NCBI GenBank assembly: GCA_963706325.1
Contig: CAVPLT010000001.1
Coordinates: forward strand, 992,001-1,056,000
Reading direction: 5' to 3'
Length of the DNA stretch: 64,000 bases
Origin: an uncultured Nitrospiraceae bacterium
GTDB lineage: Bacteria; Nitrospirota; Nitrospiria; Nitrospirales; Nitrospiraceae
The notes under the pieces are model-generated. The model made no database searches. It saw only the letters and a list, made by a program, of their open reading frames with translations, and was not told the origin of the DNA. Positions 1 to 64,000 of the stretch are shown here, in pieces. Position 1 is the stretch's first letter. Every line of letters starts with the position of its first letter. Position numbers and translations under genes: made by a program.

Positions 1-1687
1 GCCGCTTCCGGCGGACTTCGCCGATGCCGGAGACTTGGTCGAGTTCAGAGGCCAGTAAGGCTTTGCCTCTGAGCTTCCGGTGATAGGTTACGGCAAATCG
101 GTGAGCTTCGTCTCGAATCCGCTGTACGAGGTGGGTGGCGGGTGAGGTTGGTCGCAGGATGATCGGATTCTTTCGCCCCGGCAGGAAAATACGCTCCTCT
201 TTCTCGCCACGCGCTTTGGCTAGGCCAATGATGGGAATCTGTTCTTGGCCGACCTGTTTGAGCCCATCCAAGGCGGCGCTCAATTGGCCCAACCCCCCGT
301 CGATAAGAATCAGATCCGGGCGCGCGAGGTCTTCAGTCGAGCCATAGCGTCGCATGACGGCTTCCTGCATGCTGGCAAAATCGTTGGCGCCTTCGACGGT
401 TTTAATCCGGAATTTTCGGTAATCGGATTTTTTTGCCTGCCCATCCTCCCAGACGACCAATGAGGCGACCGACTGATTGCCCATGATGTTCGAGATGTCG
501 AAGCCTTCAATGCGGTGCGGGGCCTTTTCGAGGCGTAACAGGCGCTTCAACTCCGCCGTCGCCTGACGGTCCAAGGCTTCGTTGCGCAAATGGTCGGCAA
601 TGGCGGCGCTCGCATTTTCTTCGGCGAGTCGCACTAATTGATGCTTGGCGCCACGCTCAGGAGCCATGAGCCGCACGGCTTCGCCTCTTTTGTCCGTCAG
701 CCACTGTTCGATGAGCGGCGCATCGTCGAGTGCGGTCGGCACCAGAATTTCTTTCGGTGGCTGGCCTTCCTTGTTGTAGAACTGCTCAATAGCGGAGCGG
801 ACCAATTCTTCGTCGCTGGCATCGCTCGATTGAGGCCAGAAGAAATCTTTACGCCCGATCAGTAACCCCCCCCGCACAAACAGCAGTTGAAGATCTGCCG
901 CGGGTCCCTGCCTGGCCAAACCGACCACATCTTGATCGGCGGCGCTGATTTGGGTGATGCGTTGTTTCTCAAGGGTGCGCTCGACGTTGAAGAGCCGGTC
1001 CCGCAACCGTGCTGCTTCTTCAAACTGCTCCTGTTCCGCCGCCCGCTCCATTTCCTCGCGAAGGCTGTCCAGCAATTCGCTGTCGCGTCCTTCCAGGAAT
1101 TGGCGGACTTGTTTCACGATCAGGTGATAGTCGTCGCGAGATTGATTGCCGATGCAGGGCGCCATGCATCGCTTGATCTCGAATTCGATACAGGCGCGCT
1201 CGGCCTTGCCGTTGATGTCGATTTCGCAGGTGGCCAGTGGAAAGACCTTCCGGATGACCTTCAACGTATCGCGCAGCGCTCCGGCCGGCGTATAGGGCCC
1301 ATAGTAGAGCGCGCCGTCTTTCTGCACGCGCCGGACGATCGAGAGGCGAGGAAAATCTTCTTTGATGGGCAGGCGAAGATAGGGATATTGTTTGTCGTCA
1401 CGAAGGACGACGTTGAATCGAGGACGATGACGCTTGATCAGGTTGCTTTCGAGGATCAGGGCTTCGAGAACGGATCGGGTGACGATAGTTTCGAGATCAG
1501 CGATCTCGTTGACGAGCAGGCTGGTTTTTGGTGTCTGGTCGCTGCCCTTTTGGAAATAGGAGCGGACCCGGTCAGCCAGAACCGCGGCTTTGCCGACGTA
1601 CAGAATCTCCTTCCTGTCATTCTTGAAGAGATAGCAGCCGGGTTGTTCCGGCAAATGCGACAGCTTGGATTGCAGTGCGTCTGTCAT
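1..1687 (-). CDS. uvrC: Excinuclease ABC subunit C (3' end runs off the window)
   Basis: Manual minus-strand translation from ATG at 1687 gives MTDALQSKLSHLPEQPGCYLFK...ILYVGKAAVL (GIY-YIG), later RIEGFDIS and RDEAHRFA. Absent from the ORF track because no stop lies in the window. Confidence 0.95.
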   Translation of the reverse strand, partial: MTDALQSKLSHLPEQPGCYLFKNDRKEILYVGKAAVLADRVRSYFQKGSDQTPKTSLLVNEIADLETIVTRSVLEALILESNLIKRHRPRFNVVLRDDKQYPYLRLPIKEDFPRLSIVRRVQKDGALYYGPYTPAGALRDTLKVIRKVFPLATCEIDINGKAERACIEFEIKRCMAPCIGNQSRDDYHLIVKQVRQFLEGRDSELLDSLREEMERAAEQEQFEEAARLRDRLFNVERTLEKQRITQISAADQDVVGLARQGPAADLQLLFVRGGLLIGRKDFFWPQSSDASDEELVRSAIEQFYNKEGQPPKEILVPTALDDAPLIEQWLTDKRGEAVRLMAPERGAKHQLVRLAEENASAAIADHLRNEALDRQATAELKRLLRLEKAPHRIEGFDISNIMGNQSVASLVVWEDGQAKKSDYRKFRIKTVEGANDFASMQEAVMRRYGSTEDLARPDLILIDGGLGQLSAALDGLKQVGQEQIPIIGLAKARGEKEERIFLPGRKNPIILRPTSPATHLVQRIRDEAHRFAVTYHRKLRGKALLASELDQVSGIGEVRRKR

Positions 1688-1837
1688 TCTTAATAAGCAC
1701 ATGTTTCGGTCGGCATCGGTAGTTATTGTACTTCCTTAACGGGGGGGACTATCCAGCACGAACTAAAGGCTGGGGAAGTCTACTCGGGCTAACCGGACCT
1801 TGAAGTGAGCAGGTGCAGCGCGACAGGAACACTCCGG

Positions 1838-2065
1838 CAGCATGGTCAAAAGGTCCGTCCAGCGAGGCCGTAACGAGGTCCGCGACGCGAGGAATAATGA
1901 GCATCACGCTTGCGGACGCCGGCGTGACGGTGAGCCGACTGTGTCTCGGGCCAAGGCGTCTCGTTCTTACCCGCCCGCCTGCCTAGACGGGCTCTTTTCT
2001 CATGGCGGTACGTTGACGCTGTGAACGATGCGTGGACGAAGGTGGCGGGCATTTTCAGCATCCTG
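1838..2065 (-). repeat. Family-A intergenic hairpin element carrying module B
   Basis: Ends CAGCATGGTCAAAAGG / ATTTTCAGCATCCTG. Abuts the dapF stop codon. Internal GGCCG, GTACGTTGA and module B. Confidence 0.8.
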
Positions 2066-2935
2066 CTACCGTAGCGTGCGCACGAACGACGGACTGAGGG
2101 AGCCTCGAGCCACTTCTTCGACCGGACCCTTCATGGTGAGGCTGAAATCCGGAGCGACTTCGATATTGAGACTCCCCCCTGGCATGTTCACCGTGACCGG
2201 GCCCTTGACCAGACCGAGCCGGACGGCAGCACTCGCCGCCGCGCAGGACGAGGAACCGGAGGCCTGGGTTTCGCCGGCGCCTCGCTCCCAAATGAGGATG
2301 AAGATTGCCTTGGGCCCGGTCGGGATCGCCAGTTGCACGTTGGTGCGCTTCGGAAAGAACGGGTGATTTTCAAGCGCAGGCCCGAGCAGCAGCAGGTCTT
2401 CACGGCGCCAGGTCTCGCCGGCCTTTTTGAAGAGCACGCAATGGGGATTGCCGACGCTGACACCCGTGAATTGGAGCGATTGTCCTGCCGCTTCGATAGG
2501 AACTTGGATCAATTCATCCATAGGCAGGGTACAGGGGAGTGCGGCTGGGTGAAAAGAGGCTCGCCCCATCTCGACGGTGGCCGCGGCGGCATCGCCGTGC
2601 CGATCGAGGTGGAGCGATATGGAGACCAGGCCGCCCTTGGTCTCGACGGTAAACTGTTTCTTCTTCGTCTTGCCGGTGGCATGGAGATAGCGAGCGAAGA
2701 TGCGCAATCCATTGCCGGACTTCTCAGCTTCGCTTCCATCGGGATTGAAGATACGCAGGCCGAAGTCGGCCTTCTTGGAAGGCACCAGCGCGAGGATGCC
2801 GTCACTGCCCACGCCCCAATGGCGATCGCAGATGCCGCGGATTTTACCAACGGAGAGCTTGAACGTCAGCTCTAGAGGATCCATCACCAAATAGTCATTG
2901 CCGAGTCCATGCCCGCGAAAAAACCCGTTCTTCAT
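2066..2935 (-). CDS. dapF: Diaminopimelate epimerase family protein (Ser in place of both catalytic Cys)
   Basis: HGLGND, GVGSDG, NPDGSEAEKSGNG, VGNPH, TNV, WERGAGETQASGS motifs. Confidence 0.85.
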   Translation of the reverse strand: MKNGFFRGHGLGNDYLVMDPLELTFKLSVGKIRGICDRHWGVGSDGILALVPSKKADFGLRIFNPDGSEAEKSGNGLRIFARYLHATGKTKKKQFTVETKGGLVSISLHLDRHGDAAAATVEMGRASFHPAALPCTLPMDELIQVPIEAAGQSLQFTGVSVGNPHCVLFKKAGETWRREDLLLLGPALENHPFFPKRTNVQLAIPTGPKAIFILIWERGAGETQASGSSSCAAASAAVRLGLVKGPVTVNMPGGSLNIEVAPDFSLTMKGPVEEVARGSLSPSFVRTLR

Positions 2936-3047
2936 GCCTGGTCTCCTTGAGATGGGAAGAGGTGTCCCGTTACTCCTTGCAAAGCTGGAAAAGGTACTGC
3001 GGCGATTCTTGCCGCGTCAATGGGGAGAAGCGCACACATGATAAGAG

Positions 3048-3446
3048 TTACACGAGCGCGGTCCCTGGCGGGCGTTCAATGAGTTCAACCTCGTAGCCGT
3101 CCGGCGCGTCGATGAAGATGAATCGGCTACCCGAGGAGGTACGGGTTGGGCCGTCGGTAATCTTAACCTGCTGCGATTCCAAAGCCCGGATCGTGTCGTC
3201 CAAGTTTTCAACCTCAAAGGCGAGATGGACCAGATCTTCTTGCACGGTCACAGGTCCGCTGGCAGGAAAACTACACAGCTCGATGAGTTCCTCACTATTC
3301 GGCACCTTCAGAAATGCCAAATGCGATCCGCGTGGAGACACTTTGCGTTCCATGACCTCCAGGCCCAGTACATCCCGGTAGAACTGGATGGTTTGATCCA
3401 TATTGCTGACCCGCATGCGGGTGTGAAGCAGCTTTTTCACGCGCAC
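3048..3446 (-). CDS. VOC/glyoxalase I (lactoylglutathione lyase) family protein
   Basis: LLHTRMRV, FYRDVLG, HLAFEV, FIDAPDGYEVELIE. GTG start at 3446 follows an AAGGAG RBS; the longer track start lies inside a repeat. Confidence 0.85.
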   Translation of the reverse strand: MRVKKLLHTRMRVSNMDQTIQFYRDVLGLEVMERKVSPRGSHLAFLKVPNSEELIELCSFPASGPVTVQEDLVHLAFEVENLDDTIRALESQQVKITDGPTRTSSGSRFIFIDAPDGYEVELIERPPGTALV

Positions 3447-3463
3447 GGTCCTGTCTCCTTTGT

Positions 3464-3587
3464 CGGCTGCTGAAAACATCCCCCAGCTGCGTTCTCAGTC
3501 GCTCGAACCCCTCAACGTACCCTGCCCGCGTACGCCTCGGGGTCCTCGTTCCTTGCGGCCTTGCTGGAGAATGTTTTGAGCAGCCTG
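3464..3587 (+). repeat. Family-A intergenic hairpin element
   Basis: CGGCTGCTGAAAACAT...GTTCTC...TCAACGTAC..GTACGCCTC...TGCGGCC...ATGTTTTGAGCAGCCTG. Confidence 0.85.
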
Positions 3588-3654
3588 TGAAATGATCCCT
3601 GTAAAGAACCGAAAGAGGAATTCAATAACGATCTTACCATTGCGGCGTATCACC

Positions 3655-4146
3655 TCACGTTGTCCTTGCCGGACCAGCCGTCTTACGAAGCAGAATCTCG
3701 GCGTAGCCTGGAATGAGAAAATTCGGCATGGGACCAATTTCCTTATAACCTTGCTTGCGGTAAAAGGCGCGCGCCCCCTCATTAAAATCCGACACGCAGG
3801 CGAACACATTCTTGGCCCGGGCGAATGTGAGCGATTCAATATGAGCCAGTAGCCGGCTACCGAGGCCGGTGCCTGTTGCGGAAGGGGCGATGCCGAGTAA
3901 TTCCAGATAGTCGCCGAAAAGGAATTTTCGTCGCACGATGGCGATCCCCAGCACGGTTCCTTCAGCTTCCATCACAAACGTGTCCCGAGCTTGCGGCACG
4001 GGCGAAAAGATCCTTCCCCAATCGTCGGCAGTAAACCCGAGTCGTTTCCAGGGGTCGGAATCAGTAAGGATCCCGATCACGGCATCGCGATCCTCCGGCC
4101 GCATATCGCGGATTATGGCCGGAGTGGGGCTGTGGCTTGGTTGCAT
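3655..4146 (-). CDS. GNAT family N-acetyltransferase
   Basis: GTGLGSRLL acetyl-CoA motif and N-x-x-ARAFYRKQGY. Confidence 0.85.
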   Translation of the reverse strand: MQPSHSPTPAIIRDMRPEDRDAVIGILTDSDPWKRLGFTADDWGRIFSPVPQARDTFVMEAEGTVLGIAIVRRKFLFGDYLELLGIAPSATGTGLGSRLLAHIESLTFARAKNVFACVSDFNEGARAFYRKQGYKEIGPMPNFLIPGYAEILLRKTAGPARTT

Positions 4147-4835
4147 CGTAAGAGGTCCGATACCGTCAGCGGAGTCAAGCCCTTGTCAGGCAGGACTGTG
4201 GTGGCTAAAGTTGTGGTTACCTCCCGGGTATGTTTGCCCTTCCCGTTAGCGTGCAACACGATGACACTGCCCGGCTTCATGTGTTTCCGCAGGCGGGCCA
4301 GAATCGCGTCCGCCGTGAGGGTCGGATCGGGGTCTCCCGACTCGAGACTCCACATGATAAACCGCAAGCCCAGAGCATTCACCGCTTCCACTGTCTGATC
4401 GTTATATTCCCCGTAGGGTGGTCGAAACAGGGTCGTCGAACGGCCGTATTTCGTCTTGAGGATTCGCACCGGTCCCACGATCTCTCGTTGTTGTTCTTCC
4501 AGCTCATGCATCGGGAGATGCGCATGCACCTCGCCATGCGTCCCGACTTCGAAAAATGGAACGGCCAAGAGCTCTTTCACCTCGGCGTCGTGCTTGGCCA
4601 TCCACCGACCGGACATGAAAAATGTGGCTGGAACTTTGTTCATAATGAGGAAATCGATTAATTCGCGGTCGAATCCCGGGGCGGTGCGCACCGGACACAG
4701 ATCATAGGTCAGCGCAACCGCCGGGCATGAGGGAGAGCCGGCCCTGATGACCTGGGCCTCCGCTAGATGGCCATGCACGACCAGCGCCATCGAACACATC
4801 GCTGATAGAGTCACTTGACACAGGTTCCATCGCAT
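4113..4835 (-). CDS. Polysaccharide deacetylase (NodB/CE4) family protein with signal peptide
   Basis: ALTYD, ATFF, H-x3-H, FRPPYG, VIVLH motifs. Confidence 0.85.
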   Translation of the reverse strand: MRWNLCQVTLSAMCSMALVVHGHLAEAQVIRAGSPSCPAVALTYDLCPVRTAPGFDRELIDFLIMNKVPATFFMSGRWMAKHDAEVKELLAVPFFEVGTHGEVHAHLPMHELEEQQREIVGPVRILKTKYGRSTTLFRPPYGEYNDQTVEAVNALGLRFIMWSLESGDPDPTLTADAILARLRKHMKPGSVIVLHANGKGKHTREVTTTLATTVLPDKGLTPLTVSDLLRCNQATAPLRP

Positions 4836-4908
4836 GGAGGGGAGTATACCCGATGACAGGGACCGGCGATAGTTGACGGTCTGTCAAGGTGGCTGCTACG
4901 GTGACCAT

Positions 4909-6066
4909 ATGCAGGGACCTGCCTGGCAAATCGGTCGAGTGTTCGGAATTCCTATCTACGTGCATGCCTCATGGCTCTTCGTATTCTTCTTTGTGACCTG
5001 GTCGCTGGCCACAGGGTATCTGCCCGACATGCTACCAGGTCTCTCAGAGCCGCGGTATTGGGGGATGGGCGGGGTGGCCGCGCTTCTCCTGTTCGCATCG
5101 GTCCTGCTGCATGAACTCGGTCACTCCGTCGTTGCCCTTCGTTATCACATTCCCATCGGCCAAATTACGTTGTTCATTTTCGGTGGAGTGGCACAAATGC
5201 GAAAGGAACCGCCGCATCCGAGGGCGGAATTTCTCATCGCCATTGCAGGCCCGATTGTCAGCTTCTTTTTGGCGGGGCTGTGTATGAGCCTGGTCTTGTT
5301 GTTGGAATGGCTCCCGTCCGGGGCCTCTCTGCAGGGGTTAACGGCGCTCGGCGCACTCCTTGGGATGGTCAATACGCAGCTAGGCCTCTTCAACCTGCTG
5401 CCGGGTTTTCCGCTGGACGGCGGCCGAGCCCTGCGGGCGGGTCTTTGGGCTTGGAGTAAGGATTTCTATCGCGCGACGAGCCAGGCGGCATTGGTAGGAT
5501 TGCTCTTCGGTGTCGGTTTTGGTCTCTTCGGAGCGCTACTGCTGGTCGGCGCACTTTCCGGGACCCTGTCGAGCGCCCTGGCAAGTAGTGGGGGATGGAT
5601 TGTGCTGCTGGGGGCTTTTCTTTTCACGGCGGCGCGCGGAAGTCGCAAGCAGGCGGTGATCCGTGCGTCGTTAGCGTCGGTGTCCGTCCGCGAGCTCATG
5701 GTCAAGAACGTGGTGTCTCTATCCCCGGACATCACGCTGGAAGAAGCCGTACATCAATATTTCCTGCCCTACGGCTATGGGGGATTTCCGGTAGTGCAGG
5801 ATGGGCGGCTTCTAGGTATCGTGACGGTGCGTGAGGTACAGGCCGTCAACAATCCGCTCTGGGCGTTTCGCCGGGTTGCCGAGGTGATGCAGACTTCCAA
5901 TGACGAGATGATCGTATCGCCGGAAGTGCCGGTGATACAGGCATTGGAGAAAATGATGTCGTTTGGGGCAGAGCGGCTGATCGTGGTGCAAGATGGGGAA
6001 CTGCTCGGCCTGCTGACGCGCGCCTCTATCGGCAACTTCATCGAGCAGCGCAATCCATCCAAGTAG
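4909..6066 (+). CDS. Site-2 protease (M50) with two C-terminal CBS domains
   Basis: HELGH, IAIAGP, FNLLPGFPLDGGR, then CBS repeats. Confidence 0.92.
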   Translation: MQGPAWQIGRVFGIPIYVHASWLFVFFFVTWSLATGYLPDMLPGLSEPRYWGMGGVAALLLFASVLLHELGHSVVALRYHIPIGQITLFIFGGVAQMRKEPPHPRAEFLIAIAGPIVSFFLAGLCMSLVLLLEWLPSGASLQGLTALGALLGMVNTQLGLFNLLPGFPLDGGRALRAGLWAWSKDFYRATSQAALVGLLFGVGFGLFGALLLVGALSGTLSSALASSGGWIVLLGAFLFTAARGSRKQAVIRASLASVSVRELMVKNVVSLSPDITLEEAVHQYFLPYGYGGFPVVQDGRLLGIVTVREVQAVNNPLWAFRRVAEVMQTSNDEMIVSPEVPVIQALEKMMSFGAERLIVVQDGELLGLLTRASIGNFIEQRNPSK

Positions 6067-6094
6067 GTCATCCCACACCGCCTATTCTGTGCCA

Positions 6095-6285
6095 CAGGAT
6101 GCTTAAATGGCGACTTTCTTACCCGCCCAATCCCGGCGCGTCAAAGACTCGCCCTGCCCCACGCAAGGCCGCAGCGAGGTCCACGGCGCGAAGAATAATG
6201 AGCGCCACGGCTGTGGACGCCGGCGAGCCGGTGAGCCGCAGTGTCTCGGGCCGCGGCGTCTTGTTCTTACCCACCCGCCCCCACG
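6095..6285 (-). repeat. Family-A element (one end decayed) carrying module B
   Basis: CAGGATGCTTAAA end, CAAGGCCGCAGCGA, module B at 6176-6246, TTCTTACCCRCCC motifs. Confidence 0.7.
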
Positions 6286-6442
6286 GTGCCCCCTAACGTG
6301 AGGAGGTCTTTGTCGAAGCCGTTGAAGATCGTGAAATTCGTGTGGGCTGCCGGATGATTCGAGTGTTTCATGATTTTATCAGGCACGGACGAGGGCGCTG
6401 GAAAAGTCGCGAATGAGACAGAGCGCAGGTTGCGACCAGAAC

Positions 6443-7297
6443 CTACTGGGGCAGAAGTTCGGTCGTAGAGGCTAAGGGGGAAGGCCGCCGACACTGATAG
6501 GTGTGGGTTACCACTGCGCCCAGGAGGACGAGGGCCGAAGAGTAGTAGACCCAGAGGAGTAACAACACCACTTCGAGCAATGAGCCATACATCTGTGTGT
6601 AGACCGCGGCATCTTCTAAATAGGTCACGAACACCACCTTAGCGGAGACCCACAGCAGGCTGAAGACCGCCCCCCCGATGGTCGACTCTTTCCATGTGGG
6701 CCGCTGGTGAGGAAGGAATCGATAGAGACAGGTGACGGAAGCGAAGGCAAGCAGAAACGGCAATGAATAGGCGAGCAGGAAATCGTGCGCGGTGATCGCG
6801 ACCAAGTCGAGTCCCCACAAGTGCGGCGCATAGGCAGTCAGCAATTCAATAGCTTGTGTGGCAACAAATGAGATCAGGGCCAGAAAGCCGAGCATCCAAA
6901 TCATCGCGACGGCCACGAGCGTTGAAATCAGCGGATGCCGCTTGGCCGCCGTGCCGAACACAGTATTCATGGCGTAGTCTAGTTCATAAAATACCAGCGC
7001 GCTGAACCAACCGAATGCGAGGAAAACGGCCCATCGCACTTGCTCCTGCTCCGCCACGCGCCGAATATCTTTTGCCAGACGTTCACCCATGCTGGGAAGA
7101 AATCCCTTCAGGAATCCCAACAAGAATTGATAGCCGATGACGTCCTGGCTCACGATGAAGCTGATGCCGTAGAGCAAGAGGAACACCATGGGAAAGAGCG
7201 AGAGGAGGGAAAAGAAGGCCAGCGAAGCGGCCAGACTGAGACAGCCTCGCCGCCTAAAGGTTTCAATTACGTTGGAGAGAAACGATAATCCGATCAT
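6443..7297 (-). CDS. YihY/BrkB family membrane protein
   Basis: AASLAFFSLLSLFP and YGSL...LLLWVYYS...LLGA. Confidence 0.9.
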   Translation of the reverse strand: MIGLSFLSNVIETFRRRGCLSLAASLAFFSLLSLFPMVFLLLYGISFIVSQDVIGYQFLLGFLKGFLPSMGERLAKDIRRVAEQEQVRWAVFLAFGWFSALVFYELDYAMNTVFGTAAKRHPLISTLVAVAMIWMLGFLALISFVATQAIELLTAYAPHLWGLDLVAITAHDFLLAYSLPFLLAFASVTCLYRFLPHQRPTWKESTIGGAVFSLLWVSAKVVFVTYLEDAAVYTQMYGSLLEVVLLLLWVYYSSALVLLGAVVTHTYQCRRPSPLASTTELLPQ

Positions 7298-7433
7298 GCA
7301 AGCCCGTCTTGAGCCACGCCGACGCGGTTAGACCATCGGCCGGGTGCTGCCGGTCCTGTGGTGATGAATGTCGGTGCGCCACGATAACAGAGAACGGGGA
7401 AGGTTGCATGAGGATGCAAGAGATGCCCATCCG

Positions 7434-8909
7434 TTATTTCAGTAACGGTGCCGCATGGGTGGCCATTGACCATAGGCCGTTGGGGAACAGCCCCAGGAGC
7501 ACGACGCCGGCAAGAGCGCAGGCGAGGACGAACGATAGAGCCGGAGAGGTTTCGAATTGTGACTGAGATTGTGGCAAGCCTTCGGGATCGCGCATGTACA
7601 TCACCATCACAATTCGCAGGTAGTAGAAGGCAGAGATCGCGGCGAAGATGACGGCGACGACTGCCAGCCATGCCATTCCACCGTTCACCGCGGCCATGAA
7701 GATATAAAACTTGCCGATGAACCCTGCCGTCGGAGGAATGCCGGCCAGCGACACCAGAAAGACCAACATGAAAAAGGCCCCCAAGGGTTCACGTTTCGCC
7801 AGTCCCGCATAATCTTCGATGTTGTCGCTCTCCTGACCGTCTTTGCGCAGCATCCCCACCAGCGCAAATGCGCCAAGCGTCATGAACGAATATATCGCGA
7901 TGTAGAGCAACACACTTGCGAGGCCGGTTGAGGCGGCCATTCCGCCTTGCCGGCCCGCCACGACGACCCCGATGAGGGCATAGCCGGCATGGGCGATGCT
8001 GGAATAGGCCAACATACGCTTGATGTTGGTCTGCACGATTGCAACAAGGTTGCCCAAGGCCAGCGTCGCCAGGCAGATGACGGTGAACAGGATCGACCAA
8101 TCCGCGCTCACCCCTCCCAGGCCCTCCACAAACACCCGGAGAAAGGCGCCGAAGCTGGCCGCTTTCGAGGCAACGGCCATGAAGGCCGTGACAGACGTCG
8201 GCGCTCCCTGATAGACGTCCGGCGTCCACATGTGAAACGGCACGACGGCCAATTTGAATCCGAACCCGACTGTCAGCAACACCAGCGCCAGGGACAATAA
8301 GGGATTGCCCGTTCCCTGCGCGGCGATCTCCTCTGCGATCACAGAGAGACGAGTGCTCCCGGCCAGCCCGAACAAGAGCGAAATGCCGTACAAGAGAATT
8401 CCGGATGAAAACGCTCCCAGCACGAAATACTTTGCCGACGCTTCCAGCGAACGCGCCTCAGTTCGCTTGAGTCCGGCCATCACATAAAGCGAGAGGGACA
8501 TCAATTCGGTGCCGAGGTAGATCGTGAGGAGGTCGGCGGCGGAGACCATGACCATCATACCGACCAGCGATAGCAGGATGAAGCCGTAATATTCGCCGAT
8601 GTTCAATCGCTCCGCCTTGAGGTACGCGAGGGACAACAGGACCGTGAGCCCCGTCACGATATACAGCAGTAGTTTCCAGAAGGCCCCATACGCATCGATC
8701 ACAACCAGATCGCTGAAGGCATATTGGCGACCCATCAATTGAGAGGAAGTGAGACCTAGGCAAATAGCCAGGGCTGCTAAAGTCAGCCAAGCCAGGAGGT
8801 CCTTCTTGGAATCCGCAAGGATGGGATCCAGCACCAGGATGAGGCAAGCCGTGCCGATCACCACGAGTTCAGGAAGGATCGCGAGCAGGTCTTGTATGGG
8901 AATCGTCAT
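7434..8909 (-). CDS. nuoN: NADH-quinone oxidoreductase subunit N
   Basis: EASAKYF, FKLAVVPFHMWTPDVYQGAP, KRMLAYSSIAHAGY; operon position. Confidence 0.97.
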   Translation of the reverse strand: MTIPIQDLLAILPELVVIGTACLILVLDPILADSKKDLLAWLTLAALAICLGLTSSQLMGRQYAFSDLVVIDAYGAFWKLLLYIVTGLTVLLSLAYLKAERLNIGEYYGFILLSLVGMMVMVSAADLLTIYLGTELMSLSLYVMAGLKRTEARSLEASAKYFVLGAFSSGILLYGISLLFGLAGSTRLSVIAEEIAAQGTGNPLLSLALVLLTVGFGFKLAVVPFHMWTPDVYQGAPTSVTAFMAVASKAASFGAFLRVFVEGLGGVSADWSILFTVICLATLALGNLVAIVQTNIKRMLAYSSIAHAGYALIGVVVAGRQGGMAASTGLASVLLYIAIYSFMTLGAFALVGMLRKDGQESDNIEDYAGLAKREPLGAFFMLVFLVSLAGIPPTAGFIGKFYIFMAAVNGGMAWLAVVAVIFAAISAFYYLRIVMVMYMRDPEGLPQSQSQFETSPALSFVLACALAGVVLLGLFPNGLWSMATHAAPLLK

Positions 8910-10477
8910 CGTCCGGTGGCCTGTTCAGAAGATGGAGTCGTGGGCGACGCGGCGATCGCGGCAGTGGACACTGGTTCTGTGCTGGGCTCAGGCCGGGGTT
9001 CAATCGCAAACACCGGCGTCCTCGGGGCGGCTAGCAAGTGCGCCACACTGGCATGCATTCGGGTCAGCAGAGGGTTGGGGAAGATGCCGATCACGAAGAC
9101 CAGGACGACCAGAGGGACCAGCGTGGCCGTTTCCCGAGCATTCAGGTCCAACAGATGCGCGCGATGCGTGGGCGAGGGATTTCCAAAAACCATTCGTTGC
9201 ATGAGCCAGAGGATATAGGCCGCTGCCAAGATAATGCCCAAGGCAGCGAAGGCCGTGGCGACCTTGCTCCAGAGGAACGTCCCGGCCAGCACCAGAAATT
9301 CGCCGACAAAGCTATTGGTGCCGGGAAGTCCTAAAGAGGACAGCGCAAAAATCATCAGGAACAGGGCATAGCGAGGCATCGGCCCGGCCAGTCCGGTATT
9401 GTCGAGAATTTCGCGGCTGTGGGTCCGCTCGTAGATGATCCCCACGCAGAGGAAGAGTCCGCCGGTGGTGATGCCATGGTTGACCATCTGCATGACCGCG
9501 CCTTCGATCCCTTGGGTATTCAAGACGAAGATGCCCAGCGTGACGAAGCCCATGTGACTCACGCTGGAGTAGGCGATGAGTTTTTTCATGTCGGTCTGTG
9601 CCAGGGCCATGTAAGCGCCATAAATAATGGCGATGATCGACAGCGCGATCATCGGCTTGGTAAATGTGACGGTCGCGTCCGGCAACATCGGCAAGGTAAA
9701 GCGGAGAAATCCATAGGTGCCCATCTTCAACAACACGCTCGCAAGAATCACACTGCCTGCAGTGGGAGCTTCCACGTGCGCGTCCGGCAACCAGGTATGA
9801 AATGGAAACATGGGGACTTTCACCGCAAAGGCGGCGAAGAACGCGAGGAACAGCCACATTTGCAGCGACGCACTGTACGTGCCCCGACTCAGCACCAGGA
9901 TGTCGAAGGTCTGCCCGCCGTGGAAGTAGAGGGCGATGATCGCGACCAGGAGCAAGAGGCTGCCTGCCAAAGTGTAGAGAAAAAATTTGATCGCGGCATA
10001 CAGGCGGTTGGGTCCTCCCCAGACGCCGATGAGCAAATACATCGGGATCAGCATGGCTTCCCAGAATACGTAGAACAACACAAAATCGAGGGCGACGAAG
10101 ACGCCCAGCATGGCCGTTTCCATCACCAGCAACATCGACATGAACAGCTGGACGCGTTTTTCGATCGCCGTCCAGGACACGGTGACGCAGAACGGCATGA
10201 GCAAAGTTGTCATCAGAAGTAGCGGAAAGCTGATGCCGTCGAGGCCGAGACTATATTGCACGGGCGGGGACGTAATCCAGGAGGCTCGTTCGACGAATTG
10301 CATCTCACCGGTTGAAGAGTCGAAGAGCCACCACAGCGGAAGCGAGCAGAGAAAATCCGCCACGGTAATGCCAAGCGCCAGCCAACGGGCGGACTCCGCC
10401 CTCACCAGGAGACAGAGAACGGCTCCCAGCAGGGGCAGGAAAATGATCAGACTGAGCCAGGGAAACGAACTCGTCAT
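8906..10477 (-). CDS. nuoM: NADH-quinone oxidoreductase subunit M
   Basis: FYVFWE, VKVPMFPFHTWLPDAHVEAP, LKMGTYG. Confidence 0.97.
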   Translation of the reverse strand: MTSSFPWLSLIIFLPLLGAVLCLLVRAESARWLALGITVADFLCSLPLWWLFDSSTGEMQFVERASWITSPPVQYSLGLDGISFPLLLMTTLLMPFCVTVSWTAIEKRVQLFMSMLLVMETAMLGVFVALDFVLFYVFWEAMLIPMYLLIGVWGGPNRLYAAIKFFLYTLAGSLLLLVAIIALYFHGGQTFDILVLSRGTYSASLQMWLFLAFFAAFAVKVPMFPFHTWLPDAHVEAPTAGSVILASVLLKMGTYGFLRFTLPMLPDATVTFTKPMIALSIIAIIYGAYMALAQTDMKKLIAYSSVSHMGFVTLGIFVLNTQGIEGAVMQMVNHGITTGGLFLCVGIIYERTHSREILDNTGLAGPMPRYALFLMIFALSSLGLPGTNSFVGEFLVLAGTFLWSKVATAFAALGIILAAAYILWLMQRMVFGNPSPTHRAHLLDLNARETATLVPLVVLVFVIGIFPNPLLTRMHASVAHLLAAPRTPVFAIEPRPEPSTEPVSTAAIAASPTTPSSEQATGR

Positions 10478-10571
10478 GAATACTTGGCCAAGAGTCCATG
10501 GCAGCGGAAGCAGGATACGCAGGCGATTCCTGACGACCGATGACCAGTGACCATTGATTCCCCTTCCGTTT

Positions 10572-12470
10572 CTAGAACAGCAAATACACGGTCAAAATAA
10601 CCACGGCGCCAAGTGTCATGCCGAGGGCGTAATGTTGCGTTTGTCCGCTCTGCGTCAAACGAATGATCCAGCCTCCCCAGGCAACGGCGCGGGCGACTCC
10701 GTTGACCGCGCCATCGATGATCGAGACATCGACATGTTTCCACAGACCGTTAGCGGCTGATAACGTAGGACGGACAAACCAGCGGTCGTAGATCTCATCG
10801 ACATACCACTTGTGAAGCGACAACTCGTAGGCCGTGCGCCACTGCTGCGCGAGCCGATTCGGCAAGTTGGGGTTCAGCACATACAGATAGTACGCGGCAC
10901 CGATCCCGGAGAGTCCCATCAAGGTAGCGAACGCCATGATGCCATAGGCGGCAGGGCCTTCATGCTGCGCGGCCGCGTTGTGGCCGTGGAAGACCGGTTC
11001 CAAAAATTCGGGAATGCCTAGATAGCCGGCGACGATACTGAGGACCGCAAGAATCATCAGCGGTACCGTCATCGTGGTCGAAGGTTCATGAATGTGGCCC
11101 GCATGATGAGGATCGACATGAGAGGGCCCCCAGAAGGTCATGAAGACCAGACGGAAACTGTAAAAAGCCGTAAGGCCTGCGGTCAGCAGTCCGCAAACCG
11201 TCAGGAACTGTCCTAACGGACCGGCCGACCATGAAGAGATCAGGAGATCGTCCTTGCTGAAGAAGCCTGCCGTCAGAGGGAAGCCCGCCAGCGCGAGCGA
11301 TCCAACGAGAAAGGTCCAATAGGTGACCGGAAGCTTGTCTTTCAAGCCGCCCATGCGCCGTATGTCCTGCTCATGGTGCAAAGCGATGATCACCGAGCCG
11401 CAACCGAGGAACAGCAGTGCTTTGAAGGCGCCGTGAGTCAGGAGGTGGTACATGCCTGCGCCGTAAGCGCCCAAGCCGCATGCCATCACCATGTAGCCGA
11501 GCTGGCTCATCGTCGAATAGGCCACCACACGCTTAATGTCGGTCTGGGTGAGGGCAATCGTTGCTCCCAGTACCATGGTGAGGGCGCCGACGAGGGCGAC
11601 GACCGTCATGGCGGTGGGCGAAAGGTTATAGAGCGGCGACAATCGCGCGACCATGAAGACCCCGGCCGTCACCATGGTGGCGGCATGGATCAATGCGGAG
11701 ATCGGCGTCGGTCCCTCCATGGCATCGGGGAGCCAAACGTGTAAGGGAACCTGCGCGGATTTTCCGACCGCTCCGGTAAAGAGCAGAAGGCAGATCATCG
11801 TCATCACTGAGACATCCCATGTCCCGCCGAAGGGTCCGAGCAAGTTCATTGTTTTGGATGCCAGGTCTTGAGCTTGCGCAAACATCGTGGCGTAATCGAG
11901 GGAGCCGAAGGAATACCATACCAGGAACAAGCCGAGGATGAAGCCAAAGTCTCCCACACGGTTAACCAAAAAGGCTTTGGTGGCGGCGGCGCAGGCGCTC
12001 GGTCGCTCATACCAATGGCCGATCAGCAAATAGGAGCAGAGCCCCACCGCTTCCCAGAAGACGAACAGTTGCAGCAGATTGTCCGCCATGACCAGCATCA
12101 GCATGGAAAAGGTGAACAGGGCGATATAGGCGAAGAAGCGGGCGTATCCCGGTTCTCGCTGCATGTAGCCGATCGTGTAGATGTGCACCAGGGTGCTGAC
12201 GGTCGTGACCAGCACCAGCATGACGGCAGTCAGCCGATCGATCGAGATTCCGATATGGATATCCAGGTTTCCCGAGGTCAGCCAGGTGTAGAGGGGGACA
12301 TTTACAGGATGGCCGGTGGCGACGTCGCACAGCGCCAATAGCGAGAGCACGAAGGACCCCACCATGGCTGGAACGGCAATCAAGTGCGCCCGTTCCTTAA
12401 TCCATTGTTCACCGATGCCCACGATCAAGAAGGCGAACAAGGGGAGAAATGGAATCAGTGTGTAGAGCAT
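10572..12470 (-). CDS. nuoL: NADH-quinone oxidoreductase subunit L
   Basis: GKSAQVPLHVWLPDAMEGPTPISALIHAATMV and C-terminal TQSG. Confidence 0.97.
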   Translation of the reverse strand: MLYTLIPFLPLFAFLIVGIGEQWIKERAHLIAVPAMVGSFVLSLLALCDVATGHPVNVPLYTWLTSGNLDIHIGISIDRLTAVMLVLVTTVSTLVHIYTIGYMQREPGYARFFAYIALFTFSMLMLVMADNLLQLFVFWEAVGLCSYLLIGHWYERPSACAAATKAFLVNRVGDFGFILGLFLVWYSFGSLDYATMFAQAQDLASKTMNLLGPFGGTWDVSVMTMICLLLFTGAVGKSAQVPLHVWLPDAMEGPTPISALIHAATMVTAGVFMVARLSPLYNLSPTAMTVVALVGALTMVLGATIALTQTDIKRVVAYSTMSQLGYMVMACGLGAYGAGMYHLLTHGAFKALLFLGCGSVIIALHHEQDIRRMGGLKDKLPVTYWTFLVGSLALAGFPLTAGFFSKDDLLISSWSAGPLGQFLTVCGLLTAGLTAFYSFRLVFMTFWGPSHVDPHHAGHIHEPSTTMTVPLMILAVLSIVAGYLGIPEFLEPVFHGHNAAAQHEGPAAYGIMAFATLMGLSGIGAAYYLYVLNPNLPNRLAQQWRTAYELSLHKWYVDEIYDRWFVRPTLSAANGLWKHVDVSIIDGAVNGVARAVAWGGWIIRLTQSGQTQHYALGMTLGAVVILTVYLLF

Positions 12471-12485
12471 GGCCGATACGGGAGA

Positions 12486-12791
12486 CTAGCGTTTCAACAA
12501 ATTGAGGTCGTCGACGTAGATCGATGAGTTTGCCCGATGAAGGGCGATAATAATGGCCAGGCCGACGGCAACTTCAGCCGCCGCCACAGTGAGAGCAAAG
12601 AACACGAACACTTGCCCAGCGACATTGTGAAAGTATTCAGAGAAGGCCACAAAGTTGATATTCGTGGCATTCAGCATCAATTCGACGGACAGCAAAATGA
12701 CGATGATGTTGCGGCGAATTAATACCCCAATCACTCCGGTGAGGAATACAAACCCACTCAAGATCAAATAGTAGGATAACGGAACTGTCAT
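12486..12791 (-). CDS. nuoK: NADH-quinone oxidoreductase subunit K
   Basis: RRN..ELMLN, AAAEVAVGLA. Confidence 0.97.
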   Translation of the reverse strand: MTVPLSYYLILSGFVFLTGVIGVLIRRNIIVILLSVELMLNATNINFVAFSEYFHNVAGQVFVFFALTVAAAEVAVGLAIIIALHRANSSIYVDDLNLLKR

Positions 12792-13318
12792 GGCCTCACC
12801 GATGGGGACGGCGCACTCTCACCGGTATCCTTCTTGGCCAAAATGATCGCCCCGATCATCGCGACCAACAAAATCAGAGATGCGACCTCAAAAGGGAATA
12901 GATAGGTGGAGTACAGGACTTCGCCGATCGTTTCGGTATTGCCGGCTGCGGCGACCGGATCAGCCGGAGGCGCTGCCCCAGATGCCCCTACGCGAGATTG
13001 AATAAGAAGCAGAACCACTTCCGTACACAACACGACGCCGAGCAGCCCCGCGACCGGCAGTTGGTTGTGATAGCGCTCCTCGGTCTTCACATTCAGCAGC
13101 ATGACCACGAAGAGATACAGAACCAGGATCGCACCGGCATAGACGACGATCTGGACCGCGGCCAGAAACTCCGCATGCAGGGTGACGTACAGGCCCGCGA
13201 CATGAAAAAACATGATCAGCAGGGCAAGAGCGCTGTAGACGGGATTTCGCAGTGTCACGACCAAAAGCGAGGTGACTGCGATCACGCCGGCGAAATAGAA
13301 GAAAAAAATGTGGTCCAT
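12788..13318 (-). CDS. nuoJ: NADH-quinone oxidoreductase subunit J
   Basis: NPVYSAL, QIVVYAGAILVLYLFVVMLL, PFE. Confidence 0.96.
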   Translation of the reverse strand: MDHIFFFYFAGVIAVTSLLVVTLRNPVYSALALLIMFFHVAGLYVTLHAEFLAAVQIVVYAGAILVLYLFVVMLLNVKTEERYHNQLPVAGLLGVVLCTEVVLLLIQSRVGASGAAPPADPVAAAGNTETIGEVLYSTYLFPFEVASLILLVAMIGAIILAKKDTGESAPSPSVRP

Positions 13319-13447
13319 GTGGCTGTCGAGTATCCCAAATCAGGCCCAACCCCTCTTGCTCCCTGTTGTCTTGCGCATTGTCCGATGACAGCCCGCTGCG
13401 ACTCGCTCCTCTCTGTGCCGGGGGATCACGGAGAGCGAGCCGGGCGA

Positions 13448-14023
13448 TTAATGCTCCTTTTGCGGGAGATTCTTGAATGCGACGTTGAAAAACGCCACAT
13501 TGCGGTGCTGTAGCTCAAGGCGTTTTTCCCGAACGGGAAAGGAGCGGTCGCCGATGGCGAGCAGTTGCTCCTTGTTAAGATGGAGCTGGCGCTTGTCGTA
13601 GACGGCCCATTCAAACTCGCGCGTCATTCCCAAGGCATCTACCGGGCAGGCATCCACGCAGAGGCCACAGAAGAGACAGCGGGTCATATCCATGTAGTAT
13701 TCTTTGGAGTACCGCTTGGTCGGTTCCCCGGGGACTTCAGCGCTGACGACTCGAATCACGCGCGAGGGGCAGGCGGCCTCGCAGAGATCGCAGCCGACAC
13801 ATTTCTCGGTGCCATCGTCGTATCGCAGCAAGGCGAGCATGCCGCGATAGTTATCCGGCAAAATGCGCTTCTCGTGCGGGTACTGCAGGGTGATCGGTTT
13901 GTAGTTAAGCAAATGCGTGAGTGTGGCTTTCATGCCTATGAGGAGTTCGTAGAAGGTCAACGTCTTCAGCCAATCGCTGAGAGATAGTTTTCGTTTCGGT
14001 TGTGCCGAGACGGCGGCGTTCAT
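13448..14023 (-). CDS. nuoI: NADH-quinone oxidoreductase subunit I
   Basis: Two CxxCxxCxxxCP [4Fe-4S] motifs and TLQYP. Confidence 0.96.
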   Translation of the reverse strand: MNAAVSAQPKRKLSLSDWLKTLTFYELLIGMKATLTHLLNYKPITLQYPHEKRILPDNYRGMLALLRYDDGTEKCVGCDLCEAACPSRVIRVVSAEVPGEPTKRYSKEYYMDMTRCLFCGLCVDACPVDALGMTREFEWAVYDKRQLHLNKEQLLAIGDRSFPVREKRLELQHRNVAFFNVAFKNLPQKEH

Positions 14024-14032
14024 GTCCCTCCG

Positions 14033-15100
14033 TTACCGAGGAAAGAAATAGGCGGCGATGGCTGTCAGCACGATGTTTCCCAACGCGATGGGTAACATCA
14101 CTTTCCAGCCGAACCGCATCAGTTGGTCATATCGCAAGCGCGGCAGTGTCGCGCGTAACCAGAAAAACAGGAACAGAAAGAAGTACACCTTGACGGCAAA
14201 CCAGACGACGTTTTCCATCCAGGCGATGCGTTCCAGGCCGATGTATTCGAGGATGGTGCCGGGATAGGGCGCGTTCCACCCTCCGAGGAACAGCGCGGCC
14301 GCCACGCAGGAGACCAAAATCATGTTGGCGTATTCCGCGATGAAGAAAAAGGCGAAGCGCATGCCGCTGTACTCGGTGAAGAATCCTGCCACCAGCTCGC
14401 TCTCCGCTTCGGGCAGGTCGAATGGGACACGGTTGGTTTCCGCTACCGCGGAAATGACGTAGACCACGAAGGCGAAAATTTGCGGGAACGGCATGGCCAG
14501 GACGTACCAATTCCAAAACCCGCCGGCCTGCGCCTCCGTGATCTTCACGAGGCTGAGCGAGCCGGAGAGCAGAATGACGCCGACGATCGCGAGTCCGACG
14601 TTCAATTCGTAGCTGATCACCTGCGCGGCGGAACGGAGTCCGCCGAGAAGGGAATACTTACTGTTCGAGGACCAGCCGCCCAGGATGATCCCGAAGGCGC
14701 CGATCGAGGCAAAGGCCAAAATGTAGAGAATCCCGATGTTGATGTCGCTGATGATGAACGGCTTGATCTGCATGCCGAATAGCTCGATGGTCATGCTCGG
14801 ACCAAACGGGATCACCGCAAAGCCGATCATCGCGGGCACGAGCGCCAGGATCGGCGCGAGGGTAAACAGGAACTTGTTGGCTCCGGCCGGGATGATGTCT
14901 TCTTTGAAGAATAATTTGAGACCGTCCGCGATCGGTTGCAGAACGCCATAGGGGCCGACTTCCATCGGGCCCATGCGATCCTGCATCCAGCCGAGAACTT
15001 TCCGCTCGGCGAGGGTGAGGACCATGACGGTCAGCATCACCACCCCCATCACTGCGGCGATTTGAGCCAACGACACCGCCAGTCGCAATCCAATATCCAT
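14033..15100 (-). CDS. nuoH: NADH-quinone oxidoreductase subunit H
   Basis: [41 protein letters not shown]. Confidence 0.97.
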
Positions 15101-15125
15101 AACGACAATACTCCCTCGTTCTGTC

Positions 15126-17795
15126 TTACGAGACCTTCTCTAACGACACCCGCGCGAGCTTAAAATAGGGGATTTGAGTCTGGGGATCAATCATCCAATC
15201 AGCGAGCTGCTTGGCCTCGCCATCAAAATGTTCCGGGAACCAGACCAAGCCGACGGGCACACGCTCGCGCACCTTTACGGTCGTTGTCATGGCCGCACGT
15301 GGATTCGAAACCCGAACCTGTCCTCCGTCCGTCAGGCCCAATTTGGCGGCATCCACCGGATTGATCGACAGAAAGCCCTCTTGCTGCAATTGGAGAAGTC
15401 CCTTGGAGCGGGTCGACAACTTTCCGGAATGAAACAGTGTCTGGACGAACATAAGGGTGAATTGATCGCTGTCTGTCGAACGCGCCGGTGAGAGGGCATA
15501 ACGAGTCGCCAGATCGTCTGTAAATCCTTTGGTCAGATATTGGGTCAAAATGGGCTGATCCACTTTAGGTGTCGTCGGCGTCGGTCCCAGCAGACTATAA
15601 CCAGGGATAACACTTCGAATCTCTTTCAAGATTTCACGCGCATCTCCGTATTCAAGAGGCGAACCCATCAGCACGGAGATGGCTGAGAGTATTTCCCAAT
15701 CGGGACGGCTGTCGCCCACCGGATCAATCGCTTGGCGGACCGCCTGGACATGTCCTTCGGAGTTCGTAAAGGTTCCGTGTTTCTCCACATACGAAGAGGC
15801 CGGCAGCACCACATGGGCCATTGCTGCGGTTTCGGTGAGGAACAATTCCTGGCAAACCAGCAGCTCCAGCTTCGCGAGGCCTTCCTTGGCTTGGGCTGCG
15901 GCAGGCAGAGTGCCGACGGGGTTTTCTCCAACGATAAACATCGCTTTCATCGCGCTCTTGTTTGCAGCGGCCAGCATGTCGGTCAGCGAGGCGCCGGGAG
16001 TGCGAGGTAATTCCTCCCGCCACACTGTCGCGATGCGGTCGCGGGCGGCCTGGTCGTTGAGAGGCGCAGGACCTGGGAAAAATTCGGCCATCGCGCCCAT
16101 TTCAACAGCGCCTTGATCGTTGTTCTCTTCAGCGAGTGGCCCAAGCCCGCACCCTGGTTTGTCGAGTTTGCCCAGCAGGATCAGCAGATCCAGGAGATTC
16201 GTGAGGATGTCCTGTCCGCCTGGCTGACGCAGCACGCCATTTCCGACCAGGATGACCAACCGCTTCGCCATGGCCAATGTCTGCGCAGTCTCCGCCCACT
16301 GGGATCGTGTCTGACCGGTGGCCGCTTCCAAGGCCTCCCAGGAAGCGCCCGCCACAGCGGAAGTCAGGCGTTGCACAAATTCCGACGCCTGTTGAGACGT
16401 GGTCGCGTCGAACAGGTTCTGTTCGAGGACTGCTTTGATCAATCCGATGACGGTATTCCCGAATTGCGCCGGGTAGGTGAGGAAATGCTGGGCGGCCAAG
16501 TTGACGATATTGCTCAGCGTATCGATTGCCGGTTGCAGGGTTTCGATCGTCACGAGCGTCGCCTGACGTTTTTTGACGGCTTCTTTCACCCTGAGGCCCG
16601 TGACAGGACTCGTCTCGGTAATATTCGTGCCGACCAGGAGCAGAGTGTCGGCGGCGGTAATGTCTTCGAATGCGATGCTCCACCGGTGGGTGCCCTGCAC
16701 CCGTCGCAAGGCCTGCACCCCGCTGATATGTCCATACCGAGCGCTGCTGTCGATGTGATTGGTGCCGATCACCTGGCGCATGAATTTCTGAAACAGATAG
16801 AGGTCTTCGTTGGTGCAGCGAGACGTGATGAGCCCGCCGAACGCATCCGGCCCATGAGATAACTTCAGGCGCAACGCCTGCTCGGCAACATATTCCAGCG
16901 CATCTTCCCAGGTGGCCTCGACCAATGTGCCGTTGCGGCGGATCAGAGGGTGCATGAGACGGTCGGGGTGGGTGGAGACATGGAAGCCGAAAAAGCCGCG
17001 TGCGCAAAGATCGCCGTTGTTCCGGCCCGCTCCATACTGCGAGTTGACCTCGATCAGTTCGTTGCCCTTGGTTTGCACGGTAATCCGGCAGCCGTCCCCG
17101 CAGAAGGTGCAAATGGTTTCGGCCCGCTTGAGCATCCAGGGGCGATATTCGTACATGGACAGGCGGCTCACGATGGCCCCAACGGGACAGATCTGCACGC
17201 AGCCCCCGCAAAATTCGCAGTCGAGCTGATGGGCCGCGAAATGTTTGATCTCGGTCATGGTGCCGCGGCCGACCGGCGCCAGCGCTTTCACGTCCATGAC
17301 TTCGTCGCAATAGCGGACGCAGCGCAAACATTGCACGCAGCGGTTCATCTGCGTTTCTATGAGCGGGCTAAAGTATTCCTTCTGGAAGATGCGCTTGGTC
17401 TCCGTAAATCGGCTTGTCGTCGGGCTGTATTGGTGTGAAAAGTCTTGCAGGTCGCACTTCCCCCCTTGATCGCAGACCGGACAATCGAGCGGATGGTTGG
17501 CCAGGATGAATTCCAGCACTGATTTATGCGCATCGTCGACGACGGTGGTGGCGGTTCGAACGGACATGCCTTCGGCCACCGGCGTACTGCAGGCGGTCTG
17601 GAGTTTCGGCATCTTTTCGACTTCGACGAGGCACATCCGGCAGTTGGCGTCCGGCTTCAGTTTGGGGTGGTAGCAGAAATGCGGAATCATCACGCCCACG
17701 CGCCGGGCCGCTTCTATAACGAGCGTGCCCTTGGGGACCGCAACCGTGGTGCCGTCGATCGTGAGGCGAACTGTTTCTGTCATTGGATCAGCCAT
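15126..17795 (-). CDS. nuoG: NADH-quinone oxidoreductase subunit G
   Basis: [31 protein letters not shown], CxxCxxC motifs, CTFCGDGC; molybdopterin-fold C-terminus. Confidence 0.95.
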
Positions 17796-17899
17796 AGTCA
17801 GACTACATATCCTGATGTGCCGACGGGTTCATGTGGAAAGCGTGCAACGTGATGGACTCGCGAAGACTCTCCAGCCACATGTCGGCACAAGGCTCCATG

Positions 17900-19207
17900 C
17901 TACGTTCTCGTTCCGACCGGATCAGGTCGTATCAAATTCGCCGCCTCGGCGGCATGAATCAGCGTGACATACTCGTGCCGCCAATGCTTGAGCGTGCTCA
18001 TAATAGGGGACACCTCGGCATCACCGAAGGCGCAGACCGTGCGTCCGGCGATGTTTTTGCACAGGTCGGTCAAAGTTTCCAGGTCCGACATCTGCCCGCG
18101 CTTCTTCACGATCCTGCGCATGATTTGCACGAGCCATGAACTGCCCTCCCGGCAAGGACTGCATTTCCCGCAAGACTCGTGATAGAAAAACTCCATCAGG
18201 CGCAATGCAGCCCATACCATGTCGGTGCCTTCTTCCATGACCGTGACACCGCCTGAGCCCAACATCGATCCAGCCTGCGCCACCGATTCGAAATCCAATT
18301 TGACGTCTAAATGATCAGGGGTCAGAAAAGGCGCGGACGCGCCGCCTGGAATGAAGGCTTTGAGTTTCTTGTCCGATCGCATGCCGCCGGCTTGTTCGTA
18401 AATCAAATCCCGGAAGGTGATCCCCATCGGAACTTCGTAATTGCCCGGCCTGGCCACATGGCCGCTCACGCAGAACACCCGAGTGCCCGTACTCTTCGGC
18501 GGCGAGCCGATCGAGGCGAACCATTCGGCCCCGCGAGTCAAGATATGCGGCAGATTGGCCAGGGTCTCGACGTTGTTCACCACGGTGGGCTTATTATAGA
18601 GCCCGTGCGTGGCGGGGAATGGCGGCTTGACGCGTGGGAGGCCGCGTTTGCCTTCGAGAGACTCAAGGAGGGCCGTTTCCTCGCCGCAAATATAGGCGCC
18701 GGCGCCCCGGTGGACCCAGACATCGATGGTGCTGTTACCGCCGAGAATATTTTTGCCGACATACCCGGCGGCGCGGGCTTCCGCGAGCGCACGTTCAAGG
18801 ATCTTGGCCCCCAGGACAAATTCGCCACGGATATAAATGTAGGAACTAACGGCGCCGATCGCGTAACAAGCGATCACAATGCCCTCGATCAATTGGTGCG
18901 GATCACGCTCGATCAACTGGCGATCTTTAAAGGTGCCGGGCTCGCTCTCATCGGCATTGCAGCAGAGGTAGCGCGGTCCTTTGTAGTCCTTGGGAAGAAA
19001 TCCCCACTTGACTCCGGTGGGGAATCCCGCACCGCCGCGTCCGCGCAACCCCGACTTCATGACCGTGGCCGTCACATCCGCTGGGCTGACCTTCCCGACC
19101 ACTTTCCGTAGCGCCTGGTATCCGCCCGCGCGCTCATATTCGGCCAGTGAGCCCGTATAGCCGGGTTGCAGCATGTTCTTCAGAAGAATCGGTTCGTACG
19201 TCTTCAT
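17900..19207 (-). CDS. nuoF: NADH-quinone oxidoreductase subunit F
   Basis: GLRGRGGAGFPTG, NADESEPGTFKD, GAGAYICGEE, ESCGKCSPCREG. Confidence 0.98.
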   Translation of the reverse strand: MKTYEPILLKNMLQPGYTGSLAEYERAGGYQALRKVVGKVSPADVTATVMKSGLRGRGGAGFPTGVKWGFLPKDYKGPRYLCCNADESEPGTFKDRQLIERDPHQLIEGIVIACYAIGAVSSYIYIRGEFVLGAKILERALAEARAAGYVGKNILGGNSTIDVWVHRGAGAYICGEETALLESLEGKRGLPRVKPPFPATHGLYNKPTVVNNVETLANLPHILTRGAEWFASIGSPPKSTGTRVFCVSGHVARPGNYEVPMGITFRDLIYEQAGGMRSDKKLKAFIPGGASAPFLTPDHLDVKLDFESVAQAGSMLGSGGVTVMEEGTDMVWAALRLMEFFYHESCGKCSPCREGSSWLVQIMRRIVKKRGQMSDLETLTDLCKNIAGRTVCAFGDAEVSPIMSTLKHWRHEYVTLIHAAEAANLIRPDPVGTRT

Positions 19208-19229
19208 ACCCTTAATCTCGTGCAGCGCC

Positions 19230-19303
19230 GCACGTGGAGCGTGAAAGCGCGGGAAGTTCCCTCAGTTCGAATTGCGACCGTCGAAAGACGATTCACGTTT
19301 CAC
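19230..19303. repeat. Degenerate heptamer repeats (CGTGAAR / TTCACG) in inverted arrangement
   Basis: CACGTGGAGCGTGAAAGCG...GATTCACGTTTCACGC between nuoE and nuoF; similar tract at 54475-54580. Confidence 0.5.
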
Positions 19304-19836
19304 GCACCCGGCTTCGCCACGGCCGGTTCCGGCCACATAAAGGGACCGGTCTTCAGCGACGAAGCGCCTGTGTCTCGCAAATCGGCCAGGATGCGATCGA
19401 GTTTGGCCTCGGTCAGCCGTTCGTAGTAATCATCGTTGATCTGCATCATCGGAGCGGTCCCGCAGGCGGCCAAACATTCTACGGCGCTCAACGTGAACAA
19501 TTTGTCTGCCGTCGTCTCGCCTGGTCTGATGCCCAGTTTCGTGCCGATCCAGCCGATGAGGGTATCAGAACCGACGAGCGCGCACATCAGCGATTTGCAG
19601 ACCTGAATGTGAAACGTTCCCACCGGCTTCAGATTCAACATCGTGTAAAACGTGGCTGTCTCATACACCTGCGGCGTGGTCAGCTTCAAGATGCCGGCGA
19701 TTTCCTGCATGGCTGATTCCGTGACATAGCCCTGTTCTCGTTGCGCGAGATATAGCAGGGGCAAAAGCGCCGACCGCCTTACCGGATACCGGCTCAGAAT
19801 ATCGTCGATTTCTGCCTGGTGCGTTTCTTTCAACAT
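19300..19836 (-). CDS. nuoE: NADH-quinone oxidoreductase subunit E
   Basis: ATFYTM, C-x4-C ... C-x3-C [2Fe-2S] ligands. Confidence 0.96.
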   Translation of the reverse strand: MLKETHQAEIDDILSRYPVRRSALLPLLYLAQREQGYVTESAMQEIAGILKLTTPQVYETATFYTMLNLKPVGTFHIQVCKSLMCALVGSDTLIGWIGTKLGIRPGETTADKLFTLSAVECLAACGTAPMMQINDDYYERLTEAKLDRILADLRDTGASSLKTGPFMWPEPAVAKPGA

Positions 19837-19942
19837 TATCTCTTATCTATGCCCGCTACCAAGATAAGGCGTGAGGGCACCATGTTCCAACGTGCGCGCG
19901 TCCGCAAGTAGCCCCGCACAAGCCAAGAAACGCAGGTGTATG

Positions 19943-20009
19943 GCGCCTCCAAGTGCGCGCATCGAGCGAGCACATTCTGATCGTGCGCGATCTGCGAGCA
20001 AGGAGGCAC
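19943..20009 (+). repeat. Family-C intergenic hairpin element
   Basis: GCCTCC-AAGTGCGCGCATCGAGCGAG..GCGCGATCTGCGAGCAA-GGAGGC. Confidence 0.75.
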
Positions 20010-20024
20010 TATCGACCCTGGCGT

Positions 20025-21776
20025 TCATCTATCACATTCTCCCATCACGATGTCGTAGGTCCCGAAGATTGTGATGATGTCCGAGATTAAATACCCGCGG
20101 GCCATGTGGTCGAACGCGCCCATATGAATGAAAGAGGGGGCGCGTATTTTCATTCGGTAGGGCCGAGGGCTTCCGTCACTGACGATGAAGAAGCCGAGCT
20201 CCCCCTTGGGCACTTCCGTGCCGCAATAGGTTTCGCCCTTCGGCGGCTTGAAGCCCTGCGTGAAAATAATGAAGTGGTGAATCAGGCTCTCCATGTCCCG
20301 CATAACCTTGTCCTTGGGCGGGGGAATGACGTGCGGCACATCTGCCATGATCGGCCCCTCCGGCATCTGGTCGAGGCACTGCGCGATGATGCGCGCGCTT
20401 TGCCGAAGCTCTTCCATGCGAACCCAGTAGCGATCGTAGGTATCGCCCTGTTTGCCGACGGGCACTTCCCATTCGACCTTGTCATAGACTCCGTAGGGCT
20501 CGTACTTGCGCACGTCGTAGTCCACGCCGGATCCTCGCAATGTGGGGCCGGTGAGCCCGAAATTGATCGCGTCTTCCGCTGAAATCACCGCCACGTTTCT
20601 CGTTCGTCCCACCCAAATTCGATTGGACATGAGGAGCTGGTTGTACTCGTTGACCTTGTCCGGGAATGTATGCAGAAATGCTTTCAGCCGAGCTACGAGA
20701 TCAGGCGTGAAATCACTGTCCACTCCGCCGATGCGGTAGTAATTCAACGTCAAGCGCGCGCCGCACAGCTTTTCGAACATATCCAGGAGCACTTCGCGCT
20801 CCCGAAAAGTCCAAAAGAACACGGTCATGGCCCCGATGTCGAGGGCCTGCGTGCCGAGCCAGAACAAGTGCCCGACGATCCGTTGCATCTCCGCGACCAG
20901 CGTGCGGACATATTCCGCTCGTTCAGGTACCGTGATATCCAGCAGTTTCTCTACCGTGCGGACGTACGCGTAATTATTCGTCATGGCGCACACATAATCG
21001 AGTCGGTCGGTGTGCGGGATGATCTGCATATAGTGGAGGCCTTCGGCCAGCTTTTCGACTCCCCGGTGCAGATACCCGAGGTCCGGTGTCGCCTTCACGA
21101 TCCGCTCGCCGTCCAATTCCAATACCACTCGGAGCACGCCGTGCGTACTGGGGTGTTGCGGCCCCATGTTCAGCAGCAACTCCTCGCGGCGGCGCGTGCC
21201 TCCTGTCGGTGCGGTCGCAAGGAAGGCCTGTTTCTCTTTGTCGGGAATCTCCCCTTCCGTTTGCTCGGCGGGTGCTTCATCCAGACGCGGAATGAATGGA
21301 AAAGAACTGCGCCAGCCGCGCCCTTCGGTCGGGAAATCTTTCCGAAGCGGATGGCCTTCCTCATAGTCTTCCGGCAACAGGATGCGCCGCAGATCGGGAT
21401 GCCCCACGAAGATAATGCCCATGAGATCGAAAACCTCACGCTCCATGAACTCGGCGCCTTTCCAGATGCCGGTGACGGACGCGATTTCCGGAGCGTCTTC
21501 AGTGACGCGGGCCTTGACCCTGATACGCCGCCGATGCGGCAATGAGAGCAGTTGGTACACGACTTCGAAGCGTTCCGGATCGTCGGGATAATCCACCGCG
21601 CAAATGTCGGTGATATGGTCGAACGACGCTTCAGGCGTCTCGTGAAGCCAGCGCGCAATATCGACGATCCGCGCGGCGGCCACGCGAGCTGTCACCTCAT
21701 TTCGAGCGGTATCCACCTCCACGCCTCGGATGGCGTCGGGAAAGGCGGTCATCAGTCGTTCAAGCAGCGGTTGCAT
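20025..21776 (-). CDS. nuoCD: Fused NADH-quinone oxidoreductase subunit C/D
   Basis: EREVFDLMG, HPDLRRIL, HPLRKDFP (C part); NMGPQHPSTHGVLR, GYLHRG, C-terminal GECDR (D part). Confidence 0.96.
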   Translation of the reverse strand: MQPLLERLMTAFPDAIRGVEVDTARNEVTARVAAARIVDIARWLHETPEASFDHITDICAVDYPDDPERFEVVYQLLSLPHRRRIRVKARVTEDAPEIASVTGIWKGAEFMEREVFDLMGIIFVGHPDLRRILLPEDYEEGHPLRKDFPTEGRGWRSSFPFIPRLDEAPAEQTEGEIPDKEKQAFLATAPTGGTRRREELLLNMGPQHPSTHGVLRVVLELDGERIVKATPDLGYLHRGVEKLAEGLHYMQIIPHTDRLDYVCAMTNNYAYVRTVEKLLDITVPERAEYVRTLVAEMQRIVGHLFWLGTQALDIGAMTVFFWTFREREVLLDMFEKLCGARLTLNYYRIGGVDSDFTPDLVARLKAFLHTFPDKVNEYNQLLMSNRIWVGRTRNVAVISAEDAINFGLTGPTLRGSGVDYDVRKYEPYGVYDKVEWEVPVGKQGDTYDRYWVRMEELRQSARIIAQCLDQMPEGPIMADVPHVIPPPKDKVMRDMESLIHHFIIFTQGFKPPKGETYCGTEVPKGELGFFIVSDGSPRPYRMKIRAPSFIHMGAFDHMARGYLISDIITIFGTYDIVMGECDR

Positions 21777-21786
21777 CGTCCTCGAT

Positions 21787-22266
21787 TTACTTCACGAATA
21801 CTCGCTCGCGCTGGATCTTTTGCTGCAGTTTCAGGAGGCCGTCCAGCAACGCTTCCGGGCGAGGGGGGCAACCGGCAATATACACGTCGACCGGAATGAT
21901 CTGGTCGACTCCCTGGACCACCGCGTAGCTGTTGTAGTGATTGCCGGACGTGGCGCAGGATCCCATGGAGATGACGTAACGCGGCTCCGGCATCTGATCG
22001 TAGATCCGGCGGATGACCGGCGCCATCTTTCGGCAGACGGTTCCCGCTACGATCATCAAGTCTGATTGGCGAGGCGACGCGCGGAAGACACCCGCCCCGA
22101 ACCGGTCGATGTCGTAGCGCGAGGACACGCTCGCGATCATCTCGATGGCGCAACAGGCCAAGCCGAACGTCATGGGCCACAAGGAAGACTTGCGCGCCCA
22201 ACAGACGAGGGCATCGAGATTCGTCGTCATGATGTTGGCATCGAGCTGGCGTTCTAAAAAGCTCAT
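21787..22266 (-). CDS. nuoB: NADH-quinone oxidoreductase subunit B
   Basis: [25 protein letters not shown]. Confidence 0.98.
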
Positions 22267-22302
22267 AGCCTTTTCCTTTCTCTCCCCAGTTGGAGGGGAT
22301 GA

Positions 22303-22445
22303 GCGGTCTGCCCTTCACTGCGCGCGTCGAACGAGGTCTTCTGAGGCGCGCGTTTCGCGAGGTGCGCGACGCGACGAATAAGGAGCGTCATGTCTGCGCA
22401 CGCCGGCGAGATGGTGAGCCGGCCGTGTCCGATGCCGGATACCGC
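22303..22445 (+). repeat. Family-C element with module B inserted
   Basis: CCTTCACTGCGCGCGTCGAACGAG...GCGCGTTTCGCGAG followed directly by module B (22359-22430). Confidence 0.8.
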
Positions 22446-22462
22446 TTCTTCCACGCCCACGC

Positions 22463-22834
22463 TCAGTCCCATTCCAACGCCCCTTTTTTCCAGGCATACC
22501 AGAACCCGACGATCAGAATGGCGATAAACACGCCCATCTCGATCAACCCTACCAACCCCAGCTTCTTGAACGCCACCGCCCAGGGAAACATAAACACGAT
22601 TTCGATGTCGAAAATCACGAAGAGCATCGCAATGATGTAATACCGAATCGGAAACTGCACGCGGGCGTCCGAAAACAACGGGCTGCCGCTCTCGTAGGGC
22701 GCGAGCTTGGCGCGATAGGGGCGGCTCGGCCGGACGATTCTCCCGACCAGCAACTGGATCGCGGCGAAGGCAACGGCGATCACCATAAAGATCAGGATCG
22801 GGATGTAATTCAGCGGAGCTGCTTCGCTACCCAT
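22463..22834 (-). CDS. nuoA: NADH-quinone oxidoreductase subunit A
   Basis: PYESG, FVIFDIE, FPWA, KKGALEWD. Confidence 0.97.
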   Translation of the reverse strand: MGSEAAPLNYIPILIFMVIAVAFAAIQLLVGRIVRPSRPYRAKLAPYESGSPLFSDARVQFPIRYYIIAMLFVIFDIEIVFMFPWAVAFKKLGLVGLIEMGVFIAILIVGFWYAWKKGALEWD

Positions 22835-24128
22835 GGCACCCCAGGCGCGAGCGAAAGGTGACGTCTGACATGCTGCCTGTCATGATTCCCATCATTTCTT
22901 GCCGGCTCTCTGCTAGGCCGGCCGATTGCGCGGGCAAAATCGACCCGAAAAACGGCTGAAACTTCAATCCGTCCAGTTCCGGCTTGGCCATGTTCGCATG
23001 CTGGACCAGGACTTTGAAGGTCCGTCCCATGCCTTCCGGTCGTAGGAGGTGAATGGCGGCAAAAAATTCCGGTGATTCCGGCTGGAGCGATTCCAGAAAT
23101 TGCTCGGCGCCCAGGCCGATCAAGAAACTCATTTGATTCGTAAACCCGGTCACGCTCAATCCTGCCGCCTGTCCCACTCTGGCCAAGGCAGTAAAATCCA
23201 CATGCGCGGTCATGTCCTGCTCGCCCACTCGGTCAAACGCATCTTCCGTGGTGGTTTGGTTGTAGTAGCAAAGGAACGTGCCTGTTTTCCGGTCCGGTCC
23301 GTAGAGGTCGTCCGCGGTGTGGCCGTAATCGATGGTCATGACAATGCCGCGATTCATCACCTGCGCTACCTGTTTCATCCAACGAAGCGCGGCCAGGTTG
23401 ATTTCAGTTCGATATGCCTCCGGCAGGGTCATATCAGCTTCTCGCACATAAGCCGCCAACTCGTCGGACAAGGGGCGGTAGACTTCCGTGAATCGATCTT
23501 CACGCCAGTCGACATACATTTCTTGTAGTTTCCCGTCGATCACCGAGATGCGGTGCACGGGAAACGCATCCACCAGTTCATTGGAAAAAAAGAAGCCGGT
23601 AATGCTGTCCGGCGGCAGATCTTCCAGGCGATCGATCCAGGTCACATGGCCGGCTTGTCCAACCCAGGGGGCGAGGTAGTGCTGTTGCAAGGTGCGCATC
23701 GCCGCGCTGCGCTCGATCAAAATGTAACGAAGGCGTCGCCCAAGGTCGGCGGGAGCATCTTGGCAGGAGGCCAAGAAATCTCGCGCGAGCAATCCCTTGC
23801 CAGGTCCCATTTCCACAATCGTGAACGGATCGGGATGGTCGAGAACGGCATCGAGTTGCTGGGCTTGCTTGGCCAGGGCCTGCCCTAGAATCGGGTGCAC
23901 ATCCGAGCTGGTATAGAAGTCGCCCGACCACCCGATGCGTTCCTTGGTGAGGTCGTCGACTGGGCGCACGTAGTAGCCGAATTGCGGATGATACAGGGCG
24001 AGATCCATAAAGCGGGCGAACGAGATCGGACCTGTCCCGGCAATTTCAGCCCTGATCTCCGCCAGAAGTTGTGGATGTCCGGTGCTCAAAGTGACACGAC
24101 CCTTGTCGGTAGTCGAGCTGCGTTTCAA
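22827..24128 (-). CDS. SAM-dependent methyltransferase, MidA/NDUFAF7 family
   Basis: FARFMDLALYHP..GYY, GDFYTS, EMGPGKG, NELVDAFP, IDYG, QDMTAHVDF. Start uncertain. Confidence 0.9.
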   Translation of the reverse strand: MKRSSTTDKGRVTLSTGHPQLLAEIRAEIAGTGPISFARFMDLALYHPQFGYYVRPVDDLTKERIGWSGDFYTSSDVHPILGQALAKQAQQLDAVLDHPDPFTIVEMGPGKGLLARDFLASCQDAPADLGRRLRYILIERSAAMRTLQQHYLAPWVGQAGHVTWIDRLEDLPPDSITGFFFSNELVDAFPVHRISVIDGKLQEMYVDWREDRFTEVYRPLSDELAAYVREADMTLPEAYRTEINLAALRWMKQVAQVMNRGIVMTIDYGHTADDLYGPDRKTGTFLCYYNQTTTEDAFDRVGEQDMTAHVDFTALARVGQAAGLSVTGFTNQMSFLIGLGAEQFLESLQPESPEFFAAIHLLRPEGMGRTFKVLVQHANMAKPELDGLKFQPFFGSILPAQSAGLAESRQEMMGIMTGSMSDVTFRSRLGCHG

Positions 24129-24303
24129 GCGTCGACGCCAGAAACCGCTCTTCTGCCGGATTCTTTAGGGAAAAGAGGGGGTTAGATTATCCGCTGGCTC
24201 AGCGGCAAGTCAAGGCGAAAAGACCCGGAACGAGAGCACAAGATGGAGAGGTAGGCGTGACCAGGAGCCGTAAGTCAGCAGGATCTTCCCGCCTCCTCTC
24301 GGA

Positions 24304-27009
24304 CTATGTTCCGTGACATTTTTTGAATTTCTTGCCGCTGCCGCAAGGACAGGGATCGTTGCGACCGACCTTCTCGGCTGGGTGTTGGGCGATTTGTGGC
24401 GTCGGTTCATCGCTACGATTGAGCACCATGCGTGGCGGCAGAACTGGTTCTGGAGGTGGCGGCGGGGGTTGCTCGCCCCTGACAGCCTGCACCCGGAACA
24501 TCCGCTCCAGCACATCCGACTTAATGCGGTCCATCATGCCGGAAAACATGTCAAACCCTTCGCGCTTGTACTCGATCAGCGGGTCTTTTTGTCCATACCC
24601 GCGCAGGCCGATCCCGTCGCGCAGATGGTCCATGCCCAGCAGATGATCTTTCCAATGGTGGTCGATCACCTGCAGGAGCAGCATTTTTTCCAAATACCGC
24701 ATCAGCTCGGAGCCCAGTTCCTGCTCTTTGTGCTCGTAGGCCTGGTGAACCTTGGTCTGGATTTCCTCAATGAGAGCATCTCGACCGACGTCCTTGAAGT
24801 GTTCGGCCACAGTGCCTCGGCCTTGCGTGATATCCAGAGCGAACTGGCCTTGCAGCGCTTCCCCGAGACCGTTGTAATCCCATTCTTCCTGATACTGTTC
24901 CGCGGAGCAGTAGGTGTCGATGAACGCCTGTACCACATCCTTCATCATGTCGTGGACATCTTGCTGAATGTGTTCACCGGCCAACACGGCGTGGCGGTGC
25001 TGGTAGATCACTTCGCGCTGCTTGTTCATCACGTCGTCATATTCGAGGAGCTGTTTGCGGATTTCGAAATTGTGCGCCTCGACTTTTTTCTGCGCGTTGG
25101 CGATGGCGCGGGTGACCATGCCATGTTCGATCGGCACGCCTTCTTCCATGCCCAACTTGAGCATCAATTGGGAGACGCGTTCGGACGCGAAAATGCGCAT
25201 GAGATCGTCTTCGAGCGACAGATAGAAGCGCGAGGATCCAGGATCGCCTTGCCGACCGGCGCGGCCGCGAAGCTGATTGTCGATGCGGCGGCTTTCATGC
25301 CGTTCAGTCCCTAAAATATGCAGTCCCCCGGCGGCGATCACGGCGTGCTTGTCCTTTTCGCAGTCGGCCTTGATCTCTTCGAAGATCTCCAGCTTGCGAG
25401 TGTCCGCCAGGCTTTCGTCTTGGTAGAGAATCCGTTTGAACAGGAAGTCGGGGTTGCCGCCCAAGAGAATATCCGTGCCGCGACCGGCCATGTTGGTCGC
25501 AATGGTCACCCCGCTTTTGCGGCCGGCTTGCGCGATAATTTCAGCCTCTTTTTCATGGAACTTGGCATTGAGCACGTTGTGCTTGATGCCGTTGCGGCTC
25601 AAATACCCCGCTAGCCGTTCGGACTTTTCGATGGAAATCGTGCCGACCAGGACCGGCTGGCCCCGTTCATGGCAATCCTTGATTTCTTCGACGATGGCCG
25701 TGAATTTTTCTTTTTCGGTGCGATAGACCACGTCCGCATAATCCTTCCGGATCATCGAGCGATTGGTCGGGACAACGTTGACGTCCAGATTATAAATCTT
25801 GGCGAATTCGCCCGCCTCCGTGTCGGCGGTGCCGGTCATGCCTGCCAGCTTCTTATACATGCGGAAATAGTTCTGGAAGGTCACCGAGGCCAGGGTCTGG
25901 TTCTCGTTGGCGATCTTGACGCCTTCTTTGGCCTCCACGGCCTGGTGCAGCCCATCGCTCCAGCGACGGCCCGGCATCAATCGGCCGGTAAACTCATCGA
26001 CGATCAGGACTTCGCCGTCTTTCACGACATAATCGACATCGCGTTTATAGAGGGCATAGGCCTGTAAGGCCTTCACAATGTGGTGCACGAGATCCATGTG
26101 CTGCAGGTCGTACAGGTTATCCACGCCCAGTAGCTTTTCGACGCGGACGTTGCCCTCTTCCGTGAGCGAGGCAGTCTTGGTTTTTTCCTCGATGGTGTAG
26201 TCGTGTTCCGGCTTGAGCTGCGGGATGATCGAATTGATCCGGTAATAGAGATCGGTGGTTTGATCGGTCGGACCCGAAATGATCAGCGGCGTTCGCGCTT
26301 CGTCGATCAAGATGCTGTCCACCTCGTCCACAATGGCGAAATGCAGGGGCCGCTGCACACACTGGCTCAGGTCACTGACGATGAGGTTGTCTCGAAGATA
26401 GTCGAAGCCGTATTCGTTATTGGTGCCGTAGGTAATCTCAGCGCGATAGGCTTCATGCCGGCTGCAAGGTCGCAAGTGCTGAAGCCGCTTGTCGGCCGCT
26501 TCATACGTCGGGTCATAGAGAAAAGACGCATCGTGCTGAATGATACCGACGGAAAGGCCGAGCGCGTGGTAGAGCTGGGCCATCCATTGGGCGTCGCGTT
26601 TGGCCAGGTAATCGTTGACGGTGACGAGGTGGGCGCCTTTTCCTTCCAGCGCGTTCAGGTAGAGCGGAAGGGTGGCGACTAAGGTTTTGCCTTCACCGGT
26701 CTTCATTTCAGCGATCCGACCCTTGTTCAGGATCATGCCGCCGATCAACTGCACGTCGAAGTGCCGCATGTTCAAGCGGCGGCGAGACATTTCACGGCAG
26801 ACGGCGAAGGCCTCGGGCAAAATGTCGTCGAGCGTTTCTCCAGCCTCGACACGCTTTTTAAATTCCTGAGTTTTATCGGCCAAGGCCTGATCGGAGAGCG
26901 GCGTCAGGCTGGATTCGAGGCCGTTGATCCGCTCGACGATCGGGCGCAATGCCTTGATCTCGCGATCATTTTTACTTCCGAAGACTATGTTCAATACTTG
27001 TGTCAGCAT
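24304..27009 (-). CDS. secA: Preprotein translocase subunit SecA
   Basis: [34 protein letters not shown]-terminal [18 protein letters not shown]. Confidence 0.99.
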
Positions 27010-27251
27010 GCAGACGTACCTTCATTTTCACGAGCGAGGCCCGAAAGGGGCGCATCGGCTCGGCGGCGGAGTATACAGGAATCCATGGGTGAATCCTACC
27101 GAAACAGCGGTCATGGTCTCAACTGCTTCGCAGAGACGCGCTACGATGAGATCCCTCTCATTGCTTTCGAGGGACCTGCCGTCTATAGTGGGGCCGTCAT
27201 TCCGCCGACACGTTCGGCAAAGATCACCCACGAATTTAACTGCGGATCTCG

Positions 27252-28331
27252 ATGCGGCGTGCAGCCAGTCTCTCGCGTAGCTTACTCACCAGCCTTTCGC
27301 TCATTTGCATGGTCTGTATTTTCTCAGCTTCCGACTCGACGGCGGCTTCGGCCCCGCAATCAGAATCGGCCCGGCGAAGCTATGAACTGGGCGTCACACT
27401 CTTTCGCGAAGGCAATGCGGACGGCGCGATCGAGGCGTTGAAGAAGGCGATCGCGCAAAATCCCAAGCTGGCCGAGGCCTATCATGTGCTGGGGTTGGTG
27501 TACTTTCAGAGTAAGCGGAATCCCGATGGAGCGATCCAGGCCTACAAGCAATCGCTGAAACTCATACCGCCATCCGCGGAAATTCTGAACGATCTGGCCG
27601 ATGTGTATCTCGCACAGGGACGGGGAAGCGAAGCCGAACAAGTGTTGCGCCAGGCCCTGGACATTGCGCCGGGCAACGAAGAGGCCCATCTGGATTTGGC
27701 GCGGATTTATGAAGAGCGGCACGATCGCCCCAACGCGGTGAAAATGTACCAGTCATTATTGCGTGTCCGACCCGACCATGCCGAGGCTTTGTACCACCTG
27801 GCCAATCTCTACGATAGTCAAGGTGACCTCAAGATGGCCCGTGAGCAACTATCGCGCCTCACGCAGGCGAATCCGCGGCATGCCGATGCCTGGTACCTCC
27901 TCGGGCGACTCGCGGAGCGAGGGAACGACTTGAACGCCGCAGCCGCCGCGTTCAATCAGGCCATTGCGGTGAAGCCGGACCTGGTCGATGCCCACTACAA
28001 CTTGGGCTTCGTGTTTCGCAGCCAGGGTCTCCTTTTAGAGGCCGAACGAGAGTTTTTGGAGGTGATTCGATATCGCCCCGAATATGCGGAGGCCCATTTG
28101 AATTTGGGCATGGTCTATACCAACTTGAATCGATTGGATGAGGCGGAGAAAGAACATGAGCGGGCCGTGGCCCTCAAGCCGACCTCGGCGGAGGCCCACT
28201 ATAACCTGGGAGTCTTTTACGAACTTCACCGCAAGGACATGGGCCGAGCCCTGGCGCAATACCGGCGGTATCGGGATCTGGGCGGGCGAGATGAACGGGT
28301 GGAGCGCATCATCGGAATGGGCGGACCCTAG
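27252..28331 (+). CDS. Secreted tetratricopeptide repeat protein
   Basis: Signal-like N-terminus and repeated P-x2-AEA-x-YNLG TPR units. Confidence 0.9.
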   Translation: MRRAASLSRSLLTSLSLICMVCIFSASDSTAASAPQSESARRSYELGVTLFREGNADGAIEALKKAIAQNPKLAEAYHVLGLVYFQSKRNPDGAIQAYKQSLKLIPPSAEILNDLADVYLAQGRGSEAEQVLRQALDIAPGNEEAHLDLARIYEERHDRPNAVKMYQSLLRVRPDHAEALYHLANLYDSQGDLKMAREQLSRLTQANPRHADAWYLLGRLAERGNDLNAAAAAFNQAIAVKPDLVDAHYNLGFVFRSQGLLLEAEREFLEVIRYRPEYAEAHLNLGMVYTNLNRLDEAEKEHERAVALKPTSAEAHYNLGVFYELHRKDMGRALAQYRRYRDLGGRDERVERIIGMGGP

Positions 28332-28352
28332 CTCAGGAGGAAGGATATCGCG

Positions 28353-28382
28353 TTGACGCTTCCCCGCCCCATTTGTTAATCT
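28353..28382 (+). promoter_or_regulatory. Putative sigma70 promoter for RAPP leader 1
   Basis: TTGACG-N18-TAATCT, with TG upstream of the -10. Confidence 0.4.
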
Positions 28383-28414
28383 GCCCAATAGGCCTTTGCA
28401 TCCTGGTTTTATCT

Positions 28415-28726
28415 ATGCGCAATCCGATCTTCAAAAGCACGGTGTGGGTCGTCGCATTCGCCGTCCTGGCCATACTGGCCGTCACGACCGGCAGCGCGGT
28501 TGCGCACGAACTGCAACATGCGGCCCATCACAACGCGGGCAATCACGGCTCCGGCATTTGTGCCTGGATGTGTGCAACCGCAGGCGTGCATGTGGTCACG
28601 CCCTTGCATTCTCCGCATCTGTTCGCGGTGGCCGGTGACGTGTCGTTCCGTGTCGATATCGTGCGCGTTCCCCATTTACTCGCCCCGAGTCGCCCCCGCG
28701 CTCCTCCTGTAGTCACCTCACTGTAG
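28415..28726 (+). CDS. DUF2946/CruR-like leader peptide 1 (signal/TM, His-rich, CAWMC, C-terminal RAPP)
   Basis: MRNPIFKSTVWVVAFAVLAILAV..AHELQHAAHHNAGNHGSGICAWMC...PSRPRAPPVVTSL. Confidence 0.75.
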   Translation: MRNPIFKSTVWVVAFAVLAILAVTTGSAVAHELQHAAHHNAGNHGSGICAWMCATAGVHVVTPLHSPHLFAVAGDVSFRVDIVRVPHLLAPSRPRAPPVVTSL

Positions 28727-29223
28727 TCTACGTTGTGCCCTTACTCGCTCCGTGACTGCTGTCGCAGAGCCCGAGAACCAGTTCGGCGAGGTGTCTCGCA
28801 TGCTGGGGGTGCATTTCTGATTTCAGAGGGTCGAATACTAGGACACTGTGATGATCCCTGTACGTGAGATTGGCGTTGGCGTTTGTGGTGCTGCAACCCT
28901 GCTGACCCTCGTCGGCCTCAGCAGCCGTGTCTCTAACCAGAATGAGCTCCCGGCGGTCACACTGTTTGGGGCCCCGCTTACACTCGTTCAGTCCACGACG
29001 GCGCTGTCTCCCCCCACACTTCGGTTTCATCGCGATGGACGTCTGCACGCGGGCAGGATTGAAAAAACGCGGCGCAGTGAGAGGTGAAGAAGGTAGCGTC
29101 GACCTGGACCGAACATGGCGTCCCACACTACAGAACTATCGTACAACAAGGGCAATTGTCGCGTGTCGTGACACGCTAGCGCGGTCCGGCGATTCCCATT
29201 AAAGAAGGAGCAAGGGAAGAGTC

Positions 29224-29682
29224 ATGAAGACGCAGGTGGATCAGCGGGCGGGACGGATGGGGCTCTATGGGTTGGTCGGACTGGCGCTCCTGCTGTGGGT
29301 GCCGAATGTGTCCGCTGCCGATGGAAAAGCTGAGAAGTCGTTCACGATGGCAGTCACTGACCAGCAGGGGGTCGAGACCGAGCTCAAGAACGGCATCTTT
29401 TATTGGGAAGAAAAAATGAGTGAGACCTCGTTTGTCCCGCATGAGTTGCGGCATCTGCCGGCCAGGCGTGGCACGGCGACCGTCAATATCAAGTTCGACC
29501 AGATCAAGCAGATTGAGATCAAGCCGGGCGCCGACAAGACCGGGCCGGCCATGACGGTGACCTTGACGAACGGCAAGAACGGAGAGTTTATGCCTGCCGT
29601 CAGCGGCAGCTTCAAGGGCGAATCGGATTTCGGTCAGGTCGAGGTGCCTATCGGATCTGTTTCCAAGGTGATGTTTAAGTAA
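29224..29682 (+). CDS. Secreted hypothetical protein
   Basis: Signal peptide (LLLWVPNVSAA), purine-rich RBS, typical codon usage. Confidence 0.75.
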   Translation: MKTQVDQRAGRMGLYGLVGLALLLWVPNVSAADGKAEKSFTMAVTDQQGVETELKNGIFYWEEKMSETSFVPHELRHLPARRGTATVNIKFDQIKQIEIKPGADKTGPAMTVTLTNGKNGEFMPAVSGSFKGESDFGQVEVPIGSVSKVMFK

Positions 29683-29715
29683 GGGCGGAACCAATCGTTC
29701 GGAAGGGAGTGTCTC

Positions 29716-30813
29716 ATGGAGAACGTGCTGGTGGCGCAATCGTGGCAACCGAGGCGATCGATGACAGGGTGGGGAGCGTCGCTCCTGCTGCACGCTTGTC
29801 TCGCGCTCGCTGCATTCGGACTCATGCCGAAGATGGTCATGATGGTGGAGAAAGAGCCGTTCACATGGGACGTGGCCCTCGTCGAGGCACCGCGCCAGGA
29901 AGCGCCGGCTCCGGTGCCACAGGTGCACCCTCCCGTTCCTACGCCGGTGAAGCCGCGACCTGAGCCGGTGCGTGCCGTACAACCGCCGCCTCAGCCGATG
30001 CCACGTCAGGTCGAAACGCGCGTGGTGCCTCAAGCGATCCAGCGTGAGGTGCAGCCGGTCGTCGAGACAGTTCGTCCTCAAGAACAGATTCAGCCGTCCA
30101 GGGAAGTGGTGCAGATGCAAGCGAAGCCCATCGAGCCGCAAGCGAAGCCGTTGATACAAGCGGCAGTGCCGGCTGAGGTGGTGCGGGAAACCGCTCCGGC
30201 GGTCGAGCAGACGGTGGTTGAGTCGACGTCCGTTGCAGCTCACACGTATGAGGCTCAGCCGGTCGTCAGTACGCCGACGGTGATGGAGACGAAACCTGCC
30301 CCCGTTGTCACGGCGAATGCTCCGGTCGTGCAGGGTCCTCCCGCTGCTGAACCGGCGCCCCCGAGTCAGGCACCAGCCGCGGAGGCAGTTCCCGCTCCTC
30401 CGGCTCCGGCAGAACCGGTTAGCGCACCGCCTGCCCCTGTCGTCGCAGCCGAGCCTGATCCGGCCACATTGCAAGAGCATCAAGTCGTGGCGCGCATGAC
30501 GACGCCGAGGCCGGCCACCAAAGCCGACTATGGCTGGCTGGCCGAATCGCTGCATCGCCGTATCATCGAATTGCGACATTATCCCAGCACCGCCCGCTTG
30601 AACGGTTGGGAAGGCAAGGTCGTGCTGAAGGTTTCCATCCGTCAGGATGGGCAGTTGAAAGAGGTCGAGGTGGTGAAAAGTTCCGGACATGAATCGCTGG
30701 ATCAGGCGGCGATAGAGGCGGTGCGGCGCGCCTGTCCGCTTCACATGAAGCATGAATTGACCGCGCCGATGGTCGTCCTGCATTTGCCGGTCAGTTACAG
30801 TTTGAACCGTTAG
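29716..30813 (+). CDS. tonB: Energy transducer TonB
   Basis: N-terminal TM with S-x3-H, long Pro/Gln-rich linker, YP-x2-AR-x2-GWEG..KSSG..LDQAA. Confidence 0.92.
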   Translation: MENVLVAQSWQPRRSMTGWGASLLLHACLALAAFGLMPKMVMMVEKEPFTWDVALVEAPRQEAPAPVPQVHPPVPTPVKPRPEPVRAVQPPPQPMPRQVETRVVPQAIQREVQPVVETVRPQEQIQPSREVVQMQAKPIEPQAKPLIQAAVPAEVVRETAPAVEQTVVESTSVAAHTYEAQPVVSTPTVMETKPAPVVTANAPVVQGPPAAEPAPPSQAPAAEAVPAPPAPAEPVSAPPAPVVAAEPDPATLQEHQVVARMTTPRPATKADYGWLAESLHRRIIELRHYPSTARLNGWEGKVVLKVSIRQDGQLKEVEVVKSSGHESLDQAAIEAVRRACPLHMKHELTAPMVVLHLPVSYSLNR

Positions 30814-30921
30814 CAGGACGTTGTAAACGATCCCCAGCTTCATGTTCGCGGCGCTCAGCAGCTCAACGTATGGGAGTACTCCTCCCTACGGCCTCGCTAG
30901 ATGCCAATTTTGACCATCCTG
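30814..30921 (+). repeat. Family-A element (degenerate) starting at the tonB stop
   Basis: TAG|CAGGACGTTGTAAA...TCAACGTA...CGGCCTCG...TTTTGACCATCCTG. Confidence 0.75.
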
Positions 30922-31001
30922 CTGGCCGTTTTGGAAGGAATAAATCGCTGGATCTCTCCATTAGAGGATTCGGCAATGACACCGATGACAGAGAGGGTGC
31001 G

Positions 31002-32282
31002 ATGATGAGCAATCCTGCGAGATTCACCGGTGTGTTGTTTACGGTGTGCTTGGGCGTGGCGGCCCAATCGGCGCCGGCACAGTCCGAGCCGAGTCTCCCG
31101 TATGAACTCGGTGTGAAATTTGTGACCGAGCACAAGGTGAAGAGCGTCGTTGGTCCGTCCGTGCAGGTAGACGAGCAGGGGCAGGTCTCCTTGGCTTGGA
31201 TGGAGGAAGACAAGGATGTCCGCTCCGTCCTCTTTGCTCGGAGTGCCGCGCCCGGTGGACCGATGGGGTCGCCGGTGCGAGTGAATCGTCCGGAGGAAGT
31301 CCCCTACTGGAGACAGGAAGCGCCTGCCCTGGTGGTGCAAGGGGACGAGGTATTTGTGACGTGGGGCCTCACACCTCATAAGGCAACCCCGCAGCAACCG
31401 TTCGCGACGGAGTTGCGCTTGAGCCGTTCAAGCGACCGGGGACAGACGTTTCAGCCATCGGTGATCGTGAACGATGATCCGGGCGTCATTCAACATGCTT
31501 TCGATGCGCTGCATCGCGACTCGGATGGCCGTTTGCACCTGTCATGGATCGATGGACGTGACGGAAAGAAAGATCCAGGGACCTATGTGGCCCGATCACT
31601 GGACCGCGGCCAAACCGTGACGAAAAATATGAAGGTGGATGAAGGCACCTGTGTCTGCTGCCGCACGGCGATCACCAGCGGCCCGGACGGGATGGTCTAT
31701 GTGGCCTGGCGAAAAATATTCGAGGGAAATGTTCGCGAAACCGTCGTCGCTCGTTCGACCGATCACGGCGACACGTTCGAGGCCTCCGTCATAGTCGGCC
31801 ACGATGAATGGGTGTTCCCTGCTTGCCCGCATCGTCCAGCCTCCATGGGCGTCGACCGGCAAGGCCGGCTCTATGTGGTGTGGTACACGGAAGGGATGGA
31901 CGAAATCCCCGCCGTCTACATCGCCCATTCGGACGACCGGGGAAAGAGCTTTTCTGAAAAACGGAAGTTGAACGTTTCCAAGAATACGTTTCCCGACCAT
32001 CCGCAGATTGCAGTCGATCCGGAGGGGCGCATCGTGGCGGTGTGGGAGGAGCAGGCGCCGGTGAAGCGTGATGTGGTGATGAGTGTCTCGACCGATCGAG
32101 GAGAGACGTTTACGGCCCCGCAGAAGGTGAATGAGAAAAAGAGCCAGACCCCCGTCGTAGCGGTGAATGCACTGGGGGTGTTTGCCATGGCTTGGATGGA
32201 ACATGGCATGCCGGGTCATAAAATTGTAATGCAGACGGTAACGGCTCCATCGGTGAAAGTGACGGCTGAGCCAGTACGATAG
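31002..32282 (+). CDS. Secreted BNR/Asp-box (sialidase-like) beta-propeller protein
   Basis: Repeated S-x-D-x-G-x-T/S-F Asp boxes; CVCC and CPH motifs. Confidence 0.85.
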   Translation: MMSNPARFTGVLFTVCLGVAAQSAPAQSEPSLPYELGVKFVTEHKVKSVVGPSVQVDEQGQVSLAWMEEDKDVRSVLFARSAAPGGPMGSPVRVNRPEEVPYWRQEAPALVVQGDEVFVTWGLTPHKATPQQPFATELRLSRSSDRGQTFQPSVIVNDDPGVIQHAFDALHRDSDGRLHLSWIDGRDGKKDPGTYVARSLDRGQTVTKNMKVDEGTCVCCRTAITSGPDGMVYVAWRKIFEGNVRETVVARSTDHGDTFEASVIVGHDEWVFPACPHRPASMGVDRQGRLYVVWYTEGMDEIPAVYIAHSDDRGKSFSEKRKLNVSKNTFPDHPQIAVDPEGRIVAVWEEQAPVKRDVVMSVSTDRGETFTAPQKVNEKKSQTPVVAVNALGVFAMAWMEHGMPGHKIVMQTVTAPSVKVTAEPVR

Positions 32283-32294
32283 TCGGGCGGGCTT

Positions 32295-32843
32295 GTGATT
32301 GGAACGATGATGCTGACGGGATTATTCAGGAGCCTCATCCTGGCGGCCGTTGTGGTGGGCATGACGACCGGCCATGCATGGGCCGGCGATCCCTTCACCA
32401 CGCTCAAAATTGCGCGGGTCGCGCCGGGCACTGCCGCTACAGCCTTCGAGCTGCAGTCGTTGGATGGCACATTGGTTCGACTCTCGGACATGAAGGGGAA
32501 AGTCGTCATCGTGAATTTCTGGGCCACCTGGTGCGGCCCCTGTAAGGATGAAATGCCGGCCTTCGAACGGTTGCGGCAAAAGCTGGACCCCGAACGCTTC
32601 GCTCTGCTGACGGTCACAACCGACCTCCAACGAAACGGCATCAAGCAATTTTTGGCGAACCTGCATGTGCAACTCCCGGTCTTGTTCGATGAGCAGCAGG
32701 ATGTCTCACAGGCCTACCTGGTGCGCGCACTGCCGACGACGGTGCTCATTGACCGACAGGGTACTCTCGTCGGGCGCGCGGTTGGACCTCGCGAGTGGGA
32801 TGCGCCGCAGACCGTTCGACTGCTGCAGGACATGATGCAATGA
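32295..32843 (+). CDS. TlpA/ResA-like thiol-disulfide oxidoreductase
   Basis: VNFWATWCGPC, LPTT, GPREWD. Confidence 0.92.
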   Translation: MIGTMMLTGLFRSLILAAVVVGMTTGHAWAGDPFTTLKIARVAPGTAATAFELQSLDGTLVRLSDMKGKVVIVNFWATWCGPCKDEMPAFERLRQKLDPERFALLTVTTDLQRNGIKQFLANLHVQLPVLFDEQQDVSQAYLVRALPTTVLIDRQGTLVGRAVGPREWDAPQTVRLLQDMMQ

Positions 32844-33160
32844 CCCGCATGAAGAAACCGTTCGTCAGCCTTGCGGCATTTCTGGCGGCCACCTATCTCG
32901 TCCTGGCGGTTATTTCCGTCGCCTGTGCGTTCGAGCATGGCTTGGCGCAGCCATCGGGCCATCACCATGGCGGTACCGTTTCGCACTCCAGTTTCTGCAC
33001 GTGGGTCTGCCAAGCAGATCCTATTTCGGATGCCGGGCCTTCCGCTCTTGTGATGCACCCGTATTTTGTGGCCTCGCCATGCGTTGAGTGTGCCCACGCC
33101 GTCATTGCGGGCGGGTCTGGGTTCTACGCCGCCTCCCGTGCGCCTCCCGTTCAGTTGTAA
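32840..33160 (+). CDS. DUF2946/CruR-like leader peptide 2 (TM, His-rich, CTWVC, C-terminal RAPP)
   Basis: ATGA overlap with tlpA; ...CAFEHG..GHHHGG..HSSFCTWVC...CVEC...ASRAPPVQL; directly upstream of a TonB-dependent receptor. Confidence 0.78.
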   Translation: MTRMKKPFVSLAAFLAATYLVLAVISVACAFEHGLAQPSGHHHGGTVSHSSFCTWVCQADPISDAGPSALVMHPYFVASPCVECAHAVIAGGSGFYAASRAPPVQL

Positions 33161-33270
33161 ATCCATTCCATATTGTTGGTTGTGCCAGCCACTCTTGCCG
33201 TCCGTTCTGACAAGGACGACGGGGGTGGTGTCTCTGCTGTCATGCGCAGAGTTGCGCCAGGAGGAAGTAT

Positions 33271-35610
33271 ATGTGGGTCCGTCTGTATCCATCTCAGTTT
33301 CAATTCATTTTGCTTTCTGCATTTGTGTTGGCGCCAATGTTTTCCGCGCCCGAGACATTCGCGCAGGAGGGGGAGGCCGGAACTGTAGTCGAGAAAAGCG
33401 CGCGGGAGCGCGAACTGCGAGAGCGATTGCAGAAAATCCTTCATGAGTTGGAGGAATTGCAACAGCAGCCGCCATCGGGCGCGTCGGCCGTGCCGGTTCA
33501 ACCGGCGGTCGTACAGGAGTCTCCTGAGTCGCCCTTGGCAGAGCCGATCCCGCATTACGAGTTGGCCGATGTGAGCATTGTCAGCGAACGAGTGCAGCGG
33601 CGGCCGGAAGGCGTGTCGCTCTCTGCCACCCAGCCATCTGAGACCGATTCCCAGCCGACCAGGACCATGAAGGAATCGATGGAGTCCCTCCCGGGTGTCG
33701 TCCTCCGTCAGGCGAACGGCCCGCGCGACTTCAGCATCATGATTCGTGGGCAAGGGGCCAAAACTGCCTTCGCAGTTCGCGATATCAAAATTTATGAAGA
33801 TGGATTTATGCAAACCCAATCCGACGGGCTCTCTCGCCTCGACATCCAAGATCCCTGGTTCATGCGAAGCGTGGAAGTGACACGAGGCGCCTCATCGTCG
33901 TTGTATGACAACTATGCCCTGGGCGGGATGGTCCAATTTCGTACCAGGCGCGGCAGCGACATCAATGGAGTGGAAACGTTCCTGTCCGGCGGTTCCTATG
34001 GGTACCACAAAGAAGCCCTGGCCTTCGGTCAGCAAACCGAGCACCTTGACCTTTCGATGTTTATCAGCAATGTGGGGGAGGACGGGTTCATTCAGAACAG
34101 CAATTATAAAACGCAGACCTTGAATTTTAATTTGCGGTTTAAAATCGACGACAAACAGAACTTCTATTTCAAGGCGATCACGAACTGGCTGGATTCACGC
34201 GTCCCCACTCGGCTCACCCAAGGACAATTCAACACCGACGAGCGACAGGCTGGCGGAGCGCAGACCACCTGCGTGGCCGGGACGTATAACGCCGGTTGCG
34301 CCAATGCTGTCGCGCTTGCTCAAAGGCGAAACGACCGACGCTCCATCGTGGGAGGCATGTACGAACGGCAAATCAATGCGAATACCGTGTTGACCGTGGA
34401 AGCTGACTACGATGTGAAGGACATCAACCAATACTTCTCGCAGATTACCGACAACGTGAACCCGAACTACAAAACCTATTCCGATTTGCGGCATGACGGT
34501 CGCCTCGGAGAGATGCCGTTGAGGAGTTACGTCGGATTCTTCGCGAACCAAATGGAGCAGGAAGGACAGACCTTTCAGAATCTTGCTGATGGGTTCGGGA
34601 CGCGCGGAACCTTGCTGGCGAATAATCGCGGGACCATTCGAAACATCGGCGGTCGGTTCCGTGAAGAATTGGAATTCGTCCCGCGATGGGTGTTGGCTGC
34701 GGGCCTCGGATTCGAGCAGTCTCACCTGAGTGTGCAGACGATTAATTACGCCAACTCAGGAGCCTTCGCCTCACGCGCGAATGCGGACCGTGATTTTTCG
34801 AACTGGGCGCCGGAAATGTCGCTGAGTTGGAAGCCAGCTGAAGGCTATCGCAACTGGGTCCGAGGTTCGACGGGGTATGGCATTCCTCAATTTAGTCAGC
34901 TCACGCGAGATCCTATCACGGGACAACCAGGCGCTAACTTTAGCCTGAAGCCGCAAAAGAACCTCAATTTTGAGATCGGGACGGAGTCGAGGGTCCATCA
35001 GACCCTGTCGGTTCAACTGGTCGGGTTCTGGACCTTCTTTAAGGATGAGATCATTACGCAAACTATCTCGGGCGGGAATACGGCCTCTGTGAATGCCGAC
35101 TCGTCCCAATATCAGGGGATCGAAGCCTTCTACGATTGGCGACCGGTGACCGGATTACGATTGACGGGGGCGTACACCCACATTGCTGCCAAATACATCA
35201 ACTTCTCAGATCGTACGACAGACTTTCTAACCCGAGATGGCAAGAAGGTCCCCAACGTGCCGACCGATGTCTTGAATACCAAGGTAGCGTATGAACATGA
35301 AGCGACCGGTTGGGGTGGTTGGGTCGAGGGGAGTTATTACAATAGTTATTTCCTGAACAACAGTAACACGTTCAGCATCCCATCCTATGTGGTAGCGAAT
35401 GTGAATATTCATAAAAACTTTGAGTTGAAGAATTCCTGGTTCCGGTTCGCCAGGTTCTATTTGGAACTCGACAACATTGCGGATAAGAAATACGCCGCGT
35501 CTGGCCAGGTGATCGGGGGAGAAACCGCCGGTGCCGCGGCTGGGCAACAGGCGTTTTTCGCAGGCTACGGCCGAGCCATCTACGGGGGTGTGACGTTGGG
35601 GTTGTTCTAA
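33271..35610 (+). CDS. TonB-dependent receptor
   Basis: Plug motifs LPGV, IRGQG, VEVTRGASSSLY..ALGG; C-terminal GRAIYGGVTLGLF; GGAGG RBS. Confidence 0.95.
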   Translation: MWVRLYPSQFQFILLSAFVLAPMFSAPETFAQEGEAGTVVEKSARERELRERLQKILHELEELQQQPPSGASAVPVQPAVVQESPESPLAEPIPHYELADVSIVSERVQRRPEGVSLSATQPSETDSQPTRTMKESMESLPGVVLRQANGPRDFSIMIRGQGAKTAFAVRDIKIYEDGFMQTQSDGLSRLDIQDPWFMRSVEVTRGASSSLYDNYALGGMVQFRTRRGSDINGVETFLSGGSYGYHKEALAFGQQTEHLDLSMFISNVGEDGFIQNSNYKTQTLNFNLRFKIDDKQNFYFKAITNWLDSRVPTRLTQGQFNTDERQAGGAQTTCVAGTYNAGCANAVALAQRRNDRRSIVGGMYERQINANTVLTVEADYDVKDINQYFSQITDNVNPNYKTYSDLRHDGRLGEMPLRSYVGFFANQMEQEGQTFQNLADGFGTRGTLLANNRGTIRNIGGRFREELEFVPRWVLAAGLGFEQSHLSVQTINYANSGAFASRANADRDFSNWAPEMSLSWKPAEGYRNWVRGSTGYGIPQFSQLTRDPITGQPGANFSLKPQKNLNFEIGTESRVHQTLSVQLVGFWTFFKDEIITQTISGGNTASVNADSSQYQGIEAFYDWRPVTGLRLTGAYTHIAAKYINFSDRTTDFLTRDGKKVPNVPTDVLNTKVAYEHEATGWGGWVEGSYYNSYFLNNSNTFSIPSYVVANVNIHKNFELKNSWFRFARFYLELDNIADKKYAASGQVIGGETAGAAAGQQAFFAGYGRAIYGGVTLGLF

Positions 35611-35676
35611 GTAGTGGCGCGAGCGGGACGCCATGACACATGGCCGATCGGACATTTATTCAATCCGGAGGTTGCC

Positions 35677-35859
35677 GTGAACAAGGAGCTAATGCCTGTC
35701 GGCGAATCGGCGGATGTGTTGGCGGTAAGCCGCTGGACGATCTCTCGATGGGTGGACGATGGCCGATTGGAGCGCACCAAGATAGGGTGTGGAACCTTTG
35801 AGAGCATTTCGGGCCTCATTGGACAGGCTCGTGCAGAACAACATGACGCAGGAAGTTAA
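35677..35859 (+). CDS. Small excisionase-type (HTH_17-like) DNA-binding protein, possibly degenerate
   Basis: GGAGG RBS then GTG; ESADVLAVSRWTISRWVDDGRL. Confidence 0.6.
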   Translation: MNKELMPVGESADVLAVSRWTISRWVDDGRLERTKIGCGTFESISGLIGQARAEQHDAGS

Positions 35860-36219
35860 TTTGACGGTATGACCGGTGCGCTGACACGTTCGCAAAGCTT
35901 CGAGGTTGAGTTCGGCACGCCGTATGTGATCTCTGGAGGAGGGTCGTGAAAGACCAGTTCATCCGATTTGCCAACCCGGCCTTGGGAATCAGCAGGTTTG
36001 AGTGCATGGAGTACAAGTTCTGAGCGTGGGCCATGATTTATGGTCGTATTGAATCGCTCCTGTGCCGTGCCTGGTTGTTCGGCTGGCTCGGCACAAGCCT
36101 TGTGTTGTAAGTCGGCTCGAGGAGTGGACGATCGCTGATCGATCATGTGATATGGTACCATTGTGAGGCAATCTCGGATGAGATTGTCCCACTCATTTCA
36201 GTATCAATCGAACCAGCGC

Positions 36220-38184
36220 ATGAACGGATTGCTTGCCATTCTGCTATTGCTGTGGGGCCTTGTACCGGTCCATGCGGACTCAGGGGCTGCTCCGCCACCG
36301 CCCGAGGCTTTCGTCGCGCTTCCGCGTATCTCCTCGATTCAACTGTCCCCCTCCGGGAAGCATCTTGCGGCGGTCCGCAATCATGGCGGCAATACCGAAC
36401 TCATGACGCAAACGGTGACCGGTGAGGATACGCATGTCGCACTAACAACGGATAATCGCGAATATGTCATGACATGGTTTCGATGGGTGAATGACGAACG
36501 CCTGCTGATCGGTACTAGATTTGTGGACGCTGCAGCGGGGATCGACTCACAAGAAGCACGGCTCGTGGCGGTCAATCGTGACGGGACGCAAAAGAGCCCC
36601 AATGTATTCAAGCAGACGGCGTTTGCGTCTATTTTTGGAAAGAAACATTTTCCTCAGTTCCAGGATCGCCTCGTAGGCACCTTGCCAGGAGAGCCTCGAC
36701 AGGTACTGATCGCGTTCGACTTGGACCATCCCCTGTCCCCGGATGTCTATAAGGTGGATGTGTATTCCGGCGAGCGACAGCTGGTACAGGCGAATCCTGG
36801 AACCGAACCAGGCTCCGACACGGTGCTACAGTGGATCGCCGATCGCGCGGGGCAGGTTCGCGTGGGAGTCGGCCAATTTCACACCACAGTTCGAGTAATT
36901 TTCAGAGCTCCGGAATCCATTATCTGGCGTGTACTGGCCGAATATGACCTCGCCAAAGAAACCGGCTTGATTCCCCTGGCTTTCGACGCTGATCCCGCCT
37001 GGTTGTATGTCCGGGATCAACACCGAGGGCGTGCAGCCATCTTTAAGATCAATCTTGCCGACAGGACTGCCGACCGCATACTCGTGGCCGCGGATCCGAA
37101 GTTCGATCTCGCGGGAGAGTTGATCTACGCCCCGTGGAAGCGAAAGATCGTCGGCGTCAGGTACAGCGATGAAGACCTCCGGGTCCTGTTTTGGGACTTC
37201 GACGCGCAGCGCCTTCAGGCACGCATCGACCGGGCGATTCCTGAACGCGCGAATGTCATTCACAGCAGCAGCAACGACGGACGATACCATATTGTGAAGG
37301 CGGGAGGTCTGGCGCAGCCCCCGGACTATTATATTTTCGACGAGCGTGACGGTCGCATGGTCTTGCTCGGCCGGTGCTATCCCGATCTGGACGCCGACGA
37401 TTTGCCGATTCCGAAAGCGGTCACGATGGCTGCCCGAGATGGGAAAGAGTTGCGCGGGCTCCTGACTGTTCCCAAACATCGGGAGCCAGGAAAGCTACCC
37501 TTGATCTTGTTTCCTCATGGGGGCCCCGCCTCGCATGAACGCAATGCCTTTAATTATTGGACACAATGGTTTGTGAGTCGAGGGTGGGCGGTGTTGCAGA
37601 TTGACTTTCGTGGGTCTGAGGGGTACGGCGATGAGTTTTTGCGGGCCGGGTTCCAGCGCGGGGGCTTGGAGATGCAAGACGATTTGACCGATAGTGCGCA
37701 GTGGGCGATTGATGCTGGTCATGCGAGTGCGGACCGGATCTGCCTGGTCGGTGCCGACTACGGCGGTTACGCGGCCCTCATGGGTGCGGTGAAGACGCCG
37801 GACCTCTTTCGCTGCGTCGTGAGTCTTGGCGGGGTCACTGATTTGCTGCAGATTGTGGCCGACAAACGCTGGTATCTGAACCAAAAGCTGCTGGTCGAGT
37901 CGCGGATCACATCCTGGTGGGAAGATCGTGAGCGATTGCGAGACACCTCGCCGGTGTACAATGCAAAATCGCTTCGGACGCCGCTTCTGCTGATGCATGG
38001 CGCCATGGATCGGATTGTGCCACTGTCCCAGGGACGGGCCATGTCCGAAGCGCTAAAAGAGGCGAAGGTGACGACCTATCGGTATGTCGAACTTCCCTTA
38101 GCGGATCATGCTCTCAGTCGTGAGCAAGACCGCCTGCAGGTGTTCACGCACATGGAGCAGTTTCTTAAAGCCCACCTCGATTAG
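36220..38184 (+). CDS. Secreted S9 (prolyl oligopeptidase-like) alpha/beta hydrolase with Asp at the nucleophile position
   Basis: PHGGP, DFRGSEGYG, GADYGGY, HGAMD..VP, DH. Confidence 0.88.
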   Translation: MNGLLAILLLLWGLVPVHADSGAAPPPPEAFVALPRISSIQLSPSGKHLAAVRNHGGNTELMTQTVTGEDTHVALTTDNREYVMTWFRWVNDERLLIGTRFVDAAAGIDSQEARLVAVNRDGTQKSPNVFKQTAFASIFGKKHFPQFQDRLVGTLPGEPRQVLIAFDLDHPLSPDVYKVDVYSGERQLVQANPGTEPGSDTVLQWIADRAGQVRVGVGQFHTTVRVIFRAPESIIWRVLAEYDLAKETGLIPLAFDADPAWLYVRDQHRGRAAIFKINLADRTADRILVAADPKFDLAGELIYAPWKRKIVGVRYSDEDLRVLFWDFDAQRLQARIDRAIPERANVIHSSSNDGRYHIVKAGGLAQPPDYYIFDERDGRMVLLGRCYPDLDADDLPIPKAVTMAARDGKELRGLLTVPKHREPGKLPLILFPHGGPASHERNAFNYWTQWFVSRGWAVLQIDFRGSEGYGDEFLRAGFQRGGLEMQDDLTDSAQWAIDAGHASADRICLVGADYGGYAALMGAVKTPDLFRCVVSLGGVTDLLQIVADKRWYLNQKLLVESRITSWWEDRERLRDTSPVYNAKSLRTPLLLMHGAMDRIVPLSQGRAMSEALKEAKVTTYRYVELPLADHALSREQDRLQVFTHMEQFLKAHLD

Positions 38185-38330
38185 GTAGCAGTGCCGCTTG
38201 TCTGTGCAGGATTCATGAGCAGGCCTCGGGAAAGAATTTCTTGATCGCATACAGAATAGAAGCGCTGCGAGGTTCTCAAATGACCGGTCCGGTGAATGCC
38301 GTGTTTTAACGCATGGGGCACGCTGGTCAT

Positions 38331-38372
38331 AGCAACGCCCCGTTCATCTTGCCGGATGAACGGGGCGTTGCT
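38331..38372. terminator. GC-rich hairpin between convergent genes
   Basis: AGCAACGCCCCGTTCATC / GATGAACGGGGCGTTGCT perfect stem; no clear U-tract. Confidence 0.5.
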
Positions 38373-38419
38373 GTCTTGATGAGCGCGCGTGATGCTCTGC
38401 GATGAGTCTTTTTCAGAAC

Positions 38420-38977
38420 CTACCAGTAATAGGGATAGGCGCGCCCGTATGGTCCCCAGTAGGGATAACCGTATGGACTGTAGTAAGGATAGGGGCGGCC
38501 TCGCCACTGGTTCGAGTCTTGCGAGGGAATCCAGGTATGAAGGCTCTTGATGTCGATGACAGGGTAGGTGTAGTCCGTCTCATCAAGCGGCAGAGTGGTG
38601 GAACCGGTGACCTCGCCGGTGACAGTTATGAAAGTCCCATGGGGAAGCGTGGCGGGATCGAGGAATTCTCGTTGTATGCCGATAAACCGCCCTTGGGATT
38701 TCATGAGATCAGGCGTCGGCTGTTGCGAATCGTTGAGCGGAAGCTGAAGCACTTCGATACGTGTGCCGTCTTTCATGCGCCGGGCTGTGAGGACCTGCCC
38801 GCCGAGCACGAGGGGTTGCCCTCTGAAAGAATCCGGGGCGGTCTTGATTTGAGCAAAGGGAGGAGTCGGCGGCCCGCTCTGCGCGGAATCGACGGTCTCG
38901 CTTGAGGAGGCACAGGCCGCCAGGACTGCGGCGCTCAAGAGCATCACAATCCCCTGTAGAAGTTTTCCCCGCATCAT
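38420..38977 (-). CDS. Slp family outer membrane lipoprotein
   Basis: LAAC lipobox, LGG, IEVLQLPL, SQGRF, FLDP, ITVTG, YTYPV; Tyr/Pro-rich tail. Confidence 0.88.
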   Translation of the reverse strand: MMRGKLLQGIVMLLSAAVLAACASSSETVDSAQSGPPTPPFAQIKTAPDSFRGQPLVLGGQVLTARRMKDGTRIEVLQLPLNDSQQPTPDLMKSQGRFIGIQREFLDPATLPHGTFITVTGEVTGSTTLPLDETDYTYPVIDIKSLHTWIPSQDSNQWRGRPYPYYSPYGYPYWGPYGRAYPYYW

Positions 38978-39065
38978 GGGCATTATACCAAAGGCACAAA
39001 GCGACGAGCATTGTTTATAATGCCGGTGAGATGGTCGAACCGCATAGTGGAAAGGAGCGCCGTGT

Positions 39066-39713
39066 ATGGTGGAGAGTCGTGTGTGGAGAGGTGGTTTGAT
39101 TGGAATGATGGTGGTGACGGCCGCGTGGTTGTTGGCGGGAGCTGCCTGGGCAGGGAAGGCGGAACTGCAAGGCAAATTTGAGATCCTCAAGGATGAGGCA
39201 TCGACGCACAAGCCGGGTAAAGTGCAGTTGGTGGAATTCGCCGATTTCTACTGCCCCCATTGCCACCGGTTTGACGGAGAGGGTGTCCCGTTATTGCAGA
39301 AGGAATTTGGGAAAAAATTGGACGTCACAATGGTGGGTTATCCGGTGATGCCCGGCAAGTTGCCCACCGCGTTCGACATGTATGAGCAGGCGAAGACGAT
39401 GGGCAAAGGCGATGAGATGAAACGGGCCTTATTCCGCGTCATCCATACGGACAAGATCGGCATCATCGACCGGACGATACGTGAATTGCTGATCCGCGAG
39501 GTGGGCCTCGATCCTGTGGCCTTTGAAGCGGGTCTGGCGAGCGCCAAGCCGGCGAGAGCCTTTGAAGAAGGCCGCAAATGGGGCGATCGCATCAAGGTGC
39601 AACAGACGCCCACCGTGTTGTTAGACGGCAACATCAAGGTAGAGCAAATCGATCCAGATAACTTGAGGGCTGTCATTCAGAGTATTCTGGATGGCGACGG
39701 GAAACGTCCGTAA
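39066..39713 (+). CDS. DsbA-like thioredoxin-fold protein
   Basis: Signal peptide, FYCPHC, QTPT cis-Pro motif. Confidence 0.85.
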   Translation: MVESRVWRGGLIGMMVVTAAWLLAGAAWAGKAELQGKFEILKDEASTHKPGKVQLVEFADFYCPHCHRFDGEGVPLLQKEFGKKLDVTMVGYPVMPGKLPTAFDMYEQAKTMGKGDEMKRALFRVIHTDKIGIIDRTIRELLIREVGLDPVAFEAGLASAKPARAFEEGRKWGDRIKVQQTPTVLLDGNIKVEQIDPDNLRAVIQSILDGDGKRP

Positions 39714-39773
39714 GGCCGAGGCGTCTGGAGTCAGAGGGGATCACCCTTTACGACGTATTCCTCATGAGCGATT

Positions 39774-40019
39774 ATGATGACGACTGATCCAGTCTGCGGA
39801 ATGACAGTGGACCCGGCAACGGCGGCGGCCCACTTCGACTACGAAGGCGTGACCTACTACTTTTGCAGCACCCATTGTCTCGACCGATTTCGAGCGGCGC
39901 CCAACCAGTATGTAAAGAGGGCGACTGACGCCGGTATGACTCAACCAACGGCGAGGTCGCCGCTCGATCCCGATGATGCCGTCGATGGCGGATCAGCCGA
40001 CCCAAGGCAGCGAGCTTGA
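39774..40019 (+). CDS. YHS domain, probably the frameshifted first domain of CopA
   Basis: DPVCGM...YYFCS..C..F matches the CopA YHS repeats and overlaps the CopA start out of frame. Confidence 0.65.
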
Positions 40020-42669
40020 TCCGGTCTGCGGCATGACCGTCCAGCCGGCCACAGCAGCCGCATCTCATCAGCACGAGGGCAAAACCTATTACTTCTGCAG
40101 TCAAGGTTGTCTTGAAAAGTTCCGAGCGGATCCTGCTCGATATTTGACGGCGACGACCGCACCCCTGGTGTCGACGGCCGGGCCATGCGGAGGAAAGCCG
40201 TTCCCCATGGTGGGGGCATCTCTGTCGAGCGAGAAGATCTCCGGTGTCATCGATCCAGTCTGCGGCATGACGGTTGATCCAGCCACGGCGGCCGGATCGT
40301 ATACCCATGAGGGCACGACCTACTCATTCTGTGGCCAAAGTTGCTTGGACAAATTTCGCGCCGACCCTCTGCAATATCTCCATCCTGCGCCCTCGAAAGG
40401 GATTGCTCCGACTGCACCGGCAGTCCCTGGGACGAAGTATGTCTGTCCCATGTGCCCAGAGGTGTTAGAGGACACCCAGGTGCCCTGTCCTAAGTGCGGC
40501 ATGGCGCTGGAACCGGCCTCGCTGACACCGATGCCGACCAGAACAGAATATGTCTGCCCGATGCACCCGGAAGTCGTGCAATCAGAGCCGGGCGCCTGCC
40601 CCAAGTGTGGCATGGCGCTGGAGCCAAAAATGGTCACCGTCGAGGAAGAACAAAACCCTGAATTATTAGATATGACTCGACGGTTGTGGATCGGGTTGAT
40701 CCCGACGGCAGTGGTCTTCCTGCTGGCCATGTCCCATATGATTCCCGGTCACCCGATGCAGTATGTGATTTCGGACGAGCGATCGGCATGGGTACAGTTC
40801 ATCCTGAGCACGCCGGTCGTCTTATGGGCCGGATGGCCGTTCTTTCAACGCGGATGGGCGTCGATCGTCCATCGCAGTCCGAACATGTTTACGCTGATCG
40901 CGATCGGCACCGGCACGGCCTATCTGTACAGTGCCTTCGCAACATTGTTTCCGTCGTCGATTCCCCAATCATTTCGGCTTGAGCATGGAGCGGTGCCGGT
41001 CTACTTCGAAGCCGCGGCCGTGATCACGATACTGGTGCTGCTCGGTCAGGTGTTGGAACTTCGAGCGAGAAGTCGCACCAGCGGCGCCATCCGAGCACTC
41101 CTGGGACTGGCCCCCAAGAGTGCTAGACGGGTACGGGATGAGGGTCGCGAGGAGGATGTGCCGCTGGATCAGGTGCAAGTAGGAGATCATCTGCGGGTGC
41201 GACCTGGTGAGAAGGTGCCGGTCGATGGCCGCATCCTCGAAGGGACCACATTTCTCGACGAGTCGATGGTGACGGGCGAATCCATGCCCGTCGAGAAAAC
41301 CACGGGTGACAGGGTGACGGGGGGCACGATCAACGGCTTGGGTGGTTTTGTGATGCAGGCCGATCGCGTGGGGGCGGACACGCTGCTGGCGCATATCGTA
41401 CAGCTGGTGGCTGCGGCGCAACGCAGCCGCGCACCCATTCAACGAACGGTCGATGTGGTGGCCGGCTATTTTGTTCCCATTGTAGTCGGGGTGGCGATTG
41501 TGACCGGACTGGCCTGGGCCTTATTTGGGCCGGAGCCGCGTCTGGCGCATGCGTTGCTGAATGCGGTAGCGGTGCTCATCATCGCCTGCCCTTGTGCGCT
41601 TGGCCTGGCTACGCCCATGTCGATCATGGTGGGAACGGGACGTGGTGCGACCGCAGGCGTTCTGTTCAGGCAGGCCGATGCGCTGCAGACGATTGAAAAA
41701 GTCGATACCTTGGTCTTCGACAAGACCGGGACGCTCACCGAAGGCAAGCCAAAACTCCGCGTCGTGAGCGCCTTGGCCCCCTGGTCCGAGGCCGATCTGT
41801 TGCGACTCGCGGCCTCGGTCGAACGAGGCAGTGAACATCCGTTGGCTGGCGCGATTGTCAGCGGGGCCGAGGCGCGTGACATCAAGCTGGAACAGACGTC
41901 CGATTTCATGTCAAAGACAGGAAAAGGTGTACTGGCCACGGTCGGGGACCGGCGAGTGGCGGTGGGGACTGTCGATCTCATGCGGGAGATCCGAATGGAT
42001 GACGAATCCGCGCTGGCTTCATTGGAAGCGAATGCTGAGTTGATGCGGCAGCTGGGACATACGGTAATGTTCGTCGCGGTCGATAGCCGTCCTATGGGTC
42101 TGTTGGGCGTGGCCGATCCGATCAAGAGTTCCACGCCGGAGGCGTTGCGTTTGTTACGACAAGAAGGCCTCAAACTGGTGATGGTCACGGGGGATCATGC
42201 CGTGACGGCACAAGCCGTGGCGAAGGAATTAAGATTGGATGAAGTCATGGCCGGGGTGAAGCCCGAAGACAAGAGCCGGATTGTGCGAGACCTTCAAGCG
42301 AAGGGCCACGTGGTAGCGATGGCCGGTGACGGAGTGAATGATGCTCCGGCTCTCGCGCAGGCTGATGTCGGCATTGCCATGGGGACCGGAACCGACGTGG
42401 CGATGGAGAATGCCGGTGTCACGCTGGTCAAAGGAGATCTGCGAGGCATTGCGCGAACTCGCACGTTGAGCAAGGCGACGATGCGCAACATTCGGCAGAA
42501 TCTCTTTTTTGCCTTTGTGTACAATATGGTCGGCGTGCCTATCGCGGCCGGTGTGCTGTATCCATTCTTCGGCATCCTCCTCAGTCCGATGTTGGCCAGC
42601 GCGGCGATGACTTTGAGCTCCCTGTCGGTCATTTCAAACGCACTGCGTCTTCGGCATGCCGATTTATGA
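39973..42669 (+). CDS. copA: Cu(I)/Ag(I) P1B-type ATPase with YHS and CPMH metal-binding domains
   Basis: TGES, CPC, DKTGT, SEHP, GDGVND, YN and M-x2-SS transmembrane ligands. Confidence 0.95.
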
Positions 42670-42737
42670 GTTCCAAGTGTGTGGCCCATCAACGCGCGAT
42701 AGCTTGGTGCCTGGCCGTTCAGAGGAGATGCAACACG

Positions 42738-44177
42738 ATGCCGTCTACTCTGTGTCATAAACATATTCTGGGCGCAGGACTGCTCGGGGTCTTGCTGGGA
42801 TTCGGTCCCATAGGCACTGGCGACGCAGCCGGTCCTGCATCGCTGCCAGCACGTGCAACCCCTGTCAACACGATCGGAGATTTGCAGACTCAGGTACGGA
42901 CGACCGCAGCTAAAGTTATTCCTGCCGTCGTGAGTATTGCCTCCACCGTCATGGTGCATGATCAAACGTTCAGCGATGAAGGCCTTCCCTTCGGCATGTT
43001 CAAAGACGTGCCGCCTCGCCGGCAATATGGTCAAGGCTCCGGCGTGATCGTCTCCTCGGATGGATACATCATCACCAACAATCATGTCGTGGCGGATGCG
43101 GGAAACGTGGAAGTGATTCTGGCTGATCGACGGCAATTCAAAGGCCGTGTGGTGGCCACCGATCCAAAGACCGATGTGGCGGTTGTGAAGATCAACGCGA
43201 CCAGCCTTCCCACCGCGGCGTGGGGAGACTCCAGCGCCCTCGCCGTAGGCGATTTTGTGCTGGCCATCGGCAATCCATTGGGACTGAGCCGCACGGTGAC
43301 ATTCGGCATTGTGAGCGCCGTCGGGCGCGCCGATGTCGGTGTGGCCGACGTGGAAGACTTCATTCAAACCGATGCGCCGATCAATCCCGGGAATTCCGGC
43401 GGGGCGTTGGTGAATATCAATGGCGAAGTGGTGGGGATCAATACGGCCATTGCCAGCCCGACCGGCGGCAGCGTCGGCGTAGGATTCGCAATTCCCAGCA
43501 ACATGGCGAGAACCGCCATGCAAAGTCTCATCAAGACCGGCCGCGTGGTGCGGGGGTTTTTGGGCGCCTCTACGCAGGATGTGACCCCGTTGTTAGCCAA
43601 GATTTTTCACCTGCCGGATGTCAAAGGCTCGATTGTGACCGACCTGCAGGCCAAAGGGTCGGCGGAACGGGCGGGGTTGAAGCGCGGCGACGTGGTCGTG
43701 CGTTTTGACGGGCGCGATGTCATGGACAGCGGGCACTTGCGAAATCTAATGGCGACGGCGATCATCGGCAGCAAACACCGGATTGAGTTGATCCGCGAAG
43801 CCAGGCTGATGCAGACCGACCTCACCGCGCAGGAGGCGCCGCGAGAGCGCGTCAAGAAAAGCCAAACGGCGGACGCCGCGAGCTCGACGACGAATCCCTT
43901 GGCCGGCGTGATTGTCGATGATGTGACTCCCGCCTTGGCGCGTCAGATGGATTTAGCCGCCGATTCCGGACTCGTCGTGACGGATATTGAGGAAGGCAGC
44001 CTCGCCGAAGTGTCCGGTCTCCAGCCGGGCGACCTCATTCTCGAACTCAACCGTCAGCCGATTCCGAACTTCGCTACCTTCCAACGGCTCGCCGAGCCGT
44101 TTCGTTCCACCGATCTTGCCCTCCTGCTCATCAATCGCCAGGGCAACATTCTCTACATCCCGGTCCAAGCCGAGTAG
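42738..44177 (+). CDS. DegP/DegQ (HtrA) serine protease with two PDZ domains
   Basis: GSG, TNNHVV, TDVA, IQTDAPINPGNSGG. Confidence 0.95.
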   Translation: MPSTLCHKHILGAGLLGVLLGFGPIGTGDAAGPASLPARATPVNTIGDLQTQVRTTAAKVIPAVVSIASTVMVHDQTFSDEGLPFGMFKDVPPRRQYGQGSGVIVSSDGYIITNNHVVADAGNVEVILADRRQFKGRVVATDPKTDVAVVKINATSLPTAAWGDSSALAVGDFVLAIGNPLGLSRTVTFGIVSAVGRADVGVADVEDFIQTDAPINPGNSGGALVNINGEVVGINTAIASPTGGSVGVGFAIPSNMARTAMQSLIKTGRVVRGFLGASTQDVTPLLAKIFHLPDVKGSIVTDLQAKGSAERAGLKRGDVVVRFDGRDVMDSGHLRNLMATAIIGSKHRIELIREARLMQTDLTAQEAPRERVKKSQTADAASSTTNPLAGVIVDDVTPALARQMDLAADSGLVVTDIEEGSLAEVSGLQPGDLILELNRQPIPNFATFQRLAEPFRSTDLALLLINRQGNILYIPVQAE

Positions 44178-44221
44178 GCTTCTCCTCGTCGTTCCAGTCT
44201 GCATGCATGGTGATTCTTCCG

Positions 44222-44268
44222 TTGACGCAATAAGTTTTCAAGTGTTACGTTTATATAAATCGTAGCAC
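44222..44268 (+). promoter_or_regulatory. Promoter with probable NikR operator
   Basis: TTGACG at 44222; inverted repeat GTGTTAC-N13-GTAGCAC (44242-44268) over the -10 region just upstream of nikR. Confidence 0.7.
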
Positions 44269-44278
44269 CTGAGGCTTC

Positions 44279-44698
44279 ATGAAGAAACTTGTCCGATTCG
44301 GTGTGTCACTCGATCAGCATCTGCTCGTGGATTTCGATCGTTTGATAGAGCGACGAAAGTATACGAACCGGTCCGAAGCGATCCGCGACCTGATTCGGGA
44401 TAGTCTCGTCGGGCAGGAATGGGACGAAAACAAGGAGACAGTAGCCACGATTACCTTCGTGTACGACCACCACGTGCCGGATCTGGCGAGAAAACTGACT
44501 CACATCCAGCACGATTTTCAAGGTCATATCATGGCGGGGATGCACGTCCATCTCGACCATGTTCATTGTCTGGAGGTCCTAGTGGCCAGAGGCAAGGGGG
44601 TGGCCATCCGCAAGGTCGCCGATGCCCTGCTGAGTGTCAAAGGGGTGAAGCATGGGAAGCTGACCATGACGACGACCGGCAAGGGGCTTAGTCTTTAA
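44279..44698 (+). CDS. nikR: Nickel-responsive regulator NikR
   Basis: RFGVS ribbon, NRSEAIRDLIR, YDHH, QH, HVHLDH-x-HCLE. Confidence 0.96.
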   Translation: MKKLVRFGVSLDQHLLVDFDRLIERRKYTNRSEAIRDLIRDSLVGQEWDENKETVATITFVYDHHVPDLARKLTHIQHDFQGHIMAGMHVHLDHVHCLEVLVARGKGVAIRKVADALLSVKGVKHGKLTMTTTGKGLSL

Positions 44699-45116
44699 TG
44701 ACGGTTTGTGTGCCGGATGGCCGAGGTGGGGTCTGGGCAGTCGGGTGGGCGAAGGACTGCGGGGGATGGCGGCAGAGGGTCACGCCGTCTTTGGCCTGGG
44801 ACTCAATCGAGTGTCAGCACAGGCGATGAAATGGGCCGGCGCCACCTCGATTGAAACGGCTCCGCAGATGATTCATCGTCGGCTCGATGGCGCGGATCTG
44901 ATCGTCGGGTCAGTGAGTCTCTTGATGCCGGGATCTATGTTGGACGAAGTGACGCCAGTTCTTGTGCAAGCGGTGCTGGGGTCTCCAGCAAAAAAAGTGC
45001 TTCTTCCCATCAACAAACGGAAGGTCGAAGTGGTCGGCACCGAGAGAAGAACCCTCGATGCGTTGATAGACCATGCCGTTCAGCGGATCGCGAGTCTTTT
45101 CAGGCCGATAATCTGA
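44698..45116 (+). pseudogene. DUF3842-like protein, frameshifted in a G4 run (real or assembly error)
   Basis: TAATG coupling to nikR. Adding one G at 44728-44731 gives MTVCVPDGRGGGLGSRVGEGL...AMKWAGA...SMLDEVTP..SPAKKVLLP. Confidence 0.65.
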
Positions 45117-45147
45117 GCGGCGCGGTTTGTTCCTGCTCATACTCCAA

Positions 45148-45232
45148 CAGTCAGATCACGAAGGTCTGAGGCGGCCGACATGGGCTGCCGGTAACCCATA
45201 ATGAACGCTTGTCCGTTCATCCGATCTGACTG
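45148..45232 (+). ncRNA. Candidate cis-regulatory four-way-junction RNA
   Basis: CAGTCAGATC/GATCTGACTG encloses three hairpins and ends 10 nt before the receptor start. Confidence 0.4.
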
Positions 45233-45242
45233 GGGCTCGGAA

Positions 45243-47294
45243 ATGAGTTGGCGCATCTGTTTTCTCGGTCTTGGAGTAGTGATGACCTATGCCGGCATGG
45301 CAACGCTCGTCCATGCTCATGATCCTGATCTGCCGGACCTCGAAGTCCCTGAAATAAGTATCGAAGCGGAACGACCGGTGGCTGCGTCGTCTCAGCAATT
45401 CATTCCCGACAAGGAGTACGTCATGCAACCTCAGGGTCGTCCGGCCCAGGTGTTGCGTTTGATTCCAGGGCTTGTCGCCGTGGAACATTCGGGTGGCGCC
45501 GGCAAAGCCGACCAGTATTTTTTGCGCGGGTTTGATGCGGATCATGGCACAGATGTCGCGTTTTTCGCCGACGGCATGCCGATCAATTTTCGTTCGCATG
45601 CGCATGGTCAAGGATATGCCGATTTGAACTTTATCATCCCTGAAACCATTGAAGGGTTGGAAGCCTATAAAGGTGCGTATCACGTCGAATTCGGCGATTT
45701 CAACACGGCCGGCGCCGTCAATTTCAAGACTCGTGAGATGGTGCGCGAAGGCATGGTGCAGGCGGCCGGCGGTCAGTTCGATACCCAGCGGTATCTGTTG
45801 ATGCTCTCTCCGACGAAGGATAAAGTGCGGACACTTTTTGCCGCGGAGGGGTACTACACGAACGGGCCGTTTCAAAACGACAATCGCTATTTTCGAACGA
45901 ACCTGTTGGGGAAGGCGACGATGAACCCGACTCCGCGCTCGGAGCTGAGCATCGCAGGAACCTTCCAGAAATCTCAGTGGAATGCGTCAGGTGAAATACC
46001 CCTGCGGGCCGTGCAGGATGGGTCGCTTGATCGATTCGGCGCCATCGATCCTTCAGAAGGAGGAAAAACGATTCGCTCGACCGCCCGATTAAACTACCAT
46101 TACGATACGCCGTCCGGTGGTCGATTTTTCGCGAATGCCTACGGGCAATATTATAAATTTGATCTCTTTACGAACTTCACCTTTTTTCTCGACGACCCCA
46201 TCAATGGGGATGGCATTCAGCAGTCTGACCGGCGGGTCATGTATGGAGGAGATCTCGGCTATCGGCAACCCGGACGAGTGCTGGATATGGACAGTGCCGT
46301 CACAGTGGGCCTGCAGTCGCGGGTAGACAATATCCATGCGCGGCTGGGTACGCAAACAACGCGCAATCCACTGGGGACGACCATCGACAGCGATATTCTG
46401 GAAGCATCTTATGCACCATTTGTGAAACTGGAGCTGGAACCGACGCCGTGGATGCGAGTGACCGGTGGTCTGCGAAGCGAACTCTTCACGTTTGATGTTC
46501 GGAATCGTTGTCCCGATTGCCCGGAACAGCCCGCTGGGAAGACCACCAGCGGACTCGTGTTACCCAAGGTGAACGTGATTCTTGGCCCCTGGTTCCGCAC
46601 GGAGTTTTTCGCCAACTATGGCGAGGGTTTTCATAGTAACGATGCCCGCTCTGCTGTGGCGCCGGGCTCCGCTCCGCTCGCACGCGCGAAAACCTATGAG
46701 GTGGGACTTCGTTCAAAACCCTGGGGAGCTGAGGGCCTGGAATTCATCGCGACTTTATGGGCCATCGATCTTAAATCCGAACTGTTGTTCGTCGGAGATG
46801 AGGGAACGACCGACATTCGAGGAGCAACGCGCCGACGGGGAGTCGAAGTGGGGGCACGAGGCCAAATTATCGGGCCGCTATATTTCAACGGCAGCCTCAC
46901 GTGGTCGCACGCGGAGTTTAACAATGGAGATGCGATTCCACTGGCGCCGGAGCTCACCGGGTATGGTGCACTGATTCTCCGATGGCCGGAAGGCCTGACC
47001 TCGCAACTTCAAGCCACGTACATGGGGGTACGGCCGTTGATCGAAGACCGGAGCATCAAGTCGCCGTCCTGGCTGGATATTGACCTTTCGGAACGCTATC
47101 AAATTCCGGTCAACCTGGCGCATGGGCGCCTTGAAGCGTTTCTGTTCGTGCAGAATCTGTTGAACACCAAATGGGAGCAAGCGGTCTTTGCCTTTGAGTC
47201 GAGGCTCAGAAACGAAGGGGCGGGTGTGACCGACATTCACTTTGTGCCGGGCAATCCGCGGATGGTCATGGGGGGCGTCGCATGGTATTTTTAA
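45243..47294 (+). CDS. TonB-dependent receptor (NikR-associated, possibly Ni/Co)
   Basis: Signal peptide then HAHD; HSGGAGKADQYFLRGFDADHGTD, SHAHGQGYAD; ends in WYF. Confidence 0.93.
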   Translation: MSWRICFLGLGVVMTYAGMATLVHAHDPDLPDLEVPEISIEAERPVAASSQQFIPDKEYVMQPQGRPAQVLRLIPGLVAVEHSGGAGKADQYFLRGFDADHGTDVAFFADGMPINFRSHAHGQGYADLNFIIPETIEGLEAYKGAYHVEFGDFNTAGAVNFKTREMVREGMVQAAGGQFDTQRYLLMLSPTKDKVRTLFAAEGYYTNGPFQNDNRYFRTNLLGKATMNPTPRSELSIAGTFQKSQWNASGEIPLRAVQDGSLDRFGAIDPSEGGKTIRSTARLNYHYDTPSGGRFFANAYGQYYKFDLFTNFTFFLDDPINGDGIQQSDRRVMYGGDLGYRQPGRVLDMDSAVTVGLQSRVDNIHARLGTQTTRNPLGTTIDSDILEASYAPFVKLELEPTPWMRVTGGLRSELFTFDVRNRCPDCPEQPAGKTTSGLVLPKVNVILGPWFRTEFFANYGEGFHSNDARSAVAPGSAPLARAKTYEVGLRSKPWGAEGLEFIATLWAIDLKSELLFVGDEGTTDIRGATRRRGVEVGARGQIIGPLYFNGSLTWSHAEFNNGDAIPLAPELTGYGALILRWPEGLTSQLQATYMGVRPLIEDRSIKSPSWLDIDLSERYQIPVNLAHGRLEAFLFVQNLLNTKWEQAVFAFESRLRNEGAGVTDIHFVPGNPRMVMGGVAWYF

Positions 47295-47416
47295 CAGGCT
47301 GCTGAAAAAGGCTCCCAACTTCGTTCTCCGTCATCCGACTCCTTGCGACGTACGAGAGTACGCCTCAGTCGCCGGCCTCCGTGCGGCCTCGTTGGATAGC
47401 CTTTTTGAGCAGCCTG
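47295..47416 (+). repeat. Family-A element starting at the receptor stop
   Basis: TAA|CAGGCTGCTGAAAAAGGCT...GTTCTC...ACGTAC GAGA GTACGCCTC...TGCGGCCTCG...AGCCTTTTTGAGCAGCCTG. Confidence 0.9.
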
Positions 47417-47505
47417 CCATCCAAAGGGCCTCGCTTTACTATCCGCACGCGAAAGAAGGCAGGACGCGCTGAACGTCATAAGGGAGCAACAGTAATAATT
47501 CTGTG

Positions 47506-48075
47506 ATGAGTAAATCCAAGAACACAATCCTGGACCGATCCTATTTCAGCCGTCCCACGCTCGATGTGGCGCGATCGCTGATCGGCAAGTACCTGGTTCG
47601 TGAGAACAGACAGGGGGTGGTCGCGGGACGGATTGTAGAGGTCGAAGCCTATGTCGGTCCGGAAGACAAGGCCTGTCATGGGTCGAAAGGTCGGACGGCT
47701 CGGACGGAGGTCTTGTTCGGTCCGCCCGGACACGCGTACGTGTATCTCTGTTATGGAATGCACGAAATGTTGAACGTCGTGACCGAGCAGGATGGATTTC
47801 CCGCTGCCATCCTCTTGCGGGCGGTGGAGTGTGACGGAATACTCATCGATGGACCTGGCCGGCTGACCCGCGCGTTTGGCATCGATCGTCGATTGAATCG
47901 GTGCGACCTCACGGCGGGCCAATCCCTCTGGTTTGAGGACCGTGGGGAGTTACTGCCACGAGGGGCACTGAAAACCTATCCACGGATCGGGGTCGATTAC
48001 GCAGGAGAATGGGCGAAAAAACCCTGGCGATTTCGATTGCAGATGGGGACCGATCCAGGACGAAGGAAGGGGTAG
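47506..48075 (+). CDS. mpg: 3-methyladenine DNA glycosylase (AAG/Mpg family)
   Basis: GRIVEVEAY, D.ACH, YVYLCYGMH, GPGRL, PRIG, PWRF. Confidence 0.92.
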   Translation: MSKSKNTILDRSYFSRPTLDVARSLIGKYLVRENRQGVVAGRIVEVEAYVGPEDKACHGSKGRTARTEVLFGPPGHAYVYLCYGMHEMLNVVTEQDGFPAAILLRAVECDGILIDGPGRLTRAFGIDRRLNRCDLTAGQSLWFEDRGELLPRGALKTYPRIGVDYAGEWAKKPWRFRLQMGTDPGRRKG

Positions 48076-48090
48076 GGACAGCGAGGCGCG

Positions 48091-48132
48091 AAAAAGAAAC
48101 TGGGCCGCAGTCTTGAGACTGCGGCCCAGTTT
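48091..48132 (-). terminator. Rho-independent terminator
   Basis: AAACTGGGCCGCAGTCT/AGACTGCGGCCCAGTTT stem followed by a T-run on the minus strand. Confidence 0.8.
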
Positions 48133-48151
48133 GCGTTCCATGGAATCCGAA

Positions 48152-48517
48152 CTAGTCGATCTTCCGATCGCCGGTAATCTTCGTGGCCGAGGTCACCGGT
48201 GGCTCAATCTTGATCTGCGGTCCCTGCACGTTCGGCAAACGGCCAGCGCCCTGGCCTTCGGTAATACGGGCATTGTCGGTTTTGGTCAGCTTCTGTTCGG
48301 CGCTCTTGATCGAGTCCGCTGATTTCACCAAGGTGGACTCGCCGCGGGCGTCCTTCTGCCCGGGGTCATTGGCCGTCGGTTGTCCATTCACGGGGCTGCC
48401 GTCGTTCTTCATCGGATAGCCTTCGTGCTTCGGCAGTAGCGCCGGATTCGCGGAGGCCATCGAAACTACAAACAAGACGCCTGCAAGGGTGGCTACGGTG
48501 CCGATCACGAATTTCAT
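48152..48517 (-). CDS. Secreted hypothetical protein
   Basis: AAGGAG RBS, signal peptide ending ASA, own terminator. Confidence 0.8.
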   Translation of the reverse strand: MKFVIGTVATLAGVLFVVSMASANPALLPKHEGYPMKNDGSPVNGQPTANDPGQKDARGESTLVKSADSIKSAEQKLTKTDNARITEGQGAGRLPNVQGPQIKIEPPVTSATKITGDRKID

Positions 48518-48632
48518 ACCCCTACTCCTTTGAAAGAATGTGAAAGTATGTTGGTCGAGGATAATCGATTAGAAGCCTGAATAGTGCGGGAATCTTAGCT
48601 ATCTAGAGAAGCGCTGTCAAGGAGAAAGGGGG

Positions 48633-48727
48633 GCGGCAGGCTAAGGCGTCTGCATTGCTCGCGCAATGCGCGGTCTCGGAAGTCCCTCGTTGGACGCGCG
48701 CAGGAGCAAACGCCTATACCTACCGCT
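48633..48727 (-). repeat. Family-C intergenic hairpin element
   Basis: Reverse complement CTGCGCGCGTCCAACGAG...GCGCATTGCGCGAGCAA closed by an AGGCGT/ACGCCT stem. Confidence 0.75.
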
Positions 48728-48953
48728 TGAGTTGAGGAAAAGCTGTACTCGGCCCATGCGCGCAGATGGACGGCCTCGACGACCACCGGCACGAGGAAAC
48801 AGCGGGATGACTGACGGTGGGAATGGGTGTGGTTGGTCAGTGGCTCACGGGCCAATCTACACGAAGCGAATATCGGACAGGGAAAGAGTGACGTGTTTCG
48901 GAAGGCGCTTGCGGAGAGGCGCAGCCTATCGACTCGGCCCGGGAGAATGGCGA

Positions 48954-50783
48954 CTAGGATGCGGAGGTCGGGCGACGGGGTGGACGGCGCCCACGCCCGC
49001 GATACCGATGCGCGGGGCCGCGGCTTACGCCTGGCAGGCGAATAGTGACCGTTGTTCCCTCGCCGATCGTTCCCGAAATACCAATGCTGCCTTGGTGCTC
49101 TTCCACGATTTTTTTTACCGTGGCGAGGCCCAGCCCGGTGCCCGATCGTTTGGTCGTGAAGAACGGTTCGAATACCTTGTCGACATGTTCGGGAGGAATG
49201 GGTGCCCCATTGTTCTTAATCAGGATTTGCACTTCCAGGTGTCGTGCTGCCCGCTGGTTGCTCATGGCGATCGTCAAGATGCCGCCGGGCGTCATGGCCT
49301 CGATCGCATTCTTGAAAATACTGAGAAAAACCTGCTGCATCTTGGCTTCATCGGCCCGAACAGGGGCAAGGAGGCCGGCATATTCTTTGTCCACTTGAAT
49401 GCGAGTCGCTTCCAACTCCGTGGCGACTACCGTGAGGGCGTTTTCCACCATTTCGGGGACGCGGCAGAGCCTCCGATTGAGGTCCAACGGTTTGGCAAAG
49501 TCGAGAATTTCATTGAGAATAGCTTCGATACGGATCAAGTCTCTCATCGCATTTTCCACACGGGTCTGGGGATCAAAATCAAGAATCCCTTCCGCCGTCA
49601 CCTCCTCCAGCTGCGCTCGAATCGAAGCCAGCGGCTCGCGAACCTCCGTGGCGAGAAAGGCGCTGAACTCTCCGATGGCAGCTTGGCGTTCCTGTTTCCG
49701 AATCACAGGTTCCGCTGACGTGAGAGGCGCGGCGCCGGGAGCTGCGTCCGGTGCTCCTTCAACCCTGGGGGCGCTCGATGCCGCGAGGGGCGCCGCTTGC
49801 AGCAAGTCCACCAATTTCAAATTGATCGGCTCGAGCTGGCGGGCGTCGGACACCGCGAAACGATCCGCTTCTTTTGACGCGAGGGTGATGGTGCCGCCGA
49901 CTTGGCCGCGCAAAAAGAACGGCAATACGAGCGACGACTGGAACCGGTCTTTGTACAAAAACTTATGGTCGAGGAAACGGCCCTGGGTGGATGCCAAGTC
50001 ATGGTCGACGCGAGGCTTGCGATGGCGAACGACCCATCCGGCGGCGGATGCGTCTAGGGCCAGGCGCTGACCTGCTTTCAGATCTTTTTTTTGGTCCTTC
50101 GGATCGGTCTTCTGCTCACCAGCGATGCCCAGTACTTCGACATTGCCGGCTAGGGGGTCATAGGCTCCGATCCACGCGCGATCGAACGAGAGGGTTTGTC
50201 CCAGTTCGTCAAGCAGGGCAACGATCTTCTCTTGAATCTCCGGCGTCGCATGGGAGGTCGGCGCGGTATAGACATCTGCCGGCGCGACGACTGGGATGGG
50301 CTCGGCTACGACCAATGGACGGCTAAGGATGACGTTCAGATCGAAAAGACTATCTCGATCAAGGGCTTTAGTAATGTCGTCTCCGGCCTGCTCCAGCATC
50401 ACCTTGTCTTTTTTGGCATAGACGGCGTTGTCTTTTCGCCCGATCACTAAAAAGCCGTAGGTGCGTTGCCGATTTCGCAGCGGAATACCAAGGAGTGATT
50501 TTGCGCCCGGCGTGACCAGCCGAAGCCGCATGGTGCGGGAGGCGTCGGGATCATTGGCGGCCGGCACGGTCGTCAGTACTTTCTCCGAGGAGAGTGTGCG
50601 AACGATCGACTGGACATCGCGAGGCGTGAAGCCCCGGTGCACTTGCGTCGTGAGCGGTCCCTGTTCCTGGTGGAAAATGGCGACCAATGCGGCATCGGCC
50701 GGCAGCCCATTCAGGACGGAGGTGAGGGTGCGTTGCAGATGGGTTTCGGCCGTGGCTTTGGATTGTTCCACTGGAGGACTCAT
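48954..50783 (-). CDS. GAF-GAF sensor histidine kinase-like protein lacking the phospho-acceptor His
   Basis: H-box reads LATEVREPL; N box KNAIEAM, F box FEPFFTTK, G2 GTGLGL. Confidence 0.88.
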   Translation of the reverse strand: MSPPVEQSKATAETHLQRTLTSVLNGLPADAALVAIFHQEQGPLTTQVHRGFTPRDVQSIVRTLSSEKVLTTVPAANDPDASRTMRLRLVTPGAKSLLGIPLRNRQRTYGFLVIGRKDNAVYAKKDKVMLEQAGDDITKALDRDSLFDLNVILSRPLVVAEPIPVVAPADVYTAPTSHATPEIQEKIVALLDELGQTLSFDRAWIGAYDPLAGNVEVLGIAGEQKTDPKDQKKDLKAGQRLALDASAAGWVVRHRKPRVDHDLASTQGRFLDHKFLYKDRFQSSLVLPFFLRGQVGGTITLASKEADRFAVSDARQLEPINLKLVDLLQAAPLAASSAPRVEGAPDAAPGAAPLTSAEPVIRKQERQAAIGEFSAFLATEVREPLASIRAQLEEVTAEGILDFDPQTRVENAMRDLIRIEAILNEILDFAKPLDLNRRLCRVPEMVENALTVVATELEATRIQVDKEYAGLLAPVRADEAKMQQVFLSIFKNAIEAMTPGGILTIAMSNQRAARHLEVQILIKNNGAPIPPEHVDKVFEPFFTTKRSGTGLGLATVKKIVEEHQGSIGISGTIGEGTTVTIRLPGVSRGPAHRYRGRGRRPPRRPTSAS

Positions 50784-51010
50784 CGACCTCTATGCTCCAT
50801 GCTCTGGACCAGTCAGACCGTCAGTGGTTGCCCATCGAGTAAGCGGTCGATAGGGGAGCCAAGACCTGTAGCCTGTTCGAAACATGGTGTTCGTTATAGG
50901 TTGTCAATCTCTGTGGTACATGTCGGGCGTCGGGGCGCATTGTAACAGTCGATTTCTGGTAACTCAAGGAATGCCGTGTTCCAATTGCGGTCTTCTTTCG
51001 AAGCAGATGT

Positions 51011-51463
51011 TTAGTCAGGATTGATGATGGTGGGAGGACGGTGGGATCGATTGATGGTTCTTACGCTGGCATGTTCCACTGCCAAGATGCCGTTCAAAAT
51101 AGCGCTGACTACGCTAATGACGAGGGCGCCCCAGAAGGAAGCCCAGAACCCGGCGACGGTAAAACCCTTCACGAGTGCAGCGGTCAGTTGCAAGAGCAGG
51201 GCATTGATCACCACCAGAAACAGGCCGAGCGACAGGACGATCAACGGCAACGAGAGCAAATAGAGCAGTGGTCGGACCAGCGTGTTCAATAACGTGAGCA
51301 CCAACACCGCCCCCACTGCGGCGCCAAGACTGTCCGATTCGATGCCGGGCACGACCGTCACGGCTAGAAAGACGGCAATGCCCATCACGAGCACCCGCAT
51401 GAAAAATGGTCGAAGGCCGCCGTTTGGCGGAGGCTGCGAATTCTGAACGTGAAACTCGGCCAT
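51011..51463 (-). CDS. 4-TM phage-holin-like (DUF360/YvlD) membrane protein
   Basis: LNTLVRPLL..LSLPL..LSLGLF..VINA, GF.V.GFW. Confidence 0.85.
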   Translation of the reverse strand: MAEFHVQNSQPPPNGGLRPFFMRVLVMGIAVFLAVTVVPGIESDSLGAAVGAVLVLTLLNTLVRPLLYLLSLPLIVLSLGLFLVVINALLLQLTAALVKGFTVAGFWASFWGALVISVVSAILNGILAVEHASVRTINRSHRPPTIINPD

Positions 51464-51477
51464 GGAGTGCCTGGTGC

Positions 51478-51825
51478 CTATGGAGTTGTTGGCTTCGGTT
51501 TGGAGTCTGAGAAGTGGACCTCGGTGGCGACCAGTCCGGCGTCATCTTTTTCCGCCTCAACGACGACCCGATCACCCACCTGAGGCGTATTTTTAGTTCG
51601 GCGCAGATTCTTCGCCTTGTAGTGGGTTTTGTCCGTGAGCCGTACCGAAACGGACTGACCTTTGGTTGTTTTAACCTCGATATGCACCGTGTCGATGGCG
51701 GTCACTACGCCAAGAACATGCTGGCCGCTCCCATGAGCGGCGACCCAGGCGGGCGTACAAATGAGCATCACAGCCATCAAAATGTAGCGAAGGAATATCA
51801 CGATGGAGTCCTTTCGTTGTGGCAT
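51478..51825 (-). CDS. Small periplasmic OB-fold-like protein with N-terminal His
   Basis: Signal peptide ending AA|HGSGQHVLGVV; VGDRVVV. Confidence 0.7.
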   Translation of the reverse strand: MPQRKDSIVIFLRYILMAVMLICTPAWVAAHGSGQHVLGVVTAIDTVHIEVKTTKGQSVSVRLTDKTHYKAKNLRRTKNTPQVGDRVVVEAEKDDAGLVATEVHFSDSKPKPTTP

Positions 51826-51827
51826 CG

Positions 51828-52436
51828 TCAGTGCTGGTGTGTTCCTGTCGCGGCCGCATCATCCCCTTGAAGAAAAAGCTCGAACAGCGCTTCTTCTTCC
51901 ACATCTTTTTTTGTCTTGGGATTGAGAGATTTCATCTCCTGCAACTCTTCCTCGGTCAGGCTGGGAAGATGGCGAATAAAATGCACGAGTTGCCAGCTGG
52001 CGCTGTCTTTTGCGGGGTCGCCGGTACCCCAGGCGGGCATCGCGGTAAAACGAATGCCGTTCTGAATGATGAAGAACAGTTCTCCGTCGGACATGTTTTG
52101 CGTGTCCGCCAGCCGCATGTCCGGTGACTGGGGGTACACGTTCCTGCCGATGGTCGTCTGCCCGCTGCCGTTGTTGGCATGACAGCTTGCGCAATGGTCG
52201 GCGAAGTGGGCGCGCGCGTCTTTCAGGAGTTCTTCGGTCAAGGGCAGGGGATTACGGAGCCGGCGGTTCTCGATCGGGATCGCGAGGTGTCGCAGTTGTC
52301 GGGCAATCAAGACTTCCAATGCGTTCGGCTCGGCTTTGGCACTAAACCCCGTGCTGTATGACTGATAGCCAAACCAACCCAACAGGGCCAGGGTGGCTAA
52401 TAGGCCAAGAATCAGAACCCCACAGAATTTCTTCAC
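51828..52436 (-). CDS. Membrane-anchored monoheme cytochrome c
   Basis: CASCH, SDGELFFIIQNGIRFTAMPAW; His-containing tail. Confidence 0.9.
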   Translation of the reverse strand: MKKFCGVLILGLLATLALLGWFGYQSYSTGFSAKAEPNALEVLIARQLRHLAIPIENRRLRNPLPLTEELLKDARAHFADHCASCHANNGSGQTTIGRNVYPQSPDMRLADTQNMSDGELFFIIQNGIRFTAMPAWGTGDPAKDSASWQLVHFIRHLPSLTEEELQEMKSLNPKTKKDVEEEALFELFLQGDDAAATGTHQH

Positions 52437-52520
52437 CGGCTACAGACCCCGCAGCTGGGCACAAGTCCATCTCCAATATACAGAGTCGCTAGAATGAATG
52501 CCAATTGCAGCGGTGAGCGC

Positions 52521-53348
52521 TCAATCAGCCTCAGATTGAGCGGATGATCCAGCTGGGCCGAGCAGGCGTAGAATCAGCAGGGCTGTTACCGGCACATACA
52601 TGAGCAGGCCGGTGGTTCCCTGTAAGGCCTCACCGATCCAGAACGTCATCCCGAGGTTAAACGCCAGCACTCCATAGTAGAGCCCGACTCCTAACAGCAG
52701 CCGAGGAGTGGTGGAAGGACGGTGCGACGGCAGCGGGTTGCGGAGACGGCGATCGAGGGGGAAGTACAGCAACAAGGAAATCGATCCCACCACGGCCCAG
52801 CCTACATAGTTTTCCATCGGGACGCCGAAATGCACGCCGGGGTCCGGGTAAAAATAGATCTTGCCCAGAAACCACCGGTCACCGCGCAGCGCTACTGGAT
52901 CGATCACCATGTCGATGAAGGCGAAGAACAGCACGGTCAGCGCGAACACCGGCCAAGAGGTACGGAGGGGCGCATCAAACCGTAGATCAGGGAGCCGCGA
53001 GGCGGCGGCGGTGCCGGATGTAGACTGAATCGGCAGCAGGAACAGCAGCGCGAGGCAGTAGCTGGCGAACAGCAGGAACGAAAACGAAATGGAATCCATG
53101 AACGGAATGTTAGAGAGGTACAGCTCCTGCCCGATGGTGGATCCGTTGTAGAAGTACCAGCCGAAGGGAATGCCCGTGCGCGTAGAGGAAAACTCACAGA
53201 CGAAGGCGGTCATCCAGCTGATGAGCCAGAAGCGCCAGGTCCGCGGCCAGCCGATGAGCGCAATGGCTGAAACGAGGAATGCGGCGAGGAAGGCGAACAC
53301 GTAGGGGCGTAAGACGATGGTCTTTGCAAAAAGAACGAGGAATTCCAT
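52521..53348 (-). CDS. CruF/DUF422-like isoprenoid biosynthesis membrane protein
   Basis: E..S..TGIPFGWY.Y, D..IDP, FGVP..NY.GW. Confidence 0.8.
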   Translation of the reverse strand: MEFLVLFAKTIVLRPYVFAFLAAFLVSAIALIGWPRTWRFWLISWMTAFVCEFSSTRTGIPFGWYFYNGSTIGQELYLSNIPFMDSISFSFLLFASYCLALLFLLPIQSTSGTAAASRLPDLRFDAPLRTSWPVFALTVLFFAFIDMVIDPVALRGDRWFLGKIYFYPDPGVHFGVPMENYVGWAVVGSISLLLYFPLDRRLRNPLPSHRPSTTPRLLLGVGLYYGVLAFNLGMTFWIGEALQGTTGLLMYVPVTALLILRLLGPAGSSAQSEAD

Positions 53349-53364
53349 TACGATCTGAATCCTG

Positions 53365-53489
53365 CGGATGATTAAAAAGCCCAGCCAACAAGGCCGCAGG
53401 CGACGACAAGATCGGAGGCGTACCCTCTGGGGTACGTTGAGGATTTTGTCAAGCCGAGAACGCGGTTGGGGGGCTTTTTCAGCGTCCGA
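53365..53489 (-). repeat. Family-A element starting at the hpnA stop
   Basis: Minus strand: TAG|TCGGACGCTGAAAAAG...GTTCTC...TCAACGTAC..GTACGCCTC...TGCGGCC...CTTTTTAATCATCCG. Confidence 0.85.
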
Positions 53490-54473
53490 CTAAGCATACC
53501 CATGATCGCGAAACCACTTCACCGCCTTTGCCAGCGCCACTTCGACCGGTGTTTGTGGCAGGCCGAGTTCCCGGATGGCTTTGCTGCAGTCGTAGTGCAT
53601 TTTGTACTTGGCCATCTTCACGCCTTCGAGCGGAATGCGTGGCGAGAGGCCCGTCAGGTTCGAAAGCCATTGATTTGCATAGGCCAAAGGTAGAATGGCG
53701 AGGCGCGGCAACTTGATGGTGGGAGCCTTTACGCCGGTGAGACGGCTCAAGATCCGGAACACATCATTTAACATAAGATTTGTATTGCCGAGAATGTAGC
53801 GTTCGCCAAGGAGCCCTTTCTGCATGGCCAGGAGGTGGCCTTGGGCCACGTCCTCCACGTCGATCAGGTTCATGCCGGTTTCAATGTAGGCAGGCATGCG
53901 GCCCTTCATGAAGTCGACGATGATCTGGCCGGTGGGTGTGGGCTTCACGTCCGCTTCGCCGACCGGCGCGCTCGGGTTGACGATGACGACCGGCAACCCT
54001 TCCCGGGCGAGCTTCAGCACTTCCTGTTCGGCGAGATATTTTGAACGTTTATAGTGGCCGGCCATCTGCTCCAGCGCCACCGGCGTCTCCTCCGTCCCCA
54101 GCCCTCCGCCAGGCGGGAGGCCGATTGCGCCGATGGTGCTGCAATAGACCGTGCGCTCGATGCCGACCTCGCGGGCGACTTCCAGCAGAGTTCGCGTGCC
54201 GGTCACGTTGATATCGTAAAAGATGGACGGATCCTTGGCCCACAGCGCGTAATGCGCCGCCACATGGTAGAGCTGCCGACAGCCGCGGAGAGCCTGTCCC
54301 AGCGAGTCGCGGTCACGTAGGTCCCCATTGACCTGTTCGACCGGGAGTCCGACGAGGTTCTGAAGATTCGCGCCTTTTCGTGAGAGCACCCGGACCTCGA
54401 CCCCGGTCTTGACCAAGGCTCGCGCGACTGCGCCTCCGACAAATCCCGTTGTTCCAGTGACGAGCACTTTCAT
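53490..54473 (-). CDS. hpnA: Hopanoid-associated NAD-dependent epimerase/dehydratase
   Basis: GTTGFVG, HVAAHYALW, YKRSK, NPSAPVG..DVKPTPTG, MPAY. Confidence 0.85.
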   Translation of the reverse strand: MKVLVTGTTGFVGGAVARALVKTGVEVRVLSRKGANLQNLVGLPVEQVNGDLRDRDSLGQALRGCRQLYHVAAHYALWAKDPSIFYDINVTGTRTLLEVAREVGIERTVYCSTIGAIGLPPGGGLGTEETPVALEQMAGHYKRSKYLAEQEVLKLAREGLPVVIVNPSAPVGEADVKPTPTGQIIVDFMKGRMPAYIETGMNLIDVEDVAQGHLLAMQKGLLGERYILGNTNLMLNDVFRILSRLTGVKAPTIKLPRLAILPLAYANQWLSNLTGLSPRIPLEGVKMAKYKMHYDCSKAIRELGLPQTPVEVALAKAVKWFRDHGYA

Positions 54474-54474
54474 G

Positions 54475-54580
54475 ACGAGAACCGCGCGAAGCGTGAAGCG
54501 TGAATTGTGAAGCGCATGGGAAGCCCGGTGAGGTGACGGTGACAGTAAGCGATTGCACGCTTCACGAGATACGTTTCACG
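54475..54580. repeat. Heptamer tandem repeats in inverted arrangement
   Basis: CGCGAAG CGTGAAG CGTGAAT TGTGAAG ... CACG CTTCACG AGATACG TTTCACG. Confidence 0.65.
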
Positions 54581-54588
54581 GAAGACGG

Positions 54589-55479
54589 TTAACTCTTCCG
54601 AGAGGTGATGTAGCGCGCCAGTTCGCGGAGGGGATCGGCCTTGGCGCCGAATGAGGCGAGCCGGCCGTTGGCACGGGTGACGCAGTCTTCGGCTAATTGT
54701 TTGGCCCCTTCGACGCCGTAAAACGTCGGGTAGGTCTTTTTGCCACGCTGCGCGTCGGTATTGGGGTTCTTGCCAAGTTCTTCGCGTGTGCCGGTCACAT
54801 TCAGCACATCGTCGGCGATTTGGAAGGCTAGACCGATATTCTCGGCATAGACCGTCATGTCGTCGAGTTGAGCGGGAGTCGCCCCGGCCGTGATGGCGCC
54901 CATGCGTACGGCGGCCCGAATGAGCATGCCCGTTTTATGCTTGTGGATGGATTGGAGCGTGGCCAAGTCGATGTCTTTATTTTCCGCCTGGATATCGAGA
55001 ACTTGCCCGCCGACCATGCCGACGTTGCCGGATCCGGCGGCCAGTTCCTGAATCAGTCGGACTTGGCGCGCGGCATCGAGCCCATGGGCGGCGTTCGCGC
55101 GGAGGCACAGTTCAAATGCCATAGTCAGCAGCGCATCGCCGGCCAAAATTGCCATCGCTTCGCCATAGACCTTGTGGTTGGTGGGTTTCCCGCGCCGAAA
55201 ATCGTCGTTGTCCATCGCCGGGAGGTCGTCGTGAATGAGCGAATAGGTATGAATCAGCTCCAGCGAGGAAGCGACCGGAAGCACCGCCTGCCCAGCATTG
55301 CCGACCGCCTCGGCTGCGGCAATCGCCAGAATGGGCCGGACCCGCTTCCCACCGGCAAACAGGCTGTACCGCATGCTCTCGTGCAGGGTCGTGGGCATGG
55401 CTTCTGCGCTCGGGATCACCGATTGGAGATAGTGATCCACCTCCTCGCGCTTTCGCTCGAGATATTCACGAATATCCAT
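54589..55479 (-). CDS. ispA: Farnesyl/geranylgeranyl diphosphate synthase
   Basis: GGKRVRP, HDDLPAMDNDDFRRG, GGQ..D, KTG, FQIADDVL. Confidence 0.93.
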   Translation of the reverse strand: MDIREYLERKREEVDHYLQSVIPSAEAMPTTLHESMRYSLFAGGKRVRPILAIAAAEAVGNAGQAVLPVASSLELIHTYSLIHDDLPAMDNDDFRRGKPTNHKVYGEAMAILAGDALLTMAFELCLRANAAHGLDAARQVRLIQELAAGSGNVGMVGGQVLDIQAENKDIDLATLQSIHKHKTGMLIRAAVRMGAITAGATPAQLDDMTVYAENIGLAFQIADDVLNVTGTREELGKNPNTDAQRGKKTYPTFYGVEGAKQLAEDCVTRANGRLASFGAKADPLRELARYITSRKS

Positions 55480-55594
55480 GCCGGTTGGGGTCAGTTGACT
55501 CGTGGGACTCATGCAGAGATTGTGTGAACGCCGTAATTTTTCATGTGCGCGAGAGAGTAGCAAAGGGGTTTGAGGAGTGTCAAACGGGAGGGGG

Positions 55595-55690
55595 AGGGGC
55601 GGTGTCCAACATCCTCTTGCTCTCGGAACGCGCGCCCTATGAAGGGCCTCGTTCGACGTGCGCAGTTGAGGATTGCTGGACACCGCCCCT
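55595..55690 (-). repeat. Family-C intergenic hairpin element
   Basis: AGGGGCGGTGTCCA/TGGACACCGCCCCT stem enclosing the reverse complement of CTGCGCACGTCGAACGAG...GCGCGTTCCGAGAGCAAG. Confidence 0.8.
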
Positions 55691-55837
55691 GGGGGAGAGG
55701 TTAGGGCGAGGTTGGAAGGAGCATTGAGATGAGTTGGATGAGTGAAAAGGAGATGCATTCCGACTGCTAGCGGACTTGGTTGATTTCCCCATGGGAAAAG
55801 GGTATCCCTCAGCGGCTCAGGCTCAGGGGATTTCTGC

Positions 55838-56935
55838 ATGCCCACACTGAATTGGATCGGAAAAGAAGCGGTGGTGAATCATCAGCGGCAGGTGCCGTTT
55901 CACCTGCTGAAGGATGTGCCGGATCTCGCCTGCGGTGAGCCGGGCGACGGTAATCTCATCGTGCAGGGCGACAATCTCGTGGCGCTCAAGGCGCTTCTGC
56001 CCTACTACGCCGGACAGGTGAAATGCATCTATATCGACCCGCTGTATAACACGGGCAACGAGGGCTGGGTTTATAACGACAACGTGAACAGTCCCCTGAT
56101 GCGAGAGTGGCTCGGAAAGACCGTCGGCAAAGAAGGCGAGACGCTCGATCGGCACGACCGCTGGCTTTGCATGATGTATCCGCGCCTTGCTCTGCTTCGG
56201 CAGTTTCTGCGTGAGGACGGCGCAATATTTATCAGTCTCGACGACAACGAAATCCAAGCGTTGCGTTACGTGATGGATGAAATTTTCGGTGAGCAGAATT
56301 TCGTGACAACCATTGTTTGGGAGAAAAATTACGCACCAAAGCGTCTTCGAAATACCTCTCGGAAAACCACGACTACATAGTGCTCTACGCAAAGAGTAAA
56401 GCACATTGGCAACGGAACCTGATTCCCCGTTCAGAAAAACAGGATAAGGCCTACAGGAATCCCGACAACGATCTACGCGGACTTTGGCGGCCAAACAATC
56501 TTGCTGCGCGAAACTCCTATAGTCTTGGTGTCTATAGCATCACATGCCCATCCGGCCGTGTGATACCGGGGCCACCGAAAGGCTCTTACTGGCGGGTTTC
56601 GAAAGAGAAGTTTGAGCAACTCGACCGAGATGGACGAATCTGGTGGGGAAAAGACGGAAACAATGTTCCGGCACCGAAAATCTTCTTGAACGAGGTAAAG
56701 CAAGGGGTCGTGCCGATGACAATTTGGACCTACGAGGAAGCAGGGCATACTCAAGACGCGAAAAAGGAACTGATCGAAGCTCTCCCTGAGGCCTCCGAAG
56801 TCTTCACGACACCCAAACCCCCCAAGCTCGTGGCTCGGATTGTCCAACTTGCTGCAGGGCCGGAAGATCTCGTTCTCGATTCATTCGCTGGCTCGAGTAC
56901 GACAGGACATGCGGTTCTATCACTAAATAGGCAGT
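55838..56935 (+). pseudogene. mod: Type III R-M methyltransferase (mod), disrupted
   Basis: MPTLNWIGK, GDNL, YIDPLYNTG (DPPY altered), frameshift near 56340, LDSFAGSSTT, truncated 3' end. Confidence 0.85.
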
Positions 56936-58381
56936 CTCCTCGCCCAGGCGAAACGACACCCCGAGCTAAATTGCGCCTATGCCTTCTCGGTGTCGGAATC
57001 GATTACGGATGTACTGGCGGAGTTACGCGAAGCGCTGGAGAATAATGGCTTCACGGCCGCCGAAGCGGAGCGAATCATTGTTCCAATCCCGCAAGGCACA
57101 CTTCCGCTCGGCGTGCAGCCGCACACGTTGAAATTGGAACCATCCGAAATTGACGCCTCCGTGGCAGCGGTGCAGGTTGCGGCGCTGATGGGGAAGGTCC
57201 GTGTTGAAGCGGCAGCCGGTGAGATTATCATCGTGGTGCCGCTTGATGGAGACGACATCGAGAGACTGAAAAGCTGTGTCAGGACTCCGGAAGCCAAGGC
57301 GAAGGTTCAAGAGGCGGCTGAATTAGTACAAAAGGCCGAGCAGGCTTTCGGCGGAAGTGGGGAATCCAGGGTTCCGTCTCCCTATGAACAACAACTGGAC
57401 TTTTTCGTGCCGCTCCTCTGTGTCCGAGAGAACGGGATGTTGTTTGAGTTTGAAAGTACCTTCCTCATCGAGCACCCATGGAAGCTCAGCGACAAAGACG
57501 CTTCTTTGTCCGGCAGCTACGACCCCCTCAAACGTCCAGTGGGTTACGGGGGGATCCTCGATGTCGGCGTGAAGGGTGAGGTTCAGACTGAGGTGATTCA
57601 GGATCCTAAGGGTGCGGACTTTGTGGGGATGCTGCATCAGCAAACACTTCAATTGGGAGGCACGAACGAATGGTCTCTCGAAAGTCTGGTCGCGTGGCTA
57701 GACCGCGAGATCGATCACCACGATATTCCTGCCGGGGAATCGGCTGAGTTTCTGCGGAAGGTGATCCGAGGTCTTATAGCGACGACCGCCGTTACAGATA
57801 TCGATAGGTTGGCACTCGATCGATTCCGCCTTCGCGATGAGGTTGCGGTTCGTATTCAGGAACATCGGAAAAGTGAGCGCAAGGCGTCATTTCAAATGTT
57901 TCTCCTTTCCGACTCGCCACTCACCGTGAGTGAGGAACGCACGATCAACTTCAAGACGATGGGCTATGAACCGAGCCGCGTCTATGAAGGCGGCTTTCAG
58001 TTTCAGAAGCACTACTTTGGACCTAAGCCCGGTGAATTAACGGAAAAGACGGCCGACGGTCAAACGACGGAGGAGTTTCAGTGTGCCCAGTTCCTCGACG
58101 GGCTGGCTCAGGTTCGATTCTGGGTCAGAAATCTTGCGCGGAAAGCTACTTCCTTCAGACTTCAGACCTCGAAGGACTGGTTCTACCCAGACTTTCTCTG
58201 CCAATTGACGGGCGGACGCGTGTTGGCGATTGAATACAAGGAGAAGCATCTCTTCGACGGCGTTGACGCCGAGGAGAAACGAGCAGTCGGTGCGGTCTGG
58301 GCTTCCCGAAGTGGGGGCCGTTGCCTGTTCGTCATGCCTACTGACGGTGATTTTTCGAGCATCGCCAGGATCATTCAGTGA
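56936..58381 (+). pseudogene. res: Type III restriction subunit (res), C-terminal remnant
   Basis: QAKRHPELNCAYAF upstream of the track ORF; F.KHYF, EE..CA..LD, WVRN, FYPDF..IEYK nuclease motif; helicase domain missing. Confidence 0.8.
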
Positions 58382-58502
58382 GCTTGATTGGCGGTCTGTC
58401 TAACAGGGGCGCCGTTTTCAGGAGATCGGCATGTCCGTTACCTCAGATTGACGACGGCAGGCGAGTGGCATAGAGTGATTCCCACACCGAGGAGTGCTGC
58501 CC

Positions 58503-58685
58503 ATGGGTGCTCAGACTGCGAAACAAAAGATCCTTGAGGCTGTCGAGCGGCTGCCCGACGATGCAACTTTGGAAGATGCCATCGAACGGCTTTGCTTCCT
58601 CTCCAAGGTAGAGGAAGGGCTTCGCCAGTCTAATGCCGGCGAGACGATCCCCCACCAGGAAGCCGTTCGCCAACTGCTCGGATGA
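58503..58685 (+). CDS. Putative antitoxin
   Basis: LPDDATLED..KVEEGL..GETIPH; overlaps the toxin start (ATGA). Confidence 0.8.
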   Translation: MGAQTAKQKILEAVERLPDDATLEDAIERLCFLSKVEEGLRQSNAGETIPHQEAVRQLLG

Positions 58686-58969
58686 CCCTCCTTTGGACAC
58701 GTCGGGCCATCGCTGACGTCCAGGCCATCAAGCAATTCATTGCCAAAGATTCGCCGCATGCGGCCCAGTTGGTGGCTCAGCGACTCGTGGCTGCAGTGGA
58801 CCGCTTGATACTGTTTCCCCAGTCAGGTTGGATGGTGCCAGAACTTGCCGATCCACAGATTCGCGAAGTCGTTCAGGGCTCCTATCGCATTGTCTATCGA
58901 GTGACACAGGAGCAGGTGCATGTCCTCACCGTGCACCACGCGGCCCGCCTGTTCGCCCTGGGACAATAG
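58682..58969 (+). CDS. RelE/ParE family toxin
   Basis: WTRRAIAD..I..FIA.DSP.AA, FP.SG..VPE, IRE, YRIVY, V.H.AR. Confidence 0.9.
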   Translation: MTLLWTRRAIADVQAIKQFIAKDSPHAAQLVAQRLVAAVDRLILFPQSGWMVPELADPQIREVVQGSYRIVYRVTQEQVHVLTVHHAARLFALGQ

Positions 58970-59071
58970 TCCACTAAGTCACCTTACCCCCACTCTGCTA
59001 GGGACTGGCATCCAATCGTTTTCTTCGCTTTTCCCTGAGGGAGTCATGCGGCGTCTATCCATTTCTCTCCT

Positions 59072-59167
59072 AGGGAGTTACCTGGCGATCCTTCACTGCC
59101 CGCATCGGACGAGCAGATTCTAATCGTGCGCGTTCTGGGAGCAAGAAGGATCGCCGGGTGGCTCCCT
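59072..59167 (+). repeat. Family-C intergenic hairpin element
   Basis: AGGGAGTTACCTGGCGATCCTT/AAGGATCGCCGGGTGGCTCCCT stem enclosing CACTGCCCGCATCGGACGAG...GCGCGTTCTGGGAGCAAG. Confidence 0.82.
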
Positions 59168-59219
59168 CTCTTCCCTTCTCCTTGTTTTTTCTTTGACCCG
59201 TTCGCTATACTTCGGCCTT

Positions 59220-59510
59220 ATGAGTATCAGGAGAGCGGCCGGTGATTGGGAGCCCATGCTGCTGGGGATTGAACCCCGGAACTGCAAAGTTTGCCAACTC
59301 GGGCTCTATCGCGATAAAACGATGTGGCGCGGTGGGTGGTCGCGCTGTGCGCGGTGCGACGAATTCGTGCATTACAGTTGTCTTGCCAGCGGGAAAGTCA
59401 GCTTTCTGAAGGCGCGTCCACGCATTTGCAAGACCTGCCGTGCCGCTGAGCAGCAGTCGAAGCAAGTCGTGCTGCCCCCTTCCAGCGAACCCGCTCCAGT
59501 AGGATCATGA
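59220..59510 (+). CDS. Small Cys4-His-Cys3 zinc-finger protein (PHD-like)
   Basis: CKVC...WSRCARCDEFVHYSC...ICKTC. Confidence 0.75.
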   Translation: MSIRRAAGDWEPMLLGIEPRNCKVCQLGLYRDKTMWRGGWSRCARCDEFVHYSCLASGKVSFLKARPRICKTCRAAEQQSKQVVLPPSSEPAPVGS

Positions 59511-59842
59511 CCCTCCTCCTCGAACCACATCAACGCTCAGCCAGACCAAACTGGCATGTGTACTTTTCCCACGTTCTTCGGTATGTGCTCGCACCGATGC
59601 TATTCCTCTCAAGCGGGTTCTTCACGTCCAACTTCATCATGATCGGGCACTACACGTGGCCTAGAACCAGCCGGGTATTCGTGCTGACATTGACCCTGCT
59701 CATTTTAGCCTACGAGTTCATTTACAAGGATCAGACGGTCCGATCCGCTTTGCCGGACCGGGCCTTCAACGCCGTGCTGTACTCCTGCATGATCCCCTAC
59801 GCGCTTGGCGCGTTGATGATGCTGGGGCTAGCGAAACTGTAG
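59507..59842 (+). CDS. Hypothetical membrane protein (about 3 TM)
   Basis: Hydrophobic segments; ATGA overlap with the upstream gene. Confidence 0.7.
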   Translation: MTLLLEPHQRSARPNWHVYFSHVLRYVLAPMLFLSSGFFTSNFIMIGHYTWPRTSRVFVLTLTLLILAYEFIYKDQTVRSALPDRAFNAVLYSCMIPYALGALMMLGLAKL

Positions 59843-59906
59843 CAGGATGTTGAAAAATCCCCCAGCTTTGTTCTCGCATCGCTGGGTGGTCTTTTTGAAC
59901 ATCCTG
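59843..59906 (+). repeat. Internally deleted family-A element at a stop codon
   Basis: TAG|CAGGATGTTGAAAAAT CCCCCAGC..GTTCTC..GCTGGG..CTTTTTGAACATCCTG. Confidence 0.85.
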
Positions 59907-59965
59907 TAAGTATCTGCCGGACGATTCCAGACGCAGGAACCTTTAGCGGTCTTCAACAGGTGACT

Positions 59966-60340
59966 ATGGGGCAGCGGTTTCAAAGCGGCGCCTTCGTGCA
60001 GCAATGTTTCGCGGTCCATCCCCTGTGTTTATCGCTGAAGCGAATTGATGCTGAGGGACGCCTGCTCGTTTCTTGCACCTCCTGCCGCATGATGCACCAG
60101 ATGGTGACTACCCAAATAGTGGCGCGAGTGGCCGCCGTCCCGCTCGGCGGTGAGGTGATCAGCGCTAAGGCGCTCCCGACTGCCAAGGAGCTCCTGACGA
60201 CCTGCGTTCAGACCCATCCCGAGGCGGTCACCATTCGGGAACTCGATGTGATCCGCGATAACGTGGGCTTGCGCTGTGGTGAGTGCCGCCGAATGTATGA
60301 TTTGCAGGTGTCGATGTTTGAATCTCACCAAAAGTCTTAG
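59966..60340 (+). CDS. Hypothetical protein with duplicated C-x3-HP...CxxCR motif
   Basis: QCFAVHP...CTSCRMMH and TCVQTHP...CGECRRMY. Confidence 0.75.
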   Translation: MGQRFQSGAFVQQCFAVHPLCLSLKRIDAEGRLLVSCTSCRMMHQMVTTQIVARVAAVPLGGEVISAKALPTAKELLTTCVQTHPEAVTIRELDVIRDNVGLRCGECRRMYDLQVSMFESHQKS

Positions 60341-60564
60341 TCGGATGCTGAAGTCCGCGGGCAGAGTTCTCGCCTCGTTCGGACCCTCAACGTACCCCCT
60401 GTGGGAACAGAGCCTGCCTCTGCAGGCTCGGAGTGGGCGGGTAAGAACCGTGACGCCTTTGGGGCAAGACACCGCCGGCTCACTTTCTCGCCGGCGTCCA
60501 CAGACCTGGCGCTCCTTATTCGTCGCGCCGTGGACCTTGCTGGACGGCCTTTTTGAGCATCCTA
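60341..60564 (+). repeat. Family-A element at a stop codon, carrying module B (minus strand)
   Basis: TAG|TCGGATGCTGAAG...GTTCTC...TCAACGTAC...module B 60467-60538...CCTTTTTGAGCATCCT. Confidence 0.85.
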
Positions 60565-60649
60565 CTGAGGGGGCTACTATGGCGCCATACGCACGGACCT
60601 TCGGAATCCGCACCCATCAATATGATATTCCCGCAAGTTGCTAGACGAT

Positions 60650-61279
60650 ATGGATTTTCCCTCTCACGAACTGTCTCTGACCCCGGATGAACTCCGGCTG
60701 GTGGCGGATAAAGACCTGTTCCACACCAAAGAGCGCATCATCCTGAAGATTCGGGATGTGCTCACGGAGCTTCAGCGGGGTCTTCAGGAAGATCTGGGCC
60801 GGAATATGCTGCTGTTGCCGCCGGAGTTCGAGCCGGCCAAGGTGCAATTCGTGAAGGGCGAACGGTTGGAGAACTGTCCCTATCAGTATCTGGACTATCC
60901 GAAACATTTTCTAGGGGATGATAAATTCACCTTTCGATCGATGTGTTGGTGGGGACACCACCTCGTCTTTGCGTTGATCGTAGATGGCGGACTGGTCAAG
61001 CAGTACAAGAAGAATTTTGTCGATCGATTCCACCAGCTGGCCGGTCAGGACCTCGAGCTCTCACTCGCGCCGACGCTCTGGGAATGGAAGCGCGGGGAGG
61101 GGTATACGCTGCCCATTACCCACGATCGGAAAGCCCAGCTGGCGGCAGTATTATCGGGGCGGTCCTGGTTCAAGATCGCCCGGTTCGTGCCGTTGGATTC
61201 GCCGGCCATGCAGGAAGGCCTTCTGTCGGAGCTCGCCCGAGACACCTTCCGAAGCCTGTTGCCGCTCCTGACGCCGTAA
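60650..61279 (+). CDS. Conserved hypothetical protein
   Basis: Typical codon usage; KGERLENCPYQYLDYPKHF..FRSMCWWGH motif. Confidence 0.75.
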   Translation: MDFPSHELSLTPDELRLVADKDLFHTKERIILKIRDVLTELQRGLQEDLGRNMLLLPPEFEPAKVQFVKGERLENCPYQYLDYPKHFLGDDKFTFRSMCWWGHHLVFALIVDGGLVKQYKKNFVDRFHQLAGQDLELSLAPTLWEWKRGEGYTLPITHDRKAQLAAVLSGRSWFKIARFVPLDSPAMQEGLLSELARDTFRSLLPLLTP

Positions 61280-61436
61280 TGGGCGTCTGTATTCAATCAT
61301 TCCTCCGTGCCGCGTACCTGCCGTCCGCCTCGGTTGTTCCCTTCTCCGGCGCCCGTTTCCTGTTTGTCATCCCGCTTGGAGTTGGGTAGACTGTGGCCCG
61401 TCTTAGGCGAACCCACTTACTGACAGGGAGGGATGT

Positions 61437-62088
61437 GTGATTGCACAGGGATGTCGAATTGCAAGTCAGGTCTGTATCGCAGTGGGGCTGGCGCTGCTCT
61501 TGGGCTGCGCCGGAAAAGGAGAGATGGTCTCGCTCAACGTGCAGCCGCAGCAACCGTTCGTGCAGAGCGGCCAACCGGAGCCGTTGAAGATTGTGATCGA
61601 GCCGTTTGAAGATCTTCGCGCCGACAAATCGAAGATCGGTCAGCGTACCCATTTGGGCGGCGGGGTGACGAATTTCAATGTCAGTGGAGGATCACCCGGC
61701 GTGACGATCGCCGAAGCCCTGGCGGAAACCTTGCGCTGGCGAGGATGGAATCGCCGTGGGTGGGATGCGCGGGTCGTGCAGTCGGGTGTCGGCGATCTCG
61801 GGAGCTGATATCGTGATCGGCGGAGAAATACGGGACTTTGCGGCGAATGCAAAAAGCCGCGTCTTCAATACCAAATTGACGGGCGAGAGCCGTCTGGTCA
61901 TCAAAGCCAAGAATCTTGCAGACGACAGCAGCACGCAGCGCAACATTCAAGGCGAACAGAGCAAACTCGTCTTCTGGTTCACCAGTGAAGATGTCGAAAC
62001 GCTTATGTCCGGCCTTTTGCGAGATGGGATCGACCGCTTTCTCACCGATACGAAAATCGAAGGCCGCGCATTGAAGTCGGCCAAGTGA
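61437..62088 (+). pseudogene. YajG-like lipoprotein split by a frameshift near 61790
   Basis: LLGC lipobox and FEDLR in the first frame; ADIVIGGEIRDF continues in the second frame. Confidence 0.65.
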
Positions 62089-62118
62089 GGTGGGTTAGAT
62101 TCGCCAGCGGTTCGGTCG

Positions 62119-63195
62119 GTGCGGAGGGTTGTAGTGCGTGAACGACGGTGGGAAACCTCGGACCGGCTGACCTTTCAAGACGTCGTGGGCGTGGGCGAAC
62201 GACTTGGGGCGCTTGGGCTGAAGCCGGCGCCTCCTGCCAAAGACGTCATCTGCTATGTGGAAGATTGGACCGTCGACTCCCTTGACGCGTTTGATCTACT
62301 GGACCGTTGGGCCACGGAAGATGTCACGCTGATCCATGTCCGCGAAGCGTGGCAGGGTGATTTTTTTCTGCTGGCTGGCGGATACCATACGGTCTATCAG
62401 CAGTATCAGGACGTCGGCACCTACTGCTCCATCAGTCATCCTTGGCGCACCACCGGCCCGCTGCGGTTTCACCATCCGACCAGCATGCTGTGGCTGGGGT
62501 TCCGGCACAACCATGCGTTTATCCGCGTGCGCCTGCAGACACGGGAAGTCGTGACGCCGGGGGAAACGCGCGAGGACGCGCGGCGTACCGACTGGGTCGA
62601 TGAACGCCGGACCATATTTCTGGGTGCGATCGCCACGTTGGACCTTCCGGTTGAGACCTCGGTGGAGAAGGGCGGTCTGGTGCTGACACCAGCCGACCCC
62701 GCGACCCCGTTTTTTTGCTCCTGGCCGGATGCCTTCGGACCCTGTCAGTTCGAATACAATTCTTCAGATGCCTACGAATTTCTTGTGCCGGGGAGCAAAT
62801 TGGCTGCGACTTACGCGCCTGAAGCAGCCGGCGTGCGGGCGTATCTGACGGGATTTTCGGTGGAGACACTCGAGAAGTTTGCTGCCATTCAGCCCGGCGC
62901 GCGTTCCGTGTATCGCTGCTCCGTGCATTGCGCGTTGGGAGAGTTGCCCGAGATACTCGCGGCAATTAAGCCGCAGGGACGCTTGTACAGCACACTATGT
63001 GAATTCAATACCGAGGAACTGCTGCCGGACGAGGAGGACGCCTCGGCCATCATCGGCATTGTCGGCAGTGCCGGAAGCTTTCAACTCGAAATGCGGTTGA
63101 ACCGTGCCCCGCTGCCCGAAGCGCAAATGGCCGCATGGCTGGAACGCCTGTTGGGGTATGCGGTCGTGTATGCTCCGCTCCCCCCCTTCGTCTGA
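62119..63195 (+). CDS. Hypothetical protein
   Basis: 358-aa ORF with typical codon usage; no recognised motif. Confidence 0.75.
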   Translation: MRRVVVRERRWETSDRLTFQDVVGVGERLGALGLKPAPPAKDVICYVEDWTVDSLDAFDLLDRWATEDVTLIHVREAWQGDFFLLAGGYHTVYQQYQDVGTYCSISHPWRTTGPLRFHHPTSMLWLGFRHNHAFIRVRLQTREVVTPGETREDARRTDWVDERRTIFLGAIATLDLPVETSVEKGGLVLTPADPATPFFCSWPDAFGPCQFEYNSSDAYEFLVPGSKLAATYAPEAAGVRAYLTGFSVETLEKFAAIQPGARSVYRCSVHCALGELPEILAAIKPQGRLYSTLCEFNTEELLPDEEDASAIIGIVGSAGSFQLEMRLNRAPLPEAQMAAWLERLLGYAVVYAPLPPFV

Positions 63196-63320
63196 CAGGA
63201 GCTGAAAATGGCTCCCGGCGGCGTTCTTGCTTCGTTCGAGGACTCGACGTACTACGTCAGAGTACGCCCTCGCCCTCTCATTCGCTGCGGCCTGGCCGGA
63301 AAACCGTTTTGAGCATCCTG
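63196..63320 (+). repeat. Family-A element at a stop codon
   Basis: TGA|CAGGAGCTGAAAATGG...GTTCTT...ACGTACT..AGTACGCC...TGCGGCC...CCGTTTTGAGCATCCTG. Confidence 0.85.
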
Positions 63321-63327
63321 TGCTGTT

Positions 63328-63454
63328 AGCGGCGGCTGAAAGCGATCCCCAGCTTCGTTCTCGGGTCGAACTCATCCTCAACGTACCCCAAGGGTACGTC
63401 TCCGGTGAGTTCTCTCCTGCGGCCTCGTTGGATGACCATTTTGGGCCGCCGGCT
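63328..63454 (+). repeat. Second tandem family-A element
   Basis: GGCGGCTGAAA...GTTCTC...TCAACGTACCC CAA GGGTACGTCTC...TGCGGCCTCG...TTTTGGGCCGCC. Confidence 0.8.
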
Positions 63455-63568
63455 GTCATTGATGCTGTGCAGGCTCGTGACTTGCCAATGAACTGAAGCA
63501 CTCTTCGACTCTCGCGGCCAATTCCTCTCTTCGTTTGACAATCGCGCGCTTCTCCTGAAATCTAGCCC

Positions 63569-64000
63569 ATGGTCTCGATGCAACGGTTCCAGTCGGTCCT
63601 GGGGAAGCCCTACCTTCCGCCGCTGTTTTTCTTTAGCGGAGTCACGTACGACACGGTGACCCTGACCCGCATCGACCGGTTGCAGGATAATCTACTGCTG
63701 CTGCTCTACCTCGTCATGCTGGGCTTCCTCATTGTCCTGACTGGTCGGCTAGGGACGCATGAAGCCACGGTCGAGGATCTTCCACCGGATGCGCCGAGGC
63801 TCATGAAATGGGTCGTCCAAGCCAAGCCCTATGCCCCCATGGCCATTCAGTTTTTGCTGGGTGGCCTGTTCAGCGCCTATACGATTTTCTATTCAAAAAG
63901 CGCCACCCTCACCGGCACCGCAGTATTTTTCTGCCTCTTGGTCGGATTCTTGGTCGCCAACGAATTTCTGCGCGATAGACTCTCGAACATTCAGTTGCTG
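63569..64000 (+). CDS. Membrane protein, probably DUF2914-type (partial)
   Basis: MVSMQRFQ..FFFSGVTYDTVTLTRID...QFLLGGLFSAYTIFYSKS; open to the window end. Confidence 0.65.
   Translation, partial: MVSMQRFQSVLGKPYLPPLFFFSGVTYDTVTLTRIDRLQDNLLLLLYLVMLGFLIVLTGRLGTHEATVEDLPPDAPRLMKWVVQAKPYAPMAIQFLLGGLFSAYTIFYSKSATLTGTAVFFCLLVGFLVANEFLRDRLSNIQLL

Follow-up and report, generated by a model that had tools for sequence, protein, structure and literature searches.

Module B, a structured repeat that occurs four times in the window (the whole stretch of 64,000 nt analysed here), is apparently a cassette not described before, found across phyla and belonging with the small repeats that nest in other repeats. 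In the explanation that we favour, with somewhat less than even confidence, it would be a non-autonomous, non-coding cassette that lives on other small repeats and spreads at two levels, with a trans-acting enzyme of the HUH type serving for new hosts. How very small non-coding repeats of bacteria (REPs, SDRs, nested palindromes) spread has long been an open question. Module B is well suited to its study, as it has a conserved fold known in hundreds of natural variants, a sharply defined 5' junction, cultured carriers, empty-site references (an intact tRNA, module B itself and orthologues) and a target-tail coupling that is testable by a one-base swap.

The preliminary description of this DNA placed the four copies at 1875-1946 (+), 6176-6246 (+), 22359-22430 (+) and 60467-60538 (-), three of them (copies 1, 2 and 4) in family-A elements and one (copy 3) in a family-C element, and all of this is confirmed. 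So are the outer stems of copies 1-4 (GTCCGC/GCGGAC, GTCCAC/GTGGAC, GTGCGC/GCGCAC and GTCCAC/GTGGAC) and the inner stems (GACGC/GCATC, GGCGC/GCGCC, GACGC/GCGTC and GGCGC/GCGCC, with one C-A mismatch in copy 1). The extent of about 72 nt needed trimming: the leading GAG or AAG (3 nt) belongs to the host, and the module proper measures 63-67 nt, with up to 3 further nt in this genus. The corrected starts of copies 1-4 are 1878, 6179, 22362 and 60535, and the copies and their hosts are as follows.

1838..2065, + strand: host A element (IS5-type-TIR MITE) of copy 1, with module B at site A1 and module D at about 1964-2005 in the apical loop
1878..1947, + strand: module B copy 1, with the P1/P2 arm at 1878-1917, the P3 hairpin at 1918-1939 and the tail at 1940-1944
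6095..6290, + strand: host A-type element of copy 2, right end lost and right limit approximate, with module B at A1
6179..6247, + strand: module B copy 2, after host GAG 6176-6178, with a 1-nt deletion in P3
22317..22470, + strand: host family-C element of copy 3, right limit approximate
22362..22431, + strand: module B copy 3, after host GAG 22359-22361, between nuoA and nuoB and antisense to both
60342..60564, - strand: host A element of copy 4, limits approximate, with module D beginning at about 60447 on the minus strand
60466..60535, - strand: module B copy 4, after host AAG 60538-60536

In copy 1, CTC at 1945-1947 can pair with the host GAG at 1875-1877. In the host of copy 2, the left arm contains a D-like insert starting at 6116, and a D remnant starts at 6264. 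Copy 3 is shared with genomes G023 and G012, and the nuoA-nuoB copy is conserved in three species. The CAAG junction of copy 4 looks like what is left after 11 nt of host sequence were deleted between two CAGCRAG repeats.

The covariation claimed for the stems is borne out on a larger alignment of 58 diverse copies, in which 16 of the 23 pairs of the fold show two-sided changes. The 207 cells with two-sided change are matched by none of 500 shuffles, and pairing stands at 81% against at most 42% in slid controls. The fold consists of a bulged P1/P2 arm (P1 of 6 bp; P2 of 7-8 bp with a tandem G-A, capped by a GAA(T/G)AA hexaloop) stacked on P3, a second tandem-G-A hairpin, followed by a tail of 4-5 nt. 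What had been called a purine loop is really a tandem G-A/A-G pair, one V-K base pair and the hexaloop; the 'N10' of the second hairpin has the same build as the P2 tip (GA, G-T, a 4-nt loop, GA). The P2 tandem GA/GA is present in 247 of 307 parsed copies and gives way to Watson-Crick pairs in 54, so that the fold is strand-specific and its geometry is kept. Single-sequence folding is weak for the decayed copies 1 and 2 (DNA z of -0.1 and -0.5; copies 3 and 4 fold well, at -2.2 and -2.7); it is on covariation that the case for the fold rests. The filter behind the 307 parsed copies favours G-T over A-C, and the ratio of the two was therefore not used. Two named structures were rejected: an HDV-like pseudoknot of the tail with the 5' strand of P2, since the tail does not covary with that strand, and a K-loop, since the V-K pair covaries and the tandem GA swaps to Watson-Crick.

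The 5' end is fixed, with G as the first base in 297 of the 307 copies, and 5'-shifted copies are scarce. The junction motif C(G/A)AG first proposed did not hold: the motif is a degenerate RRG, which precedes the module in 65 of 82 flank clusters against a background of 9.5%, the clusters over-counting events in that some split one site and one lumps several. RRG is already in the empty host at A1, A2, A3, C2, module B itself, tRNA-Pro, the delta-A right site and clostridial H2; at delta-A left and clostridial H1 the filled flank is one base off from the empties found, as if the flank had come with the donor. Of the site-specific insertion first proposed, the fixed 5' junction is supported but a single host motif is not: RRG serves at four positions of host A alone, and many hosts unrelated to A use it as well. 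The 3' junction varies, with 0 to about 10 host bases lost or changed. There is no target duplication at the module in the tRNA-Pro host, and a 3-nt duplication is excluded by the commonest junctions, AGG/GGA and GAG/GTG. The sole strong target-tail link is a coupling of the host base at -2 with base 3 of the tail (G-G, A-T/A); no Watson-Crick guide covarying with the target was found in module B. A universal closing stem of host RRG with tail CYY was rejected, full pairing being seen in 19 of the 82 clusters and not above shuffles, and such a stem is a lineage feature. The flanks fold better than their own intergenic DNA (median z of -0.83, n=78, versus -0.05, n=80; p=0.006), and no fixed paired or unpaired state was found at the insertion site.

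Module B is hosted by four sites of host A, by family C, tRNA-Pro copies and clostridial repeats, and by itself, self-nesting up to three deep; tandem arrays are also found. Host family A is a MITE that inserts at CTAG and whose terminal repeats match DUF772 transposons of the genus; it has the terminal inverted repeats and target duplication of a MITE, and module B has neither. In genome G000, nhmmer returned 27 strong copies (E<=1.2e-10, and so not chance) and 2 weak ones. By eye, 26 of the 27 lie inside a host repeat (14 at A1, 6 at A2 and 6 in family C, of which one is degraded), so that the statement that the module never stands alone is nearly, though not quite, always true. It is present in every one of the 39 genus genomes, with 1-79 matches each, and many copies are decayed. 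It also turns up in scattered records from delta-proteobacteria, clostridia, planctomycetes, omnitrophotes and acidobacteria, patchily across phyla (11/151, 2/151 and 3/151 genomes); clostridial, nitrospirote and planctomycete copies show an identity of 53/61. Blastn found no module B in plasmids and phages, and four patterns run on viral contigs gave one match, by chance only. The earlier impression that this is no described family agrees with Rfam and literature searches, which gave no match to module B; Rfam had 0 matches at gathering in the window and none on the module in 10 loci at E<=1.

Movement within a host family can be followed at one locus of G000 (C4:722287), which is A+B+D where G023 and the more distant G017 hold the same A copy plain. 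Module B and module D were gained there together, in a patch that took the place of the centre of a resident A copy: the private central base of the host copy is replaced, in its B-D tract the locus is similar to two others of G000, and the right crossover lies within about 10-15 nt. By this one polarised orthologue trio, the module spreads within a host family through conversion between paralogues and not through solo insertion. The original idea that the module by itself inserts into other repeats is not supported in that form; no solo gain between relatives was caught. Patch copying has been shown once with polarity and once without it. As cassettes pass between resident MITE copies in short conversion patches, apparent site specificity is inflated. 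Of the 82 clusters, 33 are linked to one another by module bodies at most 3 mismatches apart while their flanks are unrelated on both sides, which, with the self-nesting and the patchy distribution, speaks for many hosts. When three DNA and one RNA contig sets were compared with positions 3050-23000 of the window, no joint skipping copy 2 or 3 was among those listed, a result that says nothing about excision because contig sets drop rare forms.

In the favoured explanation, the first level would be this copying between host-family paralogues as a short-homology replacement patch, with neighbouring cassettes, and the module would also ride along on host MITE transposition. At a second level it may occasionally colonise a new host or itself, for which a nick-and-join enzyme of HUH type, encoded elsewhere, would recognise the folded single strand by its conserved shape and loops, cut exactly before the first G and join the module to the host 3' end at RRG. 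The 3' side would be resolved loosely, with 0-15 nt of donor flank taken and host bases lost. The fold, the fixed 5' end, the many hosts and the conversion patch speak for this explanation. HUH enzymes produce a single precise 5' end that is phosphotyrosine-linked, whereas cleavage by TnpA-REP occurs at several positions around its hairpin (PMC8266576, in part). Against it stand the absence of a Watson-Crick guide, of a replichore bias and of an observed solo gain, the one-base difference at delta-A left and clostridial H1, and the failure to find an enzyme. No Y1 transposase was found in G000, no module B near 30 Y1 loci of the genus (with proteins that include a 279-aa and a 144-150-aa class) in a non-exhaustive search, and no resemblance to the module in the IS200 ends that the genus has. 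Motif scans and ORF clustering gave no recurring mobile protein beside module B, named flanking ORFs are ordinary cellular genes (sets of 45 and 39 ORFs), and three close inverted B pairs enclose ordinary-looking ORFs. The Y1, IS110 and DUF772 families were rejected as partners (G000 and the genus), with no link to module B and a presence that by eye does not track its copy number.

It is possible, if rather unlikely, that no dedicated enzyme acts and that a nuclease-resistant folded ssDNA fragment is patched into repeats by RecA-independent annealing or fork template switching, relying on 2-4 nt of RRG microhomology where the host is new and on longer homology where it is of the same family, with the 5' end at the foot of P1. 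The conversion patch and its close right crossover fit this, the head forms and copy 4 would be microhomology deletions, and descent plus microhomology would explain the -2/tail-3 coupling. Oligonucleotides recombine without phage proteins, with the lagging strand preferred (PMC2920528, in part), and for host A the structured strand coincides with the G-poor strand 43 times out of 67 (p=0.027). However, module B itself has no significant strand bias (46 of 108 on the G-rich strand versus 62, p=0.15, in four genomes where most copies ride hosts), an early hint of replichore bias having gone once skew was measured. The scarcity of 5'-shifted copies and the cross-phylum retention of hexaloop, helix lengths and tandem GA are also left unexplained.

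An RNA intermediate is unlikely. Here an RNA of module B with a defined 5' end, from processing or self-cleavage, would be copied by reverse transcription and attached through target priming or template jumping, which predicts an exact 5' and a ragged 3' junction with small target deletions. The asymmetry of the junctions fits target-primed reverse transcription, and in all tRNA contexts found (tRNA-Pro variable loop and 3' repeats, tRNA-Ser-like arrays, a tRNA-Thr island) the module is on the sense strand. Against this, pairs of the G-U type are infrequent (47 among some 5300 stem cells outside one subfamily position), orientation to genes in G000 shows no sense bias (7 versus 8 for B, 21 versus 26 for A), Rfam has no match, and motif scans found no RT beside the module; an RNA-library contig that spans copy 3 unchanged weighs little, this copy being antisense.

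We think it improbable that module B is a new kind of self-targeting mobile single strand whose 3' tail directly reads the target purine run and whose compact tandem-G-A fold either brings in a nick-and-join enzyme of the host or itself acts as catalyst for part of the joining. The -2/tail-3 coupling follows the antiparallel purine-triplex code (G-G, A-A, T-A) from which this reading comes; beyond -2 a mirror or triplex link was rejected, as within body classes -3 and tail 4 show no significant link (921/5000).

Very unlikely, too, is a service to the host cell, as a protein-binding or transcript-stabilising element that spreads only passively. Presence throughout the genus, the conserved nuoA-nuoB copy and the avoidance of divergent promoter gaps by host A (1/67) would suit it, whereas the wide range of copy number, self-nesting, tandem arrays, decay, insertion into a tRNA gene copy and lack of orientation bias to genes would not. 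The least probable reading makes module B an ordinary IS200/IS605 PATE or IS110-family MITE with an unsampled autonomous parent, as hairpins at both ends, insertion 3' of a short motif and the unduplicated tRNA target might suggest, but the 3' junction is imprecise, IS200 ends of the genus are unlike it, no core is repeated at both ends, an IS110 element has inserted inside module B as its target (L487), and no other B-like sequence occurs in 59 IS5/IS110 loci scanned, two chance-level or edge matches aside.

Compared with known systems, module B fails the IS200/605, REP, MITE and IS110-donor tests. It is like IS200/IS605 PATEs, in form only, in having a hairpin near each end (P2 and P3, which covary), and it would resemble them in inserting 3' of a short motif without duplication (PMC6006769, in part), yet its target is degenerate, its 3' junction is ragged, and no Watson-Crick guide covariation, lagging-template bias or parent was found. 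With REPs, BIMEs and REPINs it shares strand-specific intergenic hairpins of similar size, mosaic nesting and IS110 targeting (PMC8266576, PMC6006769, PMC3733652 and PMC3116915, each in part). Unlike REP/REPIN-RAYT systems, it has no GTAG/CGTC tag at the hairpin foot (B alignments) and no doublets, its junction is RRG^G and not C^T, and no RAYT or tyrosine transposase gene was found flanked by B copies. The Geobacter 'multicopy nucleotide sequences' are likewise intergenic families of palindromes, and they too gather in the same gaps more often than at random (PMC2700814 and PMC2996986, in part); as described, they differ in being catalogued without fold or junction analysis. Any likeness to IS5/IS1182-type MITEs is that of host A and not of module B, and the tRNA and A junctions lack the shared core of IS110-family MITEs. 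The small dispersed repeats (SDR) of cyanobacteria reported by Elhai et al. in 2008 are said to be very small (21-27 nt), structured, nested in other repeats and in tandem heptamers, without target duplication and reportedly with an unknown mobiliser. On these reported features module B resembles them, being small, structured and nested inside other repeats with no duplication; it is set apart, by description, in being about three times longer, with three helices with tandem G-A and a fixed 5' RRG junction, and in spanning several non-cyanobacterial phyla.

Module B is a real element, a folded cassette of 63-67 nt with a P1/P2 arm, a P3 hairpin and a tail. Re-inspection of the sequence agreed with the preliminary description on its four copies in the window, their stems and their host repeats. 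The window features are as follows:

1878, plus strand: copy of B
6179, plus strand: copy of B
22362, plus strand: copy of B
60535, minus strand: copy of B
1964-2005, 6116-6165, 6264-6290 and 60400-60447: module D and D-like insert, pyrimidine-rich, lying in the apical loop of family A and in its left arm
39786-40377: three 126-nt direct repeats, 232-234 nt apart, at the start of an 898-aa ORF (39973-42669)

Iterated nhmmer found 27 strong and two weak copies in the 4.24-Mb source genome (G000). The earlier remark that B is not recognisable as a described family was upheld by a covariance-model search of the window and further B loci, which gave no Rfam match. No description was found in the parts of the literature consulted, including PMC3733652, PMC6006769, PMC2996986, PMC2700814, PMC3184786, PMC3116915, PMC8266576 and PMC2920528; Geobacter supplementary listings could include B. 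It is apparently undescribed so far, its kind being that of nested small repeats.

The three helices were assessed in 58 diverse copies (47 used of 52 representatives at <93% identity, plus 11 others), with 81% of cells paired. The compensatory covariation first claimed from four copies persists here: 16 of 23 pairs show two-sided change, reached in 0 of 500 shuffles, and slid-register controls give at most 42% paired, relatedness not being removed by these controls. P3 covariation is biased by the search pattern used to collect copies; many positions of P1 and P2 show at least three kinds of pair. Stricter parsing retained 307 distinct copies from all loci, just 12 from G000 because its remaining copies are decayed. 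In these, P1 has 6 bp, P2 8 or 7 bp and the bulge 4-6 nt; the first base is G in 297. P2 carries a tandem GA/GA in 247, replaced by CA/TG in 22, GC/GC in 26 and GA/TC in 6, and one subfamily has it shifted into P1. The tandem G-A and an invariant G-T are possible on one strand only. The tail consensus is C-G-G-R, a type ending A/C-GTGT-CYY being frequent in this genus.

With model R2, every one of the 39 genomes of the genus has B, at 1-79 matches per genome; with model R1, it is in 11 of 151 genomes of the phylum. With R2, strict filters and the carrier counted, it is in 2/151 genomes from the phylum of the delta-proteobacterial carrier and 3/151 from the order of the clostridial one. A GTDB scan with the P3 pattern gave at least 122 stretches, with 19 loci excluded by eye (15 as chance); taxa among the matches listed are Nitrospirota, delta-proteobacteria, Planctomycetia, Omnitrophota, Thermoanaerobaculia and Anaerosolibacter. 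Copies from three phyla share 53/61 identity. Pattern scans of viral contigs and blastn of plasmids and phages found no B.

Family A is a rod of 120-125 nt (45/71 paired ends). Since its terminal repeats match DUF772 transposon ends (4 of 8 loci among the matches listed) and it inserts at CTAG, family A is an IS5-type MITE. Genome-wide in G000, using crude gene calls, 1 of 67 A copies lies in a divergent intergenic gap vs 323 of 1417 gaps divergent (avoidance), and the structured strand is the G-poor one in 43 of 67. Module D varies in presence at orthologous A copies (L009, L023, L565). B occupies two symmetric sites of A in G000, a third in the apical stem and also a fourth, and two sites in family C; named Nitrospira records hold the same host repeats with B, which makes G000 a probable member of Nitrospiraceae, and further repeats with it. 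An A-like repeat of delta-proteobacteria carries B in each arm, and a clostridial repeat holds it at two sites; B further occurs in tRNA-linked and tandem arrays, and it nests within itself at up to three levels. In tRNA-Pro it sits in the variable loop of gene copies and also within a palindrome derived from the tRNA-Pro 3' half (L399; L217, L240, L264, L325, L326, L345, L378, L385, L428, L497); this B-bearing palindrome is repeated downstream of the rph-linked tRNA. Other loci have B arrays with tRNA-3'-end-like fragments (L336, L355, L370, L407, L409, L413, L423) or tandem arrays of a 92-nt unit (L366, L369, L425). Delta-proteobacterial records (L262, L272, L275, L161) show palindromes of ~17-20 nt and a ~100-nt insert within B or its hosts.

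Of the site-specific insertion originally proposed, the fixed 5' junction is supported: it follows purine-purine-G (RRG) in 65 of 82 left-flank clusters, an imperfect tally of events (background 9.5%). The site is not one host motif, since RRG is degenerate and many unrelated hosts are used, and the 3' junction varies. RRG belongs to the host wherever an empty reference exists, except for one base at two sites, and no target duplication surrounds B in the tRNA host. At the 3' junction, one base is altered or missing in tRNA-Pro, 2-4 are replaced in A, 4 are gone in the clostridial host (an extra mini-hairpin being brought along), and about 10 are gone in genome G157. Host base -2 is tied to tail base 3 (G-G 45, A-T 19, A-A 3 of 82 clusters), 67 fitting vs 49.3+-3.1 shuffled within body classes (0/5000). 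Two clostridial sites seen later obey the rule: H1, a new site, with A-A, and H2, akin to one already counted, with G-G. The neighbouring position has no significant tail coupling in a stratified test within body classes. These pairs match the antiparallel purine triplex code, but descent of AG- and GG-type lineages plus microhomology accounts for the coupling equally well.

Across 1.19 Mb compared with genome G023 (flanks about 90-95% identical), six G000 B loci have orthologues: both genomes have B at three, a different repeat stands in one, and two have the same A copy without B or module D. One further, decayed B copy is common to both. At C4:722287 the more distant G017 likewise carries A alone, identical in its private bases, and thus B and D were gained by G000. 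There the host's private central base is missing in G000, and from B to D the sequence is like that of two other G000 loci; the gain reads as a replacement patch from a paralogue, with GAG as its left boundary and a stretch of 10-15 nt as its right one. At C7:136903, four outgroup loci were found and A is wholly absent in the two of them that were read, so the G000/G023 pair is unpolarised. No solo gain of B was seen between G000 and its relatives' orthologous loci.

Established for B are thus its fold, a 5' end fixed at RRG, a ragged 3' end, many hosts and one patch-type gain. Our tentative preference, held at a little under even confidence, is that B would make solo jumps through a single-stranded intermediate, moved by a trans-acting HUH-like enzyme. 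Enzyme-free patching at the replication fork is unlikely, though a serious contender. An RNA route is improbable. Retention for a host function is very doubtful. Least probable of all is an ordinary PATE or IS110 MITE.

No enzyme linked to B was found among transposase families of G000 and the genus or in ORFs beside B. B has no gene-sense bias in G000 and no replichore bias. B is itself an IS110 target, since an IS110-family element of about 1.1 kb splits a copy in G012 (L487:993-2100, contig C43; CT core, minus strand); REPs are likewise targets in the portion of the literature consulted. Another of about 0.75 kb splits an A copy in G047 (L482:1250-2000, C69; CT core, minus strand), and the bridge RNAs of both elements may aim at these repeats. 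The only IS110 DEDD-domain matches in G000 are two adjoining ones (C7:911250-913204; L001, L002). Many genus genomes, G000 not among them, carry a conserved 279-292-aa Y1 protein with an HTH-like C-terminal end and a short inverted repeat at its borders (L065-L076, L084), which resembles the TIRYT class in the part of PMC6006769 consulted.
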